The notes beneath the pieces were generated by a model that worked only from the letters and a program-made list of their open reading frames with translations, was not told the origin of the DNA and did not search any database. This document shows positions 1-64,000 of a DNA stretch of 64,000 nucleotides, piece by piece. Origin of the DNA: an uncultured archaeon (lineage in GTDB: Archaea; Aenigmatarchaeota; Aenigmatarchaeia; QMZP01; JACQNV01); the NCBI GenBank assembly GCA_964631205.1, contig CAZVWU010000002.1, positions 755 through 64,754 on the forward strand, read 5' to 3'. The translations under genes and the position numbers were made by a program. Numbering within the stretch: position 1 is the stretch's first letter; every line of letters begins with the position of its first letter.

Positions 1-97
1 CAATGTCACCATGTCTCTCCGACCAGGAGCCATAAAGAAATTGAATTTACTTTATATTTTAGTAATCTTTATAAATACTAAAGTTTATAGTAATTTC

Positions 98-343
98 ATG
101 GGTGAAGTTATTGTGACTAGGGGAGGGCAGGTAACGCTAACAAAAGACATCAGGGAGAAGCTCCATATAGAGGAAGGCAATGTGATTATTGTAAATACTA
201 TGGGCGAGTTGATAATTGCTTCCAAAAGGAATCCGGATGTTTTTGAAAAAGGCAACTTTCTGCCTGAAAATTTTGAAAAAACACTTAGGCAAATAAAAGC
301 TTCTCCAGAAGAGAGGCTGAAAAGATTTGGAATCATAGGCTAG
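98..343 (+). CDS. AbrB/MazE (SpoVT-AbrB) fold antitoxin, VapB-like
   Basis: The ORF is 11..343. The internal Met at 98 gives an ~81 aa protein beginning MGEVIVTRGGQVTLTKDIREKL, typical of a swapped-hairpin AbrB/MazE DNA-binding domain. The PIN gene follows 13 bp downstream. Confidence 0.5.
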   Translation: MGEVIVTRGGQVTLTKDIREKLHIEEGNVIIVNTMGELIIASKRNPDVFEKGNFLPENFEKTLRQIKASPEERLKRFGIIG

Positions 344-355
344 GAAGCGGACTAT

Positions 356-790
356 ATGAAGGTTCTGATTGACACATCTTTGATAGTTGATATTGACAGG
401 CAGAAAAAAGAGACTGTAGAATTATTTAAAAAATTAGCTGTGGATGGCACAACAGAAATGGTTATCAGTGCTGTCACAGTCTCAGAAATCCTGACTGGGG
501 CCTACCTCAAGAAAGATGTGAAAACGTCTGTGCTTACAGCAAAGGAAATTCTTAACCAGTTTATATGGATAAGCCTTGATGGCGAAGTTGCGGAAAAAAC
601 AGGTCAGCTTTTAGCTTATCTTCTTGCGGAAAAAAAGGAGATAGGGTATCAGGATACTGCAATAGCGGCAAGCTTTTTGGTTTCCCGCTCAGATTATCTT
701 TTAACGCTTAACAAAAAGGATTTTGTTGTTTTTCCGGCGCTAAAAGACAAGGTTTTTTCTCCTGAAGAGTTCATCCGGAAAATGTTATAG
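356..790 (+). CDS. PIN-domain ribonuclease, VapC-like toxin
   Basis: 144 aa beginning MKVLIDTSLIVDIDRQ (PIN N-terminal acidic motif), with a conserved D/T pattern. It is immediately downstream of the AbrB-like gene. Confidence 0.6.
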   Translation: MKVLIDTSLIVDIDRQKKETVELFKKLAVDGTTEMVISAVTVSEILTGAYLKKDVKTSVLTAKEILNQFIWISLDGEVAEKTGQLLAYLLAEKKEIGYQDTAIAASFLVSRSDYLLTLNKKDFVVFPALKDKVFSPEEFIRKML

Positions 791-832
791 TCAAAGAGAA
801 TAAATAAAATGCACCGGGTCAGATATACAACA

Positions 833-1771
833 TTATCCTAAAAGAAGCAGCGTCACCATGTCCCTTAAGCCCGGAGCCAACCCTAAAATGATTACAGCGA
901 CTTTCAGGAAATTGCGCATCCTTGGATTGTCGATTTCTTTGTTAAAGACCCAGAGGACAGGGATCACCACAACCGGCTTGAGGATGAAAAAAGACCATGT
1001 TCCAAGAGAGCCGAAAAAAAGGCGGGGCACAACATGCTGTTCTACAAACCCGTAAGCGGCAAGGGCCCAGAAAGTGGCTGCCGCATCAAGGAAGTGCGCG
1101 CCGAGGATGCCTGAGCTCTGGTAGTTGAAAAATTCTTTTAATTTTGGCATGCTCTTTACAAAATAGGAAACTCCAAAAAATATTCCTGTAAGGCCCGCTG
1201 CTGTCGGGATTATTAAAAACAAAGGGTATAGAGATTTTATTGGCAGGCTGATTATTGCTCCGGCTAAAATCAAAAAACCTGTCAAAAACATTGTTTTCCA
1301 GTATGGGACATTTTTTTTCTTTTGGATAAAATAGCTGATTAATAAAACAATTGTCGCTAAGGCTGCTGTTATAAGGTAGCTTCCGGGGGTCACAAACCAT
1401 GTTATTATCGAACTGTATAGGCTGGATATTCCTGGTATTGGGAGGGTTGAAGAAAGATGGGCGTTTGCCTGGTTATATACCGCGCCCAGATTATGAGAAA
1501 GGTCAGTCAAAAAAAGCGGGTTGGATTTTATGTCGAGGGGTATTGTTCCAAAAACAAAATCGCGGATCGCGCGTGTCACAGGCGCCCAGACAACAAAAGG
1601 CAGGATTGCAAGAAGGAATTTCTTGTCTATATTGATTTTTAATTTTTCCAGAAGCTTGTATACAAGTACGACGCCTATAATAAGTATCGCCCCGTACGCT
1701 ATTGTGTTGTAAGGGTTGAACCAGCCGTTCTGGATTATTGGCGCGACAAAATTCTCTTCAAAAAATCCCAT
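833..1771 (-). CDS. polytopic integral membrane protein, function unknown
   Basis: 312 aa with multiple hydrophobic helices and no recognisable catalytic motif. Confidence 0.5.
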   Translation of the reverse strand: MGFFEENFVAPIIQNGWFNPYNTIAYGAILIIGVVLVYKLLEKLKINIDKKFLLAILPFVVWAPVTRAIRDFVFGTIPLDIKSNPLFLTDLSHNLGAVYNQANAHLSSTLPIPGISSLYSSIITWFVTPGSYLITAALATIVLLISYFIQKKKNVPYWKTMFLTGFLILAGAIISLPIKSLYPLFLIIPTAAGLTGIFFGVSYFVKSMPKLKEFFNYQSSGILGAHFLDAAATFWALAAYGFVEQHVVPRLFFGSLGTWSFFILKPVVVIPVLWVFNKEIDNPRMRNFLKVAVIILGLAPGLRDMVTLLLLG

Positions 1772-1825
1772 CTGTATATTTTGTTTGTTTATTTAAAAAT
1801 AGAGAGCTTAATAGGTTATAGTGTT

Positions 1826-2809
1826 ATGGATGTCTCGATTGTAGTTCCTGCATTCAATGAGGAAAAGAATATAGAACGTTCAATAACCTCTTTGCTTAAC
1901 CAAGACTTCAAAGGAAAATACGAGATAATTGTCGTCAATGACGGCTCAACAGACAATACAGAAAAAACAGTGAAAGAAATAATTAAAAAATCCGAAAATA
2001 AAATTAAACTGCTTAACCAGCCAAATCAGGGCCCTGCAGCAGCCAGAAATGCAGGCGCAAAGATTGCAAAAGGAAAAATAGTTTTGTTCACTGATTCTGA
2101 TTGTGTTGTTGAAAAGGGCTGGATAAAAGAGATGGTTGAGCCTTTCAAAAACAAGGAAGTAGTCGGGGTTCAAGGAAGATACAAAATATACAATAAAGAA
2201 AGCCTGGTTGCAAGGTTTGTGCAGTATGAGATAGAGGAGCGATACCAGCGGATGGAGAAGCAGAAGTATATTGATTTTATAGGGTCGTACTCTGCTGGTT
2301 ATAGAAAGGATGTTTTCTTGAAGTTTGGCGGTTTTGATACATCTTTTAAAAAAGCTTCAGGGGAGGATCCTGAAATTTCCTACAGGATCGCGGATAAGGG
2401 GATGAAAATGGTTTTTGCGCCAAAGGCGGTTGTTTACCACTCGCATCCTGACACGCTGAAAAGGTATTTGAAAATGAAATATGGGAGAGGTTATTGGGGC
2501 GAGCTGCTGTACAAAAAGCACCCTGAAAAAAGGTTTGGCCAGTCTTACAATTCCATCTATTATTTTTTGCATATCATGGCGACGTGCCTTTTGAGCCTTC
2601 TATTTGTTGTTTCGCTGCCATTCAGCGCTTTGTTCTCAAAAGCGGCAATCCTTTTGCTTATACTTTTGTCACTCCCTTCAACGCTTTATATTGCAAAATT
2701 TGAGAAAAAGTTTTTATTCATAGGGCCCTTATTCATCAATTTAAGGAATCTGGCAATAGGGTACGGGGTATTTGTTGCTAAAATTAAAAATTTAGGCAAT
2801 AAAGCTTAA
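1826..2809 (+). CDS. family 2 glycosyltransferase (GT-A) with C-terminal membrane anchor
   Basis: VSIVVPAFNEEKNIERSITSLLNQ ... IIVVNDGSTDNT plus DSD, which is the GT2 nucleotide-binding signature. A hydrophobic C-terminus is present. Start is set at MDVSIV (1826) inside ORF 1781..2809. Confidence 0.75.
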   Translation: MDVSIVVPAFNEEKNIERSITSLLNQDFKGKYEIIVVNDGSTDNTEKTVKEIIKKSENKIKLLNQPNQGPAAARNAGAKIAKGKIVLFTDSDCVVEKGWIKEMVEPFKNKEVVGVQGRYKIYNKESLVARFVQYEIEERYQRMEKQKYIDFIGSYSAGYRKDVFLKFGGFDTSFKKASGEDPEISYRIADKGMKMVFAPKAVVYHSHPDTLKRYLKMKYGRGYWGELLYKKHPEKRFGQSYNSIYYFLHIMATCLLSLLFVVSLPFSALFSKAAILLLILLSLPSTLYIAKFEKKFLFIGPLFINLRNLAIGYGVFVAKIKNLGNKA

Positions 2810-2813
2810 CGCA

Positions 2814-3143
2814 TTATTCTGGATAATCGACCTTTTCGCCCTCTTCGGTTGGGACTTCTTCCTGCTCCCGCACCTTAGACATTTTTGAAATCTCAGAGCT
2901 CATGTACGTATACAGCCTCTTGACCCTTTTGTCAAGGAGGTCTATTGTCTGTAGCGTGACTTTGTTTAGCTCTATCAACTCTGTCATTTTTTCAAGCACT
3001 TCTGAGAAGGTCAAGCCATTAGAAGGAGGCTGTATCTTTGGAGGCTGCTGTTCTTGCTCTGCAGAGCATAGCCTTATTATTTGGTTGGCTGTTTTCTGGT
3101 TTTCTTTCAGGTATTCCAGGAGGCTTTCAACTTTTGAATCCAT
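2814..3143 (-). CDS. hypothetical coiled-coil protein
   Basis: 109 aa, charged/helical, no recognised domain. Tight spacing to neighbours. Confidence 0.3.
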   Translation of the reverse strand: MDSKVESLLEYLKENQKTANQIIRLCSAEQEQQPPKIQPPSNGLTFSEVLEKMTELIELNKVTLQTIDLLDKRVKRLYTYMSSEISKMSKVREQEEVPTEEGEKVDYPE

Positions 3144-3220
3144 AATATTATCTATACTGGTAAGAAATATAAATCTGATGCCTTAGGCTGACCGAAATCT
3201 TATCGGCCAAAAAATAAAAG

Positions 3221-4867
3221 TTACTCGCCGCCCATCCCGTCAGGCATCCCGCCTGGCATTGGGGGTCCGCCCCTTGAGGCTGCTGCAGAAATCATGTCGT
3301 CTATCCTTAAAATAAGCTCTGCAACCTCTGTTGCTGATTTCAATGCCTGCAATTTTATTTTCAAGGGTTCGATGACCCCTGCTTTCAGCATGTCAACCGG
3401 CTGTTCTGTAAATACATCCAAGCCCATGTTTGGGTTTTTGTCATGCTCTGCCCTCAACTGGGCAAGCTTGTCTATTGCATCCAATCCCGCATTCTCTGCA
3501 AGGCTTCTTGGGATTATCTCCATTGCATTTGCGTAAGCAAGTATTGCAAGCTGTTCCTTCCCTTTGAACTTGTCAGCGTATTTCCTCAACTCTTTTGAAA
3601 CCTCTATTTCAGGCGCCCCGCCTCCAGGGACTATCTTCCCGAGCTCCAAGGCTGATGCGAGGCCTTTTACAGCATCTGTCATTCCCCTCTCTATTTCATC
3701 AACAACATGCTCTGTGCCACCTCTCAACAGGATTGTGACTGCTTTTGGGTCTTTGCACTTTTCAACAAATAACATCTGGTCGCCTGCTATCTTTTTCTCC
3801 TGCACCAAACCTGCATACCCAAGATCAGCTGAAGTCAGGTCGTTCAGGCTTGTCACTATCTTTCCGCCTGTAGCGCGCGCAAGGTTTTCAAGATCAGATT
3901 TCTTTACCCTTCTTGCGGCGATTATCCCTTTCTTTGCAAGGTAATGTTGGACCATATCGTCTATGCCTTTCTGGCAGAGCACTACATTCGCGCCTGAGTT
4001 GATAACCTTGTCGGCCATCTGCTTAAGCATCCTTTCCTCATTGTCAAGGAAGGCCTGTATCTTGTCAGGAGAGTCTATGTTTATTTTTGCATCATTTTCA
4101 AGGGTCTTGATTTCCAGTGCCGCATCAAGCAGCGCTATCTTCGCCTTTTCAAGCGATTTTGGCATTCCTGGATGGACGATTTCCTTGTCTATCACAATCC
4201 CGTCAATTAAGATGCTCTCCTGTATTGAGCCACCTTTTTTCTTTTCAAGTTTTACGTTTTCGCTGTCTATTTTAATTCCGCTTGGGCTTTCTTCAGCGAC
4301 TTTTTTAATTGCCGACACTGCAATTTTTGACAAGTCCTCGCCTGCCCGTTCTGCTGATTTGCCTGTCATTGCAGTTGTTGCTATCTGTATCAGTAAAGCA
4401 TCGTCTTTTAATGTTATTGGTTTTGACATTGCCTGCAAAACTTCGAGTGCCCTTTCCTTTGCCAGCCTGAAGCCTTTTGTTATGACAGTGGGATGTATTT
4501 CTTCATCAAGCAGCTCGCCTGCTTTTTTCAGGAGTTCGCCGGAGATTACCACAGCTGTTGTTGTTCCATCTCCAACTTCCTGGTCCTGTGTTTTTGCAAT
4601 CTCAACCATCATCTTTGCTGCAGGATGCTCGATCTGCATATTTTCAAGTATTGTTGCGCCGTCGTTTGTTATTGTGATGTCGCCAAGAGAATCAACAAGC
4701 ATCTTGTCCATGCCTTTTGGACCTAATGTTGTCCGCACTGCATCAGCCACAGCTTTCGCAGCTTCAATATTATTTTTCTGGGCATCCCTTCCTTTATTCC
4801 TGAGTGTGCCTTCAGGCAAAATCAATATCGGCTGTCCGCCTAAACTGCCTATTTGCGCTTGCACCAT
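3221..4867 (-). CDS. ths: thermosome subunit (group II chaperonin, Cpn60/TCP-1 family)
   Basis: 548 aa with GDGTTT ATP-binding motif, [20 protein letters not shown] and a C-terminal GGMP-like tail ([16 protein letters not shown]) typical of archaeal thermosomes. Confidence 0.95.
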
Positions 4868-4961
4868 ATTTATCGCCTAAATTAAAGTATTTTTCACGCC
4901 TTAAAAACGGATAAGTAATATTGTGGTTAAAGCATTTAAGCTTTTCGGGAAATTGAGAATG

Positions 4962-4980
4962 ATATAACAGTGTGATATAT
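4962..4980. repeat. 19-bp direct repeat copy 1 (ATATAACAGTGTGATATAT), imperfect dyad
   Basis: Exact 19/19 match to 6168..6186. It lies ~95 bp upstream of the thermosome start and downstream of the Fic stop. 7 of 9 positions are palindromic about a central T. Confidence 0.7.
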
Positions 4981-5099
4981 ATCATATTTCCAGCTCAAGC
5001 TTTTTCCAAACAGGCTTTGGAGAGGGTCTGGTTGTTGGCCTAAAGGAACTTATCCCCTGTTGGGGTTAGTGAATGCATACCTCTGTCCTGTAACAGCTG

Positions 5100-6056
5100 T
5101 CAGGCGTATTTCGCATAAATCTCAAAGAAATTTCTGTATGTTTTTTTGAACTTTTCAAGGAAAAACCTTTCTATCTTGCTATAATGGCTGTTGTCAGCGG
5201 CTTCCAAACAGTTAAAATATGCTGTTCTGGATGTTTTTCTTACAATCAACGGCGGATAGCCTTTATTCACCAGTATTGCATTCACTAGAAACCTTCCTGT
5301 CCTCCCATTTCCGTCTTCAAATGGGTGGATTTTTTCGAATCTTGAATGGAAAATGGCGGCTGCCTGAAGGGGGTGCATCTTTCCGATGTTGCGGCCATAC
5401 CAGCTGATAAGTTTTGACATCTCAGGATAAACTTTCTCCGGCGAGGTTGTCTCCAGCCTTTTGCCAAGAAGAAAATTCGGGAGTTTTTTATATCCCTGCC
5501 TCGTATCTATGTCTTTCGTCAGGAGCGCATGCATTTTTATTATGCTCCGATGGTCTACACTAAACTTTCCAGCCAGAAGAAGGTCTAAAACCCTTCTTGA
5601 GTTCCTGGTTTCATATATTTCCCTCAAATCCTTGCCTTTAATGGACGTTTTGTCAAAAATAACTATTGCCACGTCTTTCAGCGTAAGGGAATTCCCTTCC
5701 AGGGCGTTTGATTCGTATGTAAAATTGAGGATGAACCTGTCAAAGATGTCCTTTTTTTGTTCTTTCTTGAGTTTTTTCAGGAGGCGTTTGTAATCTACTC
5801 TTGTCGCCTCGATTTTTTTAATCTCTTCTTCTGTGAATATGCTGCCTGCAGTGAAGGTTTTCAATGCCCACAGGATATTCGCTTCCTTTTCCTTTTCCAG
5901 AAAATAGCCGGAATATTTCTTTTCCAGTTTCTTCTGGCTGCCGCCCTCTTTGACCAATTTAGCCAGTTTTCTAACAGACCCATCAGGAAGCCTGACAGAC
6001 TTTACAAGGTAAGTGTACTCTTTCCCGTTTATCCTTTTCCTAGAAACATGGACCAT
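5100..6056 (-). CDS. Fic/Doc family protein (putative AMPylase)
   Basis: 318 aa containing the Fic motif HPFEDGNGRTGR (HxFx(D/E)GNGRxxR). Confidence 0.85.
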   Translation of the reverse strand: MVHVSRKRINGKEYTYLVKSVRLPDGSVRKLAKLVKEGGSQKKLEKKYSGYFLEKEKEANILWALKTFTAGSIFTEEEIKKIEATRVDYKRLLKKLKKEQKKDIFDRFILNFTYESNALEGNSLTLKDVAIVIFDKTSIKGKDLREIYETRNSRRVLDLLLAGKFSVDHRSIIKMHALLTKDIDTRQGYKKLPNFLLGKRLETTSPEKVYPEMSKLISWYGRNIGKMHPLQAAAIFHSRFEKIHPFEDGNGRTGRFLVNAILVNKGYPPLIVRKTSRTAYFNCLEAADNSHYSKIERFFLEKFKKTYRNFFEIYAKYA

Positions 6057-6167
6057 AAGGGATTTGGGGCAGGATAGCCTGTTTCTGCCCCAATTATATT
6101 TAACCCCACAGATATTTAAACCTTCATTTTTTGTGGGGTTAAGGGGTTCGGCAAATACTGTAAATTA

Positions 6168-6186
6168 ATATAACAGTGTGATATAT
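6168..6186. repeat. 19-bp direct repeat copy 2 (ATATAACAGTGTGATATAT)
   Basis: Exact match to 4962..4980. It abuts and overlaps the discriminator base at the 3' end of the candidate tRNA, ~112 bp upstream of the Fic start. Confidence 0.7.
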
Positions 6187-6491
6187 GGGCCCGCTGGGGT
6201 TTTCATATTTCCATAACCCAAATTTATTTTTGTAAATGTTTTCTCTTTGGGTTATAAGGCTTTCTCGATTCCAATTGGACACTGATCTGAAGATCAGTGT
6301 CGTCCCTTTAAAGAGAAAGGGTATAAATCGAACCCAGGACCACCTGCATTTACGCAATGCAGATTTATTCATGGACTAGAAGTTTGACTTCAATAAAATC
6401 CATGTGCCTTATAAGACAGGTGCTCTACCATTGCTCGTCTTTTTCCGGGGCGCGCTTTTTTTGATTTATGAACCGAAAAAGGGCGCTGAGC
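6186..6491 (-). tRNA. candidate tRNA-Ile (anticodon UAU) interrupted by three introns (D-loop, anticodon loop 37/38, T-loop)
   Basis: Minus-strand exons: GGGCCCGTGGCTCAG (6491..6477); AATGGTAGAGCACCTGTCTTATAA (6423..6400); GCAGGTGGTCCTGGGTTCGATT (6338..6317); CCCAGCGGGCCCA (6198..6186). These give a perfect 7-bp acceptor stem (GGGCCCG/CGGGCCC), D-stem GCTC/GAGC, anticodon stem CCTGT/GCAGG (one G-U), T-stem CTGGG/CCCAG, T-loop TTCGATT, and U33/A37 flanking TAT. A TTTATTTAAA box sits ~30 nt upstream. Confidence 0.55.
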
Positions 6492-6558
6492 CACGGGCCC
6501 ATAAGACTAATATAACAAGACCAGATTTAAATAAAGTATTCTAGTTCTTTTGGAAGAA

Positions 6559-8097
6559 TTAACCGGAAAGAGTTCCTGCGCTCTTCTGGACCTCAGGCTG
6601 CTTCTGCCATTCCTTTTTCAGGCCATGGATTTGGGCCAGCCTTTTGAAGAAAATTGCAGCTGATTTTGCTGTCCTTACAGCTTCTGAAGGGCTCTTTAAA
6701 GACTGCACAGTCTTGTAGGCCAGGTATTTTGGGTTTGAATAATATTGCTTGAGAGCGACATCTGCCCATTCCACTAATTCTTTGTTTGTTAAATCTGGCC
6801 TTGATACAAGTGTGTTGTGTTTCCCCTCGCTATCGATCCACTGATCATAATCCCTTGTTGTAAGGTAGCCGTTTTCCTCTGCCCATTTAAATGTGCCTGT
6901 TCCAGGGTAAGCCATTAAAGGGAAGAATTGCGCTGTGTCAGGCATCAGCTTTTTCGCAAAATCAATTGTCGCCTGCATGCTTTTCTTGTTGTCTTTTGGC
7001 AGCCCTAATATAAAACAGCCATTTGTAATTAAACCCGCCTTTCTGACACTTTCCATGAACTCTTCCTGCATCTTTGCTGTCGTGCCTTTTTTCACAGAGT
7101 TCAGCTCATCCTGCTCAGGCGATTCAAAACCAACACACAGCAGCCTGCATCCTGCATCCCTCATCGCCTTCAGAGTCTCATAATCAGTGTTTACCCGCGC
7201 ATTGCAGGACCATTTTATTTTTATCCCTCTCTGAATTATCTCTTTCGAAAGATCGATTGTCCGCTGCTTGTTTAATGGAAATGTATCATCCTCCAGCTGT
7301 ATCTCGCTTATAAAAGGCAGCTCATTCTTGATATACTCAAACTCGTCAGCAACATTTTTCACTGACCTCTGCCTATAGGATGATTTGAAAGGGATGTGGC
7401 AAAAAGAGCAGCTGTAAAGGCATCCTCTCCCTGTCAGTATCGTGACTTCAGGCCATGTCAGGGACGCATAAAAATATTTTTTCATCCCCTCTTCTCCAAG
7501 GTGTTTGTAATAAGTCTCTGAAACAAAAGGGAGTTTGTCAAGATCTTGAATTAACGGCCTTTCAGGAGTGTGGATAAATTTTCCGCCTTGCATAAAAACC
7601 AGACCCTTCACATCATCCAGTTTTTTCCCTGCTTCAATGTGCTGCGCCAATTCCAACGCAGTTTCATCAACCTCCCATCTGATCACAGAATCAATTGCGC
7701 CTTTGCCATGAACAAGCGTCTCTTCAGGCACATTAGAAGGGTGTATTCCCATTACAGAAATATGGATTCCGGGGATCGCAGCCTTTATTTTCGCTGCCTG
7801 CCTGATGTCATTCAAAATAGATGGCGTTGAAGTGTCCATCAGGATGAGGCCGTTCCTGTCTGTAAAGTATTTTTTTGCTTGCTCAACTGTGAAATCATGG
7901 GACCATTCGCTTGCCACTGCATCAACCAGCCAGGTCTTAAAGCCGTTATGCTCAACCCATCCTGCCCCATATGCGAGATAATACGGATGGTAAAAAGTCC
8001 CGCCATTAGTCACGCATGGCGACCTTGACTGCCTGGAATAAAGATTGAGCAATTTGCCATTCCTTTCAAAGGACGGGTTTAAGAAAAGGGTTTTCAT
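6559..8097 (-). CDS. B12-binding domain radical SAM protein
   Basis: 512 aa with a CLYSCSFC (CxxxCxxC) cluster motif preceded by a cobalamin-binding-like N-terminal region. Confidence 0.7.
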   Translation of the reverse strand: MKTLFLNPSFERNGKLLNLYSRQSRSPCVTNGGTFYHPYYLAYGAGWVEHNGFKTWLVDAVASEWSHDFTVEQAKKYFTDRNGLILMDTSTPSILNDIRQAAKIKAAIPGIHISVMGIHPSNVPEETLVHGKGAIDSVIRWEVDETALELAQHIEAGKKLDDVKGLVFMQGGKFIHTPERPLIQDLDKLPFVSETYYKHLGEEGMKKYFYASLTWPEVTILTGRGCLYSCSFCHIPFKSSYRQRSVKNVADEFEYIKNELPFISEIQLEDDTFPLNKQRTIDLSKEIIQRGIKIKWSCNARVNTDYETLKAMRDAGCRLLCVGFESPEQDELNSVKKGTTAKMQEEFMESVRKAGLITNGCFILGLPKDNKKSMQATIDFAKKLMPDTAQFFPLMAYPGTGTFKWAEENGYLTTRDYDQWIDSEGKHNTLVSRPDLTNKELVEWADVALKQYYSNPKYLAYKTVQSLKSPSEAVRTAKSAAIFFKRLAQIHGLKKEWQKQPEVQKSAGTLSG

Positions 8098-8153
8098 AGC
8101 TCTGATTTGGTTTGCTTATATTTATTTGTTTACCTAATATAGAGAGGATAGGC

Positions 8154-9455
8154 ATGAAAACTATTGTAGACCTCCACATCCACAGCCCGCATGCAAGGGC
8201 GTGCAGCAAAGACATTTCTCTTGAGAATTTGGAAAAGTTTGCCAAGATAAAAGGGGTTGAGCTTTTAGGGACTGGCGACTTCTGCCATCCAAAATGGATA
8301 CAGGAATTAAAAAATAAATTGACTGAGGATGATACCGGAATTTTAAAAACTAAGACAGGGTTTCCTTTTATTCTTCAGTTCGAGATTGCGCTGATTTATT
8401 CTGATGGCGGGAAAGGCAGGAGGGTGCATAATCTTGTTTTGGCTCCGGATTTTGGCACTGTAGACCAGATAACAGAAGCCCTGCTGAAAAAGGGCCGCGT
8501 AGACTATGACGGGCGCCCGATGTTTGGGATTCCCTGCGCGGATTTTGTTGAAATGATGAAATCGATAAGCGGAGATATTGAAATCATCCCTGCTCACGCC
8601 TGGACCCCATGGTTTTCTGTTTTTGGCTCAAAATCAGGCTTTAATTCACTTGAGGAGTGTTTCAAGGACCAATCAAAATATATTCATGCAATTGAAACAG
8701 GCCTCTCGTCTGATCCGTCGATGAACTGGAGGCTTTCCCAGCTAGACAATATCCAGCTGGTTTCTTTTTCCGACATCCATTCCTACTGGCCATGGAGGCT
8801 TGGAAGGGAGGCGACTGTTTTGGATTTAAAAGAATTGACCTACAAAAATATTTTGAATGCAATAAGAACTGGAGAAGGCTTAATCGAAACATTTGAAACT
8901 GATCCGGCATATGGAAAATACCATTTCGACGGCCACAGGTTTTGCGGCGTTTCCTTTGATCCAAAAGAATCTAAAAAAATAGGGGAGATATGCCCCAGAT
9001 GCCAGAGGAAACTGACAGTCGGGGTCTTAAGCCGGGTTGAAGAATTGGCCGACAGGCCAGAAGGGTTCAAACCAACAGGCAGGCCTGCGTTCAGGTCGGT
9101 CATACCGCTTTCAGAAATTATTTCTTTTAGTCTGGGCTCAGACAATCCTGCATCAAGGCAAGCTTGGGAGGTTTACAATAAACTCATAGAACGTTTCGGC
9201 TCAGAATTCAAAGTTGTTTTTGATGCAAGCTTTGAAGAGCTTTCAAAAACAATAGACGAGAAAATCGCAAAAAACATAATTGATATCCGGGGAGGCAAGG
9301 TAAAGCTCCTCCCAGGCTTTGACGGGGTATATGGGATCCCTGTTTTTAATCCGGAAGATGAAGACAAGCTGAATAAATTAAGACTCAAAAATATGGGAAA
9401 GGAATTTCACCAAAATAAAAATAAAAAACAGAAAAGTTTGGCTGATTTCAAATAA
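8154..9455 (+). CDS. endonuclease Q-like PHP-domain nuclease with zinc ribbon
   Basis: MKTIVDLHIHSPHARACS PHP-type metal-binding N-terminus and a CPRCQRK zinc finger. Its ~430 aa length matches archaeal EndoQ. Confidence 0.6.
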   Translation: MKTIVDLHIHSPHARACSKDISLENLEKFAKIKGVELLGTGDFCHPKWIQELKNKLTEDDTGILKTKTGFPFILQFEIALIYSDGGKGRRVHNLVLAPDFGTVDQITEALLKKGRVDYDGRPMFGIPCADFVEMMKSISGDIEIIPAHAWTPWFSVFGSKSGFNSLEECFKDQSKYIHAIETGLSSDPSMNWRLSQLDNIQLVSFSDIHSYWPWRLGREATVLDLKELTYKNILNAIRTGEGLIETFETDPAYGKYHFDGHRFCGVSFDPKESKKIGEICPRCQRKLTVGVLSRVEELADRPEGFKPTGRPAFRSVIPLSEIISFSLGSDNPASRQAWEVYNKLIERFGSEFKVVFDASFEELSKTIDEKIAKNIIDIRGGKVKLLPGFDGVYGIPVFNPEDEDKLNKLRLKNMGKEFHQNKNKKQKSLADFK

Positions 9456-9458
9456 CCA

Positions 9459-10373
9459 TTATTCGACTTTTCTTTTCACAGACAGGGAAGGGCCTGCCCT
9501 CTCTATATTATAGAAATATGGTTCTGATTCAGCTGTTATTGAAACGAGCTTTTCAGCCAGCTCGCTGCTCGCCCCCGCCTCAAGCTCGCAATTGAATTCT
9601 CCTTTCTGGCCTTTGAAGAGATCAATTTCATTATAATTTATACATTCTCCTGTTTTGATTTCTATATCGGTTGATGGCGTTGACAGCTTAAGCTTTATTT
9701 TTTTGAGCCCATTTTCACAGGAAGTATCGGTGCATACAAAACCGGTGTCCAGATTGGAAACTGTGACAAAAAGCGGGAAGTTGACTTTCCCTTCTGACAA
9801 AAGCCTTATCTGGCTTGCCTGCCCTCTTGTGTTCATATCTATATCTATCGGGCTCCTTGATTTAAACACGGTCTCAGACTCGACTGCCTCGCCTGAATCC
9901 CTTTTTATTATAAATTTTTCCCTTGGCACGAGCTTTATCCTAGAAACTGTTATTGATTTATATTTGTATTTTATCGAAACCTTTGGCTGGAATGTCTGGT
10001 CTAATGGGAGGCTGCCTGGCGCAGTATAAGAAAATATGCATTGTTTGGATTGCCCGGGCGTGTTGAATTCTGGGTTAGGCGGATTCAGAGAAAATTTTAC
10101 GCAACTATCTACTTTAATGCCCCAGCCATCCAATCCTGTTATTGTTGGCTCTATTTCTTCTGCTTTTTCTGTCCCTGTGTTTCTTACAATAAGGCTCAAC
10201 TTTACGGCTTCCCCTGGAAGTATTTCAACCCCTTGAATATCCGGCTCGAAAGCCTCTATTGAGAGTATTCCGCCGCCAGATGATCCGCCGCCAGATGAGC
10301 AGCCGGAAATGAAAACCACTAAAGCTAAGGATAGAAAAAGCGTATATTTTTTATTGATTTTTGATGAATCCAT
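9459..10373 (-). CDS. secreted lipoprotein, CARDB-like beta-sandwich paralog 1
   Basis: Signal peptide ending VFISGCSSGGGSSGGG (lipobox-like Cys plus Gly/Ser linker), then a VRNTGTEKAEE motif resembling CARDB. Confidence 0.5.
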   Translation of the reverse strand: MDSSKINKKYTLFLSLALVVFISGCSSGGGSSGGGILSIEAFEPDIQGVEILPGEAVKLSLIVRNTGTEKAEEIEPTITGLDGWGIKVDSCVKFSLNPPNPEFNTPGQSKQCIFSYTAPGSLPLDQTFQPKVSIKYKYKSITVSRIKLVPREKFIIKRDSGEAVESETVFKSRSPIDIDMNTRGQASQIRLLSEGKVNFPLFVTVSNLDTGFVCTDTSCENGLKKIKLKLSTPSTDIEIKTGECINYNEIDLFKGQKGEFNCELEAGASSELAEKLVSITAESEPYFYNIERAGPSLSVKRKVE

Positions 10374-10387
10374 ACATAAAGCAATTA

Positions 10388-11344
10388 TTAGAATCCTGTT
10401 GCTGATTTGAGCACTGCTAGTGGCTGCGCAAGGGGCTGCAAAATCTCATAAGTATATTGCAATTCAACTTCTATTGTGGCTTTTTCTGCAGGAGCGCCCC
10501 TTTGTGGTGGGCTTGTAACCCTTAATATACAGGTTGTTTCATAGGACCTCCCAGAATTCAAGTTTATCACTCCGTTCTGGCAGGCAGGGTCTGCGCCTGT
10601 ATAGTCTGGGCTTAACCTGGAAGGCCAGCGGATATTAACCCTAACAGGATATGTGAAATCTTGGCTGGATACTAAACCTTGTGTCACATGGGCTAAGGCT
10701 GGGTTCCCATTTTTATCGATTATTGTCAATTTAACAGGGACTTGAAGGTCGAAGGTGGACCCCTGGGTTGTTGTCCTCACTTCCGGAACCTCTATCCTTA
10801 TATCAAGCGGGCCTGTATCAGCTGTTCCAAATTGTGTTACTAGCCCTTGGCCAGCATCCCTTCTTTGTATGAATGTGTCTGCATCAACAAGCGTGATTGT
10901 CCCGCTGCCTTTCAGCACATTATCATATTTTATGCTTAATTTCGGCTGTATGCTTTGCTGCACAGCATATTGGGGCGTTCTTGAACTGAAGGTAATTGTT
11001 CTTATTGGGCCTGCAAGATTCTGCTCCTGGCTAAACCCTGTAAGATCGCCTAAATTTTGTTCAAATATGCCTGACCATTTTTCTTTGTCTAAAAGTTCTA
11101 CAATATTTACCCGGGTATTCTTTGCCTTTATTGTGCCTTGGTTCTGCACCCTTGCAGTAAACTGGACAGGTTCATTCTGCCTTAATTGTGTGCCTTCCTG
11201 ATTAGACTTGAACTCAAGAATGACGACCCCATTCCCTAAACCTACTGGCGCCTGAGAGCCTTGAGCGCATCCAGAAACCAAAACTATAGAGGCTAATAAT
11301 AGCAGGGTTATATATTTTTTGTTGGGTTTTTTTGATTTTCCCAT
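10388..11344 (-). CDS. secreted lipoprotein, CARDB-like paralog 2
   Basis: Signal peptide ending VLVSGCAQG plus a VQNQGTIKAKN motif. Confidence 0.5.
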   Translation of the reverse strand: MGKSKKPNKKYITLLLLASIVLVSGCAQGSQAPVGLGNGVVILEFKSNQEGTQLRQNEPVQFTARVQNQGTIKAKNTRVNIVELLDKEKWSGIFEQNLGDLTGFSQEQNLAGPIRTITFSSRTPQYAVQQSIQPKLSIKYDNVLKGSGTITLVDADTFIQRRDAGQGLVTQFGTADTGPLDIRIEVPEVRTTTQGSTFDLQVPVKLTIIDKNGNPALAHVTQGLVSSQDFTYPVRVNIRWPSRLSPDYTGADPACQNGVINLNSGRSYETTCILRVTSPPQRGAPAEKATIEVELQYTYEILQPLAQPLAVLKSATGF

Positions 11345-11411
11345 ATAATCCTATATGTGGTATAGTAATATTACTTGCACAAGCTTATAAATTATATAAG
11401 ATCTGTCTGGC

Positions 11412-12311
11412 CTATTTTACCGCAGCTGGAGGAGCCTGGTAGTTTAGGGGTTCTATTGTCACTGTGCTTTCTTTACGGAATTCGTATTTGTAGTGTTTGA
11501 GTGTAACCTCCACTCTTACTGTTTTCTCTTTCTGGATATTCTTTGGTGTGACTAATGTGCATATTATAGGTGGGGATTTTTTCTGTATTAGTTTTATTGG
11601 TTTATCGTCATCGAAGGTGCAGCTGGTTTTACTTTCTGCATTATCTATCTTTATAGCGATATTAGTTGGTTTGATCTCCTTGCTCACAGACAAGAACCCA
11701 GACCCTTTATTTTCTATATAAAGGGAAGCTGGCTGTTGAGTTAAATCGTCTGGGATTGGCTGCCTCACGCTTGGGTCAGGAAGGATATAAGCAACTAGAG
11801 GACCTTCGCTTTTTTGCGGAACTGAGCTCTTTTGGACAAACCTGCCTTGCTCCTGCTGCCGCTGCGCTTCATCTTTGTTAATAAAATAGACTTCTGTCTG
11901 GCTTGATGTTGTGTATTCATATTCGACAGATGTTTTTAGTTTGCATGAGGGTATCGGGACAAGGACTTTTTTAGGGTCAGCTGTTAGAGTCCATTTTATT
12001 TCTTTAACTTCCCTTGGCAAAAGCTCGACGTCTTGTTCCTCACTCCCTATCGGATTAAAAACTCCGCATGTATCAAACAAAAATACATTAACCTTAATCT
12101 TATCTTTTTCGCCAAGATTCTGGACATAGGTTGTGAGCGTTATTGACTGGCCGGCTTTAACTGATTGCGGGAACACACTCTGGTCTTTTATCACAACAAT
12201 GTCATTTTCATATTTGCTTTGCAGCTGGCCTCCGCCAAAATCAAGCCCGGGGATTGTGCAGCCTGATACAAAAACAACTGCTGTTATCAGGATGATAAAA
12301 AGCTGGTTCAT
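11412..12311 (-). CDS. secreted lipoprotein, CARDB-like paralog 3
   Basis: Signal peptide ending VFVSGCTIP plus a VQNLGEKDK motif. Confidence 0.5.
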   Translation of the reverse strand: MNQLFIILITAVVFVSGCTIPGLDFGGGQLQSKYENDIVVIKDQSVFPQSVKAGQSITLTTYVQNLGEKDKIKVNVFLFDTCGVFNPIGSEEQDVELLPREVKEIKWTLTADPKKVLVPIPSCKLKTSVEYEYTTSSQTEVYFINKDEAQRQQEQGRFVQKSSVPQKSEGPLVAYILPDPSVRQPIPDDLTQQPASLYIENKGSGFLSVSKEIKPTNIAIKIDNAESKTSCTFDDDKPIKLIQKKSPPIICTLVTPKNIQKEKTVRVEVTLKHYKYEFRKESTVTIEPLNYQAPPAAVK

Positions 12312-12353
12312 ATTATTATTTATATAGAAGAGGTGGTTTAAATGGGATCGGCC

Positions 12354-12770
12354 TTATTCAACTACTTCAAATTTCACTCCATAATGTATTACTCCGCCCT
12401 TCCCATCCTCATACATTTTCCTGAACACTGGTTTGACTTTTTTCCCTGTTTCAATTTTTGATAAATCGCCGACTACTTGGCCTGAAACAGTTGTTCCCTC
12501 GACCAATTTTATCATGCCCACTGCATAAGGCGTATACTCTTCAAAACCGTCGGGCGGTGCATGTATTATTGTATAAGAACGTATTTCTCCCTGGCCAGAA
12601 AACTTAAACTCTTCTATAACACCCTTTCTCCTGCAGTCAGGGCACAAAGTTTTGGGTGGGAAAAAAACCTGGTTGCAGGTTTTGCATTTTGTCCCTATAA
12701 GGCTGTACTTGGATTTTTTCAATCTCCAGAACAATGGCGTTGATACATGAGTCATATTATTCACTCCCAA
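12354..12770 (-). CDS. DUF35 OB-fold/Zn-ribbon protein (thiolase-HMGCS scaffold subunit)
   Basis: 138 aa with a CKTCNQVFFPPKTLCPDC rubredoxin-like Zn ribbon. Overlaps the thiolase gene by 14 bp. Confidence 0.75.
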   Translation of the reverse strand: MGVNNMTHVSTPLFWRLKKSKYSLIGTKCKTCNQVFFPPKTLCPDCRRKGVIEEFKFSGQGEIRSYTIIHAPPDGFEEYTPYAVGMIKLVEGTTVSGQVVGDLSKIETGKKVKPVFRKMYEDGKGGVIHYGVKFEVVE

Positions 12771-13923
12771 AAATATTCACGACAGCAGTTGCGCCTGTGC
12801 CGCCCACATTTTGTGCCAATCCTATTTTTGCGCCTTTAATTTGGAGCTTCCCTGCCTCGCCTTTCAATTGCCTAGCGATATCCACAATCTGCCTTATGCC
12901 AGATGCACCAACCGGATGGCCGATTGATTTTAGGCCTCCCATTGTGTTTGTTGGCTTTTCAGATCCTATTGATATTTTCCCCTGCTCCACGAATTTCCCG
13001 CCCTCCCCCTTTTTGCAGAATCCTAGATCCTCTATTGCAATAATCTCATTTATCGAGAAACAGTCATGTACCTCAGCAACATCAATCTTTTCATGCCCAA
13101 AGCCAGCTTTTGCATATGCAATTTTGGCTGCTGCTTTTGTGGCTGCCATTTCTGTGATGCTCTTCCTGTCGTGCAAAGCAAGCGTGTCTGAAGCTTGGCC
13201 AGAGCCCAGCAGCCAGACAGGTCTTTCTATGCCTAATTTTTTCACCATTTCTTCGGATGCCAGAATAACTGCCGCAGCTCCATCTGTTATCGGGCTGCAA
13301 TCCAATAGCCTTAATGGATCAGCAATCATTGGTGATGTCAGGACATCTTCAAGCGTGACAGGATATGGGTGCTGTGCGAGAGGATTTAACGCCCCATTTT
13401 TGTGGTTGTTCACAGAGACCATTGCAATCTGCTCTTTTGTTGTCCCAAACTGCTTCATATGCGCCCTTGCAATCAAGGCATACAGACCTGGGAAAGTAAG
13501 GCCTATAGCCGACTCCCATTCATGGTCGCCTGCGCCCATTAAAGCAGACACAGCCTGTTCGCCTTTCACATCAGTCATCTTCTCTGCGCCTGCAGCCATT
13601 ACAATATCATGCTCACCTGCCATTATCGAAATGGCCGCCTTCCTGAAGGCCAGAGCTCCAGATGCGCATGCGCCTTCAACTCTTGTTGCAGGTATTGGAT
13701 TCAAGCCTGCTTGGTCAACAGCAAGCGCGGCAAGATGCTCCTGGCCGATAAAACGGCCGCCTGACATATTGCCTACATATAACGCCTGTATCTCCCTCCC
13801 CTCTAGCTTTGCGTCGTGAAGGGCCTTTCCACCAGCTTCTGTAGCCAAGTCCCTCAGCGATTTCTCCCAATGCTCATCAAATTTGGTATAGGCTGCTCCA
13901 ATTACTGCAATTCGTTTAGACAT
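12757..13923 (-). CDS. acetyl-CoA C-acetyltransferase (thiolase), archaeal type
   Basis: 388 aa beginning MSKRIAVIGAAYTKF, with a nucleophile Cys region LNPIPATRVEGACASGA and the C-terminal NVGGTGATAVVNIF. Confidence 0.85.
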   Translation of the reverse strand: MSKRIAVIGAAYTKFDEHWEKSLRDLATEAGGKALHDAKLEGREIQALYVGNMSGGRFIGQEHLAALAVDQAGLNPIPATRVEGACASGALAFRKAAISIMAGEHDIVMAAGAEKMTDVKGEQAVSALMGAGDHEWESAIGLTFPGLYALIARAHMKQFGTTKEQIAMVSVNNHKNGALNPLAQHPYPVTLEDVLTSPMIADPLRLLDCSPITDGAAAVILASEEMVKKLGIERPVWLLGSGQASDTLALHDRKSITEMAATKAAAKIAYAKAGFGHEKIDVAEVHDCFSINEIIAIEDLGFCKKGEGGKFVEQGKISIGSEKPTNTMGGLKSIGHPVGASGIRQIVDIARQLKGEAGKLQIKGAKIGLAQNVGGTGATAVVNIFGSE

Positions 13924-14140
13924 ATTTCACATTTTTCTCCTGTATCATTTTCTTTGGGATCTGCATCTCTCTGTAAGAAGATGCAGAGATGTCTCGTGTC
14001 CTATCGAACAGGCGAGACACGATCTCAAACCTTTCTTTTTTAAAAGAAAGGGCTGATGCCCCTATTATTGCAATTCGTTTAGTCATAGTTAATTCACCAC
14101 TGATTTTGTATTTTAGTTTTTTTTGGATCTGCATCTCTAA
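13896..14140. repeat. partial tandem duplication (~165 bp period) of the thiolase 5' end/leader, with embedded hairpins
   Basis: ATTACTGCAATTCGTTTAGACAT (13901..13923, thiolase start) recurs as ATTATTGCAATTCGTTTAGTCAT (14065..14087). GGATCTGCATCTCT is present at 13957..13970 and 14124..14137. Hairpin CATCTCT...AGAGATG is at ~13962..13990. Confidence 0.6.
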
Positions 14141-15177
14141 CTCTTTAATTTTTTCCTCAGCCTCACATAAGTGCCGTAGTCTATGTGCTGCTTTTTTTCT
14201 ATATATTCGGATGTTTTGGGCGCCAGATCCCTTTTATCCAAAATCTTGTCTGTGACCAGCCATGAGAATGAATCAGATCCTGCGCCAGATCCGTAAGATG
14301 TCATCAATATCCTCTGGCCTGGCTGGGCTATATCCAAAACATTGCATAAACTAATGGGCGTTGCCCCTGAATATGTATTGCCTATATGTTTTACAACAAG
14401 GCTGTGTTTAATCTGTTCAGGTGAAAACCCAAGGTCCTTTGCTGCTTTTGCTGGGAATTTTCCATTCGGCGTATGCAAAACAAGATGATCGAAATCTGAA
14501 GCTTTTAATCCTATCTTCTCCATGAAGTTTTTTGTTGCTGTCACAACATGTTTGAAATATGCAGGCTTTCCTGTGAACCTTGCTGCATGGGTTGGGTAAT
14601 CTTCTCCTTCCCTCCTCCAAAAATCTGCTGTATCTGTTGTATAAGAATAGGTCCCTTCTAATTTTGCAAGAGGATCTTTGCCTATAATAAAAGCTGCTCC
14701 GCCTGCTGCTGCTGTGAATTCCAGAGAATCGCCTGGCCTCCCTTGTGATGTGTCAGCGCCTATCGCTAACCCGTATTTTATTTCCCCAGCTTTCACAAGC
14801 CCATAGCAGCACTGGATTGCAGCTGTTCCAGCCTTGCACGCAAATTCAAAATCGGCTACCATGATATGATTGCTTAAGTTAAGGGCATCTGCCACAATTG
14901 TTCCTGAAGGCTTAACAGCATAAGGATGCGATTCAGACCCTATATAAACAGCTCCTATGTCAAGCGGATTAATCTGTGCCCTGAGCAAAGCATTTTTTGC
15001 AGCCTCAACAGAAATTGTTACGGTGTCTTCGTCCAGGTCGGGCACACTTTTTTCATGGACCATTAGACCTTCTTTTATATCTTCTGCATTCTTGCCCCAT
15101 ACCCTAGCTATTTCCTCTACTTTGATCCTAAACTTAGGAATATAAGCGCCGTAACCAACAATGCCAATGTCTGACAT
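14137..15177 (-). CDS. hydroxymethylglutaryl-CoA synthase
   Basis: 346 aa beginning [24 protein letters not shown], with an active-site Cys in [11 protein letters not shown]. Clustered with thiolase and DUF35. Confidence 0.85.
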
Positions 15178-15248
15178 AAAAAGAATCGATGAGTATAATA
15201 TAGATGAATGTAGGGTTTTTAAAAGGATAATCAGGCTTCGACAGAAAA

Positions 15249-15455
15249 TCAGCCTTTTGGCCCTTCCTCTTTGCCGAGCATTTCGTTTAAATTGGCAATC
15301 ATTTCAAGGTATGCGCTTTCCCTCCCGCTATTGAAATAGCCAACAGGCGCATTTGGATGCCTGTTCAAAATTTCGGAAGATTTGCGCAGTTGGTCTGCCT
15401 TCTCCCCGAGTTCGCCAATATACCTCTTCAGTGAATCCCTTAAACCGTCTTGCAT
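15249..15455 (-). CDS. small hypothetical protein
   Basis: 68 aa ORF in an otherwise empty gap. No known motif. Confidence 0.25.
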
Positions 15456-15505
15456 ATCCCTAATTTATAATTAAGGCATAAAAGCTTATTATTAAAGCCG
15501 GATTA

Positions 15506-16270
15506 TTGTGTATGGCAGTATCTGTTGTAATTCCAGTTTTTAATTATGAAGCAGGGGTCGAGGCAACGGTAAAAAACATAAGGGAGAAAGCAGAAGCCGG
15601 GGAAATTGTTTTGGTCTGGGATGTCACGAAGCCGGAGCTGAAAGGCAAGGTGGCAGAGCTGGCTGATAAATTAAAAAAGAAATACAAAACCACTGCTTAT
15701 TTCAGGTTCAAACAGAAAGGTTTTGGCTCAGCTGTCAGATTGGGTTTTGAAAAGGCAAAAGGGGATGTAGTTGTTTTGATGATGGCTGACATCTGCGATG
15801 ATCCAAAAACAATAAGATTGATGGAAAAAGAAATGGAAAAAGGGTATGACATTGTTTCAGGATGCAGGTATTGCAAAGGCGGCGGGATAATAGGAGAGGC
15901 GTTTAAACAAAAAATTTCCTCTGCAGTTTCTTTATTAATAAATATTTTCAGCAGTGTAAAATGCAGGGACCTGACAAATGCGTTCAAAATGTACAAGAAA
16001 GAAGTCCTAAAAAATATTAAAACAGAATCAAATAATTTCGATCTTTCAATAGAGCTTCCGCTTAAAGCTGCAAGAAAAGGCTATAAAATCTCGCAGGTCC
16101 CGACAGTCTGGAAAAACAGGGATGCTGGAAAATCAAACTTCAATTTCATCGGTGAGAGTAAAAGGTATTTGAAATGGTTTTTATATTCAGCATTCTGGAT
16201 GCCATCATTGCTTACAAAATTTCTTGCGGCTTCGGTTCTTTTGCTGGGTATATGGAGAGTCTTTTTTTAA
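15506..16270 (+). CDS. GT2 glycosyltransferase, dolichyl-phosphate sugar synthase-like
   Basis: VSVVIPVFNYEAG ... VVLMMADICDDP, with a C-terminal TM helix (DPM1/GtrB-like architecture). Confidence 0.7.
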   Translation: MCMAVSVVIPVFNYEAGVEATVKNIREKAEAGEIVLVWDVTKPELKGKVAELADKLKKKYKTTAYFRFKQKGFGSAVRLGFEKAKGDVVVLMMADICDDPKTIRLMEKEMEKGYDIVSGCRYCKGGGIIGEAFKQKISSAVSLLINIFSSVKCRDLTNAFKMYKKEVLKNIKTESNNFDLSIELPLKAARKGYKISQVPTVWKNRDAGKSNFNFIGESKRYLKWFLYSAFWMPSLLTKFLAASVLLLGIWRVFF

Positions 16271-17255
16271 GCCAATCAACTGTTATTCCCAGCCCTGTAT
16301 CTAAATCAACTTTTGGCTTCCATCCAAGAGCCGTTATTTTTGAAATGTCAGGCACTCTTTTCTGGACATCATATTGTAATGCTGAAAGATTTTTAAATTT
16401 TATCTCCTTTTCTGTTCGGCAGATTTTCCAAATCTTTTCTGCCAATTCCTTGACAGAAGTTTCAATTCCAGTCCCTATATTGAAATCGTCATTTTCCGCT
16501 TTTTCAGCAATAAAAATTATTGCGTCCGCGAGGTCGTCCACATATGTATAGCTTCGTGTTTGGTCTCCTGATCCCAGAATTTCAAGCGGGTATTGACCTG
16601 AGAGTATTTTCTTGACAAGGTCTGGTATGATATGCGAATATCCAATATAATCCCCTGGAACCTCTCCTGGTCCGTATGCATTGAAAGGCCTTGCAATAAC
16701 ATAAGGGACACCAAACTCCTCAAAATAGGTTTTTGCAATATATTCTGAAACCAGTTTGGAAAATCCGTATCCTGTAAGAGGAGGCGGCGAAGTTTCAATT
16801 GCTTTTTCCGGTGTTGGAAAAACAGAAGCGCGCTCAAAAACCATCGAGGACGACAGGCATACGATCTTTGTTTTTTCTTTCTTTGATGCGTCCCATAAAT
16901 TCAAATTTAGGATGGAATTGTCCCTTACGCTTGTCGCAGGGTATTTGTGAAAATAGCCTATTCCGCCTATAATTGCCGCGAAATGGAAGCAGACATCAAT
17001 TCCCTCCATTGATTTTTCTGCATTTTCTGTGTTGAGTAGATTAAGTTGCTTGAATTCTATTTTATCAAGGATATTTTCCAGATTTATCGATTCGCCTTTA
17101 GATAAATTGTCAACAACCCTGACATTCGCGCCTGCTTGAACCAATTTTATTGCAACCCTAGATCCTATAAATCCAGCGCCACCTGTAACCAAGATTTTTT
17201 TGTTTTGCCAGAAATTCATACAATTATTTCCCGCTCCCAAACCTGATGTAATCAA
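16212..17255 (-). CDS. NAD-dependent epimerase/dehydratase (extended SDR)
   Basis: ILVTGGAGFIGSRVAIKL Rossmann motif and a YxxxK region. Confidence 0.8.
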   Translation of the reverse strand: MITSGLGAGNNCMNFWQNKKILVTGGAGFIGSRVAIKLVQAGANVRVVDNLSKGESINLENILDKIEFKQLNLLNTENAEKSMEGIDVCFHFAAIIGGIGYFHKYPATSVRDNSILNLNLWDASKKEKTKIVCLSSSMVFERASVFPTPEKAIETSPPPLTGYGFSKLVSEYIAKTYFEEFGVPYVIARPFNAYGPGEVPGDYIGYSHIIPDLVKKILSGQYPLEILGSGDQTRSYTYVDDLADAIIFIAEKAENDDFNIGTGIETSVKELAEKIWKICRTEKEIKFKNLSALQYDVQKRVPDISKITALGWKPKVDLDTGLGITVDWLKKRLSIYPAKEPKPQEIL

Positions 17256-18528
17256 AACCTGATGCCTTCGCCTCTTCCCTGTCCACTATTCCCCAACAGT
17301 CGACCAATATGCAATCTTTTTTGTGGCTGCCGATCGTTGCTATTTTTTTATGCACATCCCTGAAATCTGAATGGTTAGTTGCGATTATTATTGCGTCGGC
17401 ATCCTTTACAGCTTCTTCAAGCGATTCTGTATTTTGGATTAAAGGGTCGTGCACCGAAACTTCTGCATTGCTTCCTTTAAGTATCTCAACTATCCTTACA
17501 GAAGGCGAGTATTTTGTGTTGTCGCTGTTTGCCTTGAATCCAAGGCCTAAAACAGCTATCCTTGAGTTGTGGAGCTTTTTGTTTTGTTTTTCTAGCCTTC
17601 CTTTCAGCCTGTTAATCATGTGTTGGGGGATAGATTCGCTAAGCCTCCATGCAACTTGAATGAAATCAGGGAAAGAAAGGTGTGCAGTAAGGTAATACCC
17701 GTCTTTGCTCAGGCAGGGGCCGCCTGTGAGTCCTGGAATTGGAAGGCCTCCCCTTTTGTAGCCTTCATTCACGAGCTTTATTACCTCATGCCCGTCCTCC
17801 CCATAAGTTTCTGCAAGCAGGCCAAATTCATTTCCGAGTGAGAAGTTGATATACCTGTAGACATTTGCAAAAAGCTTTGCAAGCTCTGCAGCTTTTGGAG
17901 TCGCCCTGAGAATTTTTTTGTCCTTGTTTATTTTTCGGAAAATTTCCTCAGCAATGTCGCCTGAAATTTTATCCATAGAGCCGATAATTTCTGGAAGCTC
18001 CATGATTTCTTTTATCGACTGGCCTTCCACAATCCTTTCAGGGCAGACAGCCAAGCCAAAATCCTCTCCTGCTTTCAGGCCCGTCCTCTTTTCTATGAAA
18101 GGTTTTATCACTTCCTCAAGAGTGCCAGGGGAAGCTGTCGACCTCATTATTATCATCTTGCCATTCAATGGATTTTTCACAAGGCCTTCAAGAGCAGATG
18201 TGAGCTGCGTGTAATCAGGCCTCATGTGCTCGCCTATTGGAGTCCCCACTGTAAGTATCAGCGCGTCGGATTTTGAAATTGCATCCTTTGCATCAGTTGT
18301 CGCTGTAAAATTATTTGTCTTAATGTAATCGTCTATCAGTTCCTCTTTAAACGGCGGGATTTTCTTATTTATGCTTTCAACGTATTCCTTGTTTACGTCT
18401 ATCCCAATTACTTTTATTCCAGAATTCGCAAAAACAAGCCCTAAAGGGAGGCCTACCCGCCCTATGCCTACAATCCCTATCGAAAATCCATTTGTTTTGA
18501 CTTTTTCTAGAAGCTGTTCAAGAAGCAT
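17224..18528 (-). CDS. nucleotide-sugar 6-dehydrogenase (UDP-glucose/UDP-ManNAc dehydrogenase family)
   Basis: IGIVGIGRVGLPLGLVFA NAD-binding N-terminus with a catalytic Cys region GGPCLSKD. Confidence 0.8.
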   Translation of the reverse strand: MLLEQLLEKVKTNGFSIGIVGIGRVGLPLGLVFANSGIKVIGIDVNKEYVESINKKIPPFKEELIDDYIKTNNFTATTDAKDAISKSDALILTVGTPIGEHMRPDYTQLTSALEGLVKNPLNGKMIIMRSTASPGTLEEVIKPFIEKRTGLKAGEDFGLAVCPERIVEGQSIKEIMELPEIIGSMDKISGDIAEEIFRKINKDKKILRATPKAAELAKLFANVYRYINFSLGNEFGLLAETYGEDGHEVIKLVNEGYKRGGLPIPGLTGGPCLSKDGYYLTAHLSFPDFIQVAWRLSESIPQHMINRLKGRLEKQNKKLHNSRIAVLGLGFKANSDNTKYSPSVRIVEILKGSNAEVSVHDPLIQNTESLEEAVKDADAIIIATNHSDFRDVHKKIATIGSHKKDCILVDCWGIVDREEAKASGFDYIRFGSGK

Positions 18529-18611
18529 AGCAGAGTTTTTTATTGGAAGTATAAAAAGCTAATCCTGTATTTGCCACTAACGTCAATCTAACAAAACGCG
18601 CCTGTTTAATC

Positions 18612-18971
18612 CTAATGTTTTCCAGGCAGGCTGGTGTATTTATCTAATCCACATCTTAGATCCGGGATCTTTTTTGCCAGTGCATCAAAATGTTTTTTGT
18701 ATTCTGGATTTAGCGGACTAATACGATCTGCGTCTTGAGGTTGCCACTTTCCCCGATTCAGATCATCACACACATAATTCTTACGCCTTGCCATGCCATC
18801 TGTACTATCCCCCCACATAAAACTAATGCAGGCAATGTCGCCACCTTGATAAACGACTCCCAAATACATTAAAGGGACTGTTGATTTTGTATCTATCAAG
18901 GCCTTGGTATAGACAGTTGAAAGACCGTCGTCATCCGTTTGCCAGTCTGTCTCAATTTTTATCTTTCTCAT
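18612..18971 (-). CDS. hypothetical protein (operon member 3)
   Basis: 119 aa with no recognised motif. A 4-bp overlap with the upstream gene implies co-translation. Confidence 0.4.
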   Translation of the reverse strand: MRKIKIETDWQTDDDGLSTVYTKALIDTKSTVPLMYLGVVYQGGDIACISFMWGDSTDGMARRKNYVCDDLNRGKWQPQDADRISPLNPEYKKHFDALAKKIPDLRCGLDKYTSLPGKH

Positions 18972-19837
18972 ATTTGATCCATTCTAATAGAATCCCAATC
19001 ATCAATTTCAACATGCACAGCAGTCCTGTCATCAAGCCTGTCGCCTTTTAATCCAGGATAGTTTTTGCACCTTTGTGGGTCTTCATTATAAACCTTTTTT
19101 AGTTTGGATTCTAACCCCTCTATCGTAAAGCCGTCTTGGTTGTCAGGCTCTTCAAAACCGTCGCTCCAGAGAAGCAGGTTTTTTGGTGTTGGAATTTCAA
19201 TAAATGTGATGCCTTCTTGTGGCAGGGTTTCTGTCCCGTCTATTGCAGGATAGCTGAACTTGTGGCCAAGTACGTTCTGCGTTTCATATTGGGAAATAAT
19301 AAAGGCGTTAAGCATCTTCTTGAACCAGTCTTCAGATCCATTTTCAATGCACCACTTTCTGAGCTCAGTGTGATGGGTGTCTATCGCTTTTGTAATTCCT
19401 GTAAGTATCCTGCTATCAGCTGCTAACCTGACATCGCCAACTCCTGTAACAACAGTCTTCTCTGGCGCCACTATTGCGTGTGCTATGTAGCCTGTAAATG
19501 TAAGCGCCCTGTTTTCCCTGTAGCCCTTTATGCCGAGCTGTTCATAGGCTCCTCTTATCCTCTCATTTGCGAGTTGAATAAGCTTGTATCCGGTTTCGTC
19601 TGTCCTTTCTATTACATCCTTGACTAGAGTGGAACCAATAACACCGCCATTATATTTTGTGTCTGCAGGCTCGCCTCTCAAAACTGCTGTTTCTTCATGT
19701 GTATAAGGCCCGCCAACAAGGTTGGATGCCCAATCGCCGACTGCAACCTTAAGCCTGTGGCCATTAAAATCAATAAAATAAAAATCTTCAGAAATCTTTT
19801 TCCCTGTTCCAGGCTGATAATAAATTTTTGCTTTCAT
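18968..19837 (-). CDS. hypothetical protein with weak PP2C-like phosphatase signatures (operon member 2)
   Basis: VTGVGDVRLAADSRIL resembles PP2C (N)VGDSRA(V)L, and LLWSDGF resembles PP2C SDGLWD. The match is weak. 4-bp overlaps on both sides. Confidence 0.4.
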   Translation of the reverse strand: MKAKIYYQPGTGKKISEDFYFIDFNGHRLKVAVGDWASNLVGGPYTHEETAVLRGEPADTKYNGGVIGSTLVKDVIERTDETGYKLIQLANERIRGAYEQLGIKGYRENRALTFTGYIAHAIVAPEKTVVTGVGDVRLAADSRILTGITKAIDTHHTELRKWCIENGSEDWFKKMLNAFIISQYETQNVLGHKFSYPAIDGTETLPQEGITFIEIPTPKNLLLWSDGFEEPDNQDGFTIEGLESKLKKVYNEDPQRCKNYPGLKGDRLDDRTAVHVEIDDWDSIRMDQI

Positions 19838-20820
19838 AAATCAGATATTGAAGGCTGGGGGAGCTCTATTTTACTTCCTTCTGCCTGCGAAGCTTTCAGT
19901 TTTGAAATGTCGCAGCCGTATCTGTAAACCCAAAAATCTATCACATCAAGAGACTTTCCTTGTATATTTGCTGTCCCCGCATCCATAGCATCTTGTTCTT
20001 TTATAAACCTCATCATGTAGTCTGGATCATTAGGGAGCAGCCTTAAATTTTTTCCAAATTCAGGTTCATTTTTAGCTTTCTTTTGGGTAGCTCTCCAGTC
20101 TTCATATTTTTCTTTTGTCTGTTTTCCATCAGTGTTTAGCTGAACAACAAAGGAAAATGTAGGGTGATATGTCCCTTCCCTTTTACTTGCTCCGATAGCC
20201 CAGCCAGGAATAATCCGCGAAATATCTAGATCATGGTTCACACCTATCTCTTCTCCCAATTCGCGATATATTTGCGCTCCGAAAGAAGGATGGCCATCTG
20301 GTGATATCAACAAACCGCCTGCAGGCACACCAAGCTTTCCAAGATAGGCTCCTTCTGCTTTCGTGCTTGAGCCAAAGACTATTTTTTCTCCTGTTTCATC
20401 TGGTTTAGTTAAAACCACTGCATTGACGTATGCGGCCTGGAGAGAGGTTGGCTGGCTTCTTGAAAAAGCAAACCTGAAATACGAGCTTGCAACTCCTTTA
20501 AAAACAAGATGATTATTTTCAACTTTGATGTCTGCTGGATCCATGGAAATCGCGACTATAGGATCATCAAAAAAAGTGCCTCCTTTCAACTTTTCGATTT
20601 CTTCCTTCTCCGAAATAAACTGGGCAAAAGTTTTCCCTTTTACTTTATCACCAACCGGAATCTGATGAGTATTGGGGTCAAAACTTCCTATTCTAATTCC
20701 TGAGTAGCCGCTGAAAGGCACATGATACCGCTTTCTATCTGGCATAACTAAAATATACTTTTCCTTATGGGCGAGTTTAAGCTCATCCTTTCTGAAAATA
20801 CTATCTCTTCGTCTTTGCAA
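19834..20820 (-). CDS. hypothetical protein with Nudix-box-like motif (operon member 1)
   Basis: GAQIYRELGEEIGV matches the RE(U)xEExGU core of the Nudix box but lacks the upstream Glu. The annotated start is a TTG; an internal ATG (MPDRKRY) is possible. Confidence 0.4.
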   Translation of the reverse strand: MQRRRDSIFRKDELKLAHKEKYILVMPDRKRYHVPFSGYSGIRIGSFDPNTHQIPVGDKVKGKTFAQFISEKEEIEKLKGGTFFDDPIVAISMDPADIKVENNHLVFKGVASSYFRFAFSRSQPTSLQAAYVNAVVLTKPDETGEKIVFGSSTKAEGAYLGKLGVPAGGLLISPDGHPSFGAQIYRELGEEIGVNHDLDISRIIPGWAIGASKREGTYHPTFSFVVQLNTDGKQTKEKYEDWRATQKKAKNEPEFGKNLRLLPNDPDYMMRFIKEQDAMDAGTANIQGKSLDVIDFWVYRYGCDISKLKASQAEGSKIELPQPSISDL

Positions 20821-21172
20821 AAAGCTGCAAATTCAGACTTAGTAAATTCTACTGTGTAGCTTGCAGACCCATCTGCGAGCATAGTGTCTCCTTGAATTCT
20901 CAAATAACATTTAGCAAGAACTAGCAAGAACTTTTTTTGGGCCTATATATGCCTCTATCTGATCAATACATGAAGCAACATCGCCGGTCCATGGTGTCCA
21001 TTTGTTACCTCTGCCTATAGATAGTGTTTTGTAGCCCCGTTCAATCATATTTAAATATTGTTTTTCCATAAGAACCTCCAAATTATGGCATAATATAGCA
21101 GATAGATTTATAAGCCTTCACCTCAGTTGATTCTGGCATTATTTTAAAGGCGGGTTTTGAGAGTATATAGTT

Positions 21173-22717
21173 ATGCATAGTAAAGCAGAATTCACTGAAG
21201 CCAAGATGCTTGCAAAAGGCGCCGGGCTTGTTTTTGTTGGCCTTGTGCTAGGCAGGCTTCTTGGCTATCTGACAAGGCTTGTTGCGGCAAGGTATCTGGG
21301 CCCTTCAGGCTATGGGCTTTTGATACTCGGGTTCTCCTTGTTTTCAATTGTTTCTGTGATTGGGCTGCTTGGCCTCCAGGGAGGGATGATAAGGTTCTCC
21401 TCTGAATTTTCAGGGAAAAACCAGAGAGGCAAGATCCGGCCTATGGCATACTATTCAATAAAAATTTCAGTTCCGCTTTCAGGCCTGATCGCCATTGCAA
21501 TGTTTTTTTCTGCTGATTACATCTCAGAGGTTTTTTTCCACACAAAGGAGCTTGCCGGCATACTCCGGATATTTTCTCTCGCATTGCCTTTTAGCGCCGC
21601 GGCAGGCATTTTTTTGGGGGTGATAATGGGGATGAAATTTCCCAAGTACAGGGTCTACGCAGAGGATATTTCCAAGCCAGGCTCAAGGCTGGTTTTTTTG
21701 GCTTTTGCGGTTTTTTTCGGATTGGGCCTTGTAGGCGCTGGTGTTTCTTACGCTCTCAGTTTTGCTGTTGCAATGGTTGCGGGGATATATTTTTTCAATA
21801 AACTAGCGCGTGAAAAAACAGGGCTTTCGCCAAAAGAGAAAAAGTCCATCCTTTCTTATTCATGGCCCATAATGATGAGCTCGATAGTTTTCATAATAAT
21901 GGCCCAGATAAACAGCCTTCTTCTGGGCTACCTGAAGGCGGCCTCTGATGTGGGTGTCTACAATGCCGCTGTACCCACGGCTGATATGATGATAATGCTG
22001 CCGGTTTCAATAATGGCGTTATTCCTCCCTGTGATATCCGAGCTTTACGGAAAGAAAAATCTGGATGAGGTTAAAAGGCTTTATGCGAAAGTTGTTAAGT
22101 GGGTCCTTATTGCGACGTTCCCTCTTTTCCTGATATTCATAATTTTCCCTGCCCAGATATTAACCATGCTTTTTGGCCTTGAATATAGTTCAGGCTCAGT
22201 GGCCCTTGCAATACTTTCTATTGGCTATTTCATAAGCGTGGCGCTTTACCCTTCAAATGACGCTATAAACCTTTTCAAAAAAACAAAGGTGCATTTTTAC
22301 ATCTCTGTCATTGCAGTGCTTTTAAACACTTCATTAGGCTACATCCTTATCCAGCTGTACGGCCTTATCGGGGCTGCCATAGCGACAACTGTGACATATG
22401 CATTTATCGGGCTGTCAACTGCGTATGTTGCATACAAGCTTGGACTAAGCCCTTACAGCAAAAGCGCCTGCAAGGTTCTGGCTTCCGGAGCTTTTGTGTT
22501 TGCGGGATTTTTTTTAATAAGCCTTTTATTTCCTGCTGGATTGCTGGCATCCGTGGCAGAAATAACATTGCTTATTGGGTGCTACTTCACTCTGGTTTTA
22601 GTGTCCGGGGTTTTTGATGCGGAGGATATTGCTGTGATTGAGGCTGTTGAGAGAAAGCTCAAGATAAAATCAATGCCCTTCAGCAGGGCTGGCAGAAAAT
22701 TCGTTGGGAGGCAATGA
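21173..22717 (+). CDS. polysaccharide/oligosaccharide flippase (Wzx/MOP superfamily)
   Basis: 514 aa with about 12-14 TM helices and MATE-like flippase-family topology. Confidence 0.7.
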   Translation: MHSKAEFTEAKMLAKGAGLVFVGLVLGRLLGYLTRLVAARYLGPSGYGLLILGFSLFSIVSVIGLLGLQGGMIRFSSEFSGKNQRGKIRPMAYYSIKISVPLSGLIAIAMFFSADYISEVFFHTKELAGILRIFSLALPFSAAAGIFLGVIMGMKFPKYRVYAEDISKPGSRLVFLAFAVFFGLGLVGAGVSYALSFAVAMVAGIYFFNKLAREKTGLSPKEKKSILSYSWPIMMSSIVFIIMAQINSLLLGYLKAASDVGVYNAAVPTADMMIMLPVSIMALFLPVISELYGKKNLDEVKRLYAKVVKWVLIATFPLFLIFIIFPAQILTMLFGLEYSSGSVALAILSIGYFISVALYPSNDAINLFKKTKVHFYISVIAVLLNTSLGYILIQLYGLIGAAIATTVTYAFIGLSTAYVAYKLGLSPYSKSACKVLASGAFVFAGFFLISLLFPAGLLASVAEITLLIGCYFTLVLVSGVFDAEDIAVIEAVERKLKIKSMPFSRAGRKFVGRQ

Positions 22718-22733
22718 GTAAAATAAAGTTTAG

Positions 22734-23615
22734 CTATTTGTCTACAATGCCATTTTCAACAAGCCTGTTAACCCACTCTTCCCCAAAAATGCCAGATCCT
22801 GTTAACACAATCTGCGCGATTGCGACATCAATAATCCTGTTCTCTGCAAGATATTTTGCCATCTCTTCGCCGCTCGCATCTATCCGGAAAATTTTCTGAT
22901 ATTTTCCGGGTGTTTTTGGTTTTGTCTGGACTCCATCTTTGCCGACAATTTTTTCTGATTCTGTTTTTAGCGCGGCGTGAAAAGCGAATGTATGGTCTCT
23001 GTAAGTAAACCCTTCAGCTATGCCTTTAAGATATAATTTATCTATTTCATTTTCTTCTATGCCCAATTCAAGAGCTACTTGCCTTGCAATTACTGAAAAT
23101 AAATGGCCTGTTCCTTTCTCAACTAATTTGTCTACATCCCCGTCCTCACCTGTCAAGCCCCGTCCAAATAAGCTGTCATAACCACCCCATGTTGCCGTGG
23201 CTGGCGATCTTGTACTGTGAAGGGATTTATTGTCTGCTGTTCTTACAGTTGACATCACGCCTATATTTTCCCTGTATTCGTTGGGGATATTTTCTCCTTT
23301 TCTAGCCATAAGATTCATCGCTTCAAAGGCAACATAACCCATTTGCATTAAGCCAACTTCTGCGCCTGTCTCTGTTTCTCTTGTATATCTTAAGCCAGCC
23401 AATTTGCCGTCTCTAAGATCCCGCTGTTCTTTCTTAGCCAATTCCGCAGCCTCTGATTTTGCCTTTTCCAACCTTTCTTTAAAATCAGCATTGTATTGGT
23501 TATCAGTTCCGCGTACAAGTTTCAAGTCTCCTGCTGTATAAGCATCAATTCTTTTAGTCGGCAAAAGGATTTTCCAAGTTTTTCCTTGATACATAAGCAA
23601 CAGATCCACATTCAT
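22734..23615 (-). CDS. hypothetical protein
   Basis: 293 aa, soluble, no recognised motif. Confidence 0.4.
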   Translation of the reverse strand: MNVDLLLMYQGKTWKILLPTKRIDAYTAGDLKLVRGTDNQYNADFKERLEKAKSEAAELAKKEQRDLRDGKLAGLRYTRETETGAEVGLMQMGYVAFEAMNLMARKGENIPNEYRENIGVMSTVRTADNKSLHSTRSPATATWGGYDSLFGRGLTGEDGDVDKLVEKGTGHLFSVIARQVALELGIEENEIDKLYLKGIAEGFTYRDHTFAFHAALKTESEKIVGKDGVQTKPKTPGKYQKIFRIDASGEEMAKYLAENRIIDVAIAQIVLTGSGIFGEEWVNRLVENGIVDK

Positions 23616-24214
23616 GTTTTAAAAGCTTTTTCCAACTTTGAGGAAGCCAGCTGCTCAGCTGAAAGAAATTGAATTGTCTGCAATCCGTGTTTTCTGGCCA
23701 TTTCTATCTTTTCAGGACTGTCGTCAACCAAAAGCAAACTTGCCGGATCGCCGCCAAGCTCCTTTATTACATGCTCGAAGCAGCCTTCATCCGTTTTCAG
23801 AAAATGTGTTTCATGGGATCTGAAGATTTTTTCTGAATATTTTGCCAAATTGACCATTTCTTTTTCCCTTCTTGTCTGCCATTCATTCGTATCGGTTAGA
23901 AAAGCCAACTCCCTGCCGCTGCCCCACAATTTTTCAAGGATGCCTGCAACGCCTGAATCAACTGCATACATATGCTCATCGTGCGCACGGACAATTTGTT
24001 CGTATTTCAGGGGGAATTTCAAATGCGTTTCAACAAGCCTGTTATAAAACTCGCGGCTTGTCATCATTCCCCTGCTATAGACATCATAATCCGGGTTGTC
24101 AAAAAATTTTCCCCTCCTCTGTTCAGGGACTCCATACTCCCCAAGAATTCTCATTGTTATTTCATGCGTCGCCTTTATTATCACATTCCCAACATCGAAT
24201 ATTATTACTTGCAT
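23612..24214 (-). CDS. HAD-superfamily hydrolase
   Basis: IIFDVGNVII (DxG motif I) and LLLVDDSPEKIEMARKHG (motif IV). Confidence 0.65.
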   Translation of the reverse strand: MQVIIFDVGNVIIKATHEITMRILGEYGVPEQRRGKFFDNPDYDVYSRGMMTSREFYNRLVETHLKFPLKYEQIVRAHDEHMYAVDSGVAGILEKLWGSGRELAFLTDTNEWQTRREKEMVNLAKYSEKIFRSHETHFLKTDEGCFEHVIKELGGDPASLLLVDDSPEKIEMARKHGLQTIQFLSAEQLASSKLEKAFKT

Positions 24215-24216
24215 AA

Positions 24217-25476
24217 TTATCCCACAATCCTTATTTCTGGCAATGGTATTATAAATTTGCCGCCTTTGGCAAGGAACTCCTTTTCTTTTTCCAAAACTTC
24301 TTTTTCATAATTGTAAGCAAAAAGCACGGCGTAATCAACCTTGTCTTTTCTGAAAACTTCCGGGGAAACTATAGGCACGTGGGCTCCGGGTATTAGCCTG
24401 CCTATCCTTTCAGGAGACTCATCAACAACATAGTCTATTTCTCCCTTCCCTAAGCCGGAAAAATTCATATGTATTACCGATCTCCCGGAAGCCCCGTAGC
24501 CGACAATTTTTTTGCCTTGTGATTTTAACTTTTCGATTGTATTTTTTATTTCATCGCGTTTTCTAAAGACATGTTTTGAAAATTCCAAAAAAGTTTCTTC
24601 CTTGTCTAATCCGCTCTGATTTTCCAGCTTCAATAGGCGTTCAACTGATTTGTCTTTTTCTTTTTTGGGGTCTTTATTCCGAGCATATACCCTGACAGAG
24701 CCTGAATGTATTGGAATCCTTTTTACTTCAAAAATTTCCATGTCAAAAAGGTCCAGAAGATAAGTTAATGATGTGAGTGAGTGATACATCAGATGTTCAT
24801 GGTAAATCATGTCATACTGGAATGTCTTAAGAAGTTCAGGTAAATAATGAACCTCAAAAATATAAATTCCGTCAGGCTTCAACAAAGTTTTTATTCCTTT
24901 CATTACTTCATGCATGTCATCGATGTGCGCGAAAACATTGTTTGCACATATCATGTCCGCCTTTCCATATTCATCAATAATTTTTTTTGCTGTTTGTTCA
25001 TTAAAAAAATCATTTACAACAATGCATCCCTTCGATCTCGCGATTCCAGCTATATTTTTTGCAGGCTCGACGCCAACAACTTTTATTCCCAAATCCATGA
25101 ATGGCTTTAACAACACCCCATCGTTGCTGCCAAACTCCACAACCAGCGGAAACCTACGGTTCCCGCCCCTCCCTTCAGTTAGAAACCGTTCCTTCATTTC
25201 TTTCGCATAATTTGAGAAGTGAGATGAAAGGGTTTTTGTAGTAGAAGCCAAAAATCTGTAGTCCTTAAATAAAATTTCCGGGGAGACTATGTCCAGAAGC
25301 TGGACTTCCTTGCATTTTCTGCAAAAGTAAACCACTAAAGGGAAGGGTTCATCCTGATCTAATTGATCTGGCCTGATGAAACCGCCTGCAAGCGGCATGT
25401 TCCCGAAATCAAGGAACTTGACCATATCTGTTCCACCGCAAATCCTGCAGTCTTTCCTTCTCCGTATCTTCTCCAT
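24217..25476 (-). CDS. Zn-ribbon C-methyltransferase family SAM-dependent methyltransferase (TylCIII/NovU-like sugar C-methyltransferase architecture)
   Basis: N-terminal CRICGG...CRKC zinc ribbon, VVEFGSNDG SAM motif and a C-terminal methyltransferase domain. Confidence 0.65.
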   Translation of the reverse strand: MEKIRRRKDCRICGGTDMVKFLDFGNMPLAGGFIRPDQLDQDEPFPLVVYFCRKCKEVQLLDIVSPEILFKDYRFLASTTKTLSSHFSNYAKEMKERFLTEGRGGNRRFPLVVEFGSNDGVLLKPFMDLGIKVVGVEPAKNIAGIARSKGCIVVNDFFNEQTAKKIIDEYGKADMICANNVFAHIDDMHEVMKGIKTLLKPDGIYIFEVHYLPELLKTFQYDMIYHEHLMYHSLTSLTYLLDLFDMEIFEVKRIPIHSGSVRVYARNKDPKKEKDKSVERLLKLENQSGLDKEETFLEFSKHVFRKRDEIKNTIEKLKSQGKKIVGYGASGRSVIHMNFSGLGKGEIDYVVDESPERIGRLIPGAHVPIVSPEVFRKDKVDYAVLFAYNYEKEVLEKEKEFLAKGGKFIIPLPEIRIVG

Positions 25477-25530
25477 AGCACGTTTATGATGGGATAACCA
25501 TTTTAAATAGCCTTTGCCAGCTTTATTGTT

Positions 25531-26100
25531 ATGGATAGTGACGTTAGAAAATATTTCTTGGACAAAAGAGACGGTATTGGCATCGAGGAAATTGCGTCTA
25601 AAAGCGCGGCTATTATTGAAAAGCTTCTTTCTTTGGATGAATTCAAGAAGGCGGGTGTTGTGATGGCTTATGTCTCAAAAACAAGAGAAGTCTGTACACA
25701 TGGATTAATCAAAAAAGGCCTTGGTATGGGGAAGGTTTTAGTTGTTCCAAAAATAGATAAAACCATGAATGAAATTATTCCATGCACTTTAAATAATCTC
25801 GACGAGCTTGCCCCCGGAGTTTTTGGGGTATTGGAACCTAAAAAAGCTGAGCTTGTCAAAAAAGAGGATATAGGCCTTTTTGTTGTTCCTGGCCTTGCGT
25901 TTGACAAAAATGGCAATAGGCTAGGTTATGGCTATGGATATTGGGATAGGTTTTTAAAAGGGGTTGATAAAAAGCGTATCGTTGGCCTTTGCCTGGAAAA
26001 TTTCCTTGCAGATAAGCTGGAAATACAGGAGAAGGATATAGCTGTTTCAAAGGTCATAACAGAGAAAAGGATTGTTTATGCAGGCAACGGATTTTATTGA
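25531..26100 (+). CDS. 5-formyltetrahydrofolate cyclo-ligase
   Basis: 189 aa with the LFVVPGLAFDKNGNRLGYGYGYWDRFL signature (GYGxGYYD). Confidence 0.75.
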   Translation: MDSDVRKYFLDKRDGIGIEEIASKSAAIIEKLLSLDEFKKAGVVMAYVSKTREVCTHGLIKKGLGMGKVLVVPKIDKTMNEIIPCTLNNLDELAPGVFGVLEPKKAELVKKEDIGLFVVPGLAFDKNGNRLGYGYGYWDRFLKGVDKKRIVGLCLENFLADKLEIQEKDIAVSKVITEKRIVYAGNGFY

Positions 26101-27412
26101 AAAAGCGGATACTGAAATTTCAGTCCTGCTGAAAAAGGAGATTAAAAGGCAGGAAACTTGTATAACCCTTATCCCTTCTGAAAATTATGCTAGCCTTGCT
26201 GTCCTGCAGGCGCTAGGGTCTCCGCTGACAAATAAATACTCTGAAGGCTATCCAGGAAAACGGTATTATAGCGGCAACAAGTTTATAGACTCTATTGAGA
26301 CTGTTGCAATTGATAGGGCAAAAAAGCTTTTTTCTGTGCCGCATGCGAATGTCCAGCCATATTCCGGAAGCCCTGCAAATCTAGCAGTGTATGCCGCAGT
26401 ATGCAGGCCTGGCGATGTTGTAATGGGCCAGAGCCTTCCTGACGGGGGGCATCTTACGCATGGCTGGAAAGCAAGCTTTACAGGCCAAAACTACAAAAGC
26501 GTGCAGTACCGTGTAAATGGGGATGGAAGAATAGATCTGGAAGAATTGGAAAGGTTGGCAAAGGAAAATAAGCCTAAGCTTATCTGGGTCGGTGCGACAG
26601 CGTATGTCAGGGAATTTTTATTTGAGGAGATAGGGGAGATCGCGGATGAAGCAGGGGCCTATCTCGCTGCTGACATATCCCATATAGCCGGGCTTGTTGC
26701 TTCCGGAGTGCACAAGAGCCCTGTGAAATTTGCGCACATTGTCACAACTACAACGCATAAAACTCTTAGGGGGCCGCGCGGCGCAATAATAATGGTGACA
26801 GGCAAAGGCCTTGAAAAAGATCTTGACCTTTCAAAAAAAATAGATAAGGCTGTGTTTCCCGGCCTGCAGGGCGGGCCGCATGACAATACGACTGCAGCGA
26901 TTGCTGTCGCATTGGCTGAAGCAATGAGACCGGAATTCAGGCAATATGCAAGGCAGGTTGTAGTAAACGCGAAAGCTTTGGCTGATTCTCTCATCAAGAA
27001 CAATCTGAACCTTGTTTCTGGGGGGACAGACAACCATATGGTTCTTGTCGACCTTGCCAAATTTGGCAAAGGCGCTGGATTTTTCGCCCAGGAAGGCCTG
27101 GAGCTTGCAGGCATAACAGCAAACAAGAATACAATACCAAAAGATCCTGGCAGCCCATTTTACCCGAGCGGCCTGAGGCTTGGGACCCCTGCTGTGACAA
27201 CAAGGGGAATGGGGGAAAAAGAGATGCAAAAATTAGGGGAATGGGTTTCGTCTATTGTGAAAGAAGTTTCTGCCTACAGATTGCCTGAAGATGAGGGTGA
27301 AAAGAAAATCCAAATCAAAAAATTTTATCAGGAAGCAGGCAAGAATAAAAAAATAAAGGAGATCGCGGGTGAGATAGCTGAAATCTGCAAAAAATTCCCT
27401 GTTTATCCATAA
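26072..27412 (+). CDS. glyA: serine hydroxymethyltransferase
   Basis: LIPSENYASLAVLQALGSPLTNKYSEGYPGKRYY and the THKTLRGPRG PLP-lysine region. Confidence 0.9.
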   Translation: MFMQATDFIEKADTEISVLLKKEIKRQETCITLIPSENYASLAVLQALGSPLTNKYSEGYPGKRYYSGNKFIDSIETVAIDRAKKLFSVPHANVQPYSGSPANLAVYAAVCRPGDVVMGQSLPDGGHLTHGWKASFTGQNYKSVQYRVNGDGRIDLEELERLAKENKPKLIWVGATAYVREFLFEEIGEIADEAGAYLAADISHIAGLVASGVHKSPVKFAHIVTTTTHKTLRGPRGAIIMVTGKGLEKDLDLSKKIDKAVFPGLQGGPHDNTTAAIAVALAEAMRPEFRQYARQVVVNAKALADSLIKNNLNLVSGGTDNHMVLVDLAKFGKGAGFFAQEGLELAGITANKNTIPKDPGSPFYPSGLRLGTPAVTTRGMGEKEMQKLGEWVSSIVKEVSAYRLPEDEGEKKIQIKKFYQEAGKNKKIKEIAGEIAEICKKFPVYP

Positions 27413-27415
27413 TTT

Positions 27416-28270
27416 ATGGCAATCGTGATTGACGGCAAAAAGATCGCAGAAGAAATAAGGGCCGGGTTAAAAAAAGAAATTCTTGAATTAAAAAATGCTG
27501 GGATAAATCCTGCATTACATATTATTCTGGTGGGCAAAAATCCTGCGTCAAAAATCTATGTAAAGGTTAAGGAAAAATATTGCAAAGAGGTTGGGATTGT
27601 CTTTGAGCTGGAAGAGCTTGATGAAACTGTAAAAGAAGAGGAGCTTATTGGCAGAATACTCGCTATTAATTCTGACAAAAAAATAACTGGCATAATAGTT
27701 CAGCTTCCTCTCCCAGAGCACATAAATAAAAACAATGTTCTTGAGGTAGTTGACCCGAAAAAAGACGTTGATGGGCTCACTCCTTATAATCTCGGGAATC
27801 TTGCTCTAGGAGATGAAACGTTTTCTGCTGCAACATCAAAAGGGATTGTTAGGCTCTTGGAAAAATCCGCGATTGAACTTAAAGGAAAACACATTGTCAT
27901 TATAAACAGGAGCTTGAATGTTGGCAAACCTCTTATACAACTTCTATTGAACAGGGATGCGACTGTAACTGTCTGCCATAGCAAGACAAAAAATTTAAAA
28001 GAATTTACAAAAAGCGCTGACGTAATTGTATGCGCTGTTGGAAAGCCGGATTTCCTCAAAAAGGATATGGTAAAAAATGGCTCTATAGTTATTGATGTCG
28101 GACTGACTTACATCGACGGCAAAGGTGTGGGCGATGTTGATTTCAATTCTGTGAAAGAGAAAGCATCCATGATAACCCCTGTTCCCGGCGGTGTTGGGCC
28201 CATGACTGTTGCAATGGTGCTGGAAAACACGGTGATAGCGGCAAAAAAACAAGCTGGGTTAAATCCCTGA
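27416..28270 (+). CDS. folD: bifunctional methylenetetrahydrofolate dehydrogenase/methenyl-THF cyclohydrolase
   Basis: 284 aa beginning MAIVIDGKKIAEEIRAGLKKEI, with VQLPLPEHI, VDGL and VPGGVGPMTVAML motifs. Confidence 0.9.
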   Translation: MAIVIDGKKIAEEIRAGLKKEILELKNAGINPALHIILVGKNPASKIYVKVKEKYCKEVGIVFELEELDETVKEEELIGRILAINSDKKITGIIVQLPLPEHINKNNVLEVVDPKKDVDGLTPYNLGNLALGDETFSAATSKGIVRLLEKSAIELKGKHIVIINRSLNVGKPLIQLLLNRDATVTVCHSKTKNLKEFTKSADVIVCAVGKPDFLKKDMVKNGSIVIDVGLTYIDGKGVGDVDFNSVKEKASMITPVPGGVGPMTVAMVLENTVIAAKKQAGLNP

Positions 28271-29011
28271 ACCACCTTTTTTCCAATTGACAGAGTTTAC
28301 CAGCGGCGAATATATGTCTGTTGCTTTATCTATCGCCAGTGCGTCTGGGTTTTTTGTGTCCAAATCGACAAAATTTATAAAATCTGTGTCCTCAACAATT
28401 GCCATTGGCGTCTGCTCGTTGCCTTCCCCCATTAACAGCACTGCAGCGGCAGCTATTGCGTCTGCTATGTTTGCCTGAGAGATTTTCATTTCCCTGCCAA
28501 AAATGTCCTTTGATCCCCTATAATCGCGTAGCGGGTTAAACCCATAATAGGAGACTGCTATGCCTGTAACGCCCCATCTAAGGGGCATTGTGTGGCTGTC
28601 GGTGATTATCACACCGAGGTTTTGCAGACTGAATTTCGATTTAAGAAATTTTTGAATCTGTTTTGCCACATCGAATGGCTTTGAGGGCCAGAGTATATAA
28701 TATCCGTTCCCATTGCTTTCATCTATTCCTGCTGTCGGGATAAGTATATTGTTCTTTATTGTCAGCATCACATATTTGTTCGGGACTTCTTCCCTGTCAA
28801 GATACATATATGACTCTTTCTTTACCAGCTCATCCTTTTCAACAGAGCCGATTTTTATGCATCTGCCCTGTGAGATTGCAACCACTTTTGATGTCACAAC
28901 AAATATAGATTTCTCTTTTAGTTTCCTTCCTGAAAGGCCTTCATTTATCAAGGCTAGCAAGTCGCCTTTTGGCGGAAGGAATATCTTTGTTTTAAGCGGG
29001 GTTATAATCAT
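28259..29011 (-). CDS. CofE-like (F420-0:gamma-glutamyl ligase family) protein
   Basis: IITPLKTKIFLPPKGDLLALI...VVTSKVVAISQGR resembles the CofE/FbiB N-terminal domain. Confidence 0.45.
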   Translation of the reverse strand: MIITPLKTKIFLPPKGDLLALINEGLSGRKLKEKSIFVVTSKVVAISQGRCIKIGSVEKDELVKKESYMYLDREEVPNKYVMLTIKNNILIPTAGIDESNGNGYYILWPSKPFDVAKQIQKFLKSKFSLQNLGVIITDSHTMPLRWGVTGIAVSYYGFNPLRDYRGSKDIFGREMKISQANIADAIAAAAVLLMGEGNEQTPMAIVEDTDFINFVDLDTKNPDALAIDKATDIYSPLVNSVNWKKGGSGI

Positions 29012-29012
29012 A

Positions 29013-29894
29013 CTATTCTACAATAGCCTCCTGTATTTCTATATGCCCGCCATCGATGCATTTCAGGATTAAGTTTTGTTCCAGTAGTTTTTTGGCTTGA
29101 TCTTTGTTTATGTTTTTTAATTCCATAACAGATAAAATATTCCCTTGTTCTTTCACTGCAGTAATCTCGACTCTCTTGAAAAATATTTTTCCATCGGCGA
29201 TTTTTGTGTAGGCGTTTGGGTAAGGATCCTCAAGAGAGCATATGAAATTAAAGAGCTGGGTTGAGCCCATTTTCCTTAGTTTTTCTTCTGTGAGCTCGCT
29301 TTCTGATTTTTTCCTTCTTTTGTATACGGTTGCTTGTGATTCATTTTGCTGAATAGGCTTTAACTTACCATCAGCAAGTTCATCCAGCATCTCAATTGTT
29401 GCATTTAGCCCTACATCGCCAATCCGATGGATTATGTCTTTAAGGTGGCCTTCCAGGGAAAGCGGCTTTTGTTTGTAAACAGGCCCGTCGTCCAGTTTTT
29501 CTGTCATCTGGAAGAGTGAAACCATCGATTCTGTCTCGCCGTTGATTATCTGATGCTGTATAGGGGACCCTCCCCTGTATTTTGGCAGCGGTGATGGATG
29601 GAGGCAGATGCATATTTTTGTTTTCACTATCTCAGCTGGGACAATCCATGACCAGCCATAAAAAAGGAGGATATCAAATCCATCAAAAAAAGCTTCTGAA
29701 TATATTTCTAACAGTTCTTTTGGATCAATTATTTTTGTCTGGATCCTGAGCCTGTCTATGGGATATCTTGGAAATAAAATTTCAGGCGTTGTGACTATCT
29801 GGTCTATGTTCCATTTCTTGTTTTTTATGGCTAAAAGCTCCTTTGCAATAAAGTACGCCCAATCCCGTCCGTCACTTAGAAAAGCAATTTTCAT
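29013..29894 (-). CDS. formyltransferase family protein (Fmt-like; likely sugar N-formyltransferase) with extra C-terminal domain
   Basis: ILLFYGWSWIVPAEIV...CLHPSPLPKYRGGSPIQHQI is the Formyl_trans_N HxSLLPxxRG signature. Start is set at MKIAFLSDG. Confidence 0.65.
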   Translation of the reverse strand: MKIAFLSDGRDWAYFIAKELLAIKNKKWNIDQIVTTPEILFPRYPIDRLRIQTKIIDPKELLEIYSEAFFDGFDILLFYGWSWIVPAEIVKTKICICLHPSPLPKYRGGSPIQHQIINGETESMVSLFQMTEKLDDGPVYKQKPLSLEGHLKDIIHRIGDVGLNATIEMLDELADGKLKPIQQNESQATVYKRRKKSESELTEEKLRKMGSTQLFNFICSLEDPYPNAYTKIADGKIFFKRVEITAVKEQGNILSVMELKNINKDQAKKLLEQNLILKCIDGGHIEIQEAIVE

Positions 29895-29907
29895 GTTTGC
29901 CTCCTCC

Positions 29908-30597
29908 TTATATAAAAAGCCTATGACATTTGAACCCCTCAGCTGCATGCGAACCGATTTCCTTTCCCCTTATCTCTGCCCATCGCCTGAGGTTTTCAGC
30001 GCTCCTTGGAAAGGGGTCTGGCCTGTCTTGGCTTTCATGTAATTTCATTGCCTTGATTTTGTTTTGCAGGATTTCTTCTGTGAGCTCGACATAGAAATTC
30101 GGCTTGAAAGCATTTTCTGAAACAGACCAGAGGTAAGGCTCGTCATATTCCAAAACAATTTGCGGCATGTGCCTGACATTTTTTGGCACTGGCCTTAGCG
30201 CAGTTATGCAGGCTGTGAAAACTGCGCGATGGTCCTGATTGTAACTATCCCTGTAAGGTATGCATATTATATCTGGCCTGAATTCCTGTATTATATCTTC
30301 TATCGGGTCGATCATGTCCTTTTGCAAAACCTTGTCCAGCCTTACAAATTCGTCCCCAACAAAAAGGAATTTGTATTTGGAATTGCAGAACTTGGCTACA
30401 TTTGCGGCCTCAGTCATCCTTATATTCTCATTGGTCGATCCTGTCACAAGCTGCCTTGTCTTCCCTACACAGATGTAGAATACAAAAACCTCTGCGCCCT
30501 CCTTTTTGCAGCGGCTAATAAGGCCGCCGCAGCTTATTATTTCATCATCCGGATGCGGTGATATTATCAAAACTTTTTTCCCATTGAAAGAAAACAT
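29908..30597 (-). CDS. PIG-L/LmbE family N-acetyl-sugar deacetylase
   Basis: VLIISPHPDDEIISCGG motif. Confidence 0.8.
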   Translation of the reverse strand: MFSFNGKKVLIISPHPDDEIISCGGLISRCKKEGAEVFVFYICVGKTRQLVTGSTNENIRMTEAANVAKFCNSKYKFLFVGDEFVRLDKVLQKDMIDPIEDIIQEFRPDIICIPYRDSYNQDHRAVFTACITALRPVPKNVRHMPQIVLEYDEPYLWSVSENAFKPNFYVELTEEILQNKIKAMKLHESQDRPDPFPRSAENLRRWAEIRGKEIGSHAAEGFKCHRLFI

Positions 30598-30599
30598 AA

Positions 30600-31496
30600 T
30601 TATTCCTTATCTGTTTCAATTGCATTTTTAAACGCTTCCAGAGACGCTTTCACTGTCGGCAATTTAAAGGTTTTCCCTGCTTTTGAAACATCAAGGGAAG
30701 TGTCTTTTGGACGTTTTGCCTTCCAGCCAAACTTGTTTATTAAGTCCTGAAGCTTAACTTGTTTTATTAGATTTTTATCTAATCCAAAAATAACAGAAAC
30801 AAGTGAAGCAAACTGATATCTATTTACTTTATCTAAACAGGCTATATTCCAAACACCGGCCTGATTTTTCCCTATTAATTCAAAAATATAACCAGAAAGC
30901 TGGTCTGCAAATATTGGGTTGTAAATCTGGTCTGTTGCTGTGAGTATTTCTTTTCCTGATCGTAAGCTGGATATGACCCAAGACGCAAAGCTTTGTTTTG
31001 TTGGCAAGGGGTCTATTCCATAAATGTTTGTCCTTATAACAAGGTTATTTGTATATTTTAAGACAGCTTCTTCGCCCATTAATTTTGTTTTTCCATACAC
31101 ATTCAAAGGGTTCGGCATATCTTCTTCATTATAATTTCCTTTTTCCCCGTCAAACACAAAATCAGTTGAGATGTAAATAACTTTAGCTTTCAAAGAATCA
31201 GCTTCTTTTGAAATGATTTCTGTTGCAAAAGAGTTTATGGAAAATGCTTCCTTTGGGTTTTTCTCACACCATTCGATATCTGTTGCGGCAGCTGCATGGA
31301 TTATTATTTGAGGCTTTGTTTTTTTTAAAACTTCTTTTATTTCTCTGGGATCTGAAAGATCCATTTTTATAGAACTAATTTTTTTGTTTTGCGGGGCATT
31401 TTTAACATATGTTATTGTTGTATTGTAGGTTTCTGGTAAAGACCGTGTTAAAGAAGTTCCTAAAAGGCCTGTTCCGCCTGTAAGAAGCAATTTCAT
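30600..31496 (-). CDS. dTDP-4-dehydrorhamnose reductase-like SDR (RmlD substrate-binding family)
   Basis: MKLLLTGGTGLLGTSL, 298 aa, RmlD-like length and motifs. Confidence 0.6.
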   Translation of the reverse strand: MKLLLTGGTGLLGTSLTRSLPETYNTTITYVKNAPQNKKISSIKMDLSDPREIKEVLKKTKPQIIIHAAAATDIEWCEKNPKEAFSINSFATEIISKEADSLKAKVIYISTDFVFDGEKGNYNEEDMPNPLNVYGKTKLMGEEAVLKYTNNLVIRTNIYGIDPLPTKQSFASWVISSLRSGKEILTATDQIYNPIFADQLSGYIFELIGKNQAGVWNIACLDKVNRYQFASLVSVIFGLDKNLIKQVKLQDLINKFGWKAKRPKDTSLDVSKAGKTFKLPTVKASLEAFKNAIETDKE

Positions 31497-32524
31497 ATCA
31501 AATAAAGCTGGTGTTGGATGTCACCCTCCAAATGGATCTCACCGCCGACCTTCAGGATTTCGAGTATAGCCTCTTTTGAAAGAGGTGGGTATGTGTTGGA
31601 TCCATATTCATTTATTGGGGTCTTTATGTCTGGTTTTTCAACAACACCGTGCTTATAGACTATGTAATGATGATCGGTCTCCTTTACCCTTCGCATCTCC
31701 TCTTCAGAAACAAGAAGCTCGTGTATTTTCTCGCCGGGCCTGATGCCCACTATCTGTGTCGGGTAGTCTGGCTTGTTGGCAAAAGCCTCGCCCATCACGC
31801 TTGCCAGGTCTACTATCCTGCAGGCCGGCATTTTCTTTACAAAAAGCTCCCCGCTCTTGCCATGCTTTGTGGCATGGAAGACCAGCCCGATTGCCTGCTC
31901 CAATGTAAGTAGGTACCTTGTCATTTCTGGATGGGTTATTGGCAAGGGTTTTTTCTGGAGTATCCTCTCCTTAAAAAAAGGCACAACGCTTCCCCTGCTT
32001 GAAAGCACGTTTCCATATCTTACACAAATAAAGTCTGTGCTGCTATCCGTGTCGTCCAGCATTACTTTTTCCTGTAGGGCCTTTGTCATGCCCATCACAT
32101 TTACAGGCTTGACTGCCTTGTCTGTGCTTATGGCAATAACCTTTTCCACGTTGTTCGCCATTGCAGCAATTTTTACATTGTGTGCCCCAAGAACATTTGT
32201 CTTGACAGCTTCCATTGGGAAGGATTCGTATCCTGGCACGTGTTTGTAGGCAGCTGCATGGAAGATTATGTCCACATTTTTGAAAGACTGGTTAAGCTTT
32301 TCCTGATCCCTTACATCACCTATGATAAACTTCAGCTTGTCTCCATAATCCTCAAGCCTATTTTTCATGTGGTACTGCTTGTTTTCATCCCTGCTGAATA
32401 TGATCACTTTAGCTGGATCTGTCTGGAGCAGGCTGCCAACTATCGTATTGCCAAAGCTGCCTGTCCCTCCTGTTATAAGAACCCGCTTTCCCTGGAATAT
32501 ATCATGAAACATAAAATACCTCAA
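31493..32524 (-). CDS. UDP-N-acetylglucosamine 4,6-dehydratase-like (CapD/PseB/FlaA1 family)
   Basis: KRVLITGGTGSFGNTIV and a DVRD motif. Polysacc_synt_2-like. Confidence 0.7.
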   Translation of the reverse strand: MRYFMFHDIFQGKRVLITGGTGSFGNTIVGSLLQTDPAKVIIFSRDENKQYHMKNRLEDYGDKLKFIIGDVRDQEKLNQSFKNVDIIFHAAAYKHVPGYESFPMEAVKTNVLGAHNVKIAAMANNVEKVIAISTDKAVKPVNVMGMTKALQEKVMLDDTDSSTDFICVRYGNVLSSRGSVVPFFKERILQKKPLPITHPEMTRYLLTLEQAIGLVFHATKHGKSGELFVKKMPACRIVDLASVMGEAFANKPDYPTQIVGIRPGEKIHELLVSEEEMRRVKETDHHYIVYKHGVVEKPDIKTPINEYGSNTYPPLSKEAILEILKVGGEIHLEGDIQHQLYLI

Positions 32525-32658
32525 TACAGGATTATGTAAATGTGCGTATCAGAACCTCTAAATGCATGTCCGTTAGTCTATAAGATCGAAACGACTCTTT
32601 TAAAGCTTGCCCCATATTTTGGTGTATCAATATATCAGGGCAGGAGCAAATACACGCT

Positions 32659-33672
32659 ATGTTTCCAAAAGTCTCAATAGTAGTAGTGAACTACAATGGG
32701 GAACAGTGGCTCAGGAAATGCTTCCACACAATTGCGGCCCAGAAGTACAGAGGCAGCCTTCAGATAATTCTTGTAGATAACAATTCTTCTGACATGTCAA
32801 GGGAATTTGCCAAAAAAAAATATAAAAATGCTGTTGTCGTGAATTCTGGTGGAAACCTTGGCTATTCGGGGGGAGCAAATTTTGGTTGCAGATATGCAAA
32901 AGGCGAGTATGTAGCGTTGATGGCGAATGACATGTTTTTCCCGCAGGATTGGATACAGAAGATGGTTGACTTCATGGAGAAGGACAAAGACCTTGCCGCT
33001 TCCACTGCAATAATGGTGAATGGGGAAGACGTAAGCCTTTCTGAAGGGGAGCTTTTGAACGCGTCGCCTGTATTGGTTGGCAGGGCAGACACAAAAGGAA
33101 CAGGCGAAACTGTTGTCCCATGGGGCGGCGCCTGCATTTTCAGAAGAAACCTTTTCCCGCAGCCTTTCGATTCTGAATATTTTTTGTATGGTGAAGATAT
33201 TTATCTTGGCTTGATGTCCTGGCTCAGGGGGTATAAAGTGAAATCAAATCCTGTAAAGGTTGCACATCTTGGCTCTGTAACCGTAGGCTTTTTCAGCAGG
33301 ACGCAAGTCTATTATAATGAAAGGAATAGGCTTGCGAACCTTCTGGTTTTTTTTAAATTTAAGACGCTTCTTATGCTTGCCCCGCTTATTGTTTCAGATG
33401 CTGCCTTGAAATTGCTATATTTCTTGAAAGCAAAAAGGGCTGACCTTGCAAAAGCTGAAATTTCAGCTTTGTCATGGAATTTGAAAGATTTAAAAAAGAA
33501 CTTAAGAAAAAGACATTATGTCCAGCGGCAGAGAAAGGTCGCTGATTATAAAATATTCGAAGTGCTTTGCGAGAATATGTATGGGGAGGGAAGAGTAAAA
33601 AATATCCTAAACCTGCCTGCGATTGGGTATTTTAGGTTTTTGAAATGTTTGTGGAGGCTTTTTAAAATCTAA
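32659..33672 (+). CDS. GT2 glycosyltransferase
   Basis: VSIVVVNYNGEQWLRKCFHTIAAQ ... ILVDNNSSD. Confidence 0.75.
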   Translation: MFPKVSIVVVNYNGEQWLRKCFHTIAAQKYRGSLQIILVDNNSSDMSREFAKKKYKNAVVVNSGGNLGYSGGANFGCRYAKGEYVALMANDMFFPQDWIQKMVDFMEKDKDLAASTAIMVNGEDVSLSEGELLNASPVLVGRADTKGTGETVVPWGGACIFRRNLFPQPFDSEYFLYGEDIYLGLMSWLRGYKVKSNPVKVAHLGSVTVGFFSRTQVYYNERNRLANLLVFFKFKTLLMLAPLIVSDAALKLLYFLKAKRADLAKAEISALSWNLKDLKKNLRKRHYVQRQRKVADYKIFEVLCENMYGEGRVKNILNLPAIGYFRFLKCLWRLFKI

Positions 33673-33673
33673 T

Positions 33674-34525
33674 TCAGGTTTTTCTGGATTTAAGGAAAAT
33701 TATATAGCCCTGAAAGCCAAGCTTTAGGAAAACATTGTCAATTTTTATAAGCTTTCTTATGGCAGGCAGAAATTTTTTGTAGGTTGCCAGGCTTTTTTTG
33801 TCAGGCCTGTTGAACCAGTCTATATCATCAAGAGTTTTCTTTTTGACTGCAAAAATGTATGTTATATCATCCATTAGTTTGACTATGGAAAAACCGCAGT
33901 AATCTGTCTTTTCATTTTTAAAGCCTGCTGACTCGAGCTCTTTCTTAAGTTTGCCTGGTGAAAATCCCCCATAATAATGGCCGTAAGGGTAAAGGAATAA
34001 CGGATTACTTGTCATCTTTCCGATAATCCAAGATAATGAAGGAGATGGGATTGGCCCTATTGCAGGAAAATTTATTATCCTGTTTGGCGTAGTCAATATA
34101 AAAGCTGCCATCTTTTTTGAAACTCTTGAAATTTCCAAAAGGTATTTTTTGAAGTCTTTTATATGCTCTATAACTTCCGATGACAATACCTGCTCAAATA
34201 CGGAATTTTTGAACGGCAGAGCCGTGCCATCAGCAACAACAAAAAGGCAACTTGGCGCAACTCTTTTTGCTATTTTTATTGCATCTTTCCTTATTTCGAT
34301 CCCTATTGTCGTTTTGCTTTTTTTTGCAACCTCAGATGTGAGCACCCCTATGCTACAGCCAATGTCAAGGCTGAGGTTGGCATTTTCCAAACCGTCCTGT
34401 ATTTTTTCAAACCGTACAATTGCGCTTGGGACGTATTTTTTTATAAAAACCTTATCAGCTAATCCGGTTTCCATAAATGGATTTTTATTTAGGCATATAT
34501 TTATATTCCATCGTGTTAAGACCAA
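33674..34525 (-). CDS. class I SAM-dependent methyltransferase
   Basis: LDIGCSIGVLTSEVA motif I and a FVVADGTALPF region. Confidence 0.65.
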   Translation of the reverse strand: MVLTRWNINICLNKNPFMETGLADKVFIKKYVPSAIVRFEKIQDGLENANLSLDIGCSIGVLTSEVAKKSKTTIGIEIRKDAIKIAKRVAPSCLFVVADGTALPFKNSVFEQVLSSEVIEHIKDFKKYLLEISRVSKKMAAFILTTPNRIINFPAIGPIPSPSLSWIIGKMTSNPLFLYPYGHYYGGFSPGKLKKELESAGFKNEKTDYCGFSIVKLMDDITYIFAVKKKTLDDIDWFNRPDKKSLATYKKFLPAIRKLIKIDNVFLKLGFQGYIIFLKSRKT

Positions 34526-34541
34526 CGCAGAGCTTATCGAT

Positions 34542-35129
34542 ATGGCAAGACTAAAAATTGAATATTATCCGGCGAGATGCGTCGGCAACAAGCAATGCAT
34601 TAAAAACGACCCCAAATCATTTGGGTTTGATAAAGGAAAGGCTCTGCTGAAAGGTTCAGTTAGGGACGGCCGAAAATTTGTGCTGGTGAAAGAGCTCTCT
34701 GATGGAGACTCGGAAAAGACAATAAATGCTGCAAAATCGTGCCCTGTAAATGCGATAAATGTGACAGATCTTGCCACAGGTAAAACAGTTGTGAGTTCTT
34801 CAGTCTCTGTGGCCAGTGGTTTCAAGGAAATAAAAGCTTCATACAGAGATGAGAAAGAATTTGTTCTGGACCCCAAAGGCTATTTTTTGATAAGAGTTGA
34901 TCGCGGGAAGGGCTGCATAGAAGTGGGATTTTGCAGGAGCAGAAATATAGTTGAGGTAACGGTAACAGGGAAAAAGGCTTTGGATATTTATATGACAATT
35001 TTAAGGGAGAACCTTATCGACAGGCCTGACCATGCTGCCTATCTGGGGAGGGAGCTTGCAAAAGCGGAACTTGCATTGAAATACTGTTTGGAATATGTTC
35101 AGGATAATGAGCTTATTTTGAAAAAATAA
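34542..35129 (+). CDS. ferredoxin-like Cys-rich N-terminal domain protein with uncharacterised C-terminal domain
   Basis: MARLKIEYYPARCVGNKQCIKNDPKSFGFD...CPVNAI looks like a single 4Fe-4S-type Cys cluster. The start is internal to ORF 34149..35129, whose 5' part is an antisense shadow. Confidence 0.45.
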   Translation: MARLKIEYYPARCVGNKQCIKNDPKSFGFDKGKALLKGSVRDGRKFVLVKELSDGDSEKTINAAKSCPVNAINVTDLATGKTVVSSSVSVASGFKEIKASYRDEKEFVLDPKGYFLIRVDRGKGCIEVGFCRSRNIVEVTVTGKKALDIYMTILRENLIDRPDHAAYLGRELAKAELALKYCLEYVQDNELILKK

Positions 35130-35141
35130 AGAGATGTCTTG

Positions 35142-36656
35142 TTATTTTCCCAGCTTTGGGTTTGAGAGGTTAAACCCCTTTTTCATGAAGCTTTTTGCAG
35201 TGAGCTTTCCCATTCTAAGGAGGAATCCAGGATTTGTATATATTATTTGGGCCAGCCTTAAGATGAAGCATCTGTCTATCATTCCAAAAATATCCTTTAT
35301 TTTTTCTGCATTTTCCTCGCAGGCTTTTTCCACTATTCTTCTGCAGTCTATAAGATCGTCTTGTGTCAGATCCTCATGCCTTATCCCGACTGTGGAGGAA
35401 AGTATATGATCATATTTGCTCCAGTCTCTGCTGACAAGCAGATTGTTTTTGGTTGCATATTCGTAAAGGTATGTTCCTGGGTATGGGGTTGAAATTGAAA
35501 CATTCCAGCTAAAGGGTTTTATTGTTTTTATCAGGTTTATTGTTTCCTGTACAGTTTCTTTTGATTCTCCAAGATTGCCAACCATTAAATAAGCATGTGT
35601 CAGTATGCCCAGCTCCTTGCAATTTTTAAAGACGTCAACTGCCTGCTGGACGGTTGCCATTTTGTTCACATTGTCCAGGATTTTCTGGCTTCCGGATTCA
35701 ACTCCAAAAGCCACAAATATGCATCCTGCCCGTTTCATCCACTCAAGAGTCCTTCTCGAAAGGTTTACCCTTGTCTGGCACCTCCAGAAAATCGGTATCT
35801 TCCTAGTTATAATTTCCTGGCAAATTTCAACAACCCTCTCCTGATGGAAAGCAAAGGTGTCGTCAGTGAAAACAAAGCTGTCCAGCTTGAATTTTTTTAC
35901 TAAGTATTCTATCGTGTCAACAACTTTTTTTGGCGACTGGTATCTTACCTTAGGCCCAAAAAGGCTGACAAGTATTGGCTGGCAGAAAGTGCACCTGTAA
36001 GGGCAGCCGCGGCTTGTATACACTGACATCTCCCTGTAGCCTTTGAGCGCGAAATACTTGTCCATCGGAAAATCGCCTGGGTCTGGAATGGGGAGGTCAT
36101 CAAGGTTTTCTATGAATGGCCTGTCAGCTGTTTTAATTATTTTTCCATGGGCATCCCTGTAGATCACGCCGAGCAGCTTTGAAAAATCCCCATTTGCCTC
36201 TATCGTCTTTATGATGTCTACAATTCCTATTTCGCTTTCCCCGAGAGCTACAAGGTCCATATCGAGTTCCTCAAGTGTCTTTTCCCTGCTTGCTGAAGGG
36301 TGAGGCCCGCCGCCTATTATAAAAGAGGCAGGGTCGCGCTGCCTTATTATTGAGATCATCTGCTTCACCTGGTTGAACAATGCTGTCGGGAACGAGATAA
36401 GGTAAATCCCGCCTGATATGCTTGAATTTTTCAGCTGAGACATCCCCGGATCAAAAAGAATATCCATCACGCGTGTTCTGTAGCCTGCATTCTTAAGCGA
36501 AGAGTTTATGTATGTCAACCCCAGAGGAGGGGCAAGGGAGCTCTGCTTTTCTATCTCAGCAGGCCATATTATAACAATTTCTTTTTTTCCAGATATTGCT
36601 GTTGGCTGAGTTTTCAGGCTCAAATGACCTATGGGTTTTTCAAGAGACGTTTCCAT
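35142..36656 (-). CDS. B12-binding domain radical SAM protein (second copy)
   Basis: YTSRGCPYRCTFC CxxxCxxC motif with an N-terminal cobalamin-binding-like region. Confidence 0.7.
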   Translation of the reverse strand: METSLEKPIGHLSLKTQPTAISGKKEIVIIWPAEIEKQSSLAPPLGLTYINSSLKNAGYRTRVMDILFDPGMSQLKNSSISGGIYLISFPTALFNQVKQMISIIRQRDPASFIIGGGPHPSASREKTLEELDMDLVALGESEIGIVDIIKTIEANGDFSKLLGVIYRDAHGKIIKTADRPFIENLDDLPIPDPGDFPMDKYFALKGYREMSVYTSRGCPYRCTFCQPILVSLFGPKVRYQSPKKVVDTIEYLVKKFKLDSFVFTDDTFAFHQERVVEICQEIITRKIPIFWRCQTRVNLSRRTLEWMKRAGCIFVAFGVESGSQKILDNVNKMATVQQAVDVFKNCKELGILTHAYLMVGNLGESKETVQETINLIKTIKPFSWNVSISTPYPGTYLYEYATKNNLLVSRDWSKYDHILSSTVGIRHEDLTQDDLIDCRRIVEKACEENAEKIKDIFGMIDRCFILRLAQIIYTNPGFLLRMGKLTAKSFMKKGFNLSNPKLGK

Positions 36657-36695
36657 AATATTTTATTTCTCCTTGGATTAATAAACAGATTAAGC

Positions 36696-38120
36696 TTAAC
36701 TTACCCTGTATATTTTAAAGTTCCCTGACTGGAATATTGACTGCCCAGACGCAGATTTATAGAGCACTACTATTTGTATACCTTTTTCTTTTGCAATCTC
36801 AAATATCCTTTGGCTGGTTTTTTCTTTGTAGGCATTTTTAATCTCTACATAGATGTTTTTGTCAGGGAATTTTGACGGGCTGTAGCTTATTATATACTGG
36901 TCTGACTCGGTGAAGATTATGGGCCGTTTTGCCCAAGGTTTCAGGATGCTCCAGTCAGGCGGAGCGATAAATGTCTCATTTTTCCCTGTATTAGAGTCTA
37001 TCCACTTTCCTACAGCAACAGCGTCAGCTATGTCTCTTGAGTAGTCGGCCATATTTTTTGTTATCCCGTCAAAAATTGTCGAGTAATGTATGCTGCTGAA
37101 ATAAAGTGCGAGTATGCAGACCGACAAGACTCCGGCGGCTTTATTTTTTTTGAACAGGTTGCCAGCAAACCATGCAGAGAATATGAAGGAGAAAAATATT
37201 ACGTATTTATAGGCCCGATATAATGTGAAGAGCAGGATTTTTTCGCTGAACAGCCCAGCCAGGCTCGAAAGCGAGTAGATAGAAATTATAAGAAACCAGC
37301 CGAATATTTCTGTGTTGTTTTTCCTTGCTACAATAAATCCTAGAATTATCAGAGGCAAATATTTTGCTGTCGTGATCAGGCCGCTCATGAGGTTTGCATA
37401 CGGGACAGCCTGAAGGATTTCTCCTGTTGCTTCAGGCCCCTGCGCCGTTTTTTCGAAGAGGAAAGGGGATGATATGGCTGCGAAGGCTAATGCTGAAAGC
37501 AGGAAAAGCCTGTATTTCTTTTCTGATATCAGGGAATATGAAAGCATCAAAAGAACAGGCACAATGCTAAAGATATGGAAATATGAAAGGGTCCCGAGCC
37601 CAGCAAAGCACGGGATTGAATACTTTTCCCTGTCTTTAAGGAAAAGATATAATATCAGAGGGGCAAATGCAAAGACGAAATCTTTAGGCAATAGCTCGCT
37701 GACCCCTATTTCATCTGCACCCATAAAATGGGTGAATGCCAGCAAAAAGGCGGCTAACAGGGCTAGGTTTTTGTTTTTTAAAAGCAGACTAGCCAGCAGA
37801 TAGGCTGAAATTACAAAAACTGTTTTTAGAGCAAGGAAAAGGATAAAATAGGTTAGCATCATGTCAGAAAGTATATTATAAACTGCAGCTATTAGAGAAA
37901 AAAGCAGTGTTGGGTAGATTTTTATATATTCGTTGATCACAGGATCGTTGACAAAATACTGGTCTTCTGAAAGCCTGTATGCTGCTGGAATTTGCAATGT
38001 TTGGTCGTTGTTTTCCCAATTCCCCTGGATATGTGTAAGGGAAAGGTTTGCAAATTTAAATTCCAGCAGAGTTGATATTATTATCAGTAAGAGAAGTATG
38101 CTTATTCTTTTTTTATCCAT
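36696..38120 (-). CDS. polytopic membrane protein, possible GT-C-type glycosyltransferase/polymerase
   Basis: 474 aa, ~10 or more TM helices, with a C-terminal soluble domain. Confidence 0.45.
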   Translation of the reverse strand: MDKKRISILLLLIIISTLLEFKFANLSLTHIQGNWENNDQTLQIPAAYRLSEDQYFVNDPVINEYIKIYPTLLFSLIAAVYNILSDMMLTYFILFLALKTVFVISAYLLASLLLKNKNLALLAAFLLAFTHFMGADEIGVSELLPKDFVFAFAPLILYLFLKDREKYSIPCFAGLGTLSYFHIFSIVPVLLMLSYSLISEKKYRLFLLSALAFAAISSPFLFEKTAQGPEATGEILQAVPYANLMSGLITTAKYLPLIILGFIVARKNNTEIFGWFLIISIYSLSSLAGLFSEKILLFTLYRAYKYVIFFSFIFSAWFAGNLFKKNKAAGVLSVCILALYFSSIHYSTIFDGITKNMADYSRDIADAVAVGKWIDSNTGKNETFIAPPDWSILKPWAKRPIIFTESDQYIISYSPSKFPDKNIYVEIKNAYKEKTSQRIFEIAKEKGIQIVVLYKSASGQSIFQSGNFKIYRVS

Positions 38121-38121
38121 A

Positions 38122-39426
38122 TTAATTTTTCTCCATTAAATATTTTTTTACTACCTCAGCTGTTTCAAATCCAGACTCAGCTGCAACACCGGTCGACGGC
38201 ATTTTTGGGTATGTGCAATAGATTCCTGCGAGAAAGAGGCCCTTAACAGGCGTGATTGGGCCAGGCATGTATTTTGCGTAATCTTTATTATATATTGGCC
38301 AAGCTAAGTTGCTTTTTGTGATTTTTTCATACTTCACCATCTTCCTTATTTCAGGATTGACCTTTTCTAAACTCGAAAGATAAGCTTCAGATATTTCTTT
38401 TTCTGTTTTACTCCATAAATCATTGTTTTCATTCAAATAAGTAAAAACATAAAGTATTGTCCCATGACCATCCTTAGAATATATATTTAGGTTATGTTGA
38501 AGTATGCCTCCAAAAGGCCACTCACCGTAACAGAAATTAATCCAGTCAAATTCAGGGACTAATTTTTTGTCCAGGATATAGAATGCATTGATTATGTATT
38601 TGTATTTTATGCTGGAAATCTGGTCTGCAAAATCTTTTGGAAGGTCAATAAGCTTTGGAAGAACTGGAGTTGGAATTGTGCTAACAACAGCGTCAGCGTC
38701 TATTGTTTGTTTTTTCCCTAATGCCTCAATTTCAACAGCATTAGCTTTATTTTTCCATATAACTATTTTTTTTACATTAGCTGAAGTTATTATTCTCGCT
38801 TTTTTTTGTTGCAATTTATTTTCAATTGCTTTGATTATTGACTCAAAGCCCCCTTCCACAAATCCGTATCTTTCTCCTCCTTTAACAGTGTCGATAAGCC
38901 TGTTATAGAGCCATGAAGCGGAGACCTCCTCCAGGCTTTGGTTGAATTTTATTTTTGAAAGGGGTTCAAAAAGACTGTCGCATATATTCTTGCTTGCGGA
39001 TTTTGCCAGCCATTCTTTTGCACTCCGGCCTTCCAGATTATTTTGTTTTATTGTTCTGAGTTTGGCTGCAAATAGGCCAAATTTTATCCTGTCTAAAACA
39101 GGCAATGGCTTAAATCTCAAAAGGCCTAGAGGGTTTGCTATTCCGTAAATTTCATCTTTAAAATAAAAGCCCATCCTTACATCTTCCCATTTCAGTTTGT
39201 TTTCTAATCCAAGGTCCTTGATTATGGCGAGCAGTGTTTTATCTGTGCTAAGGATCCAATGGGAGCCCCATGGTATTTTTGCCCCATTATAATCAACGCT
39301 TGCCACTACACCGCCCAAACTATTTTGTTTTTCTATTAAAACGACATCAAATTCTTCAGATAATTTAAGGGCGCATCCTAAGCCTGCAAATCCGGCGCCT
39401 AATATAACAATTTGTTTTCTGGGCAT
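38122..39426 (-). CDS. FAD/NAD(P)-binding oxidoreductase (amine oxidase/phytoene desaturase-like)
   Basis: QIVILGAGFAGLGCALKL dinucleotide-binding motif. Confidence 0.65.
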   Translation of the reverse strand: MPRKQIVILGAGFAGLGCALKLSEEFDVVLIEKQNSLGGVVASVDYNGAKIPWGSHWILSTDKTLLAIIKDLGLENKLKWEDVRMGFYFKDEIYGIANPLGLLRFKPLPVLDRIKFGLFAAKLRTIKQNNLEGRSAKEWLAKSASKNICDSLFEPLSKIKFNQSLEEVSASWLYNRLIDTVKGGERYGFVEGGFESIIKAIENKLQQKKARIITSANVKKIVIWKNKANAVEIEALGKKQTIDADAVVSTIPTPVLPKLIDLPKDFADQISSIKYKYIINAFYILDKKLVPEFDWINFCYGEWPFGGILQHNLNIYSKDGHGTILYVFTYLNENNDLWSKTEKEISEAYLSSLEKVNPEIRKMVKYEKITKSNLAWPIYNKDYAKYMPGPITPVKGLFLAGIYCTYPKMPSTGVAAESGFETAEVVKKYLMEKN

Positions 39427-39493
39427 ACTATCTAAGAGAAATAAGTGTGTATTTATAGATTATGCCACTTTGGGATTAGCGTATATTAAAATA

Positions 39494-41092
39494 TCATTCA
39501 TCGCCGACTGTAATGTTATTCGGGGTTTCTATTCTATTTTTAAATTGCTGCCTTTGTTCAGGCTTTATCTGGAATATCAGAACATTTCCATTGCCATAAA
39601 CAATGGGTATGTTTAAGCTATTAAAAAGCTTTGCAATCTCTATTATTTTTGGGGCGTACCCTGTTCTAAAAATCTGAGGCGATAGCACAATATAGTCAGC
39701 GTTGAAACCTTCTATTAAATTGGCAGTCCACTGGATCCGGCCGCCAACTTCCTGTTGAAACATATTGGTTGCATTCCTATAGGAAAATGATTTCCAATGA
39801 GAAAAAAAGCCGATGAAATACACCGTTGAGTCTTTTTCTGTATTATTCCTTATCCATTGAAGGGCATCGTATTTATCATTAGTCAAGAATGGTTTGATAT
39901 CGAACATGAAAGATAATGGGCCAATTGATGCAGCAAATATCAGGATTACCAAGATCCCAGTAAAAACCGGCCTTGATGTAGGCGTTGCCACGATTTTATT
40001 AAGGCGATGCTCTGTATTTAGAAACCTCACTATATACTCATAGAAGAAATATACGGCATATGAGCTTAACAGCGCTATTATGATTGGAGTAGAGGAACTG
40101 AATACCCTGTTTGGGTAAGAGGATAAATGCAAAAAAATATCGCCCAGTAAAAAGAAAAGTAATATGCCTATCACCGGAGTAAATATCTGTATTGACTCTT
40201 CTATTTTGAACCTTTTTATAAACGAGATAAGAATTCCTATAGCGCCTGCCGCAGAAAATATAAGCAAGATATTACTCAGTGCCAGAATTTCTAGTATTTC
40301 TGTTAAGTAGACTGCACTCTGCTGTGCTGGAACTTCGCTTATTAGATAGGAGTTTATGAAGTTTATAAGAAATGGGATGGATATTAAAACGGATAGTATA
40401 AAAATTTTTGAAAGGACCTTGAAAATTGGTTTTTTATTTCTTCTGGTCGCAGAATAAAAAACCATTGAAATTGCATAAGGAAAAATATATGGCACGTAGC
40501 ATGTAATCATAAAAACCAGGGAGAGCAGCAATAAGAAGAAGTTTTTCCTTTGAGGATTATGGATATACTTGATTGATAAGAATATCGACAGCAAGAAAAG
40601 CATTGAGCCTGTAATTAAAGCCCAATCCCCATTGAAAAGGTGGCGGAGAGTGGACGGTGAGATCGCAAGTATTAACCCTCCAAAAAAACTGAGTATATTG
40701 TCTCTGGTAACAAATCTTAGAAAGAGAAATAATATGATTGGGAGGAAGCTGTAAACTATCGCTGTTGCAAGGAACCCTGAATTTACGCCCTTTGTGAATG
40801 GCAATATTAAATTGGCTAAGCCTCCAACTGTTAAATAGAAAAAGGGCGGGTTGTCCTGCAAATAAAACCTGTAGGATAGCGACTTCAAAACAGGATCTAG
40901 TGCAGCATATGTACCAGTTCTATCGTAGTTGAGCATGACTATAGGATATTTTGGGAGATACAGCATGTTTATTGTATTATCGACTGTGTCTTTGGAGTCT
41001 ATCGGATAGCCGTAAATAATCACAGGTGCAGCTCTTATTAAAAAAGATGTGATAAAAATTATTATTAAAAGCTGAGCTATTCCAAAATCCAT
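39494..41092 (-). CDS. large polytopic membrane protein, GT-C-like (no AglB WWDYG motif seen)
   Basis: 532 aa, many TM helices. Confidence 0.45.
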   Translation of the reverse strand: MDFGIAQLLIIIFITSFLIRAAPVIIYGYPIDSKDTVDNTINMLYLPKYPIVMLNYDRTGTYAALDPVLKSLSYRFYLQDNPPFFYLTVGGLANLILPFTKGVNSGFLATAIVYSFLPIILFLFLRFVTRDNILSFFGGLILAISPSTLRHLFNGDWALITGSMLFLLSIFLSIKYIHNPQRKNFFLLLLSLVFMITCYVPYIFPYAISMVFYSATRRNKKPIFKVLSKIFILSVLISIPFLINFINSYLISEVPAQQSAVYLTEILEILALSNILLIFSAAGAIGILISFIKRFKIEESIQIFTPVIGILLFFLLGDIFLHLSSYPNRVFSSSTPIIIALLSSYAVYFFYEYIVRFLNTEHRLNKIVATPTSRPVFTGILVILIFAASIGPLSFMFDIKPFLTNDKYDALQWIRNNTEKDSTVYFIGFFSHWKSFSYRNATNMFQQEVGGRIQWTANLIEGFNADYIVLSPQIFRTGYAPKIIEIAKLFNSLNIPIVYGNGNVLIFQIKPEQRQQFKNRIETPNNITVGDE

Positions 41093-41197
41093 ACATGGCC
41101 TGCCTTTTTAATCTGTAGACTATTTATTTTTCTGCTTTAAAGAATGGAGTTGTTGAACTATACATCAAAGGCAAGCGGCATAAATCTGTGTTTGCAT

Positions 41198-42148
41198 TTA
41201 TTCCGGATTATTAACCCACCATTCAAAAGTGTTTTTAATCCCGTGCTCAAATTCAATTTCCGGCTTATATCCAAAGGCTTTGTACGCTTTTGAAATATCG
41301 GGTATACATCTTTTAAAATCCGCTTTTCTCTCTGGGCCTAAAACAGGCTGTAGATGATCTTTCCCGGAAATTTTTATCAACAGTTTCGCCAGATCAAGAA
41401 CGCTTATTTCTTTTCCGTATCCTATATTATAAACCTCGCCTTTTGTATTTTTACTTTCTGCTGCAAGCAGATTAGCGTTTACAACATCGGAAATATGCAC
41501 AAAATCCCTTGTCTGCTTGCCGTCTCCGAATATAATTGGATTTTGGTTATTCAATATTTTTTTTATAAATATTGGTATCACGCCGCTTTCTGATTTTTCA
41601 GATCGTTGTCCTTCACCATAAATATTTGTATATCTCAATCTAACCGTATCCATCCCGTAAGCCTCAAAAAAGCACATGCAATAAGCCTCCATTGCATATT
41701 TGGCTGCAGCATAAGGTGAAACAAGCTGTATTGGATGTTTTTCATCCATTGGAATGTATTTTGGGTTGAAGTAGACATTGGTGGATGCGAGAAGGAATTT
41801 TTTGACATTAGCCTGCCTTGCCCAATTGAGGATGTTAAAACCGCCGTTTACGTTTATATCAAAATCAAAATCAGGCTCATTCACTGCTTTAGTGGGGTTT
41901 ATCTGAGCTGCTTCATGAAATACGATATCTATATCCTTGCCTATTTTTCTTTCAATTTCCTTGTCCCTAATATCACCTTCAATGAATTTTACGTTTTTGT
42001 TTTTCAAGAGGTATTCTATATTTTGCTTAAATCCTGAAAGGAAATTGTCCAGAAGTATAATCTCATTGTTTTCTGCCAAGGCGCCTGCTAGATGGGAGCC
42101 GACAAAACCAGCCCCGCCTGTTATTAGGATTTTTTTATCTTTTATCAT
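41198..42148 (-). CDS. NAD-dependent epimerase/dehydratase (GalE/UXS-like SDR)
   Basis: KKILITGGAGFVGSHL and a YAAAK catalytic motif. Confidence 0.8.
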   Translation of the reverse strand: MIKDKKILITGGAGFVGSHLAGALAENNEIILLDNFLSGFKQNIEYLLKNKNVKFIEGDIRDKEIERKIGKDIDIVFHEAAQINPTKAVNEPDFDFDINVNGGFNILNWARQANVKKFLLASTNVYFNPKYIPMDEKHPIQLVSPYAAAKYAMEAYCMCFFEAYGMDTVRLRYTNIYGEGQRSEKSESGVIPIFIKKILNNQNPIIFGDGKQTRDFVHISDVVNANLLAAESKNTKGEVYNIGYGKEISVLDLAKLLIKISGKDHLQPVLGPERKADFKRCIPDISKAYKAFGYKPEIEFEHGIKNTFEWWVNNPE

Positions 42149-42216
42149 AGATTAGAGCTAAATAGTCTGCTTACATTTATATCCTTTTACCCGATTTTCA
42201 TAGAAAAACGTATGAG

Positions 42217-42948
42217 TTAAAGCCCGAGACCTAGTCTAAGCTTAAACAAAGTAACTATCTCCTTTGTATAATCTTTTAAAGGGTTCATTTTGGAAACTCC
42301 ATATTTCCTTTTCTTCAGCGTCATTGCCACCTCTGTTATTTTATATCCTTTTCTTCTGGCCTTGACCACCATTTCAGGAAGTATGTTAAAGCTGTCAGAT
42401 TTTAGGTCAATATTATCCACCACAGTTTTTCTAACAGCCCTGAACCCATTGGTGACATCTTTTATCGGCATGTTGAACAATATTCTTATGAGAATTCTGC
42501 TCGTATCGCTTATAAGCCTTCTGTACCATGCGACGCCGATCATTTTCCCGCCTTCTACGTAACGGGAGCCTATGACTATGTCATAACCCTCTTTTATTTT
42601 TTCCATAAATTTTTTTATTTCATCTGGATCGTGGGTAAGGTCAGCATCCATTGTTGATATTACAGTACCCCAGGAATTTCTATACCCTGTTTTCAGTGCG
42701 GCCCCGAAGCCTTTATTTTTTTCGTGGTGCACTACTCTGAATTTTTTTTCTTTTTTTACAATTTTTTCAAGGAGCTCTCTGCTCCCGTCGGTGCTGCCAT
42801 CGTTAACCATCAAAACTTCGGTCCTGTATTTCCATTTTCTTATAAAGTTTTTTAGGGAGGAGACAAGAAATGGTATGTTCTCTTTCTCATTAAAAATCGG
42901 TATAAGAATTGTAAGTTCCTGGGAGTTTTTTGGCATAATACAAATCAT
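42217..42948 (-). CDS. GT2 glycosyltransferase (Dpm1/GtrB-like)
   Basis: LTILIPIFNEKENIPFL...VNDGSTDGS. Confidence 0.75.
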   Translation of the reverse strand: MICIMPKNSQELTILIPIFNEKENIPFLVSSLKNFIRKWKYRTEVLMVNDGSTDGSRELLEKIVKKEKKFRVVHHEKNKGFGAALKTGYRNSWGTVISTMDADLTHDPDEIKKFMEKIKEGYDIVIGSRYVEGGKMIGVAWYRRLISDTSRILIRILFNMPIKDVTNGFRAVRKTVVDNIDLKSDSFNILPEMVVKARRKGYKITEVAMTLKKRKYGVSKMNPLKDYTKEIVTLFKLRLGLGL

Positions 42949-43010
42949 GCTAAGTGGTATTTAAATTCATTCTGGGATACAAATATAAGGGTGTTTTACA
43001 CCTGCTTATT

Positions 43011-43961
43011 ATGGAAAGTTTTCGCGGAAAAAGAATTGTTGTGACAGGCGGCTCGGGATTTATAGGGTCTCAATTGACTGAAAGACTTGTGAAGGAAGGT
43101 GCATATCCCCATGTAATAGAAAAATCTGCTCTGAAAATGGAAAATCTGGAAAATGTCAGAAGCCATATAGAATTCCATCAAGCGGATATCTGCGACAGGA
43201 ATAAAATAAGCCAGATAATTTCAGATGTCAAGCCATCGATAGTATTCCATCTAGCAGCTTGCCTTAAAAGGGAAAGGGATCCAAAGATAATAGACCAGTT
43301 GATGGATGTGAACTTCAAAGGTACATTGAATTTATTGGATGCAGCTAAAGCAGTATCTGTAGATAGGTTTATTTTTCCAAGCACATCAGATGTATATGGG
43401 TCCAATAAATCTCCTTTTGTAGAGACCCAGGCAATAGACCCTGTGAGCCCTTATTCGCTTTCGAAAGCTGCTGCCGAACTTGCATGCAAAATGTATTTTA
43501 AGATATTTGGTGTTCCTGTTGTGATATTAAGGCCTTTCCTAACTTATGGCCCAAGGCAGAAGCCGGATCTTCTTATACCGGAGCTGATAATTTCTGCACT
43601 TTCAAAAAAAGATTTCAAAATGACAAAAGGCGAGCAGAAAAGGGACATAAATTTTGTCGATGATCTTGTAGATGCCTTTATGGCAGCAGCTCTGAAAAAA
43701 GAGGCTGTAGGCGAAACAATAAACATAGGCACAGGAAATATGTATAGAATTGTTGACATTGTTAAAACTATCCTTGACATAATGGGAAACCCAATAAAAC
43801 CTGATATCGGAGCATTGAAATATAGGGAAAATGAGATATGGGAGATGTATTGCGGCAATTCAAAGGCAAAAAAGCTCATTGGCTGGGAGCCTAAAACTTC
43901 CCTGTCTGAAGGCCTCGAAAAAACCATAAAATGGTATTCTGAAAATTGGAAAATAAATTAA
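43011..43961 (+). CDS. NAD-dependent epimerase/dehydratase (SDR)
   Basis: KRIVVTGGSGFIGSQL and YSLSKAAAE (YxxxK). Start is set at MESFRGK inside ORF 42954..43961. Confidence 0.75.
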   Translation: MESFRGKRIVVTGGSGFIGSQLTERLVKEGAYPHVIEKSALKMENLENVRSHIEFHQADICDRNKISQIISDVKPSIVFHLAACLKRERDPKIIDQLMDVNFKGTLNLLDAAKAVSVDRFIFPSTSDVYGSNKSPFVETQAIDPVSPYSLSKAAAELACKMYFKIFGVPVVILRPFLTYGPRQKPDLLIPELIISALSKKDFKMTKGEQKRDINFVDDLVDAFMAAALKKEAVGETINIGTGNMYRIVDIVKTILDIMGNPIKPDIGALKYRENEIWEMYCGNSKAKKLIGWEPKTSLSEGLEKTIKWYSENWKIN

Positions 43962-44668
43962 ACTTTGCTAAAAAATCTATATGAAATTGCATTTTTCAGG
44001 AATTCTACAATTGTTGACCTTCTGACAGTCGATTTTCCTTTTTTCCTTTCGCCCGCCACTGTGAGTATCCTGCAAATTTTTAGCTTTTTTTTGTAAACAT
44101 TGATGAAAAATTCAGTGTCCACAAACCAGTCTTTTGATTTCAGATTGAAGGTGCTGTATGCAGTTTTTTTTATCATTTTTGGCTTTGCATTTACGTCCCG
44201 GAAATTTTTCATGTACATTATGAACAGCAGTGTGTTGTACCAGAAAGAGGCTATTTTCCTATATGTTGTCTGGCCCCTGTCTGTCCGCTCGGAAAGGCCT
44301 GCATCGCAACCCTCTTCTTTCATTTTTCTATAAAGACTGAAATAGGAGTTTGGATTTATTGTATCGTCGCCGTCTGTCCATCCTATTATTTCCCCATCGG
44401 CAGAATTAAGGCCTGAGACAATGCCAAAGCCGTAGCCTATGTTCTTTTTCACTGTCACGATTTTTATCCTTCTGTCATCTTTTGAAAGATGCTTTAATAT
44501 CCTGGCTGTATTGTCGGAAGACCCGTTGTCGACCATGACAAGCTGGTAGGAAAGGTTACCGTCTAGTGCCTGCTTTATTTTTTTATAAACATTTTCTATA
44601 TTGCCTTCCTCATTAAAAAATGGGATTACAAGCGACAGGTCAAAATTCTTCATCAAATTTCCCACCAC
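43958..44668 (-). CDS. GT2 glycosyltransferase
   Basis: LSLVIPFFNEEGNIENV...VDNGSSDNT. Confidence 0.75.
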   Translation of the reverse strand: MVGNLMKNFDLSLVIPFFNEEGNIENVYKKIKQALDGNLSYQLVMVDNGSSDNTARILKHLSKDDRRIKIVTVKKNIGYGFGIVSGLNSADGEIIGWTDGDDTINPNSYFSLYRKMKEEGCDAGLSERTDRGQTTYRKIASFWYNTLLFIMYMKNFRDVNAKPKMIKKTAYSTFNLKSKDWFVDTEFFINVYKKKLKICRILTVAGERKKGKSTVRRSTIVEFLKNAISYRFFSKV

Positions 44669-46452
44669 CTTGAATATCTAGTGAAATTGAAGGCTACAGC
44701 AGGCTTTTCGGGCAGGCTTTTGATGTCTTTCACCGAATAAACAGTATAGTTTCCTGATTTATATTCAGCTGCGAAAGCCGACGAGGCGGCAAAATCAAAT
44801 GGCTGGACGTCATATTTCTGGAGGAATTTATTTTCCTCATCTCCATAGATTATGTATTTTACCATGTATTTCTCTATAAGGTCCTTGGAAGGGCTATTGA
44901 ATAAGGATAATGTATCCCCAAAGCTTGACTTAAGCCTTTGCTGATCGTATCCCCAACCCCTGAGGAAATCATCGCTGCATACAATCATTTTTCTTTCTGA
45001 AACGCCTGAATAAAGGGGGTTTGGTGCAGCCAAAATCCTGTCATGCGGGGAAGAATTATTTCCTGCCCATTCAGAGGCTGAATATTGCTGGAGGCCGTAA
45101 AAATTTTCAGCGGAGAATGTATTTTTTAGGTCATCTACATAGACAAAAATCCACGGGAGAATTAAAAGGAAAGCGGCTGCGGCGATCTTGATATGGCTGA
45201 AGCCCTTCAAATAGTAAAAGCCGAATAAAGAGAGTGGAAAAATGCTGAGGAAGATGTTCCTGTAGATGTTTGGATTTCTTGGCATCACAAACATTATTAC
45301 AAAAGCAAATATGGCTACTAAAGAAAATAGAAGCTGTATCTGGCCGCCATTTTTTTCTTTCAGGGCTTTTGCTGCTGCAAACGGCAGGATAACAAGAAGT
45401 ATGCTAAAATATTGCATCTGGCTGACGTAAAGGAACAAACCTGAAAGCGGCTGGAACATGTAAAGGCCTTTGGAAGAAGCTGTGTTAAGAAGATAAAACG
45501 GGAAAGCTGCAGAAAGTGGAAGCAGGTAATGAGCTGCTGATTGCATTTTGCGCCTCAAATTTCCGGTGCTCGCCAAACTGTAAGTTGTGATTGAGATTAA
45601 GGCTATTAAGCAAAAAACAAAAGAAAGGCCGTGTATGTAAATAAGGGAACTGACTAAAAACCCGGCAAGGATTTTATATTTTCTCCCGTTGTTGTTAAAG
45701 GATTTTACCATGAAATAAAACGCCAAGGAGATTATCGGGAGGGCATAACCCTGAGTGCTGAAAAGGAAGAATGATGCATAAAAATAGACTAAAATCACGG
45801 CCAAAAATGCAGATAAAATGGCATTATTGCCAGATAAGTATGTGTTCCCTAAAATGTACACAGAATATGCGAAAAGAATGAAAAGATAGAGGCCATAAAA
45901 AGAGAAAATTGAATATGTTGGCAGGCCAGAATATTCTGAGATAAGGTATGTCATTAAATGTGGGAACCAACTGTATTTCAATTTCTCCCCGGGGAGGCAT
46001 GCAGTGTCAGGCGGCAAGGACTTGTATGTCCTTATTTCATTAACTGCTGCCGCATGGAAGTGAGAATCTGTTATCCTGGAGAACGCAAATTGCGGAAGAG
46101 CTAAAAAAAAGAGCAGGAGCAGGATCAAGAAAAGGGAGGCTGATATTACAAAAACTGGTTTTTTAATTTTGCTCTTCACAGATTGTGCGCTAATTTTTGG
46201 TATTTGTTTCCCTGTTTTCAAAAAAATATATGCCCCGATCATTGTAATAATCACAGGTAAAAATATGAGCGAGCTTTCGAAGCCTATTGCAAAGGTTAAG
46301 CCTGTGAATAAGGCAGGTGTAAGGAAGAGGCTCAAAACTGCCGGTATAAAAAGCCTTTCAGCAGAGCGTGCTTCTTTATAAAATTGTTTTTGGAAAGCAT
46401 AGCCTGGGAAAAAGTGGAGGATGAAAAATAAGATGGCAGCAAAGATTATCAT
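44653..46452 (-). CDS. large polytopic membrane protein with C-terminal extracytoplasmic domain (GT-C-like/unknown)
   Basis: 599 aa, ~12 or more TM helices. Confidence 0.45.
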   Translation of the reverse strand: MIIFAAILFFILHFFPGYAFQKQFYKEARSAERLFIPAVLSLFLTPALFTGLTFAIGFESSLIFLPVIITMIGAYIFLKTGKQIPKISAQSVKSKIKKPVFVISASLFLILLLLFFLALPQFAFSRITDSHFHAAAVNEIRTYKSLPPDTACLPGEKLKYSWFPHLMTYLISEYSGLPTYSIFSFYGLYLFILFAYSVYILGNTYLSGNNAILSAFLAVILVYFYASFFLFSTQGYALPIISLAFYFMVKSFNNNGRKYKILAGFLVSSLIYIHGLSFVFCLIALISITTYSLASTGNLRRKMQSAAHYLLPLSAAFPFYLLNTASSKGLYMFQPLSGLFLYVSQMQYFSILLVILPFAAAKALKEKNGGQIQLLFSLVAIFAFVIMFVMPRNPNIYRNIFLSIFPLSLFGFYYLKGFSHIKIAAAAFLLILPWIFVYVDDLKNTFSAENFYGLQQYSASEWAGNNSSPHDRILAAPNPLYSGVSERKMIVCSDDFLRGWGYDQQRLKSSFGDTLSLFNSPSKDLIEKYMVKYIIYGDEENKFLQKYDVQPFDFAASSAFAAEYKSGNYTVYSVKDIKSLPEKPAVAFNFTRYSRWWEI

Positions 46453-46883
46453 AGCAGTTTCGCCATATCGCCGAAAGACAACCCCTCTATCTGAAGATTG
46501 CCTGTCGCAAATTCTGAAAACAGCGCCCCATTCATATTATAAGACCCGTATAAGATCCCTGCTATTGCATGGTCATTGAATTTTATTTTTATTTGCTCTG
46601 GGCATCTACCTATATTTTCTGGCATGCCTTTCGAAATTGAGAAGAAGCGTTCCTTTTTGTATTTTCCTGTTGTTTCTATTTTCATGCAGTCATAATTTTT
46701 AAGGGCTGCGCTGAATTTAGAAAAATAGTTCAGGGATTTTCCATTCCCCAGAGAATCCATAAATCCTTCTATCTGCTCCTCGCTTACGTCTGCTCTGTCG
46801 AAAACAGATTCCCCAACAAAAAAGAAAGCTGCGAATAAAAGCAGGGTACATACCACAAATCTTTTTTTCTCGTCCATAATCAT
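46449..46883 (-). CDS. hypothetical membrane-anchored protein
   Basis: 144 aa with an N-terminal hydrophobic segment. 4-bp overlaps with neighbours. Confidence 0.4.
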   Translation of the reverse strand: MIMDEKKRFVVCTLLLFAAFFFVGESVFDRADVSEEQIEGFMDSLGNGKSLNYFSKFSAALKNYDCMKIETTGKYKKERFFSISKGMPENIGRCPEQIKIKFNDHAIAGILYGSYNMNGALFSEFATGNLQIEGLSFGDMAKLL

Positions 46884-48010
46884 TTTTTGTCCTCTCCCAC
46901 CCTCTCAAGGACTTTCAGCATACATTTTGCTGTCCTTTCCCAGGTATAGTTTTCTGCCTTCTCTCTTGCTCTATTTCGTATTATTCCAGTCCTTTTATCG
47001 CTCTCAAAAAGGTATTTCAGGGCTTTGCCTATCTCATCGACGTTTTCAGGATTTTTAAGTATTATACCATCTTTATAATTTGTTATCAGCTCGGCGGCTC
47101 CCGCAATTTCACTGGTTATAACAGGCAGTCCGGAAGCCATTGCCTCTAAGATGACAAGACCAAATGGCTCGTAAAGGGTGGGGAAAACAAACATATCTGC
47201 GGCAGCAAAAATTTTCCTTATTTCGGATGTCAGACCTATGTTGTAGACTATTTTGTTATCAAGGCCTAACTTTTTTGACAGCTCTATGTAAGGTTTTGGA
47301 TCGTCTTTTCCTGAAACCAGAAGCCTGAATTTTTCGTTTTTTATATATGGAAGGGCTCTCACCAATTGGTCGAGGCCTTTCCTGCTAAAAGGGTTGCCGA
47401 CAAATAAGATTAATTTCTCATCCTCTTTTATTTTAAACTGCTCTCTAATTTCGTCTCTATATAATTTCTTGTTTTTAGGATGGAATTCTTTAATATTCAC
47501 ACCACTGTAACATACTGTGACTTTTTCATCTGGTATCGCGTATCCGCTAACTATTGTTTTCTTAACGCATTTTGCTAATGCTATGAATTCTTTGCACTTT
47601 TTCACATTCCTTTTTTCCATCCATGAAAGCCAAGAATCTGCCAGCCTTATTTTCAATCCATCTTTCACTCGAGCAGACAATTTATAGTCTATCCATGCCT
47701 TGTAAACAAACTGCATTTCGCCTATATCTGGCGTAAAATATCTGGTAGGTTGTGCAAGTGTTACATCAAATTTGTGGAATTTTTGTATGAAGCTGTTTGA
47801 AATTGTGTTGACTGCTTCCCTCAAAACCAGATTATTTGAAAATATCCTTGGCGTCTTGTGGAAAAAAACTGATTTGTGATCTATAGGATCCCAGCTGTTT
47901 GCAAAAAGGTGTATTTCATGCCCTTTTGATGCAAAATATGGGATTGTCTCTATCAAATATCTTGAAGAGCCGAACCTATGGCATTTGCTTAATACTATAC
48001 CTATTTTCAT
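46880..48010 (-). CDS. GT4-family glycosyltransferase (Glycos_transf_1)
   Basis: GT-B C-terminal domain with FVFPTLYEPFGLVILEAMASGLPVI (the E-x7-E region). Confidence 0.8.
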   Translation of the reverse strand: MKIGIVLSKCHRFGSSRYLIETIPYFASKGHEIHLFANSWDPIDHKSVFFHKTPRIFSNNLVLREAVNTISNSFIQKFHKFDVTLAQPTRYFTPDIGEMQFVYKAWIDYKLSARVKDGLKIRLADSWLSWMEKRNVKKCKEFIALAKCVKKTIVSGYAIPDEKVTVCYSGVNIKEFHPKNKKLYRDEIREQFKIKEDEKLILFVGNPFSRKGLDQLVRALPYIKNEKFRLLVSGKDDPKPYIELSKKLGLDNKIVYNIGLTSEIRKIFAAADMFVFPTLYEPFGLVILEAMASGLPVITSEIAGAAELITNYKDGIILKNPENVDEIGKALKYLFESDKRTGIIRNRAREKAENYTWERTAKCMLKVLERVGEDKK

Positions 48011-48479
48011 AATTTTTTTGGATAAAAGTTTCTATTAGGATTGGGATTTTTTTATTCTTTTCAAAACTTTTAACTTTGAATTTCTTGGCTTTTTTAATTG
48101 CATCCATCAAATTTGCAATGTTGTAAACCGCGATTATTTTTTTCTGGTTTTCAAGCTCTTTGGTTATCTGAAGCTGGTGATCGTCTGTATGTTCATTGTA
48201 TTCTTTTAGGCGGGGGACTACGACAATTTTCTTCTCCATTATCAGAGGCGTCATTATAGACCCTATACCACCATGGGTTATAATAACCGATGCTTCCATG
48301 CATGCCCTTTCAAAGTCCTTTTGTGGCAAAAAATCTTTATACGCACAGTTTTTTGGTTTATAGCCTGTGCAGCCAATTTGCATAAAAATTTTTTCAGCTA
48401 ATTGAGGCGCTATCTTATCGGCCTCTTTTATCAGCCTGTCAAAACCTTGGTTATGCGTGCCTACAGTTACAAACAGCAT
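47976..48479 (-). CDS. Alg13-like glycosyltransferase C-terminal-domain subunit (Glyco_tran_28_C)
   Basis: MLFVTVGTHNQGFDRLI...ITHGGIGSIM. Confidence 0.7.
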   Translation of the reverse strand: MLFVTVGTHNQGFDRLIKEADKIAPQLAEKIFMQIGCTGYKPKNCAYKDFLPQKDFERACMEASVIITHGGIGSIMTPLIMEKKIVVVPRLKEYNEHTDDHQLQITKELENQKKIIAVYNIANLMDAIKKAKKFKVKSFEKNKKIPILIETFIQKNYENRYSIKQMP

Positions 48480-48493
48480 AATTCATCAGCCTC

Positions 48494-50158
48494 CTATTTT
48501 TTAACCAGATAATTCCCTATTGCAAGAGCATCTACACCTTCGCTATAAAAAAGTGAAAGCGCCTGCTTTGGGTTTTCTATTATCGGCTGGCCTTTGATAT
48601 TGAGCGAAGTGTTAAGCAAAACAGGTATTCCTGTATTTTTATAAAATTGGCTTATAACCTTGTGATATGTAGGGTTGATAGATTTCCTTACAGTCTGCGG
48701 CCTTATGCTGCCATCAACATGGACAACACCTGGAATTTCATTTCTCTTTTCAATTGGAACTTGGGTCGCAACAATCATGAAAGGCAGATAATTGTTTACT
48801 CCGTAATCTTTTGATTTTTCTTCTAAGATGCTAGGGCAGAAAGGCCTGAAAGGCTCCCTGTGTTTCACATGATAGTTTATTCTGTCCTTTATCTTTGGCG
48901 AACATGGATTTGCAAGTATGCTTCTGTTTCCTAGAGCTCTTGCACCCCACTCCATCCTCCCCTGAAACCATGCGACGATCTTGTCTTTTGCAAGCATATC
49001 TCCCACAATGCCGGCTATATCCTTGTGGTATTCATATTTTATTTTTGCCATATCAAGCGATTTTTTGATACTTTCATCGGTATACTCGGACCCGTAATAT
49101 GCATGATCCATCTTTTGGAATTTATGCCCGTCTTCAACAGCCAGCGTGAGCGCAGCACCCAAGGCACATCCTGCATCATATGCAGCCGGCTGGACAAAAA
49201 TATCCTCAATCAGGCCCGATGCGAGAAGGACGCCATTCATTTTGCAGTTGAGGCCGACGCCTCCGGCTATGCAGAGATTTTTTGAGCTTGTTATGCTGGT
49301 TATTTTTTCCGTGAGTGCGAGAGCTGCTTCTTCGAGCCTTTTTTGTAAAGAGTAAGCTACATTTTTATGGTGGTCTGACAGCTCACCCCTCCCTCTAGGA
49401 TTTCCTATAAAAGATATAAGCTGTTCCCTATAATTTGCTTCCAGCCTTCCCACATTAAAATTTAATATTTTTGAATTGAATCTGTAAGGAATCTTGCTGT
49501 TTTTATTGATCTGTAAAATCTTATTAAAAACATCCAAGTATTTTGAGCCATAAGGCGCAAGGCCCATTACTTTTCCCTCTCCCTCATTTGGTTCAAAACC
49601 AAGCCATTCAGTAAAGCATGTATAATAAGCGCCGAGGCTATTTGGCAGACAGGCATCTTGAAGCTCCTCTATTTGAGCCCCGTTGCCAAGGTAAAATCCT
49701 GTGGCTGTAGCTTCACCGGCGCCGTCCATTGTAAGGACTGCCGCTTTCTGAAATCCAGAAACGTAAAAGGCTGATGCAGCATGCGTTTTGTGGTGGTCTA
49801 TGTAATGTATTTTTTTCTCAGAGCCGAAATATTTTTTCAGGCCGGCTACAGGATTATTCAGGATGTTTTTCCTGTAATAAATTGTCCCTAAAACATTGAG
49901 TGGGTTTTTGTAAATGATCTTTCTTTTTACAAACAAGTTTTTGAAAGAAGGGTTAAAATAAAACCCGATTTTGTCGACATCCATCATCCCAATGCCTGCC
50001 TTTTTCAGGCAAAAATCTATTGCTCTCCACGGGAATTCGCCTCTTGCATGTTTGCTTAAAGAAAACCTCTCTTCCTCAGCCATTGCAACGATTTTATTGT
50101 CCTCGATAAGGCAGGCTGCAGGGTCGTGGTAGAGGGAAGTTATGCCTAAGTAATACAT
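48494..50158 (-). CDS. NodU/CmcH-family carbamoyltransferase
   Basis: MYYLGITSLYHDPAACLIEDNKIVAMAEEERFSLSKH matches the ASKHA-like N-terminus, with a YrdC-like C-terminal region. Confidence 0.8.
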   Translation of the reverse strand: MYYLGITSLYHDPAACLIEDNKIVAMAEEERFSLSKHARGEFPWRAIDFCLKKAGIGMMDVDKIGFYFNPSFKNLFVKRKIIYKNPLNVLGTIYYRKNILNNPVAGLKKYFGSEKKIHYIDHHKTHAASAFYVSGFQKAAVLTMDGAGEATATGFYLGNGAQIEELQDACLPNSLGAYYTCFTEWLGFEPNEGEGKVMGLAPYGSKYLDVFNKILQINKNSKIPYRFNSKILNFNVGRLEANYREQLISFIGNPRGRGELSDHHKNVAYSLQKRLEEAALALTEKITSITSSKNLCIAGGVGLNCKMNGVLLASGLIEDIFVQPAAYDAGCALGAALTLAVEDGHKFQKMDHAYYGSEYTDESIKKSLDMAKIKYEYHKDIAGIVGDMLAKDKIVAWFQGRMEWGARALGNRSILANPCSPKIKDRINYHVKHREPFRPFCPSILEEKSKDYGVNNYLPFMIVATQVPIEKRNEIPGVVHVDGSIRPQTVRKSINPTYHKVISQFYKNTGIPVLLNTSLNIKGQPIIENPKQALSLFYSEGVDALAIGNYLVKK

Positions 50159-50211
50159 AAGCTATATAGTAAAAATATGTGTTTATAAAATTATGCCGCT
50201 AAGCTTTTTGC

Positions 50212-50697
50212 CTAAAAGATTGAGCCGCCGTATATGGCTTTTTTATAATATCTCAAAATCGGCTTCCATTGGACTATGAAAAGGTCTGCAAAGGGGTGTA
50301 TAAGCCTTCCGCTCCACGATGCGGATTCGACTCTGGAAAAGGATTCCATAAATATTATTTTTTTCCTGAAAATTTTGGCTATATAACAAAATGGCACAAC
50401 AAACCCGCCACCGTTTGCAATGACAATATCGGGCCTTTTTTTAAGGAAAATAAAAAAACTTTGCAGGATATTTTTTATGAGCCTCAATGGGCTCCTCCTA
50501 GAATCTGTGATAAAAATTACTCTTTCTCTTTTTGAAAGTTCTGTTGACATTTCCCGTTCAAAAGTAAGATAGAACCTATCATAGTTTTTATACATGCCTT
50601 CTAATTGGAGCATCTGCAGCATGTGGCCTCCTGGACTGCAAGCCAGGCAGAGTTGTGGTTTTCCTTGTCTGGTTTCTGATATTGGGGATAAGCTCAT
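50212..50697 (-). CDS. Alg14-like glycosyltransferase membrane-anchoring subunit
   Basis: SPGGHMLQMLQL and ESFSRVESASWSGRL...FADLFIVQW. Start is set at MSLSPIS to avoid a divergent overlap with asnB. Confidence 0.65.
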   Translation of the reverse strand: MSLSPISETRQGKPQLCLACSPGGHMLQMLQLEGMYKNYDRFYLTFEREMSTELSKRERVIFITDSRRSPLRLIKNILQSFFIFLKKRPDIVIANGGGFVVPFCYIAKIFRKKIIFMESFSRVESASWSGRLIHPFADLFIVQWKPILRYYKKAIYGGSIF

Positions 50698-50754
50698 AAA
50701 TAGATCTTTCTCCTCTTTTATATAAAACAATACCAAATAGTGAACTCTATATTT

Positions 50755-52608
50755 ATGTGCGGCATAGCAGGGTTTTTGGGTCTCGAGGACAGGGATTTGC
50801 TCAAAAAAATGTGCGATGTTATAGAGCATAGGGGGCCTGACGATTTCGGCCTTTATATTGACAGGGGCATCGGAATAGGTTCAAGGCGGCTAAGCATTAT
50901 AGATCTTGAAGGCGGCCATCAGCCAGTGCACAATGAAAATAAGACAGTTTGGATAGTCTTTAATGGTGAGATTTACAATTTTCCAGAACTGAAGAGGCTT
51001 GCAGAAAAGAAAGGCCACAGATTTTATACAAACTGCGACACAGAAGTTATTGTCCATCTTTACGAAATTTTCGGCGAAAGCTGTGTAAAGTATTTGAGGG
51101 GAATGTTTGCCTTCGCCGTCTGGGACTTCAATAAAAAAATGCTTTTTCTCGCAAGAGACAGAGTGGGGAAAAAGCCATTATATTATACGCGGGTTGGCAG
51201 GAAATTTATTTTCGGATCAGAAATAAAATCGATACTCCAATATGAGAATTTACAAAGAGAAGTGAATATCGAAGCGCTCCATGAATTCCTTACTTTCCAG
51301 TATGTCCCTGGGCCAAAAACAATGTTCAAAAATATTTTCAAATTGCGGCCTGGCCATATCCTTGTCGCTGGAAAGGAGGGGATTAGGGTTGAGAAATATT
51401 GGGGAGCTGAAATTTCTGAAAAGTATTTTGATGAAGGCTTTTGCAGGCAGAAAATTCTTGATCTTCTCGAAGAATCAGTCAAGATAAGGATGACTTCAGA
51501 AGTCCCTATAGGAGCTTATTTATCAGGGGGCATTGATTCTAGCGCTGTAGTTGGGTTTATGAGCAGGTTTTCTGGAACGCCTGTAAACACTTTTACTGCC
51601 GGATTTGGAAATAAAACAGATGAATTTGGGTATGCAAGGCTTGTTGCAGAGAAATTTGACACGAACCATAGGGAAATTCTTGTTGAGCCGAAGAGCTTGG
51701 GCGTTCTCCCGCAGATAGTTTGGCATTTTGATGAGCCTGTCGCGGATCCGGCAGCAATTCCAACATATCTCATGGCACAAGAAACTAAAAAATATGCTAC
51801 TGTCAGTTTGGTTGGCGAAGGCGGAGACGAGGTTTTCGCAGGCTATGAAAAGTATGGAATTATGCTAAAGATTTACAAAAACAGGTTATCTAAGCTGATT
51901 TATAATAAAAAAACATTGTCAGCCGCTGCAAAAGGTTTAGGGTTCTTTAATAACACAAAGAAAATACAGTTCCTGTCAGAGCTTTCGAAAAACTTAACTG
52001 ATCCGTCTCAGGCATTTCTCAGGCTCAGTGCACTGGGCTTCACAGAGCAGGAAAAAAACCGGATTTATTCTGATGAGCTGGCGAACATTAATTTAAAAGA
52101 TGTTGCTATAAAAAATTATTTCAATGGAAAATCAATTTTCGAGAATATGCTGATGTTTGATTTGGATGTCTGGCTGCCGGACAGGCTCCTTATGAAAGTT
52201 GACAAGATGACTATGGCTTCATCTGTTGAGGCAAGGGCTCCTTTCATGGACCATCTTCTTGTAGAATTTAGCAATAACCTTTCAAGAAATCTTAGATTAA
52301 ATAAATATATCCTTAAAAAATCCTTAGTAAATATTCTCCCAAAAAAAATATTGACGCGGAAAAAGCATGGTTTTTCTGTGCCCATAGGCGACTGGTTTAA
52401 GGAAGATCTGAGGGGGTTTGCTGGAAGCTTTTTGGAAAACCCCGCTATGGAAAGATATTTCAAAAAAGAGCGAATAAGAAGTATTCTGGAAAATGCGGAT
52501 ATTGTGAGGAATGACCATAAATTATGGAATATCATTAATTTTGAATTATGGCATAAAATTTTTATAGAAGGGGATATTGGCCTGAAGCCCCCAAAGATAA
52601 ATTTGTGA
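50755..52608 (+). CDS. asnB: asparagine synthase (glutamine-hydrolysing) family amidotransferase
   Basis: MCGIAGFLG Ntn nucleophile Cys2 and an SGGIDSS PP-loop. Confidence 0.85.
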   Translation: MCGIAGFLGLEDRDLLKKMCDVIEHRGPDDFGLYIDRGIGIGSRRLSIIDLEGGHQPVHNENKTVWIVFNGEIYNFPELKRLAEKKGHRFYTNCDTEVIVHLYEIFGESCVKYLRGMFAFAVWDFNKKMLFLARDRVGKKPLYYTRVGRKFIFGSEIKSILQYENLQREVNIEALHEFLTFQYVPGPKTMFKNIFKLRPGHILVAGKEGIRVEKYWGAEISEKYFDEGFCRQKILDLLEESVKIRMTSEVPIGAYLSGGIDSSAVVGFMSRFSGTPVNTFTAGFGNKTDEFGYARLVAEKFDTNHREILVEPKSLGVLPQIVWHFDEPVADPAAIPTYLMAQETKKYATVSLVGEGGDEVFAGYEKYGIMLKIYKNRLSKLIYNKKTLSAAAKGLGFFNNTKKIQFLSELSKNLTDPSQAFLRLSALGFTEQEKNRIYSDELANINLKDVAIKNYFNGKSIFENMLMFDLDVWLPDRLLMKVDKMTMASSVEARAPFMDHLLVEFSNNLSRNLRLNKYILKKSLVNILPKKILTRKKHGFSVPIGDWFKEDLRGFAGSFLENPAMERYFKKERIRSILENADIVRNDHKLWNIINFELWHKIFIEGDIGLKPPKINL

Positions 52609-52615
52609 ACTGTTT

Positions 52616-53764
52616 TCATTTTTGGTAGTTTCCATAAACTTTTATTATGTTTTTTACCACAATATCTTTCGAGTATTTTTCTTTGATTATCTTTACTGCC
52701 TGTGTCTGAATTTTATTTAATTTATATTTGCCGTTTATTGTGTCTTCCAATGTTTTTGCTATCCGGTTTACTTCATGTTCGCATAAAACCATCACGTTTG
52801 AATCTATTCCTTCGAAATCGAGTGTGTCTCCCACATTTGTCGCAACAACTGTTTTTCCGCATGCAAGAGCTTCGAGAAGAGTGAAGCTGAAATTTCCTAT
52901 CGGGCATGTCAACAAAATTATATCAGAGGCATTCATGTAGTAGGGCATATCCTCTCTTTTTTGGTAACCGAAAAAGATTACATTTTCTTGAAGATTTAAC
53001 TCTTCAACTAATTCCCTTAACTTAGTTTCGTAGTCCCCGCCTCCAACAAGCCACAACTTTGTTTTCGGAACTTTTTTATTTAAAATTCCAAAAGCTTTTA
53101 TTGAGTATTCGAGTCCGTTCTTTTTATCCAGCCTTCTCGGGCAGGAGACAATTAAATCTTTGCCTTTGAGGGCTTCTATTTCTTTGTTTTTGTTGTTTTT
53201 GTTGAATAAATCTGTGTTTACCCAGTTTGAGATTACTGTTATTTTATCTTTTGGTATGTATTTCAATGCGTATTCTTCAAATAATTTGTCAACAGAAATG
53301 ACAAAATCTGCATGCCTTATTGAATAGATTTCCATTGATTTTGTAATAAAACCGAATGTTTTCCTGTACCAGAAAGGCCTTCCAGTAACTGTGCTCTCAG
53401 CTACAATGCCATGAGAAGTCATTATTATAGGAGTTTTCGATCTTGTGATTTTTTTTGCAATTATTGCCGCGATAGTTGGTTGGTAAGAATGGCTGTGGAT
53501 TATGTCCGGTTTGTTTTTTGATAACATCGATTTTGCAATAAAAAAAGTTAATAAAACCATGAAGCTAAAGCCCCTCAAATATTTTATGTTGAGAAAGGGT
53601 ATCTCCTTTATATGGCCTTTATTTCTCTTCTCTTTTTTAGTAAAAACTATGGCTTCCATTTTCTTTTTCCGTAGTTCTTCAGTAAGTTCATAGCAATGGG
53701 TCTGTATCCCTCCCCTGCTTGGCGGATAATAATCGCATGCAATTATTACTTTCATAATATACAA
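52616..53764 (-). CDS. GT4-family glycosyltransferase
   Basis: YPPSRGGIQTHCYEL N-terminal GT-B domain and a C-terminal Glycos_transf_1 fold. Confidence 0.75.
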   Translation of the reverse strand: MYIMKVIIACDYYPPSRGGIQTHCYELTEELRKKKMEAIVFTKKEKRNKGHIKEIPFLNIKYLRGFSFMVLLTFFIAKSMLSKNKPDIIHSHSYQPTIAAIIAKKITRSKTPIIMTSHGIVAESTVTGRPFWYRKTFGFITKSMEIYSIRHADFVISVDKLFEEYALKYIPKDKITVISNWVNTDLFNKNNKNKEIEALKGKDLIVSCPRRLDKKNGLEYSIKAFGILNKKVPKTKLWLVGGGDYETKLRELVEELNLQENVIFFGYQKREDMPYYMNASDIILLTCPIGNFSFTLLEALACGKTVVATNVGDTLDFEGIDSNVMVLCEHEVNRIAKTLEDTINGKYKLNKIQTQAVKIIKEKYSKDIVVKNIIKVYGNYQK

Positions 53765-53808
53765 TTCAGTAGACTTTATATGATCTTGTTTTAATATATT
53801 TTGTCGAT

Positions 53809-55383
53809 TCAGAGAATGTTAACTATTTTTTCTATATCATTTAGATTTTTTGCAAAATAGTTTGGATTTTCCTTGGCAAGTCTCTCTTTTCCTATAAGCG
53901 CATACTCCGCTGCAATAGTCTTCATTCCAATATTTTTTGCTTGGATTATATCTGCTGGTGAATCGCCTATTGCAATGCAGTCAAATGTGGATACTCCTAT
54001 TTTTTTTGAAGCTTTTATTAGGGCATTTGTCTTTTCTTTAGATGATTCATTAATTATCAAGTCTATAAATTGCGAAAGACCGAAGTCTTTAATTTGTTTG
54101 TTGAATTCCTTTGGCCTTAGGGTGACTACAGCTGTTTTGAAGCTGCTTTCTTTTATTTTCTTTAGTGTATTTCTAGCTGCTTGGTATGGTTTATCCTTAC
54201 ATATTAGCTCATGCGAATTGGTTATTCTAATCCTAAGCTCATCCGTCTGTTTGATTTTTTCATCACTTTCATCCTGATATATTGTTTTTAAAATCTCAAA
54301 GCCCGTTAGACCAAACTTTTTTAATTCTATTATCTTTTCCTTCTCTGGTATTTGAAGTGACATTTTTTTGGCGGCTTCGATATAGCCTTGCGCATACCTC
54401 TCAGTTACATCCAGCAAAGTCCCATCAAGGTCAAATATTATTGCTTTTATTTTTCTTGGTTTTTGTGACTCCCACCACAAAATTGTTTTTTCTATCCCAT
54501 CTTCAAAGCTTGTCTGAGGTCTGAACTTTAACATTTTTTTTGCTTTTGATATATCTAGAAATTTGATTGACTCTTGCCCCTTACCCAGGTATATTTTATG
54601 TTCAGGCGTCCACATACCAAATTTTTTATAGATTCTTCTGACTGTTTCAGCTATTTTTATTATGGTTAAAGGTTTTCCGCTCCCTATATTGAATATGGTC
54701 TCTTTTGTGTCAGCCACCAGGGCGTTTATTATTGCATCAGCTGCATCACCTACATAAAGATAATCTCGAGACTGGTTTCCACTGACTTCAATTTGCTGCC
54801 CATCAGACGATTTTTTAATGAACTTAATTATTACACCCTCTTGACTTGGGCTTTCTCCATAAAGGTTTGAAATTCTGAGAATAAGCAATTTCATTTTTGC
54901 AGTGGCGGACTTCTCCAAAAGTAGCTTTTCAGCTTCAGCCTTTGTTTTACTGTAGACCGTGCTCGTATTTATTTTCTCAGTCTCCTTTATCGGGAACTTC
55001 CAATCGTTTTCCCCATATACGTGCCAACCACTTATAAAAATAAACTTCTCAACTCCATTTTTTTCTGCTTCGCTAAATACATTTATTGCTGCCAAAACAT
55101 TCTGCTTATAGGATTCTTTATAATCCTCCTGCACACCGATTTGCGGCACTTTGGCCGCCAAATGGATTACAGCCTTGCAACAGTCAAATGCGTTTTCTAT
55201 TGTTTTTTTGTCTGTGTTGTCGCATACGACCACAGAAGTTCCTTCGGCTTCTTTTTGCCCAGCCTTCCTTGAGAGAATTTTAACGAAGTAGCCTTTTTCG
55301 AGTAGTTTTTTTACAACCTGCTTGCCAATAAAGCCTGTTGCGCCTGTAACGGCAACAATGTGCTTTGGTTTTATTTCAGACAT
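53809..55383 (-). CDS. fusion protein: N-terminal NAD-dependent epimerase/reductase (SDR) + C-terminal HAD-like phosphatase
   Basis: HIVAVTGATGFIGKQVV Rossmann plus YSKTKAEAE (YxxxK) in the N-terminal half. IIFDLDGTLLD (HAD motif I) and IAIGDSPADI (motif IV) in the C-terminal half. Confidence 0.7.
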   Translation of the reverse strand: MSEIKPKHIVAVTGATGFIGKQVVKKLLEKGYFVKILSRKAGQKEAEGTSVVVCDNTDKKTIENAFDCCKAVIHLAAKVPQIGVQEDYKESYKQNVLAAINVFSEAEKNGVEKFIFISGWHVYGENDWKFPIKETEKINTSTVYSKTKAEAEKLLLEKSATAKMKLLILRISNLYGESPSQEGVIIKFIKKSSDGQQIEVSGNQSRDYLYVGDAADAIINALVADTKETIFNIGSGKPLTIIKIAETVRRIYKKFGMWTPEHKIYLGKGQESIKFLDISKAKKMLKFRPQTSFEDGIEKTILWWESQKPRKIKAIIFDLDGTLLDVTERYAQGYIEAAKKMSLQIPEKEKIIELKKFGLTGFEILKTIYQDESDEKIKQTDELRIRITNSHELICKDKPYQAARNTLKKIKESSFKTAVVTLRPKEFNKQIKDFGLSQFIDLIINESSKEKTNALIKASKKIGVSTFDCIAIGDSPADIIQAKNIGMKTIAAEYALIGKERLAKENPNYFAKNLNDIEKIVNIL

Positions 55384-56467
55384 TGTATTTCACCGTAGTA
55401 TCTGGAGACATCAACGCATTTATATCGGTTCCTGATTTACAGAGTTTTTCAAAATCAGTTTTATGGAGAAGCTTAGGCTGCGAATCGGCGCTCCTGAGCC
55501 AATAATAATCGGCTTTCAATGGATTGTATTTTTTGATATCTGGCACGGTTTCGCCTGTCGCCAATTTTATATATATATCAGGCATATTCAAACCGAGTTC
55601 AGCAAAAAACTGTATTGTTGTGAAAAACCTTCCTATGTTTATTTCTGTTGGACAAGGTATGTCATTTGAATTCTCCTTTAAGTCGACGCCGAATATGCCA
55701 TTTGGTTTTTTATCAATAGCTAGTATGGCCTTTTCTGCAATTTCGTCCAAGTCTTTTCTTGCTACTGTTCTGCAAACCCCTGTCATTCCACTGACGCCGG
55801 AAGCAGTTGCATTTCCCATAGCCCAAGAAAGCCTTTCTCGCCCTTGGGCACATATAAGCTCCCCATCTTTCCATATACTCTGCCACGTTAACAGCCTGTT
55901 TGGGAGCAATTCGCTTGCAACAAAACTGCCCCACCCATTCAAGTAGTCTATCCATATTTTTGCCTGGTTTATGTCTTTGGCTATAAGGCTGCCTTTCCCG
56001 CCGGCACCTTTTATTGCGCGTATCCAGAAAGGACTTTTTATTTCCTGAAATGCCTGCCTAAGGTCTTCCTCTGTCTTCAGTAATAAGGTCTTTGGCTGCT
56101 CAATACCTTCTTTCTGCCACATTAAAAAAGACTGGTATTTGTTTTGGCAGATCTCGACTGTTTCGTGGGAGGGTAGAAATGTTTTTGTTTTTATCTTGGC
56201 TCTATTCTTTGAGACTACTATCACCTCTGAATCAGGTTGCACTTGGATAATGTCTATATTTTCATGTTCTATTATTTGGTTTAGATTGTCTATATATAGT
56301 GGGTTGTCTGCTCTGGGCACAAGATGTTTTGAATCTGTTTCTGCAAAAGGCAGAGTAAAAATATTGCAATCTGTGCCCACTATACGGTATCCGCCAGCTT
56401 TTTTCAGGCAGCGTGTGACCCCTATAGAAGCCGGCCCGCCGCACCCTGTTATCATTATTTTTTTCAT
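55376..56467 (-). CDS. ATP-grasp fold protein
   Basis: FWIRAIKGAGGKGS ... TEINIGRF resembles ATP-grasp nucleotide-binding and E-I-N motifs. Confidence 0.45.
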   Translation of the reverse strand: MKKIMITGCGGPASIGVTRCLKKAGGYRIVGTDCNIFTLPFAETDSKHLVPRADNPLYIDNLNQIIEHENIDIIQVQPDSEVIVVSKNRAKIKTKTFLPSHETVEICQNKYQSFLMWQKEGIEQPKTLLLKTEEDLRQAFQEIKSPFWIRAIKGAGGKGSLIAKDINQAKIWIDYLNGWGSFVASELLPNRLLTWQSIWKDGELICAQGRERLSWAMGNATASGVSGMTGVCRTVARKDLDEIAEKAILAIDKKPNGIFGVDLKENSNDIPCPTEINIGRFFTTIQFFAELGLNMPDIYIKLATGETVPDIKKYNPLKADYYWLRSADSQPKLLHKTDFEKLCKSGTDINALMSPDTTVKYNV

Positions 56468-56497
56468 AATATGTTTAAAGCAGCTAATTTTAAATAG

Positions 56498-57517
56498 TCA
56501 ACTAATTATAAGCGAATGCGTCTTTATCTCGTCTGAAAGCTCAACTGCAACATATCTTCTTCCGAAATCGTCCATATGCTCGTTTGGGTTTAGGGCATAT
56601 GTGAAATGCTCGCGGCTTAGGCTGAAGGAAAGATCTTTTATTTCTAGCTCATTTTTGTACATCTGGACGATTGCTTCTATATTTCTTGACACTATATCCT
56701 TAAAATCGGGCAGTTTTTCAGTTCCACTTTGGTAATCTATTGGCGTTATATATACAAGTAAATTAACGCCACAATTTTTATAATTTTTTATTGTATTTCC
56801 AAGAGACAGGAGCTTTCTATGAGTTGAATTGATTGTGTATAAATAATGGTATATAAATTTTTTCCTTATTTTGTCCTGGAGATCAGGGTCTTTTTCAGTC
56901 ATTTTGAAATTAAAGTCTATAACCCTGCCTACAGGGATTGTGTTGTAATAAACTATTTGGTTTTTCCATTTTATTTCATCCTCGCCTTCTGCCTGGCCTC
57001 CAAAAACCCTTGAAAACCTGTTCCAAAAATTTTCAAGAACATTATCTTTGGATTTTATTTGTTTGATTTCGTCTTTGAACTGGTATTGGGGCCGTGTGTC
57101 CCATTCAGGGCTGAACGATCTTAGATTTATTGGAAAAATAACGAGTTGTGGCTTTTTTTCTGATTCGCAAATGTACTTGCTGAATTCTTCATAAATCCCA
57201 AGGTGGTAAGCATTGTTTGATATTACAGATAATGACCCATTTTCGAGAATATTCCGCAACATGTCTCCGATTGGACGCGTATCTGTATCGTTCAGTCCTG
57301 TCCATCTCATTGTCGAATCGCCAAAATATATGATTTGTGTGTTGTTTTGTATGGATTTTCGAAGTTCATCCAACTCTGGGAAGTTTGTATTATCTAAATA
57401 GCCTTCAATCATAAGCCCTGCTATAACTACAATTGCGGTAAAACCTGCAGACTTCAGCAAAAATTCTTTTATGCCACCCATACTAAAATTGGAAATAGAT
57501 AAATTTTGGGCTTGCAT
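56498..57517 (-). CDS. SGNH/GDSL-like hydrolase-fold protein, membrane anchored (MBOAT partner)
   Basis: N-terminal TM segment and IIYFGDSTMRW (GDS block I). It sits adjacent to the MBOAT gene. Confidence 0.5.
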   Translation of the reverse strand: MQAQNLSISNFSMGGIKEFLLKSAGFTAIVVIAGLMIEGYLDNTNFPELDELRKSIQNNTQIIYFGDSTMRWTGLNDTDTRPIGDMLRNILENGSLSVISNNAYHLGIYEEFSKYICESEKKPQLVIFPINLRSFSPEWDTRPQYQFKDEIKQIKSKDNVLENFWNRFSRVFGGQAEGEDEIKWKNQIVYYNTIPVGRVIDFNFKMTEKDPDLQDKIRKKFIYHYLYTINSTHRKLLSLGNTIKNYKNCGVNLLVYITPIDYQSGTEKLPDFKDIVSRNIEAIVQMYKNELEIKDLSFSLSREHFTYALNPNEHMDDFGRRYVAVELSDEIKTHSLIIS

Positions 57518-58922
57518 GCCCGAAAAATATTATAGCCAATATAAGGAAGATGTAAGACCCCCACCTGAACAAAATATTTTTATTGGAAAAAATTTCAATT
57601 AAATTCGTCTTTGACTGGATGGCATATACAGAAACTATAAAAGCTATAAGGCCTAAGGACAGCAAAATTTCATCCCATCCGAGGCCTACCCTAAGGCCTG
57701 AGAAATCCAATGTTATCCCGCTCAGCATATTGCTTATAATATAATATGCATCAGAAAGTGTGTCTGCCCTGAAGAAAATCCAGGCGAATGTCACAAGGGA
57801 GAATGTAATCCCTATGCTAATTAGTGAATAGATTGATGGGAATTTGTGAAGATTTATTTTATGCGTGAATTTAGTTCTAAAACCGGTTGTTATCACATCG
57901 GATAATATATACCCCCCGTGCAGAATGCCCCAAACAATAAATGTCCAGCTCGCTCCATGCCATAAACCGCTTATTAGAAATACGATTAGAATGTTGATGT
58001 ATAATCTCCTGACAGAAACCCTATTCCCGCCCAAAGATATGTATACATAATCCCTGAACCAGCTTGAAAGGGAGATGTGCCACCTTCTCCAGAATTCTGG
58101 GACCGATTTTGAAAAATATGGCCTGTTGAAATTTTTCATTAGGTTGAAACCCATGACTCTAGCCGAGCCGATTGCTATTGTTGAATAGCCGGCAAAATCG
58201 CAAAATATCTGGAATCCGAAAAAGACTGTTGCGACCATCAATGGAAGGCCTGTATAATCTGTTGGATTAGCGTAGACTGTATTGACAAATATTGCCAGCC
58301 TGTCTGCAACCACCACTTTCAAAAACAATCCCCAAAGAATCAGTTTCAAGCCGTTTGAAACTCTTTTATAATCAAAATTGTGCTTTTCCCTGAATTGGTG
58401 GATAAGATTTTGCGGCCTTTCTATAGGGCCTGCGACAAGCTGCGGATAAAACATCACATACAAGGCATATATCCCTATATTCCTTTCCGGCTTCTGTTTT
58501 TTCCTGTATACTTCTATGACATAGCTTAAGCTTTGGAATGTATGGAATGACAAGCCTATCGGCAATAGAATCGATAAAGCTTCTATAGAATAGTTCCATC
58601 CTATTAAATTGGCGAGGCTATTCAGGTTGGACCCAAAAAAGTTGTAATATTTGAAAATAAAGAGCGTGGCGCATGTTGCAAGGATGCTTGCTGCAAGGAC
58701 GCCTTTTCTTTTCCTTCCTTCAGCTTTTTCTATAAATATTCCCGCAAGATAATCAACCAATATCAGGAAAAAAAGGGTGAATATATATATCGGGATTAAG
58801 GAGATGTAAAAAACCACGCTGGCCGCTAAAAGCAAAGCCCAGCGGAACCTGTGTGGCAAAAGAAAGTACGCTGTTGTAACCAAGCCGAAAAATACAAAAA
58901 ATTCCACTGAATTGAATAGCAT
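57483..58922 (-). CDS. MBOAT-family membrane-bound O-acyltransferase (AlgI/DltB-like)
   Basis: FWRRWHISLSSWFRDYVYISLGGNR with a conserved His in a multi-TM protein. Confidence 0.85.
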   Translation of the reverse strand: MLFNSVEFFVFFGLVTTAYFLLPHRFRWALLLAASVVFYISLIPIYIFTLFFLILVDYLAGIFIEKAEGRKRKGVLAASILATCATLFIFKYYNFFGSNLNSLANLIGWNYSIEALSILLPIGLSFHTFQSLSYVIEVYRKKQKPERNIGIYALYVMFYPQLVAGPIERPQNLIHQFREKHNFDYKRVSNGLKLILWGLFLKVVVADRLAIFVNTVYANPTDYTGLPLMVATVFFGFQIFCDFAGYSTIAIGSARVMGFNLMKNFNRPYFSKSVPEFWRRWHISLSSWFRDYVYISLGGNRVSVRRLYINILIVFLISGLWHGASWTFIVWGILHGGYILSDVITTGFRTKFTHKINLHKFPSIYSLISIGITFSLVTFAWIFFRADTLSDAYYIISNMLSGITLDFSGLRVGLGWDEILLSLGLIAFIVSVYAIQSKTNLIEIFSNKNILFRWGSYIFLILAIIFFGHASPKFIYFQF

Positions 58923-58951
58923 AATTTAACAGACAGGTAATTTAATTGATG

Positions 58952-59905
58952 TCAACCTTTAATTGCTTTCAGCGCTATATCCAAAGTCTTTAAGGCGTCT
59001 TCGCCGCTTGTGATTGGTGTTTTATTGCTTTTTATGCATTCAAGAAAATGCTGCAGTTCTAGCTTCAAAGGCTCCTGTTTTTCGACGTGCACTTCTGTCC
59101 TGCGAGGCTCCCCGAATTTGAGCACGAAATCGCCGAATTGGTCGTGCCCTTTCTCATAATTGGATTCATGCACTACAAGATTTTGCGTTATGTAATTGAG
59201 TTCTGCATATCCCTTTGTACCTGTAACATTAAGCAGCCTTATTTTAACTGGTGTTATCCAGTTTGCTTCTATTAGTCCGCTTGCGCCATTATATTTTAAA
59301 AGTATGCTTGCATAGTCTTCTCTGTTGCCTATAGCTTTGCCGGAATTAGAGAATATTTCTATGGGCTGCTTTTCAAGCAGATACCCAAAAATATCTATGT
59401 CGTGGACAGCCAAATCGATTATTACATTCATATCTTTTATTTGTGGCGGAAACAGGCCTACTCTTCTTGCAAGAAGCGAAGTTATTTCTCCCAGCTGGCC
59501 AGCTTTTATTATTTCTTTCAGTTTCTGGACTGCGGGATTATATCTTTCTATATGGCCTACCATCAATTTTACATTATGTTTTTTCGAGAGGTCCACAAGA
59601 TTATTTGCTTCTGAAACCGAAGATGAAATCGGCTTTTCTATAAGGACGTTTACGCCAGCCTGTATAAGCTCTGAAGCTATCTTGTGGTGCATGGATGTAG
59701 GGACACAAACAGAGACAGCATCAGGCTTTTCGTTCTCTATCAGCTCATTGCATGACTTGTAAAAATTGCACCCAAGACGCTTGGCGTCTTCTTTCGCCTT
59801 TCCATTTGTATCGACTATGGCAACAAGATTCGAGCCTTTCAGCTCTGTATATACCCTTGCATGGTGTTTCCCCATGTTTCCTGCTCCAACAACCGCTGTT
59901 TTCAT
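58952..59905 (-). CDS. Gfo/Idh/MocA-family NAD-dependent sugar oxidoreductase (WbpB-like)
   Basis: MKTAVVGAGNMGKHHARVY and an EKP motif. Confidence 0.8.
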   Translation of the reverse strand: MKTAVVGAGNMGKHHARVYTELKGSNLVAIVDTNGKAKEDAKRLGCNFYKSCNELIENEKPDAVSVCVPTSMHHKIASELIQAGVNVLIEKPISSSVSEANNLVDLSKKHNVKLMVGHIERYNPAVQKLKEIIKAGQLGEITSLLARRVGLFPPQIKDMNVIIDLAVHDIDIFGYLLEKQPIEIFSNSGKAIGNREDYASILLKYNGASGLIEANWITPVKIRLLNVTGTKGYAELNYITQNLVVHESNYEKGHDQFGDFVLKFGEPRRTEVHVEKQEPLKLELQHFLECIKSNKTPITSGEDALKTLDIALKAIKG

Positions 59906-60978
59906 ATCCTGAATTCCTTTATTTTTTTTATTATATAATCTATTTCTTCAGCTTTAAGTCGAGGATGGACAGGCAAAGATACAACTTCTTTTGAAATTTT
60001 TTCTGAGATTGGGCAGCTTTGTTTTGGATCCCTGTAAATAGGCTGGAGGTTTAAAGGCGTTGGATAATATATTTTGGCCCCTATTCCATTTTCTGCCATA
60101 TAACTTAAAAACCTGTCCCTGTTTTCCCGGGTTTTTATTGTATACTGGTGCCATGAATGCTTGGCATTCTTGATCGTATAAGGGATTTCTATCCAAGGTA
60201 TCTTTTCTATGCTTTCCGTGAGGACCCTTGCATTCTCCGCTCTTTTTTTATTCAATATATCAAGCTTCTTTAATTGTATCCTGCCTATGGCAGCCTGGAT
60301 TTCTGACATTCTCTGGTTGAAGCCGATTTTCACATGATTATATTGGCCATCTTGGCCCTGATTTCTTATGATTTTCGACTCACGCTCTATCTTTTGCTTG
60401 TTTGTTGATATCATTCCGCCTTCGCCTGTTGTAATATTTTTTGTTGCGTAAAAAGAGAATGTAGAAATTTCGCCAAATGAGCCTGCTTTTTTTCCACTAT
60501 ATTCTGCGCCAAGAGATTGTGCGCAATCTTCAATCAAAAGGAGGTTGTTTTTTTGGCATATTTTCATTATGCTGCCCATTTCGCATGGCTGGCCGAACAA
60601 ATGAACGATGAGCACTGCCTTCGTTTTTTCTGTTATTTTTTGTTCAATTGAAACTGGGTCTATGTTGAATGTGTTTGGGTTTATGTCAGCAAAAATTGGC
60701 CTGCACTTATTGTAAACAATCGAATTTGCTGTTGCAATAAAAGTGAATGGCGTTGTTATGATTTCAGAGCCTTCCGGAATTCCCAAGGTTTCTATGCCTA
60801 TTTGCAGGGAAGAGGTTCCGGAAGATGTTGCAGCAGAATATTTTGCCCCCAGATAAGCTGAAAACTCTTTTTCAAATGCTTCTACATTCTTCCCCTGTGC
60901 AAGATCTCCTGACTTCAGAACATCTGTTACAGCTTCAATCTCCTCTTCGCCTATTGAAGGTTTTGATATGCTTATCAT
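59902..60978 (-). CDS. DegT/DnrJ/EryC1/StrS-family PLP-dependent sugar aminotransferase
   Basis: Fold-type I aminotransferase with FSFYATKNITTGEGG (PLP-Lys). Confidence 0.85.
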   Translation of the reverse strand: MISISKPSIGEEEIEAVTDVLKSGDLAQGKNVEAFEKEFSAYLGAKYSAATSSGTSSLQIGIETLGIPEGSEIITTPFTFIATANSIVYNKCRPIFADINPNTFNIDPVSIEQKITEKTKAVLIVHLFGQPCEMGSIMKICQKNNLLLIEDCAQSLGAEYSGKKAGSFGEISTFSFYATKNITTGEGGMISTNKQKIERESKIIRNQGQDGQYNHVKIGFNQRMSEIQAAIGRIQLKKLDILNKKRAENARVLTESIEKIPWIEIPYTIKNAKHSWHQYTIKTRENRDRFLSYMAENGIGAKIYYPTPLNLQPIYRDPKQSCPISEKISKEVVSLPVHPRLKAEEIDYIIKKIKEFRI

Positions 60979-62096
60979 AATTTATCAGGGAGTTTCAATT
61001 CATTTTTTTCAAAAGCGGCTTTTGTTATCTCTAGGATTCTGTTGCTTGCCTTGCCGTCGCCGAACGGGGAAGGCAGGTTTTTGACTGTTTCCTTGAATCT
61101 CGGGGAAATTAATTCATCTACCAATTCTATGATCCTTTTCCCGGAATAACCTGAAATTTTCCAGAAAACATCCTCGCCTTCTGTGTCGACCCAGTTATCG
61201 GTGTATACTATTGTTGGTATTTTATATGCTGTCGCCTCTTTGAGTGCCCCACCGGAATCTGTCAGCAAAAGCTTTGCGTTGTTTAAAAAAGCCAAAAAAT
61301 CAAAATAGCCTACAGGCTCTATGATGTTTATTGATTTTTTGTTTATCAGATTAGTCAAGTTGAATTTTTCGATCATTTTTGCTGTCCTAGGGTGCATTGG
61401 AAAAATGATTTGATAAGTTTCGCTCAACTCTCCAAGAGTTTTTAAGAATTCTTCAAGCTTGTCTTTGTAATCAACTGTCTCTGCCCTGTGAAGAGTAACA
61501 AGGATATAATTTTTAGGGTCTATTTGCCTGTAAATATTGGCTTTTTCTTTTGCAAGTTCTGTGAACTCGTAGCATGCATCTATGATTGTATTTCCTGTCA
61601 CAAATATGCGGTTTTGGTGTATCCCTTCTTTCAATAATTTTTGCATCGAGTCTTCAGAATGTGCAAACAATAAGGAAGATATGTGGTCTGTCAATAGCCT
61701 GTTGACTTCTTCAGGCCTCCTTAAATCATAGCATCTGGGACCAGCTTCTATATGGCCAACAGGCAAGTGGATTTTTACAGCAGAAAGGGCAGCTGACAGG
61801 GTTGAATTTGTGTCCCCCTGGACCAAAGCAATGTCAAACTTTTTTTCCGCGAAAATTTTTTCCAGAAAAGGCATCATTGCTGACATGTGTTCGGAGTGCG
61901 TTTCTGCTTCATATTGCAGCTTAAAATCCGGCTCAGGAAGCCCCAATTCTTTTATAAAAATCCCTGCCATGTTGAAATCGTAGTGCTGACCAGTCTGGAT
62001 AAAAGAGAAATCTAGTTTATTTTTCTGCAGCTCTTTTATCAGGACTGCAACCCTTATGATTTCAGGCCTTGTCCCGGCAATCACAGCTATTTTCAT
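60975..62096 (-). CDS. UDP-N-acetylglucosamine 2-epimerase (non-hydrolysing), WecB family
   Basis: MKIAVIAGTRPEIIRVAVLI ... VQGDTNSTL ... HIEAG. Start is set at MKIAV. Confidence 0.85.
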   Translation of the reverse strand: MKIAVIAGTRPEIIRVAVLIKELQKNKLDFSFIQTGQHYDFNMAGIFIKELGLPEPDFKLQYEAETHSEHMSAMMPFLEKIFAEKKFDIALVQGDTNSTLSAALSAVKIHLPVGHIEAGPRCYDLRRPEEVNRLLTDHISSLLFAHSEDSMQKLLKEGIHQNRIFVTGNTIIDACYEFTELAKEKANIYRQIDPKNYILVTLHRAETVDYKDKLEEFLKTLGELSETYQIIFPMHPRTAKMIEKFNLTNLINKKSINIIEPVGYFDFLAFLNNAKLLLTDSGGALKEATAYKIPTIVYTDNWVDTEGEDVFWKISGYSGKRIIELVDELISPRFKETVKNLPSPFGDGKASNRILEITKAAFEKNELKLPDKL

Positions 62097-62211
62097 ATCC
62101 ACAGCAAATGGTTGTTGTAAGCCTGAAAAGATATAAAGGTTTACCAAAGTATGCGGTTGAACAATCTGTGAGAAGTTATTTAAATTAACAGGGTTATTAA
62201 CCTAAGGAAGT

Positions 62212-63273
62212 ATGATATTGACATTCGCAGGCACAAGGCCGGAGCTGATAAAGCTTTCCCAGCTTGTGCCGCTTATAGACAAAAGCTTTGAGCAGAAGTT
62301 TGTTCTCACAGGGCAGCATTATGCCAAAAACATGGTTGACATATTTTTGGAAGAGCTTGGCATGAGAAAGCCTGACGTTTTCCTTGAAACAAAAAGCTCA
62401 GAGCATTCCCAGAATTTGCCGCCGATCAAAAATCTTATCCGGAAAGAGGAGCCTGAAGCTGTGATTGTTTATGGGGATACAAATTCGATGCTGCCTGCAG
62501 CAATGGCTGCCAGTAAGTTGGGGGTCAAGGATATTATACACGTGGAGGCTGGGCTCAGGAGTTTTGACCAAAGGATGGCTGAAGAAACTGTAAGGGTTTT
62601 AATTGACCACATCAGCGATATACTCTTCACGCCAACCGAGCTGACATGCAATTTCTTAAAAAAAGAGGGGCTAACAGAAAAAACATTTATAGTGGGAAAT
62701 ACAGTAGTTGATTCCTGCATGGCGTATCTTCCTCGCGCCGAAAAAAGCGATGTTTTAAATAGATTAAGCTTAGAGGCAGGCAACTTTATTTTATCTACAG
62801 TCCATAGGGCTGAGAATGTTGACTATCCTGAAAAACTGGCTAGGCTGCTTCAGGCTTTTAACCAGCTTCCTTTGCAGGTCGTACTTCCTCTGCATCATAG
62901 AGCGAAGGCCAGGCTCGACGAATTTGGATATAAGATTCCAGGAAATGTGACAACTATCGATCCGGTGGGGTACATCGATATGCTGAAATTAATGAAAAAT
63001 TCGGCTTTGATAATGACAGATTCAGGCGGCGTCCAGGAAGAGGCAATAACCCTCAAAGTCCCATGCATAACTGTCAGGGAGACTACAGAAAGATGGGAGA
63101 CTATTGAGGCCGGCGCGAATTTTTTGGTTGGGACAGATCCCGAGCTTATAAAATATAAAACAAGAATGGTCTTGGAGACTGGCATGAAGAGCAGGCTTGC
63201 CAATATTCCAAACCCCTACGGCAATGGGGATTCCAGCAAGAGAATCGTTGAAGAGCTGAAAAAGCTCCTTTAA
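62212..63273 (+). CDS. UDP-N-acetylglucosamine 2-epimerase, second WecB paralog
   Basis: MILTFAGTRPELIKL ... VYGDTNS ... HVEAG. Confidence 0.85.
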   Translation: MILTFAGTRPELIKLSQLVPLIDKSFEQKFVLTGQHYAKNMVDIFLEELGMRKPDVFLETKSSEHSQNLPPIKNLIRKEEPEAVIVYGDTNSMLPAAMAASKLGVKDIIHVEAGLRSFDQRMAEETVRVLIDHISDILFTPTELTCNFLKKEGLTEKTFIVGNTVVDSCMAYLPRAEKSDVLNRLSLEAGNFILSTVHRAENVDYPEKLARLLQAFNQLPLQVVLPLHHRAKARLDEFGYKIPGNVTTIDPVGYIDMLKLMKNSALIMTDSGGVQEEAITLKVPCITVRETTERWETIEAGANFLVGTDPELIKYKTRMVLETGMKSRLANIPNPYGNGDSSKRIVEELKKLL

Positions 63274-63304
63274 TTTATTATATTAGGCTTTACAAGATTG
63301 TGTT

Positions 63305-64000
63305 ATGAAAAATATTGATGTCTGCCTGAGGCTAAGCTCGCATCCGGTTTTCAATTATCTGGTCAAATTTCCGCCTGCAGGAGTGAATTACAATGTAAGC
63401 CAGAAAACAACTTTGAAATCCGAGGCGCCGGGCCTGAAAAAGGAGATTAAAAAGAAAATATGGACAGCGCTCACAAAATTCAGGCCGCCATATGTTAATG
63501 TTGACATTGGGGCCAACCAGCTTATCCATTCATGCCACGGGATGCTCATTTCCAATAAAGAGCCATGGGCTGTGGATGTGGAGCATGCGCCATCTTTCGC
63601 AAACTACCAGGCGGCGTCTCTGTTAAAAGACGACTACAGGAATAGAATAATTAAGCTGCTTGCTTCAGACAGCTGCAAAAAAATAATCCCTTGGACGCAG
63701 GCCGCAAAAATGTCCGTTGAAAACACTTTCAAAAATGAAAAAATTAATGAAAAAATGGTGGTTGTTTATCCTGCAGTTGACATAAAAAATATAAAAAGCG
63801 AAAAGGATGACGGCATTATAAGGTTCCTTGTTGCAAGCAGGTTCTTTTATGAAAAGGGCGGCAAGCAGGCATTGGAGGCTTTCGAGGACCTGGATAAAAA
63901 ATATGATGTTGAACTTGCTGTCCTGTCCATTGTGCCTGAAGAAATAAAAAAGAAATATTCGAAAATAAAATCGATAAATTTTGTTGAAAAAATCTTTGTT
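63305..64000 (+). CDS. glycosyltransferase (GT-B/GT4-like), 3'-truncated at window edge
   Basis: Open frame from ATG 63305 runs to the end of the window without a stop. Its GT-B N-terminal-like region goes into the C-terminal domain start (FLVASRFFYEKGG). Confidence 0.45.
   Translation, partial: MKNIDVCLRLSSHPVFNYLVKFPPAGVNYNVSQKTTLKSEAPGLKKEIKKKIWTALTKFRPPYVNVDIGANQLIHSCHGMLISNKEPWAVDVEHAPSFANYQAASLLKDDYRNRIIKLLASDSCKKIIPWTQAAKMSVENTFKNEKINEKMVVVYPAVDIKNIKSEKDDGIIRFLVASRFFYEKGGKQALEAFEDLDKKYDVELAVLSIVPEEIKKKYSKIKSINFVEKIFV

What the first reader, a model, noticed from the sequence alone, without database searches (positions are those of the whole stretch)
4962..6186. Fic gene bracketed by a perfect 19-bp direct repeat that abuts the tRNA 3' end
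ATATAACAGTGTGATATAT occurs exactly twice, at 4962..4980 and 6168..6186, and flanks only the Fic/Doc gene. The second copy begins at the discriminator base of the candidate tRNA. A tRNA 3' end plus flanking direct repeats is the classic footprint of site-specific integration (attL/attR), so Fic may be a mobilised cargo cassette whose integrase is absent. The inner flanks also show a weak inverted similarity: CTGTTGGGGTTA near 5058..5072 versus the reverse complement of 6130..6142.
Basis: partly seen in the sequence, partly recalled or inferred. Interest (0 to 1): 0.65.

Follow-up and report, generated by a model that had tools for sequence, protein, structure and literature searches.

The report
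Duplicated regulator-binding palindrome flanking a Fic gene
The two identical 19-base repeats around the Fic gene are real, but they look like two copies of a conserved binding site for a small DNA-binding regulator, bracketing a slot that holds different accessory genes in related archaea, rather than scars left when Fic integrated.

Summary
ATATAACAGTGTGATATAT occurs exactly twice (4962-4980, 6168-6186). The second copy starts at the discriminator base of a real tRNA-Ile(UAU) gene with three introns.

The attL/attR reading is not supported.
- The 19-mer is a near-perfect 17-bp palindrome, ATATAACAnTGTTATAT.
- In every related Aenigmatarchaeota locus recovered it lies a fixed distance upstream of the thermosome TATA element.
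- In related DPANN archaea the same palindrome overlaps the start codon of a small Cro/HTH_3-type regulator gene in four independent homologues. This is a typical self-regulating operator.
- The closest relative (thermosome 93% identical) has the same tRNA-adjacent copy and a thermosome-proximal copy, but they bracket a ParE-like gene pair, not Fic. The bracket is therefore not specific to a Fic integration.
- Fic orthologues elsewhere lack the repeat and carry their own conserved promoter.
- No integrase is nearby, and the repeat contains no tRNA sequence beyond the discriminator base.

Best reading: a duplicated operator flanks a hot spot for toxin-like cargo between the tRNA and the thermosome gene. 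The two copies were probably homogenised by gene conversion or recombination.

Regulator binding, its presence in this genome and any recombination role are untested.

The parts
4962..4980 (-). Copy 1 ('palB'). Minus strand reads ATATATCACACTGTTATAT, i.e. the palindrome ATATAACAnTGTTATAT with one mismatch. It lies 17 nt upstream of the thermosome BRE/TATA-like element and 94 nt upstream of the thermosome ATG.
   Evidence: Exact match. The orthologous palindrome is invariant in the alignment of six thermosome upstream regions.
6168..6186 (-). Copy 2 ('palA'). Identical 19-mer; its first base on the minus strand is discriminator A73 of the tRNA. It lies 111 nt upstream of the Fic ATG and 25 nt upstream of Fic's own operator.
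   Evidence: The 19-mer plus the next 6 nt (TAATTT) are 25/25 identical in L088.
4935..4944 (-). Thermosome BRE/TATA-like element AAAGCTTAAA.
   Evidence: AAGCTTAAA is invariant across the six relatives aligned. Promoter function is inferred from archaeal promoter architecture.
3221..4867 (-). Thermosome (group II chaperonin) gene.
   Evidence: Pfam Cpn60_TCP1. Homologues 72-93% identical in Aenigmatarchaeota-type MAGs.
5100..6056 (-). Fic gene, 318 aa, with the catalytic motif HPFEDGNGRTGR and an in-chain inhibitory-helix-type motif SNALEG (class II-like).
   Evidence: Pfam PF02661 E=5e-19; translation; 2481 homologues, mostly DPANN.
6100..6142 (-). Fic's own promoter: inverted repeat TTAACCCCACA / TGTGGGGTTAA around TATA TTTAAATAT (6112-6120).
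   Evidence: Conserved in Fic orthologues L084-L087 in unrelated contexts. Homology among orthologues begins exactly here; inverted repeat I5.
6138..6155 (-). Decayed copy of the thermosome promoter region. TTAAG...TTCGG.AAAT matches 4935-4952 at nearly the same offset from the 19-mer.
   Evidence: Local alignment, p about 0.03 against random 40-nt pairs; also visible.
6186..6500 (-). tRNA-Ile(UAU) gene with three introns (D loop, anticodon loop, T loop).
   Evidence: In silico splicing followed by ARAGORN gives tRNA-Ile(tat). Exons are conserved in L004, L005 and L088.
6200..6326 (-). T-loop intron, 127 nt, at position 59/60. Specific to this lineage.
   Evidence: Absent in L088 and L005; L004 has a different intron at 53/54.
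4982..4992 (-). 11-mer TGGAAATATGA next to copy 1. The same 11-mer at 6203-6213 ends the T-loop intron.
   Evidence: p about 8e-4 for flanks of this size. Unexplained.
5059..5070 (+). Third GGGGTTA-type element, 30 nt downstream of the Fic stop codon. It resembles a half-site of the Fic operator.
   Evidence: Sequence. Not present downstream of Fic orthologues. May be chance.

Best explanation
The 19-mer is a protein-binding palindrome (an operator), not an integration scar.

Its thermosome-proximal copy is the ancestral site. It lies about 17 bp upstream of the thermosome BRE/TATA element, where a homodimeric helix-turn-helix regulator would control chaperonin transcription. The likely regulator is a 123-124-aa Cro/HTH_3-like protein with a C-terminal four-cysteine motif, which carries the same palindrome over its own start codon in related DPANN archaea.

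The tRNA-proximal copy comes from an older duplication of this control region (palindrome plus promoter, roughly 60-75 nt). That duplication predates the split from the closest relative. The interval between the two copies, just downstream of tRNA-Ile, is a hot spot where toxin-like accessory genes come and go. Fic arrived with its own promoter and operator, and joins the duplicated promoter remnant at a shared CTTAA.

The perfect identity of the two copies in this genome reflects selection on the site plus gene conversion or recombination between the copies.

Shown: the repeat, the tRNA, conservation of the palindrome and its position, the self-regulating arrangement in relatives, the different cargo in the relative, and the non-synteny of Fic.
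Inferred: regulator binding, co-regulation of the cargo with the thermosome gene, the duplication history, and gene conversion.
For: - The palindrome core ATAACAnTGTTAT matches perfectly upstream of the thermosome gene in L004, L005, L088, L089-92 and L093-95 (1 mismatch in the window). The palindrome and AAGCTTAAA are the invariant blocks of the alignment.
- Four independent homologues of the HTH protein (100%, 80%, 61% and 57% identity) all have ATATAACA(G/C)TGTTATA(T/A) at -15/-16, just after a TATA box. The protein matches HTH_3.
- L088 (thermosome 93% aa, 85% nt identity) has tRNA 3' end + ATATATCACACTGTTATAT + TAATTT, identical to the window. This is followed by a ParE-like gene and a 56-aa ORF, then the perfect palindrome, then the thermosome gene.
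- Neutral intergenic DNA between the two genomes is only 50-69% identical, whereas palA plus 6 nt is 25/25 identical.
- Fic orthologues lie next to HicAB, MNT/HEPN and other genes and lack the repeat.
- Perfect copies of the palindrome also lie upstream of other accessory genes in relatives: an AbiE-like pair in L004, a GNAT gene in L005 and a 391-aa Fic-domain gene in L086.
- The window's palB differs from the perfect palindrome of L088 and L089 at two positions, and both changes match palA. My estimate is about 6e-4 by chance.
- The gene-proximal flanks of the two copies retain weak collinear similarity.
Against: - No homologue of the candidate regulator is encoded in the 64-kb window. The rest of the genome could not be searched.
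- No binding or expression data exist.
- Only two strong sites occur in the window, so a regulon is inferred from relatives only.
- Spacing between the palindrome and the nearest TATA differs at the non-thermosome sites.
- The bare palindrome also occurs as a bacterial TetR operator. Sequence alone therefore does not identify the binding protein.
- The 11-mer shared between the T-loop intron end and the flank of copy 1 is not explained by this model.
- The two copies bracketing exchangeable cargo in two genomes would also fit a recombination role.
Confidence: 0.68

Rival explanations
1. attL/attR of a degraded integrative element. An element carrying Fic integrated next to the tRNA 3' end by site-specific recombination, duplicating a 19-bp core, and later lost its integrase.
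For: The location directly at a tRNA 3' end, the perfect direct repeat, accessory non-syntenic cargo and variable content of the slot in relatives.
Against: - The repeat overlaps the tRNA by the discriminator base only, whereas tRNA-targeting elements normally duplicate a tRNA 3' segment (established knowledge).
- No integrase domain within 10 kb.
- The thermosome-proximal copy is ancestral and conserved in genomes without a second copy.
- Both copies exist around a different cargo in L088.
- Fic orthologues elsewhere lack the repeat.
- No match to the 19-mer and no close Fic relative in viral contigs.
- The dyad has a 1-nt centre, unlike tyrosine-recombinase core sites with 6-8-bp spacers (established knowledge).
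Confidence: 0.1
2. The palindrome pair is a recombination substrate for cassette exchange. Cargo genes (Fic, ParE-like) are swapped by homologous or site-specific recombination between the two flanking palindromes, in addition to or instead of any regulatory role.
For: - Two closely related genomes have different cargo bounded within about 20 nt of the same two palindromes.
- In the window lineage palB has been converted to the palA sequence at both differing positions.
- Other palindrome copies lie next to toxin-type accessory genes.
Against: - L004, L089-92, L093 and L005 have cargo or spacer upstream of the thermosome palindrome but no second copy on the far side.
- Fic orthologues elsewhere are not flanked by the palindrome.
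- 19 bp is short for homologous recombination.
- No recombinase is linked to the locus.
- The self-regulating arrangement at the HTH gene already explains why the palindrome is conserved.
Confidence: 0.15
3. Chance repeat or assembly artefact.
For: None beyond the AT-rich composition of the repeat.
Against: 0 matches are expected from shuffles. An independent contig, L002, is identical across both copies. Both copies are conserved in L088.
Confidence: 0.01

Closest known systems
Archaeal heat-shock regulator Phr and its palindromic operators (Pyrococcus furiosus)
   Same: A palindromic site in promoters of heat-shock genes, bound by a regulator that also controls itself. Phr is described as recognising a palindromic sequence and repressing heat-inducible genes (PMC10746257).
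   Different: The sequence is different. The site lies upstream of BRE/TATA at the thermosome gene, a position more typical of archaeal activators (my knowledge). The candidate regulator is a Cro/HTH_3-type protein with a Cys4 tail, not a Phr-type winged helix. Heat induction is untested.
Self-regulating Cro/XRE-family (HTH_3) repressors with dyad operators
   Same: A small HTH_3 protein whose gene start is overlapped by a 17-bp perfect dyad just after the TATA box, in four homologues.
   Different: An archaeal (DPANN) lineage with a C-terminal four-cysteine motif. Additional sites lie at the thermosome gene and at accessory genes. No binding data.
tRNA-linked integrative elements / genomic islands (attL/attR direct repeats)
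   Same: Next to a tRNA 3' end, direct repeats flanking accessory cargo, variable content among relatives.
   Different: No integrase. The repeat excludes the tRNA body. The repeat is a conserved regulatory palindrome that predates the cargo, and one copy is present in genomes without any duplication.
Class II Fic AMP-transferases (self-inhibited Fic proteins)
   Same: The HPFx(D/E)GNGRxxR motif and an (S/T)xxxE(G/N) motif N-terminal to the core in the same chain; Pfam Fic.
   Different: A DPANN-specific subfamily with an about 100-aa N-terminal extension and its own conserved inverted-repeat promoter. The target is unknown.
Archaeal multi-intron tRNA genes with bulge-helix-bulge (BHB) introns
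   Same: Introns at non-canonical positions, as reported for ARMAN and other archaea whose splicing endonucleases have broad specificity (PMC3239211; PMC5829648).
   Different: Here the gene is a tRNA-Ile(UAU) with three introns, and the T-loop intron is present or absent among close relatives.

Membership tests
attL/attR of a tRNA-targeting integrative element | Integrase/recombinase gene within or next to the bracketed segment | tested here: not met
   The bracket holds only Fic. The precomputed Pfam list for 10 kb on each side shows no integrase or recombinase domain.
attL/attR of a tRNA-targeting integrative element | The direct repeat includes a 3' segment of the tRNA, so that the gene is restored | tested here: not met
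   Only discriminator A73 overlaps the repeat. CCCCAGCGGGCCC occurs once.
attL/attR of a tRNA-targeting integrative element | Relatives show an empty site with a single repeat copy | tested here: not met
   The closest relative, L088, has both copies around a different cargo. More distant relatives have one copy but other DNA between it and the tRNA. No clean empty site was found.
attL/attR of a tRNA-targeting integrative element | The same cargo elsewhere carries the att sequence | tested here: not met
   The recovered loci holding Fic orthologues (L084, L086) have no palindrome flanking that gene. The 19-mer is absent from viral contigs.
Transcription-factor operator (dyad-symmetric site) | Dyad symmetry | tested here: met
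   16 of the 17 positions match ATATAACAnTGTTATAT. Relatives have the perfect form.
Transcription-factor operator (dyad-symmetric site) | Conserved position relative to the core promoter of orthologous genes while flanks diverge | tested here: met
   Alignment of six thermosome upstream regions. The palindrome and AAGCTTAAA are invariant and mostly 15-17 nt apart, about 27 nt in L089. The spacer to the ATG is 69% identical between the window and L088.
Transcription-factor operator (dyad-symmetric site) | A cognate DNA-binding protein with the site at its own promoter | tested here: inconclusive
   Met in related DPANN lineages, in four HTH_3 homologues. No homologue in this 64-kb window. The rest of the genome was not searchable.
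Transcription-factor operator (dyad-symmetric site) | Physical binding and an effect on transcription | not testable with these tools
   Needs gel-shift (EMSA), DAP-seq or transcript data.
Fic/Doc family (Fic AMP-transferase type) | Fic domain with the HxFx(D/E)GNGRxxR active-site motif | tested here: met
   PF02661 E=5e-19; HPFEDGNGRTGR.
Fic/Doc family (Fic AMP-transferase type) | Class II: inhibitory (S/T)xxxE(G/N) motif within the same chain, N-terminal to the core | tested here: met
   SNALEG at about residues 116-121. The motif is assigned by eye from the published consensus (my knowledge); the structure was not modelled.
Integron-like gene cassette | A cassette-borne recombination site of the attC type and a linked integrase | tested here: not met
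   No integrase. The palindrome has a 1-nt centre. Cargo in other relatives lacks a second site.
Archaeal intron-containing tRNA | Exons assemble into a canonical cloverleaf | tested here: met
   ARAGORN calls tRNA-Ile(tat) on every in silico spliced variant.
Archaeal intron-containing tRNA | Bulge-helix-bulge (BHB) motif at each splice site | tested here: inconclusive
   For the T-loop intron a BHB can be drawn by hand: outer helix CUGGG/CCCAG, central helix UUCG/UGAA, bulges AU|U and AA|C. The minimum-free-energy fold does not show it. The other two introns were not resolved.

The most novel reading that the evidence does not exclude
The two palindromes may define an exchangeable cargo slot. 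On this reading a small Cro-like regulator's operator, duplicated at the 3' end of tRNA-Ile, both places incoming toxin-type genes (Fic, ParE-like) under chaperonin-type stress control and serves as the homology or recognition site through which cassettes are swapped. In this lineage the last swap would be linked to gain of the 127-nt T-loop intron, whose 3' end shares an 11-mer with the cassette's far junction.
Probability: 0.12. Interest if true: 0.7.

Novelty: new member of a known kind. Interest (0 to 1): 0.33.

Why it matters
The finding turns an apparent mobile-element footprint into something more ordinary: a duplicated operator.

It also gives a concrete, testable regulator-operator pair for DPANN archaea, where transcriptional regulation is essentially uncharacterised. 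The pair is a Cro/HTH_3 + Cys4 protein and ATATAACAnTGTTATAT, linked to the single chaperonin gene.

The tRNA-Ile-thermosome interval emerges as a recurrent landing site for toxin-like genes in Aenigmatarchaeota-type genomes. If the regulator is stress-responsive, accessory toxins placed there would be switched together with the chaperonin.

Tried and rejected
- ARAGORN and Rfam on the raw locus found no tRNA. This was resolved by manual exon assembly and in silico splicing.
- Weaker palindrome-like sites in the window (31034, 48652) are inside ORFs and were dismissed as chance. The weaker match at 11297 (4 mismatches) was not followed up.
- The viral-contig scan for the 19-mer found nothing, and the scan for Fic relatives found only hits of 34% identity or less.
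- I searched for homology between the 119-nt spacer downstream of Fic and the T-loop intron or the relatives' spacers. Nothing appeared beyond the 11-mer.
- A 15-mer match to the intron tail at 37574 is inside a coding region and is chance.
- Transposon target-site duplication was rejected. There are no terminal inverted repeats just inside the 19-mers, and 19 bp is long for a target-site duplication.
- The RNA-hairpin or terminator role was rejected by inspection. The dyad has a 1-nt centre and AU-rich arms, and an oligo-T tract follows.
- The candidate regulator was sought in the window and in the loci fetched up to that point by tblastn; only L006 itself matched.

Full report
**1. The observation**

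ATATAACAGTGTGATATAT occurs exactly twice in the window, at 4962-4980 and 6168-6186. No other match appears even with 3 mismatches, and none is expected from shuffles.

All genes here are on the minus strand:
- thermosome, 3221-4867
- Fic, 5100-6056
- a radical-SAM gene, 6559-8097

ARAGORN and Rfam report no tRNA. The minus strand 6500->6186 nevertheless reads as exons GGGCCCGTGGCTCAG.. / ..TGGTAGAGCACCTGTCTTATAA / GCAGGTGGTCCTGGGTTCGAT / CCCCAGCGGGCCCA, separated by three inserts. Every in silico spliced variant is called tRNA-Ile(tat) by ARAGORN. The same exons recur in relatives.

An independent Logan contig (L002) is identical over window 4683-6360 and contains both repeats. The G+C content of Fic is not deviant.

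**2. What the 19-mer is**

Read on the minus strand it is ATATATCACACTGTTATAT. This is the 17-bp palindrome ATATAACA-n-TGTTATAT with one mismatch, plus two further bases.

The organism is a DPANN archaeon of the Aenigmatarchaeota type. I recovered six related thermosome loci:

| Locus | Thermosome identity |
|---|---|
| L088 | 93% |
| L089-92 | 86% |
| L004 | 84% |
| L093-95 | 75% |
| L005 | 74% |

In every one of them the perfect palindrome core lies 86-140 nt upstream of the thermosome ATG. In the window and four of the five relatives it lies 15-17 nt upstream of a conserved AAAGCTTAAA element; L089 has a longer spacer and the variant ACGCTTAAA. The palindrome and that element are the only invariant blocks of the alignment. 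Copy 1 (4962-4980) is therefore the orthologue of a conserved cis element of the thermosome promoter. It is not a junction created by an insertion.

**3. A candidate binding protein**

In a Nanoarchaeota locus (L006) the palindrome overlaps the ATG of a 123-aa ORF, directly after a TATA box. The protein matches HTH_3 and has a C-terminal Cys4 motif.

Its homologues were retrieved with their DNA: P0242 at 80% (annotated Aenigmarchaeota), P0250 at 61% and P0253 at 57%. All have ATATAACA(G/C)TGTTATA(T/A) at -15/-16 relative to their own start codon.

A dyad over the start of an HTH gene, conserved across this range of divergence, is the standard signature of a self-regulating operator. This is inference from architecture; no binding data exist. 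No homologue lies within the 64-kb window, and the remainder of the genome could not be searched.

**4. The second copy and the cargo**

The closest relative, L088, reads as follows:
- ...GGTCCTGGGTTCGATCCCCAGCGGGCCC
- ATATATCACACTGTTATAT-TAATTT, identical to the window over 25 nt
- a ParE-like gene (101-370) and a convergent 56-aa ORF
- the perfect palindrome TTATATAACACTGTTATAT
- the thermosome promoter and gene

So the two-palindrome bracket exists in a genome whose thermosome gene is only 85% identical at the nucleotide level. Neutral spacers between the two genomes are 50-69% identical. In L088 the bracket holds a different cargo.

More distant relatives have other content just upstream of the thermosome palindrome, and no second palindrome:
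- L089-92: VapBC
- L004: a 156-aa ORF of unknown function
- L093: a 195-aa ORF

The tRNA itself was found upstream only in L004 and L005.

Fic orthologues at 85%, 75% and 71% identity lie in unrelated neighbourhoods, next to HicAB, MNT/HEPN and tRNA-synthetase genes. Aligning the loci with DNA available (L084-L087) shows that homology starts exactly at Fic's own promoter and ends at the stop codon. That promoter is the inverted repeat TTAACCCCACA...TTTAAATAT...TGTGGGGTTAA (window 6142->6100). The 19-mer is not part of the Fic unit.

No integrase domain is recorded within 10 kb. The 19-mer and close Fic relatives are absent from viral contigs.

**5. History inferred**

The gene-proximal flanks of the two copies keep a weak collinear similarity: TTAAG...TTCGG.AAAT, i.e. 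the thermosome BRE/TATA region (p about 0.03). This suggests an old duplication of the control region of roughly 60-75 nt, from which only the palindrome has stayed intact. In L088 the tRNA-proximal palindrome is followed after about 18 nt by a TATA-like TTTAAAC just ahead of the ParE-like start. This is consistent with a duplicated promoter driving the cargo (inference). In the window, Fic's own promoter joins this remnant at a shared CTTAA.

In L088 and L089 the thermosome-proximal site is the perfect 17-bp palindrome (all relatives keep the perfect 13-bp core). The window's copy differs from L088's at two positions, and both changes reproduce the tRNA-proximal copy. By my estimate this has a chance probability of about 6e-4. 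I therefore infer gene conversion or recombination between the copies in this lineage. This is the one piece of evidence that keeps a recombination role alive.

**6. Rivals**

- attL/attR of a Fic element fails four defining tests (see the membership table).
- A cassette-exchange role for the palindromes is not excluded. Nothing outside the window/L088 pair supports it, and the self-regulating arrangement of section 3 already explains the conservation.
- Chance and assembly artefact are excluded.

**7. Comparison with known systems**

Functionally the nearest analogue is a palindromic operator of an archaeal stress regulator such as Phr of Pyrococcus (PMC10746257). The sequence, the position upstream of TATA and the candidate protein family all differ from Phr.

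The bare palindrome also turned up as the tandem operator beside bacterial TetR genes. This shows that it is a generic HTH-dimer type of site, and that sequence alone does not name the binder.

Fic itself has the canonical HPFEDGNGRTGR motif and an in-chain SNALEG motif, so it is class II-like. It is thus a self-inhibited enzyme rather than one half of a toxin-antitoxin pair.

**8. Loose ends**

An 11-mer, TGGAAATATGA, directly precedes both 19-mers on the minus strand. At copy 2, however, it forms the end of the tRNA's 127-nt T-loop intron and is separated from the 19-mer by the 16-nt 3' exon. For flanks of this size p is about 8e-4, although the same 11-mer (within a 15-nt match to the intron tail) also occurs by chance in a coding region. 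Both 11-mer copies, and the intron itself, are absent from L088. I found no mechanism that accounts for this.

**9. Verdict**

The integration reading is mostly wrong, and the regulatory-motif reading is well supported by comparative evidence. Novelty is modest: a new operator/regulator pair and a cargo hot spot in a poorly known lineage.

Noticed in passing
window 6186-6500 (minus strand); L004 8998-9323; L005 8290-8485; L088 1-28: tRNA-Ile(UAU) gene with three introns (D loop about 53 nt, anticodon loop about 61 nt, T loop 127 nt). Neither ARAGORN nor Rfam detects it. The T-loop intron (59/60) is present only in the window; L004 has a different intron at 53/54; L088 and L005 have none. So intron gain or loss is recent. 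A UAU anticodon implies that AUA is decoded without a modified CAU tRNA (my knowledge).
   Followed up: partly
window 4982-4992 and 6203-6213: The 11-mer TGGAAATATGA precedes both 19-mers. At the tRNA it is the end of the T-loop intron, separated from the 19-mer by exactly the 3' exon. Both copies are lineage-specific. Unexplained.
   Followed up: partly
window 6100-6142; L084 about 2640-2690; L085; L086 about 9950-10000: Fic carries its own conserved promoter, with an inverted repeat TTAACCCCACA / TGTGGGGTTAA around the TATA box. It is retained in orthologues in unrelated genomic contexts and is probably a dedicated operator.
   Followed up: partly
window 6060-6094: A 35-nt insertion between the Fic TATA box and the ATG, absent from orthologues. 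It contains a hairpin, GGGGCAG...CTGCCCC.
   Followed up: no
L006 6025-6041; L216 2986; L217 2986; L219 2985: A family of 123-124-aa Cro/HTH_3-like proteins with a C-terminal Cys4 motif. Each gene has the palindrome over its own start codon, and in most of these loci it lies close to a TrmB-family gene.
   Followed up: yes
L088 101-531; L089 243-883; L004 9372-9842; L093 9287-9874: The position just upstream of the thermosome palindrome holds a different small accessory gene or pair in each relative: ParE-like, VapBC, a 156-aa unknown and a 195-aa unknown.
   Followed up: partly
L086 12436-12452; L004 15697-15713; L005 18693-18709: Perfect palindrome copies in relatives lie upstream of a second, 391-aa Fic-domain gene, next to an AbiEi/AbiEii-like pair (my reading of the translations, not domain-tested), and upstream of a GNAT acetyltransferase.
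   Followed up: partly
L096, L101, L105, L114, L117, L131, L135-L137, L174 and others: The same 17-bp palindrome, often as overlapping tandem copies, lies beside bacterial TetR-family regulator genes in gut and other metagenomes. Some of these tandem sites contain ATATAACAGTGTGATATA, almost the window's 19-mer.
   Followed up: partly
L122 3562-3710: Three perfect palindrome copies within 150 nt on a 54% G+C contig from the same JGI sample (3300025317) as L092. The organism and function are unknown.
   Followed up: no
window 5059-5070: A third GGGGTTA-type element lies 30 nt downstream of the Fic stop codon and resembles the Fic operator half-site. It is absent downstream of orthologues and may be chance (about 0.3% for an 8-mer in this spacer).
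   Followed up: partly

Follow-up and report, generated by a model that had tools for sequence, protein, structure and literature searches.

A tRNA-Ile(UAU) gene with introns in the D-, anticodon and T-loops in a DPANN-type archaeon

The locus and its spliced product

The stretch of DNA analysed here, the window, is 64 kb in length (64,000 nucleotides). On its minus strand, within a 502-bp intergenic gap, lie four short segments of 15, 22, 21 and 14 nt that upon joining give a tRNA of 72 nt with a perfect cloverleaf (Table 1). The original prediction was of a tRNA-Ile(UAU) gene with introns in the D-loop, the anticodon loop and the T-loop, and this is borne out: all the helices are present, and ARAGORN calls the spliced exons tRNA-Ile(tat). 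The organism is an archaeon, since a thermosome gene is present in the window, and the encoded protein is closest to those of Aenigmarchaeota MAGs.

Table 1. Elements of the tRNA-Ile(UAU) locus, in window coordinates
Feature	Position	Strand	Content
Putative TATA-like box, A/T-rich TTTATTTAAAT	6525..6535	-	25-35 nt upstream of tRNA position 1; possible promoter
Whole gene	6500-6186	-	315 nt
Exon 1 GGGCCCGTGGCTCAG	6486..6500	-	Acceptor 5′ strand, U8, G9, D-stem 5′ strand, A14, G15
Intron 1, 55 nt	6431..6485	-	D-loop, 15/16
Exon 2 TGGTAGAGCACCTGTCTTATAA	6409..6430	-	D-loop remainder, D-stem 3′ strand, A26, anticodon stem 5′ strand, loop CUUAUAA (anticodon UAU)
Intron 2, 61 nt	6348..6408	-	Anticodon loop, 38/39
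Exon 3 GCAGGTGGTCCTGGGTTCGAT	6327..6347	-	Anticodon stem 3′ strand, variable loop UGGUC, T-stem 5′ strand, T-loop U54-U59
Intron 3, 127 nt	6200..6326	-	T-loop, 59/60
Exon 4 CCCCAGCGGGCCCA	6186..6199	-	C60, T-stem 3′ strand, acceptor 3′ strand, discriminator A73
Acceptor stem GGGCCCG / CGGGCCC	6500-6494 / 6193-6187	-	7 bp; discriminator A at 6186
Central helix at intron 1, GCUC / GAGC	6491-6488 / 6436-6433	-	4/4 pairs
Central helix at intron 2, UUAU / GUAA	6414-6411 / 6353-6350	-	4/4 pairs
Central helix at intron 3, UUCG / UGAA	6332-6329 / 6205-6202	-	4/4 pairs
Hairpin GACACTGATC-TTCA-GATCAGTGTC	6301-6278	-	Inside intron 3, outside any splice motif

In addition to the acceptor stem, the cloverleaf comprises a D-stem of 4 bp (GCTC/GAGC), an anticodon stem of 5 bp (CCTGT/GCAGG) and a T-stem of 5 bp (CTGGG/CCCAG), with an anticodon loop (CTTATAA) and a T-loop of 7 nt each. 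The bases of the tertiary interactions, as read from the sequence, are all canonical (U8-A14, G15-C48, G18/G19 with U55/C56, and U54-A58), and the spliced tRNA has the anticodon UAU, A37, A38 and A73. Exon 4 is followed by TAT, and CCA is not encoded there; it would thus be added post-transcriptionally, as in established tRNA maturation. A TATA-like box lies at the same distance from the gene in two orthologs, as ATTTATAT in L013 (by alignment) and TATATAAAT in L017. A split (trans-spliced) or permuted tRNA gene is ruled out, the four exons being collinear within the span of the gene with a single TATA-like box upstream.

The mature D-loop is AGTGGTA, from the junction AG|C...AA|TGG, and the mature T-loop is TTCGATC, from the junction GAT|TTATA...GAAAA|CCCCAG. 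Both are confirmed by orthologs in which the loop is uninterrupted, reading GCTCAGTGGCAGAGC in L019 for the D-loop and TTCGATCCCCAG in L013, L016 and L019 for the T-loop, which replaces the TTCGATT first proposed. Other details of the original prediction also require correction. It began the gene at 6491, the first base of the D-stem, instead of 6500, giving a span of 306 nt where the true one is 315 nt. Of its intron lengths (~53, 61 and ~117 nt) the middle one stands, and the outer two are in reality 55 and 127 nt. It placed the middle intron at the canonical 37/38 site, yet its own loop CTTATAA followed by GCAGG puts the intron at 38/39.

That a standard scan would miss such a gene had been anticipated, and this proves to be so for ARAGORN and for Infernal with Rfam. 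Over the entire window ARAGORN finds no tRNA gene with either the default or the intron option, and at a lowered threshold returns only spurious calls with kilobase ‘introns’. Rfam gives no tRNA at gathering score in the window, nor at E ≤ 10 across 5800-6900. Among the orthologs, the ARAGORN intron option miscalls two, as tRNA-Ala and tRNA-Ser. Could the four segments be unrelated stretches of an A/T-rich spacer whose mutual complementarity is an accident, with no gene at all? Short complementary segments are certainly common, since a loose split-tRNA filter yields dozens of A/T-rich chance matches in the window. This locus is the sole match with a G+C-rich acceptor and tRNA-like D, anticodon and T arms, and both the geometry of every splice junction and the conservation of the exons described below speak against a chance assembly, which is already refuted by the orthologs; we assign it a negligible probability. 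Two custom scans, with inspection of motifs and intergenic gaps, produced no convincing second split tRNA in the window, only A/T-rich chance matches.

Splice motifs at the exon-intron boundaries

All three junctions have the 4-bp central helix (H) and the 3-nt bulges of the archaeal bulge-helix-bulge (BHB) motif, as the original prediction had expected. At each boundary four exon bases ending 2 nt before the 5′ cut would pair with four intron bases ending 2 nt before the 3′ cut, so that both cut sites fall in 3-nt bulges. The background probability of a 4/4 central helix is 0.024 per junction, or ~1.3e-5 for the three together. The same rule holds with 4/4 pairs in 21 of the 25 introns of the nine genes of the family, and with 3/4 in the remaining four.

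Only intron 3 of the window gene has the outer helices of the strict hBHBh′ motif. Here h is the 5-bp T-stem, the bulges are AU|U and AA|C, and h′ is UAU/AUA (3 bp). The motif of intron 1 is relaxed; its bulges are AG|C and AA|U, there is no outer helix h, and h′ is broken by a small internal loop; the intron has an internal helix CUUUUUC/GAAAAAG. That of intron 2 (bulges AA|G and AU|G, with a 3-bp h′ of GCA/UGC) is relaxed on its 3′ side. Relaxed forms of the BHB are tolerated by EndAs of broad specificity (PMC3239211, PMC5829648). A hairpin had been quoted as a possible contributor to these structures; the actual hairpin, listed in Table 1, plays no part in a BHB. The idea that the long introns might contain a C/D-box sRNA was rejected, there being no RUGAUGA box in them by eye.

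In a thermodynamic model the BHB-constrained folds lie 4.6-7.3 kcal/mol above the unconstrained minimum free energy (MFE), and for intron 2 the model prefers a rival two-hairpin conformer. Because the MFE favours other pairings, folding alone speaks neither for nor against the BHB. Unlike folding, the register rule and the orthologs are informative tests.

The position of the middle intron merits closer scrutiny. This intron is kept in all nine genes, and there is no intron-less ortholog. The same gene might be cut at 37/38, by far the commonest site of archaeal introns (PMC4090602), to leave the loop CUUAUAU with U38. The loop would have 7 nt in either register, and the 38/39 motif is irregular on its 3′ side: U31 and C32 face the 3′ bulge without pairing, and h is offset with 0 contiguous outer-helix pairs. 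Yet a 37/38 cut would reduce the central helix to CUUA/CGUA, with 1/4 pairs when read by hand, whereas the 38/39 register gives 4/4 in seven of the eight orthologs. It would also make position 38 variable (U or C) in exons that are otherwise invariant. Moreover, the anticodon-loop intron of L027 does lie at the canonical 37/38, with a strict hBHBh′, and its removal leaves A38, the very base that results from 38/39 splicing elsewhere. A 37/38 cut in the window gene is therefore improbable, and we retain 38/39.

Group I introns are found in bacterial tRNA genes, including those of Patescibacteria (PMC13011429), so self-splicing (group I or II) or some other route independent of EndA might be entertained. 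At 55-127 nt the present introns are far too short for this, the ribozyme criterion being >200 nt; no Rfam intron family is matched, whether in the window at gathering score or within 5800-6900 at E ≤ 10; and the host is archaeal, as judged from its thermosome, with all junctions conforming to BHB geometry. We regard such a mechanism as virtually excluded, and the introns as being of the protein-spliced BHB kind.

Conserved exons and changing introns in orthologs

How general is this arrangement? We found eight syntenic orthologs in related metagenomic archaea, adjoining the thermosome gene and a MJ0043_C-domain gene. The exons are identical or compensatorily changed in all of them while the introns diverge, so the four segments are co-conserved as the original prediction required. 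Given the spliced sequence of each of the nine genes, ARAGORN returns tRNA-Ile(tat). The ancestral gene order is MJ0043_C-like gene, tRNA, thermosome, and the radical-SAM and Fic genes of the window are insertions; searching by synteny with the adjacent radical-SAM gene found no tRNA downstream of it in the relatives L003 (81%) and L004 (54%). A scan of metagenomes with the exon-2 pattern recovered one true ortholog, L013; L011, L012, L014 and L015 also matched but were left out as unrelated tRNA-Ile(UAU)-like genes.

In L013 and L017 exon conservation is 100%, though the flanking proteins are only 48-84% identical. Exon 1 is identical in these two and has compensatory changes in the variants of L019, L025 and L028; exon 2 occurs as an exact 22-mer in L013 and L017, and exon 3 as an exact 21-mer in L019 and L020. 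When the orthologs are placed on the cloverleaf, all 21 pairs form in every sequence (147/147 paired cells), with double changes at seven pairs and compensatory changes in four helices. None of 500 shuffles equalled this, and slid controls gave 25-49% paired.

The introns vary between orthologs in sequence, length, presence and position, occurring within the family at 15/16, 29/30, 37/38 or 38/39, 45/46, 53/54 and 59/60. Introns 1 and 2 of the window gene are homologous to their counterparts in L017 (z 13.5 and z 23.9, respectively). The D-loop intron is missing in L019, L025 and L028, and the T-loop intron in L013, L016, L019 and L025, all with T-loops of the form TTCGA(T/A)(C/T)CCCAG. These genes provide a direct check of the junctions, and the match to those given by the BHB rule is exact, with AGUGG in the D-loop of L019 and UUCGAUC in the T-loop of L013, L016 and L019. 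One hairpin module of the introns is present also in intergenic DNA. L028 is an ortholog with four introns. For that in its variable loop a strict search for a 4/4 H gave no junction yielding a valid tRNA; the 45/46 junction has 3/4 pairs, and is assigned on the basis that its product AGGUC matches that of L027.

Might the window gene be a decaying one, a tRNA-Ile inactivated by insertions, most conspicuously the 127 nt in the T-loop, with AUA decoded by another gene? Its closest relative L016, with 93% thermosome identity and the same 3′ flank, has an uninterrupted T-loop, so that intron 3 is either a recent gain here or a recent loss in L016. One part of intron 3 is similar to DNA outside any intron, downstream of the tRNA in L013, and the flank of the tRNA is a hot spot for insertion (Fic here, ParE in L016 and VapBC in L021). 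Nevertheless, the T-loop insertion has a strict hBHBh′ at 59/60, a site that is also used in L024, L026 and L028. In L026 the motif has H UUCG/CGAG and the second bulge AA|U, and in L024 and L028 the insertion shares the 3′ motif UGAA-AA|N with that of the window. The T-loop introns of the window and L024 have weak local similarity only, so that a shared origin of the 59/60 intron is plausible rather than demonstrated. None of the four exons is damaged, each is identical to its counterpart in L013 and L017, and AUA is the commonest isoleucine codon. Lastly, the other eight fully readable orthologs carry 2-4 introns each, and interruption is thus the normal state of the gene. Decay is accordingly very unlikely, and we take the gene to be functional.

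It is possible, if on balance doubtful, that the introns of this gene are actively mobile in the lineage. There are 2-4 introns per gene at seven positions among organisms with thermosome identities of 70-93%. In its 5′ half the T-loop intron of the window has a modest similarity (z 4-8) to the D-loop introns of L017 and L013. A double-hairpin module in the D-loop intron of L024 is seen again, with the same stems, in an intergenic part of the window genome, and in L013 a relic of the 3′ half of a T-loop intron with exon 4 lies 340 nt downstream of the now uninterrupted gene. Were the introns mobile, the clade would hold snapshots of the gain, transposition and loss of BHB introns at the level of DNA, and would include the four-intron L028, which exceeds the maximum of three for an archaeal tRNA gene stated in PMC4090602 and PMC4033280. 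In any case the nine genes form a natural series in which BHB introns come, go and shift by 1 nt (37/38 versus 38/39) on fixed exons, and should be useful in asking how archaeal tRNA introns arise and move.

AUA decoding and relation to known systems

In the open reading frames of the window AUA makes up 53% of isoleucine codons (47 per 1000) and is the commonest of them; in the thermosome gene it is 28 of 49. With such a usage a decoder of AUA is needed, and the sole visible one escapes both ARAGORN and Rfam. Within the 64-kb window, a small part of the genome, there is no other tRNA, and none of the 55 ORFs scanned has an EndA, RtcB or tiaS-like Pfam match. Taking the evidence together, we are confident that the minus strand of the window at 6500-6186 is a functional tRNA-Ile(UAU) gene serving as the AUA decoder of a DPANN-type archaeon. 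The tRNA would be charged with isoleucine and would read AUA.

A pathway can be proposed. Transcription from the TATA-like box would give a precursor of ~315 nt with its three introns. The tRNA splicing endonuclease EndA would cut within the bulges and a ligase of the RtcB type would join the exons, and RNase P, tRNase Z and the CCA-adding enzyme would presumably complete the 72-nt body. The order of splicing, and the means by which U34 would avoid reading AUG, are inferred.

Without BHB-aware searches that allow for multiple introns, annotation of DPANN MAGs, estimates of their completeness and inferences of ‘missing’ tRNAs will err, as has already been suspected (PMC5829648).

Multi-intron archaeal tRNA genes are a known kind, with similar cases in Thermoproteales, ARMAN, Asgard archaea and C. 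merolae, and the present gene is not a new type of object. Those of the Thermoproteales (Sugahara et al. 2007, 2008; as reviewed in PMC4090602 and PMC4033280) are alike in combining strict and relaxed (hBH, HBh′) motifs and in the quick turnover of introns between relatives. By the account in those reviews they differ in belonging to TACK, whereas the window gene is of DPANN type, in a mesophile-like genome of 40% G+C, and its introns are long; its 15/16 site in the D-loop and its 38/39 site are absent from the positions listed in PMC4090602. Intron transposition in the same order (Fujishima et al. 2010, as described in PMC4090602 and PMC4033280) is likewise marked by similar intron sequences at differing positions, as seen here between the 5′ half of the T-loop intron and the D-loop introns of L017 and L013. 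As the reviews describe that work, the difference is that the similarity here is modest, and lies within one orthologous gene, not across many tRNA species.

The ARMAN lineages (Micrarchaeota/Parvarchaeota) offer a close parallel. They lack TiaS and use a tRNA-Ile(UAU), and introns at 37/38 and 59/60 are substrates of their epsilon2 EndA (Fujishima et al. 2011, PMC3239211), which documents the earlier suggestion that small-genome archaea without TiaS employ this isoacceptor. They too are DPANN, the UAU anticodon replaces TiaS and agmatidine, the pre-tRNA-Ile(UAU) has an intron in its anticodon loop, and cleavage of 59/60 introns has been observed experimentally (PMC3239211). However, the tRNA-Ile(UAU) of ARMAN-2 tested in that work has one intron of 25 nt, at 37/38 (PMC3239211), where the window gene has three. 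Among DPANN archaea there is an association between L3-loop EndAs and disrupted tRNA genes (PMC5829648).

A eukaryotic nuclear gene described in 2013 (PMC3728597) is for the same isoacceptor and has introns in the D-arm, anticodon loop and T-loop, each with a BHB, and RT-PCR confirmed that it is spliced. It differs in having the D intron in the stem and the middle one at 37/38, and its origin is surely independent of that of the window gene. In the Asgard Atabeyarchaeia and Freyarchaeia over half the genes for tRNA have multiple, often non-canonical introns, found only through careful curation of complete genomes (PMC11291895); these belong to a different superphylum, and in the window organism a single gene has been examined. 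What the present family adds to these systems is its rapid turnover of introns, the occurrence of hairpin modules in intergenic DNA and an ortholog with four introns.

A tRNA-Ile(UAU) gene in four exons

The tRNA-Ile gene spans 315 nt of the minus strand within a 502-bp gap between a radical-SAM ORF and a Fic-domain ORF, and the nearby thermosome gene identifies the host as an archaeon. The original prediction placed a tRNA-Ile(UAU) split by three introns at 6186-6491, and every helix it proposed is found on the minus strand. Its boundaries require small corrections. The gene begins at 6500, since 6491 lies in the D-stem; introns estimated at about 53, 61 and 117 nt become 55, 61 and 127 nt; and the final base assigned to the T-loop belongs to exon 4.

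Features of the tRNA-Ile(UAU) locus. Introns are numbered by the flanking mature bases; H is the central helix and h and h′ the outer helices of the bulge-helix-bulge (BHB) motif, with cuts marked by arrows.
Feature	Window position	Strand	Sequence or length	Remarks
Thermosome gene	3221-4867	minus		just past the Fic-domain ORF
Fic-domain ORF	5100-6056	minus		
Exon 4	6199-6186	minus	CCCCAGCGGGCCCA	
Intron 3 (59/60)	6326-6200	minus	127 nt	H UUCG/UGAA; bulges AU↓U, AA↓C; h = T-stem (5 bp); h′ 3 bp
Exon 3	6347-6327	minus	GCAGGTGGTCCTGGGTTCGAT	
Intron 2 (38/39)	6408-6348	minus	61 nt	H UUAU/GUAA; bulges AA↓G, AU↓G; h′ GCA/UGC; h offset
Exon 2	6430-6409	minus	TGGTAGAGCACCTGTCTTATAA	
Intron 1 (15/16)	6485-6431	minus	55 nt	H GCUC/GAGC; bulges AG↓C, AA↓U; no h; h′ broken by small internal loop, then CUUUUUC/GAAAAAG
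Exon 1	6500-6486	minus	GGGCCCGTGGCTCAG	
A/T-rich TATA-like box	6535-6525			25-35 nt 5′ of tRNA position 1
B12-binding radical-SAM ORF	6559-8097	minus		

Joined in silico, the exons give a 72-nt RNA that ARAGORN calls tRNA-Ile(tat). It has a 7-bp acceptor stem with discriminator A, D-stem GCUC/GAGC and D-loop AGUGGUA, anticodon stem CCUGU/GCAGG and loop CUUAUAA, variable loop UGGUC, and T-stem CUGGG/CCCAG and T-loop UUCGAUC; CCA is absent from the gene sequence. Direct reading of the sequence shows the tertiary partners U8-A14, G15-C48, G18/G19 with U55/C56, and U54-A58 to be present.

The unspliced gene escapes standard tools. ARAGORN reports zero tRNA across the 64-kb window with its intron option on or off, and Rfam gives no match in the window at gathering score and nothing tRNA-like across the tRNA locus at E<=10. 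Two-intron orthologs in relatives are an annotation trap: with the intron option ARAGORN calls L025 4639-4806 tRNA-Ala(tgc) and L019 3202-3371 tRNA-Ser(aga), each with one large intron. The window locus shows a concrete blind spot in the annotation of DPANN genomes.

Elsewhere, window 15500-63300 is mostly a large sugar-nucleotide and glycan-biosynthesis cluster (many GT2/GT4 glycosyltransferases, epimerases, a flippase, a carbamoyltransferase and asparagine synthase). That region also holds a second B12-binding radical-SAM paralogue (35142-36656) and folate C1 enzymes (25531-29948).

Splice motifs and the register of the middle intron

In the archaeal BHB, exon bases -6 to -3 of the 5′ cut pair with intron bases -6 to -3 of the 3′ cut (Marck & Grosjean 2003, as reviewed in PMC4090602), and cleavage follows the second base of each 3-nt bulge (PMC4090602). 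All three junctions of the window gene have the full four pairs of H. By chance this occurs at 2.4% of random position pairs in the window, or ~1.3e-5 for three out of three. Intron 3 has the strict hBHBh′ form, with H 4/4, h of 5 bp and h′ of 3 bp. The motifs of introns 1 and 2 are relaxed at h; in intron 2 the offset of h arises because U31 and C32 are unpaired, facing the 3′ bulge.

Free-energy folding by itself is uninformative on the BHB: with BHB constraints, the folds come out 4.6-7.3 kcal/mol above the MFE. In intron 2 a two-hairpin conformer competes with the BHB because the ends of the 38/39 intron are complementary to both strands of the anticodon stem. In the window (6408-6348) and the orthologs, GGCA(C) at the start of this intron can pair with the 5′ strand, and (C)CUGC near its 3′ end with the 3′ strand. 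All four strands of the two hairpins are changed in parallel in L025 (CCAGU, GGCUG, CCAGC, GCUGG).

Cuts at 37/38, as originally proposed, or at 38/39 alike leave a 7-nt anticodon loop. Read by hand, the 37/38 register gives H as CUUA/CGUA, with one pair, and would place U or C at position 38. The 38/39 register gives H 4/4 in seven of eight orthologs, with A38 invariant. The L027 ortholog does have a 37/38 intron, in a strict canonical hBHBh′ (h 5, H 4, h′ 3), and its product likewise carries A38. The H pairing, the invariant A38 and the L027 product favour 38/39, and the middle intron is probably cut there.

Orthologs and intron turnover

Scanning metagenomes for the exon-2 sequence turned up L013, a contig syntenic with the window (identities of 68% for an MJ0043_C-like gene, 83% for the thermosome and 48% for a third gene). 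A thermosome homologue search with contig look-ups added L016, L017 (also on L018), L019 (also on L020) and L024-L028. Thermosome identity to the window ranges from 93% down to 70% among the orthologs, and the closest named homologues are from Aenigmarchaeota MAGs. The window gene, L024 and L026 each have introns at 15/16, 38/39 and 59/60. Introns lie at 15/16 and 38/39 in L013; 15/16, 38/39 and 53/54 in L017; 29/30 and 38/39 in L019 and L025; 15/16, 37/38 and 53/54 in L027; and 29/30, 38/39, 45/46 and 59/60 in L028. L016 is a 3′ fragment only, whose T-loop has no intron.

The in-silico spliced products of all nine complete genes are called tRNA-Ile(tat) by ARAGORN. The window gene, L013 and L017 have the same 72 nt of exon sequence, although their proteins are just 48-84% identical; the introns diverge in sequence and length. 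The intron-less D-loop of L019 reads GCTCAGTGGCAGAGC and the intron-less T-loops of L013, L016 and L019 read TTCGATCCCCAG, in each case the join predicted by the BHB rule, which settles both junctions, that of intron 1 and that of intron 3, independently of the motif. Among seven distinct mature sequences 147/147 cloverleaf pair cells are standard, with both-side changes in seven pairs (3:70, 5:68, 7:66, 27:43, 29:41, 50:64 and 52:62); none of 500 shuffles matches this, and slid controls give 25-49% pairing. Across the family H is 4/4 in 21 of 25 introns and 3/4 in the other four. The three-intron reading thus stands on the ARAGORN call, BHB motifs at every junction and exons kept in the orthologs. 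The exon-intron structure with its junctions and BHB geometry is a matter of observation, as are conservation and covariation, and we have very little doubt that the tRNA-Ile(UAU) gene is real and, almost certainly, functional.

The L028 ortholog (5620-5909, plus strand; Candidatus Aenigmarchaeota MAG GCA_016783545.1, contig JADHWJ010000004.1) splices in silico to a product called tRNA-Ile(tat) and appears to have four introns, of 37, 60, 33 and 84 nt in order. At 45/46 H is just 3/4, with h′ of 4 bp, so this junction rests on the product: removal leaves the variable loop that L027 also has, AGGUC. On another contig, a tRNA cluster includes an unrelated gene resembling tRNA-Ile(UAU) (L014 ~8655-8830), in which ~70 nt are inserted after the variable region and before the T-arm.

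The D-loop introns of L017 (4013-4051) and L013 align in their 5′ part with the 5′ part of intron 3 (window 6326-6285, ACCCTTTCTCTTTAAAGGGACGACACTGATC...; z 4-8 against shuffles), a hint that an intron may have been copied from one position of the gene to another. The 3′ half of intron 3 plus exon 4 aligns with L013 2958-3015 (81% over 54 nt, E 1e-7), 340 nt downstream of the L013 tRNA gene with its uninterrupted T-loop, including a degenerate exon-4 copy (CCTCCAATAGGCGCA against CCCCAGCGGGCCCA). The L013 segment has the look of a remnant of an earlier 59/60 intron with its exon 4 displaced, as integration or replacement at the T-loop would leave.

A double-hairpin module lies in an intergenic region of the window (13945-14060, plus strand; CTGCATCTCT..AGATGCAGAG and GTCTCGTGTC..GAGACACGA, then CCTTTCTTTTTTAAAAGAAAGG). 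Its 13957-14022 segment has stems identical to those of the L024 D-loop intron (5576-5681), with an exact 21-mer in common; the module is perhaps a small mobile hairpin element that resides in both introns and spacers. A direct repeat of ~165 nt (window 13894-14138; 13894-13927 with 14057-14090, 85%; 13949-13970 with 14117-14138, 91%) brackets the module and duplicates the initial codons of a thiolase-like ORF (12757-13923, minus). Perfect polypyrimidine/polypurine hairpins, CTTTCTTT-loop-AAAGAAAG, occur at L017 4220, L019 3177, L024 5770, L026 5552/5737/5835 and window 14030, and within loci of 10-13 kb are almost confined to the interior or immediate flank of the tRNA-Ile gene; five such perfect hairpins are observed against 0-2 per 64 kb in shuffled window sequence. 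The intron likenesses, the apparent remnant in L013, the hairpin modules and the four-intron L028 gene are suggestive of intron mobility, without establishing it.

The small gene between tRNA and thermosome differs by relative (Fic in the window, ParE-like in L016, VapBC in L021, others elsewhere, including L017 and L025), and the upstream radical-SAM gene is missing in L013. On gene content the tRNA flanks (window 5100-8097 and relatives) look like an insertion hot spot.

AUA decoding, processing and known systems

AUA makes up 893 of 1691 Ile codons (53%; 47 per 1000) in 51 window ORFs, and 28 of 49 in the thermosome gene. The organism therefore cannot do without an AUA decoder, and this gene is the sole candidate seen in the window. 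The 55 ORFs scanned, all from the window, include no tiaS, endA or rtcB, a weak guide to the whole genome. By the established archaeal pathway, transcription would start from the A/T box, the endonuclease EndA would cut in six bulges and RtcB would join the exons, with end processing, CCA addition and finally anticodon-loop modification to follow.

ARMAN archaea use tRNA-Ile(UAU) and are without tRNA-Ile(CAU) and TiaS, and their endonuclease cleaves 37/38 and 59/60 introns in vitro (PMC3239211). DPANN endonucleases with an L3 loop go with more tRNA gene disruption, and the incomplete tRNA sets of such genomes have been blamed on undetected disrupted genes (PMC5829648). Since 2007-2008, tRNA genes with several BHB introns have been on record in Thermoproteales, where non-canonical sites, 29/30, 53/54 and 59/60 among them, are occupied (PMC4090602, PMC4033280). 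They are likewise reported from Asgard genomes (PMC11291895), and the tRNA-Ile(UAU) of C. merolae also has three introns (PMC3728597). Thus the window gene belongs to an already known class. Somewhat beyond the routine are the seven intron positions in one orthologous gene of fairly close relatives, the anticodon-loop intron shifted by one nucleotide between relatives, and the long introns made of recurring hairpin modules; the ortholog set provides a good comparative series for the study of intron turnover. The maximum stated for archaeal tRNA genes is three introns (PMC4090602, PMC4033280), whereas the Aenigmarchaeota gene of L028 appears to have four.

Follow-up and report, generated by a model that had tools for sequence, protein, structure and literature searches.

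A near-continuous run of glycan genes occupies positions 15506 to 64000 of the window (the whole 64,000-nucleotide stretch of DNA analysed), as judged by per-gene Pfam and NCBIfam scans. Assignments come from Pfam/NCBIfam HMM scans, PDB search, AF2 models with Foldseek, hhalign and TM prediction. Of the 46 ORFs in this span, 33 have direct glycan-pathway matches in Pfam and NCBIfam, five are plausible accessory genes and four (25531-29011) encode folate one-carbon enzymes; Pfam, NCBIfam and PDB searches detected no family for the other four (three at 18612-20820, one at 22734-23615). Most of the specific NCBIfam models (PseB, FnlA, archaeal 3-dehydrogenase, DltB, NodU, HpnJ) score below their equivalog cutoffs. 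The source contig shows the island extending at least 10 kb past 64000, to a total of at least 58 kb. Conserved mevalonate genes are its neighbours, and GC passes from 0.42 upstream to 0.38 across 38-64 kb.

The contig is real, since the same sequence is found in an ENA assembly and in a Logan assembly. It carries archaeal markers (a thermosome and a DUF35/thiolase/HMGCS trio), and its HMGCS shares 67-74% identity with Aenigmatarchaeota MAGs and 94% with an uncultured archaeon. The host appears to be an Aenigmatarchaeota-like archaeon (DPANN, tiny genome), the phylum being read from one marker protein and MAG labels.

The island opens with the following genes (strand in brackets):

15506..16270 (+), GT2 glycosyltransferase with C-terminal TM, polyprenyl-P-sugar synthase type (Pfam Glycos_transf_2, E 7e-19); syntenic homologue in L005, 69% identity
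16212..17255 (-), SDR nucleotide-sugar epimerase/dehydratase (Pfam Epimerase, E 4e-53; 77% identity in L005)
17224..18528 (-), nucleotide-sugar 6-dehydrogenase, UDP-ManNAc/GlcNAc dehydrogenase type (TIGR03026 331 bits, above cutoff; archaeal UDP-ManNAc dehydrogenase model 265 bits, below cutoff)
18612..20820 (-), three soluble ORFs of 119, 289 and 328 aa (no Pfam, NCBIfam or PDB match)
21173..22717 (+), Wzx/MOP-family flippase, about 14 TM by prediction (Pfam Polysacc_synt, E 1e-28; also MatE, MurJ)

The conserved leader of GT2, SDR and 6-dehydrogenase (15.5-18.5 kb) is predicted to yield a HexNAc-uronic acid, and the flippase would export lipid-linked units. The 328-aa ORF, last of its trio, contains a Nudix-like box, RELGEEIGV, read from the sequence.

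Next lie a putative formamido-sugar cassette (22.7-33.7 kb) and, within it, the folate genes; the last methyltransferase listed follows the cassette:

22734..23615 (-), 293-aa protein (no Pfam family or PDB match)
23612..24214 (-), HAD phosphatase (Pfam HAD_2, E 1e-10)
24217..25476 (-), Zn-ribbon NDP-4-keto-6-deoxyhexose 3-C-methyltransferase, TylC3/TcaB9 type (Pfam Methyltransf_13, _23, _14; full-length PDB matches to 4rv9 (TylC3), E 1e-89, and TcaB9, E 4e-82)
25531..26100 (+), 5-formyl-THF cyclo-ligase (Pfam 5-FTHF_cyc-lig, E 1e-33)
26072..27412 (+), serine hydroxymethyltransferase, SHMT (Pfam SHMT, E 4e-153)
27416..28270 (+), FolD, methylene-THF dehydrogenase/cyclohydrolase (Pfam THF_DHG_CYH and its C-terminal domain)
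28259..29011 (-), CofE-like gamma-glutamate ligase, folate-associated type (best match TIGR04132, 'putative folate metabolism gamma-glutamate ligase', 250 bits, below the cutoff of 350)
29013..29948 (-), Fmt/ArnA-like formyltransferase, Asn-less subfamily (Pfam Formyl_trans_N; PDB 1zgh, Fmt, ArnA, sugar formyltransferases); true start probably M19
29908..30597 (-), PIG-L/LmbE de-N-acetylase, partner of the formyltransferase (Pfam PIG-L, E 2e-21)
30600..31496 (-), RmlD-like 4-keto reductase (Pfam RmlD_sub_bind, E 4e-57; TIGR01214 212 bits vs cutoff 224)
31493..32524 (-), UDP-GlcNAc 4,6-dehydratase, CapD/PseB/FnlA family (Pfam Polysacc_synt_2, E 7e-104; PseB 321 and FnlA 294 bits, each below its cutoff)
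32659..33672 (+), GT2 glycosyltransferase, cassette-adjacent in L014 and L015 too (59%)
33674..34525 (-), class I SAM methyltransferase (Pfam Methyltransf_11, E 2e-15)

The dehydratase and the RmlD-like reductase would convert UDP-GlcNAc to a UDP-2-acetamido-2,6-dideoxyhexose, with the TylC3-type enzyme possibly branching the 4-keto intermediate. The 293-aa protein travels with the C-methyltransferase and HAD genes, and L015 has a 41% homologue in an identical C-methyltransferase/unknown/HAD order. The PIG-L enzyme would then take off the N-acetyl group, and the Fmt-like transferase would add N-formyl from 10-formyl-THF. These last two enzymes are a conserved gene pair. Across 59 loci they always run in the same direction and in 56 they are adjacent; one further protein, P0075, is a PIG-L/formyltransferase fusion. 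Among 37 large loci, 26-31 hold the dehydratase and 18-27 the RmlD-like gene. Invariant in the formyltransferase family are H117, D153 and the folate-site motif HPSPLPKYRGGSP. Unlike canonical members, the family lacks the catalytic Asn, having C115 at the position of ArnA N102, and we count this against our preferred reading.

The folate module beside the formyltransferase was absent from the first-pass annotation, as was any mention of a DPANN-type archaeal host. We predict that FolD, SHMT, the cyclo-ligase and the glutamate ligase form a self-contained route carrying formyl groups from serine to an N-formyl 6-deoxy-hexosamine: the first three would regenerate the donor from serine, and the CofE-like ligase would polyglutamylate folate, retaining it in the cell. 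FolD homologues abut the formyltransferase in four of the 37 large loci (L014, L015, L020, L079; 39-67% identity). Since such adjacency is rare, and rarer still for SHMT (one locus), the cyclo-ligase (one) and the CofE-like gene (none), the folate genes could instead be housekeeping.

Downstream of the predicted formamido-sugar cassette, the assembly backbone comprises:

34542..35129 (+), 4Fe-4S ferredoxin fused to a PterinBD-DUF4346 domain (Pfam Fer4_15, DUF4346; start set to 34542, replacing ORF start 34149); syntenic with the B12-radical SAM gene in L097, 74% identity
35142..36656 (-), B12-binding radical SAM enzyme (Pfam B12-binding and Radical_SAM; CPYRCTFC motif; 80% identity in L097)
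36696..38120 (-), polytopic membrane protein, about 9 TM by prediction, with its C-terminal domain outside; a candidate for a GT-C enzyme or a polymerase (weak DUF6798/DUF6541 matches; hhalign to the 44653 family, probability 39%)
38122..39426 (-), FAD oxidoreductase, amine-oxidase/phytoene-desaturase fold (Pfam Amino_oxidase, E 3e-35; NF005560 313 bits, above cutoff; 77% identity in L097)
39494..41092 (-), polytopic membrane protein, about 10 TM and a C-terminal domain by topology, no family
41198..42148 (-), SDR 4-epimerase-like enzyme, GalE/TviC type (Pfam Epimerase, E 1e-57; GalE 174 and TviC 157 bits, both below cutoff)
42217..42948 (-), short GT2, polyprenyl-P-sugar synthase type (Pfam E 4e-36)
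42954..43961 (+), SDR 4,6-dehydratase-like enzyme (Pfam GDP_Man_Dehyd, E 6e-57; LegB and dTDP-glucose dehydratase models below cutoff)
43958..44668 (-), short GT2 (Pfam E 3e-23)
44653..46452 (-), probable GT-C-fold glycosyltransferase, about 10 TM (hhalign 89.7%, E 2e-6, to the L013 PMT_2 protein)
46449..46883 (-), 144-aa single-TM protein (syntenic L097 homologue, 52%)
46880..48010 (-), GT4 glycosyltransferase (Pfam Glycos_transf_1, E 6e-38)
47976..48479 (-), Alg13-like catalytic half of a split GT28 (Pfam Glyco_tran_28_C, E 3e-15)
48494..50158 (-), NodU/CmcH-type O-carbamoyltransferase (Pfam Carbam_trans_N, _C; NodU model 176 bits, below cutoff)
50212..50622 (-), Alg14-like membrane-anchor half, 136 aa (Pfam Alg14, E 5e-21)
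50740..52608 (+), AsnB-type glutamine amidotransferase (Pfam Asn_synthase, GATase_7; TIGR01536 above cutoff; EPS-type TIGR03108 521 bits, below cutoff)

This region (34.5-52.6 kb), which another lineage shares, reads as an assembly backbone: Alg14/13-like GT28, GT4, GT2s, SDRs, AsnB, the FAD oxidoreductase, and the B12-radical SAM enzyme with the ferredoxin-DUF4346 protein as its partner. Its two short GT2s probably make polyprenyl-P-sugars for one to three GT-C-like outside transferases. The second GT2 gene overlaps that of the 44653..46452 membrane protein in a GtrB/ArnC-like pairing, and L013 also has a GT2 plus PMT_2 pair. A D-x-x-F-H loop aligns between this membrane protein and the L013 PMT_2 protein; Pfam PMT_2 gives E 0.012 and the AF2 model was too poor. 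Among the GT-C-like membrane proteins named earlier, this one is probable on weak evidence, and the other two are candidates by topology. AsnB passes a genuine asparagine-synthase model, which we count against our reading.

C-methylation had been ascribed to the Zn-ribbon enzyme and two B12-radical SAM enzymes. The first attribution stands. The second is weak because the island holds one such enzyme, whose best NCBIfam match, HpnJ (224 bits), is below cutoff; the other CxxxCxxC B12-radical SAM protein (6559-8097) lies outside, beyond housekeeping genes. HpnJ is a ring contraction enzyme, not a methylase.

The remaining genes in the window are:

52616..53764 (-), GT4 glycosyltransferase, opening a 9.6-kb module
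53809..55383 (-), SDR epimerase/dehydratase fused to HAD phosphatase (Pfam Epimerase, E 2e-47; HAD_2, E 2e-23)
55376..56467 (-), ATP-grasp ligase, PylC-like N-terminal domain (domain searches)
56498..57481 (-), DltD-like SGNH-fold protein, N-terminal TM anchor (AF2 pLDDT 93.6; Foldseek top matches DltD 3bma/6pfx, E 2e-5, then SGNH esterases and PatB)
57483..58922 (-), DltB-like MBOAT membrane O-acyltransferase (Pfam MBOAT, E 3e-29; DltB model 168 bits, below cutoff)
58952..59905 (-), UDP-GlcNAc 3-dehydrogenase-like GFO/IDH/MocA oxidoreductase (best match archaeal model NF040723, E 6e-103, full length, 345 bits vs cutoff 450)
59902..60978 (-), DegT/PLP sugar aminotransferase (Pfam E 3e-127)
60975..62147 (-), non-hydrolysing UDP-GlcNAc 2-epimerase WecB1, module member (TIGR00236 326 bits, above cutoff)
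62212..63273 (+), non-hydrolysing UDP-GlcNAc 2-epimerase WecB2, backbone member (TIGR00236 325 bits, above cutoff)
63305..64000 (+), GT4 glycosyltransferase, truncated where the window stops (source-contig gene call with Pfam)

In the inserted module (52.6-62.1 kb), the 3-dehydrogenase, DegT aminotransferase and WecB would make a 2,3-diamino sugar. The module contains no acetyltransferase, and the ATP-grasp ligase is its likely N-acylating enzyme; L098 carries a hexapeptide acetyltransferase in the ligase's place. The MBOAT and SGNH pair would O-acylate the glycan outside the membrane; S68, N131 and H314 of the SGNH-fold protein are invariant across 41 homologues. The module also has a GT4 of its own. 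On the source contig the truncated GT4 is followed by an SDR, an NTP_transferase, a second Zn-ribbon C-methyltransferase, more SDRs and a GT2.

In all, the island in the window has four GT2s, three GT4s (one truncated by the window end), one split Alg14/Alg13-like GT28, one Wzx/MOP flippase, one MBOAT and, besides the 4,6-dehydratase and RmlD-like reductase, four SDRs, one with a HAD fusion. No STT3/AglB oligosaccharyltransferase, initiating phosphoglycosyltransferase or clear Wzy was found in the window or the 10 kb beyond; STT3 is present in one relative, 6 kb from a homologous formyl-sugar cassette.

Comparison with relatives bears on how these genes belong together. The evidence can be summarised as (i) the closest relative, L013, is syntenic over 8112-15177 and has a different GT/MT/PMT_2 glycan cluster at the same site, so the locus is variable; (ii) of the island genes, L005 has the first three and no others; (iii) in L007 the 3-dehydrogenase and DegT genes adjoin HMGCS; (iv) L097 is co-linear with 34.5-52.6 kb (48-85% amino acid identity), without a carbamoyltransferase gene in that stretch and, at the matching site, without the 9.6-kb diamino-sugar/MBOAT block (52616-62147). 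The L097 WecB is 69% identical to WecB2 and only 37% to WecB1. The carbamoyltransferase is a single-gene insertion between Alg14 and Alg13. Gene order and the conservation and variability of modules show the island to be mosaic, each module having a history of its own.

The first-pass annotation had described a glycan biosynthesis and decoration island of more than 45 kb with about 40 consecutive sugar genes. The island was upheld by per-gene HMM, PDB and fold tests and proved larger; the count does not hold as worded, since the 46 ORFs comprise 33 direct matches and five plausible accessories besides the folate genes and those without a family. Nearly all its named enzymes were recovered: the two WecBs, PseB/CapD dehydratase, WbpB-like oxidoreductase with DegT, Fmt-like and LmbE genes, NodU-type carbamoyltransferase, AsnB, phosphatase-fused SDR, MBOAT, GT2/GT4 and Wzx by HMM, and SGNH by structure rather than HMM. 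Its view of a single glycan pathway fared less well: a core of UDP-GlcNAc-derived acetamido sugars fits, but the genes do not demonstrably belong to a single pathway making a single glycan, because relatives show modules with separate histories.

We propose that this is, very probably, a real cell-surface glycan island of at least 58 kb, in which cassettes have been joined at a variable locus and do not form one linear pathway. Domain, family and fold assignments predict formyl, carbamoyl, C-methyl, amide and O-acyl decorations around UDP-GlcNAc-derived acetamido sugars; substrates, step order, products and acceptor (S-layer/N-glycan or another glycoconjugate) are inferred from them. Loci of this kind are already familiar; the size and some of the modules are unusual. 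Points added here are the PIG-L/formyltransferase pair and the presence of folate enzymes beside a sugar formyltransferase in a DPANN surface-sugar island.

The locus is a hypervariable surface-glycan island of a familiar class, with an enzyme logic common to archaeal agl clusters and bacterial O-antigen loci. An ORF listing combined with per-gene Pfam and NCBIfam scans, from 15506 to the end of the window, gave 46 ORFs, 33 of which received a direct glycan-pathway assignment. These assignments confirm the overall finding, and the island is now well annotated. The first-pass annotation had counted about 40 consecutive sugar-related genes, which holds for those 33 but not throughout. The other 13 ORFs are five plausible accessories (a SAM methyltransferase, a B12-radical SAM enzyme, a ferredoxin-DUF4346 protein, an FAD oxidoreductase and a HAD phosphatase), four folate one-carbon enzymes and four ORFs without a detectable family.

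Glycan-pathway families of the island
Glycosyltransferases: four GT2, three GT4 (the third cut at 64000) and a GT28 split into Alg14-like and Alg13-like halves
Transport and acylation: a Wzx/MOP flippase; an MBOAT protein and its SGNH partner
Sugar-nucleotide enzymes: two WecB 2-epimerases, both above the TIGR00236 cutoff; a Polysacc_synt_2 4,6-dehydratase; an RmlD-like reductase; a nucleotide-sugar 6-dehydrogenase above the TIGR03026 cutoff; four further SDRs, one as a HAD-domain fusion
Amino-sugar enzymes: a PIG-L deacetylase, an Fmt-like formyltransferase, a GFO/IDH/MocA oxidoreductase and a DegT aminotransferase
Decorating enzymes: a NodU-type carbamoyltransferase, an AsnB amidotransferase, an ATP-grasp ligase and a Zn-ribbon C-methyltransferase

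Positions of the segments and genes discussed
15.5-18.5 kb: leader
21173-22717: flippase (Polysacc_synt/MOP), about 14 TM
22.7-33.7 kb: formyl cassette
25531-29011: folate genes
29013-29948: formyltransferase
29908-30597: PIG-L deacetylase
34.5-52.6 kb: backbone
35142-36656: B12-radical SAM enzyme
44653-46452: GT-C-like membrane protein
48494-50158: carbamoyltransferase
52616-62147: inserted module, with GT4, SDR-HAD, ATP-grasp, DltD-like, MBOAT, 3-dehydrogenase, DegT and WecB1 genes
55376-56467: ATP-grasp ligase
56498-57481: DltD-like protein
60975-62147: WecB1
62212-63273: WecB2, part of the backbone

Domains, folds, gene order and conservation are established by these analyses, and substrates, products and acceptor are inferred in outline. 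The island would consist of four cassettes: a uronic-acid leader; a cassette for a formamido-6-deoxyhexosamine that brings its own formyl supply and perhaps a 3-C-methyl branch; a shared backbone of cytoplasmic GT4/GT28 enzymes, polyprenyl-phosphate-sugar GT2s paired with outside GT-C-like transferases, and amidation; and an inserted module for a diamino sugar and O-acylation. Carbamoylation would have been added through the insertion of a single gene.

Assignment of the C-methyltransferase was upheld. It aligns along its entire length with sugar 3-C-methyltransferases of solved structure (4rv9, E 1e-89, residues 8-418; TcaB9, E 4e-82), and its Pfam domains (Methyltransf_13, _23 and _14) give the TylC3/TcaB9 architecture of a Zn-binding N-domain, a SAM domain and a C-terminal sugar domain. 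The four ORFs without a family (within 18612-20820, and at 22734) have no Pfam match even at E 10 and no PDB match. The ORF at 22734, the only one of the four scanned with NCBIfam, had no match there, and its homologue search returned only itself. A Nudix-like resemblance between the ORFs at 19834 and 22734 was marginal (E 0.09) and is not claimed. ORF 34149-35129 overlaps the methyltransferase gene on the opposite strand; since its domain matches begin only after M132, the start of the ferredoxin-DUF4346 gene is placed at 34542.

Of the membrane proteins previously called GT-C-like, the one at 44653-46452 is a candidate for that assignment. By hhalign it aligns with a relative's bona fide PMT_2 protein (89.7% probability over 407 columns) with the acidic first-loop motif in register, and D129 is invariant; the Pfam PMT_2 match itself is faint (E 0.012), and the AF2 model (pLDDT 46.9, from a four-sequence alignment) is too low for use. 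The proteins starting at 36696 and 39494 are GT-C candidates by topology: both are polytopic with C-terminal outside domains, and their similarity to the 44653 family is weak. Matches to Wzy_C and Wzz are absent, and these same two polytopic proteins are candidate polymerases.

The first-pass annotation also placed two B12-radical SAM enzymes in the island. A six-frame scan of the window for CxxxCxxC returned 35142-36656 and 6559-8097 (minus strand) alone; the latter lies outside, with thermosome, Fic, secreted-protein and mevalonate genes between it and the island, and a second island enzyme was rejected on this result. The two proteins are 28% identical, and both combine B12-binding and radical SAM domains as in the HpnJ/calditol-synthase type. 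A 447-aa protein without a Pfam family (8112-9455, plus strand) adjoins the upstream radical SAM gene and is kept in two related loci, L005 (59%) and L013 (68%).

On an alternative reading, the island's radical SAM enzyme, the ferredoxin-DUF4346 protein, the FAD oxidoreductase and the polytopic proteins next to them would not C-methylate a sugar but act in the remodelling of a lipid-linked sugar or of the lipid itself. Such remodelling could be an HpnJ/Cds-like ring contraction that yields a cyclitol head group, or modification of the polyprenol carrier. We regard this as quite possible, if short of probable. Class B radical SAM enzymes are mostly methylases, with GenK and GenD1 acting on sugars, and every Hpn match in the window falls far under its equivalog cutoff. 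HpnJ is nonetheless the best NCBIfam model for both radical SAM enzymes (224 bits for the island protein and 358 bits, full length, for the upstream one, against a cutoff of 578); HpnE is among the matches of the FAD (phytoene-desaturase-fold) enzyme and HpnA among those of the SDRs; and these genes together with the membrane proteins form a block that is conserved in L097, a 49-kb contig from another sample. HpnJ has been proposed to be a ring-contraction enzyme, not a methylase, that with HpnI (a glycosyltransferase) and HpnK (a deacetylase) makes the BHT cyclitol ether, and calditol synthase has been proposed to carry out a similar contraction in archaea (PMC13459092). One possibility for the upstream enzyme at 6559-8097 would be HpnJ/calditol-synthase-like contraction of a sugar ring.

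The formyl cassette couples a PIG-L deacetylase to a formyltransferase of the Formyl_trans_N fold. Homologues of the latter are common across DPANN, CPR and marine metagenomes, and one of them (P0075) is fused to a PIG-L domain. Both genes occur in 59 of 83 fetched loci, always on the same strand (59/59), nearly always in the order PIG-L then formyltransferase (57/59) and with a gap below 300 nt (56/59). Neighbourhoods were counted over the 37 loci that reach 8 kb or more: alongside the pair, 26-31 of them have a CapD/SDR dehydratase, 18-27 an RmlD-like gene, and 7-9 the pseudaminic-like markers NeuB, CMP-transferase and GNAT. In nine loci, mostly from marine metagenomes (L028, L038, L059, L064, L065, L078, L082, L091 and L092), the pair is embedded in pseudaminic-acid-like clusters that also encode NeuB, CMP-transferase, GNAT and DegT, and the acetyl-to-formyl module may thus serve nonulosonic acids elsewhere. 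Such a pathway was rejected for the window because NeuB and CTP_transf_3 are absent from it and from the next 10 kb.

H117, D153 and the folate-site motif HPSPLPKYRGG are invariant in 32 formyltransferase sequences. The catalytic Asn of Asn-x-His is missing: the position of ArnA N102 is C115 here, and C, A, I or V across the family. Transfer of a formyl group from 10-formyl-THF to an amino sugar is a prediction from context, namely the pairing and fusion with PIG-L, the adjacency of FolD and the sugar-cluster neighbours. In addition to FolD, the window carries SHMT, 5-formyl-THF cyclo-ligase (5-FCL) and a CofE-like ligase whose best model, below cutoff, is TIGR04132 ("putative folate metabolism gamma-glutamate ligase"). 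Together these enzymes could run a closed cycle, with the net reaction serine + NADP+ + sugar-NH2 -> glycine + NADPH + sugar-NHCHO. Serine would feed SHMT and then FolD to give 10-formyl-THF, with 5-FCL in repair and the CofE-like ligase as polyglutamylase. We tentatively propose that a DPANN archaeon with a reduced genome maintains a closed folate cycle of its own, chiefly in the service of a previously uncharacterised, Asn-less class of sugar N-formyltransferases, obligately paired with PIG-L, which would convert N-acetyl to N-formyl on 6-deoxy-hexosamines (on nonulosonic acids in other lineages); taken as a whole, the proposal is possible and still doubtful. If it is true, N-formylated sugars would be a widespread and unrecognised surface trait of DPANN, CPR and marine microbes.

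It is likewise possible, though we would not expect it, that the folate genes are an ordinary housekeeping one-carbon set brought into the island by chance or hitch-hiking, with no dedicated role in formyl supply. FolD is not near the formyltransferase in 33 of the 37 large loci, SHMT and 5-FCL are each near it in one, and the TIGR04132 description implies that FolD, the ligase and 5-FCL form a separate folate neighbourhood. Chance does not easily explain, however, why FolD directly abuts the formyltransferase in four diverged loci (L014, L015, L020 and L079; 39-67% identity), on either strand and including the two closest relatives. Few other consumers of 10-formyl-THF are expected either, because archaea are not known to formylate their initiator tRNA and purine synthesis is commonly lacking in DPANN. 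The literature searched yielded nothing relevant on N-formyl sugars in archaeal glycans, on a deacetylase plus formyltransferase route or on a link between DPANN folate and glycans, and no description of the PIG-L/formyltransferase/FolD arrangement was found in it.

The inserted module contains the 3-dehydrogenase and 3-aminotransferase pair of a 2,3-diamino sugar route, in agreement with the first-pass annotation. The best model of the GFO/IDH/MocA oxidoreductase is the archaeal UDP-GlcNAc 3-dehydrogenase NF040723 (E 6e-103; 345 bits, below the cutoff of 450), and the DegT aminotransferase has a Pfam E of 3e-127. The 2-epimerase and 6-dehydrogenase of the UDP-2,3-diacetamido-2,3-dideoxy-(uronic) route are also present, as the two WecB proteins and the nucleotide-sugar dehydrogenase. 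No Hexapep or GNAT protein that could be the 3-N-acetyltransferase (WbpD-type LbH) occurs across the island, the 10 kb past the window included, and the Wbp-type diacetamido pathway is therefore incomplete here. In L098, a short contig from the same sample as L097, a hexapeptide (LbH) acetyltransferase (1629-2153) stands behind the MBOAT/DltD-like pair, where the window has the ATP-grasp gene. This difference may mean that lineages vary in the N-acyl group of the diamino sugar.

The SGNH partner proposed for the MBOAT protein was borne out by structure. The DltD-like protein has no match in Pfam, NCBIfam or PDB sequences, and its family profile finds none in the PDB, yet its AF2 model (pLDDT 93.6) has DltD as its best PDB fold matches (3bma, 6pfx and 6o93; E ~2e-5), with SGNH esterases and PatB next in rank. 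Its homologues number 967 in an exhaustive search, and in a 41-sequence alignment the residues S68 (part of a GDS motif), N131 and H314 do not vary. The best NCBIfam model of the MBOAT protein is DltB (168 bits, under cutoff). AMP-binding and PP-binding domains, and with them DltA and DltC, are absent throughout the window, so the pair is not a Dlt system; on sequence and modelled fold it is predicted to act as DltB/DltD or PatA/PatB do. The DltD-like family (about 1000 representatives of about 320 aa) has no Pfam model. The protein itself has the highest density of N-glycosylation sequons in the window (6 sequons, 18 per 1000 aa).

Comparison with relatives gave the synteny breaks expected of a variable locus. 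In the closest relative, L013, 8112-15177 is syntenic and a GT2/methyltransferase/GT4/PMT_2 cluster takes the place of the island. L005 keeps the first three island genes alone (69-77% identity), and in L007 3-dehydrogenase and DegT genes adjoin the HMG-CoA synthase gene (HMGCS). L097 is co-linear with the backbone and also has WecB2 and the genes after it, at 48-85% amino acid identity, lowest for the membrane proteins. It has no carbamoyltransferase, and at the matching site the inserted module as a whole is missing. The carbamoyltransferase gene sits exactly between the two halves of the split GT28, which are adjacent in L097 (7412-8484), and looks like a clean single-gene insertion. The GC content is 0.42 upstream and drops to 0.38 over the distal half (38-64 kb). 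Module borders show no tRNA genes, Rfam hits or integrase/transposase domains, and repeats there are at chance level; a mobile-element or att-site explanation was rejected on these grounds.

The first reading had been of one dedicated pathway leading to a single heavily decorated S-layer N-glycan that carries every modification at once. The genes are contiguous and share one Wzx flippase, and Methanococcus N-glycans, which combine diacetamido-uronic acids with amide-linked threonine, provide a precedent. In L015 a homologous formyl-sugar cassette (69-3414) lies 6 kb from STT3/AglB and a Glycos_transf_4 initiating enzyme, which is the sole link found between the cassette and N-glycosylation. 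We nevertheless consider this reading unlikely: (i) the modules have different evolutionary histories and are found separately in relatives; (ii) nucleotide sugars enter by three or more independent routes and there are more than nine glycosyltransferases, which suggests several products or alternative side chains; (iii) STT3/AglB was found neither in any window ORF nor in the 10 kb past the window, and matches to PF00953 and PF02397 (initiating HexNAc-1-P transferases) are absent, the GT2s present including short ones of the Dol-P-sugar-synthase type. It is very improbable that the island arose through chimeric assembly or through the wrong joining of bacterial DNA to an archaeal contig: the lower distal GC and the many CPR bacteria among the closest formyltransferase homologues would fit, but the identical sequence appears in independent ENA and Logan assemblies, the junction from HMGCS to the island is kept in L005, L007 and L013 too have glycan genes at this site, and the module borders lack repeats, tRNAs and mobile-element genes.

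A mosaic island in an archaeal genome is the reading we retain. Upstream lie a thermosome gene and an archaeal DUF35/thiolase/HMG-CoA synthase trio; HMGCS is 67-74% identical to proteins of MAGs labelled Aenigmatarchaeota (one labelled Nanoarchaeota) and 94% to that of an uncultured archaeon. The window is part of a 133-kb metagenome contig, independently recovered in the Logan assembly. Past 64000 the island continues for at least 10 kb (GT4, SDR, NTP_transferase, a second Zn-ribbon C-methyltransferase, more SDRs and GT2) and so spans at least 58 kb. DPANN archaea are host-attached and their genomes very small. For Aenigmarchaeota MAGs the average is 0.64-0.86 Mb (PMC8407114), and if this genome is typical in size, about 7-9% of it would be devoted to surface sugars. 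Its modular exchange between relatives would mark the cell surface as the main site of interaction with host, virus and environment. No description of the island itself was found in the literature searched. Three enzyme hypotheses are offered by it: the acetyl-to-formyl swap by PIG-L and formyltransferase, an archaeal DltB/DltD-like O-acylation pair, and a cofactor-supply module within a glycan locus.

Several features upstream of the island were also recorded. Three consecutive proteins of about 300 aa (9459-12311, minus strand; 50-76% in L013) each begin with a TM or signal segment and lack both a Pfam family and N-X-S/T sequons; they may be surface proteins next to the island. A membrane-anchored GT2 (1781-2809, plus strand; Glyco_trans_2_3/GT21-like, E 6e-41), 13 kb upstream of the island, neighbours the thermosome gene and the gene of a DUF63 membrane protein. 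A PIN-domain protein gene preceded by a small ORF (11-790, plus strand) looks like a VapBC-type toxin-antitoxin pair, and a Fic/DOC protein is encoded at 5100-6056. A 34-nt direct repeat (13894-13927 and 14057-14090, 85% identical) repeats the start of the thiolase gene between that gene and HMGCS, probably as the remnant of a small duplication.

Compared with archaeal agl clusters and the Methanococcus acetamido-sugar pathway, the island shares a UDP-GlcNAc 3-dehydrogenase-like enzyme, DegT, WecB, a UDP-HexNAc 6-dehydrogenase, a Wzx/AglR-like flippase and short GT2 plus GT-C-like pairs akin to AglD/AglS. It differs in having neither AglB nor a PF00953 or PF02397 initiating glycosyltransferase in reach and in having an ATP-grasp ligase in place of the N-acetyltransferase for the 3-amino group. 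It is also far larger and more decorated, and its host belongs to the DPANN and is neither a methanogen nor a haloarchaeon. Since STT3 is not in reach, it is not classed as an AglB-dependent N-glycosylation cluster on present evidence.

Bacterial O-antigen and capsule loci for 2-acetamido-2,6-dideoxy-L-hexoses (WbvB/WbvR/WbvD; FnlA/B/C, CapE/F/G) likewise use a Polysacc_synt_2 dehydratase, an RmlD-like 4-reductase and a WecB-type 2-epimerase. Here the PseB and FnlA equivalog cutoffs are not reached, and a PIG-L de-N-acetylase and a formyltransferase follow, which predicts an N-formyl and not an N-acetyl product. The formyltransferase has the Formyl_trans_N fold, catalytic His and Asp and the folate-site motif H-x-S-x-L-P-x-x-R-G in common with sugar N-formyltransferases (ArnA N-domain, WlaRD, VioF, WbtJ, Rv3404c) and with 1zgh. 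Its whole subfamily, 1zgh included, lacks the catalytic Asn, so that the enzyme fails one defining catalytic feature of the class by its sequence; the subfamily is also obligately paired with and sometimes fused to PIG-L, with FolD beside it in some lineages.

The acylation pair resembles the bacterial extracytoplasmic O-acylation systems DltB/DltD, PatA/PatB and AlgI/AlgJ-X in combining an MBOAT protein (best match DltB) with an adjacent, membrane-anchored, DltD-like SGNH partner that conserves Ser, Asn and His. It differs from them in the absence of DltA/DltC, in a partner family without a Pfam model and in a host that, as an archaeon, has no teichoic acid or peptidoglycan. Finally, hypervariable surface glycosylation islands, such as O-antigen loci and genomic islands of haloarchaea and Thaumarchaeota, have in common with this one a fixed site by core genes, lower GC, content swapped among close relatives and modular gain and loss. 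This island stands apart from them in its large size relative to a likely sub-megabase genome and in its inclusion of cofactor-supply genes.
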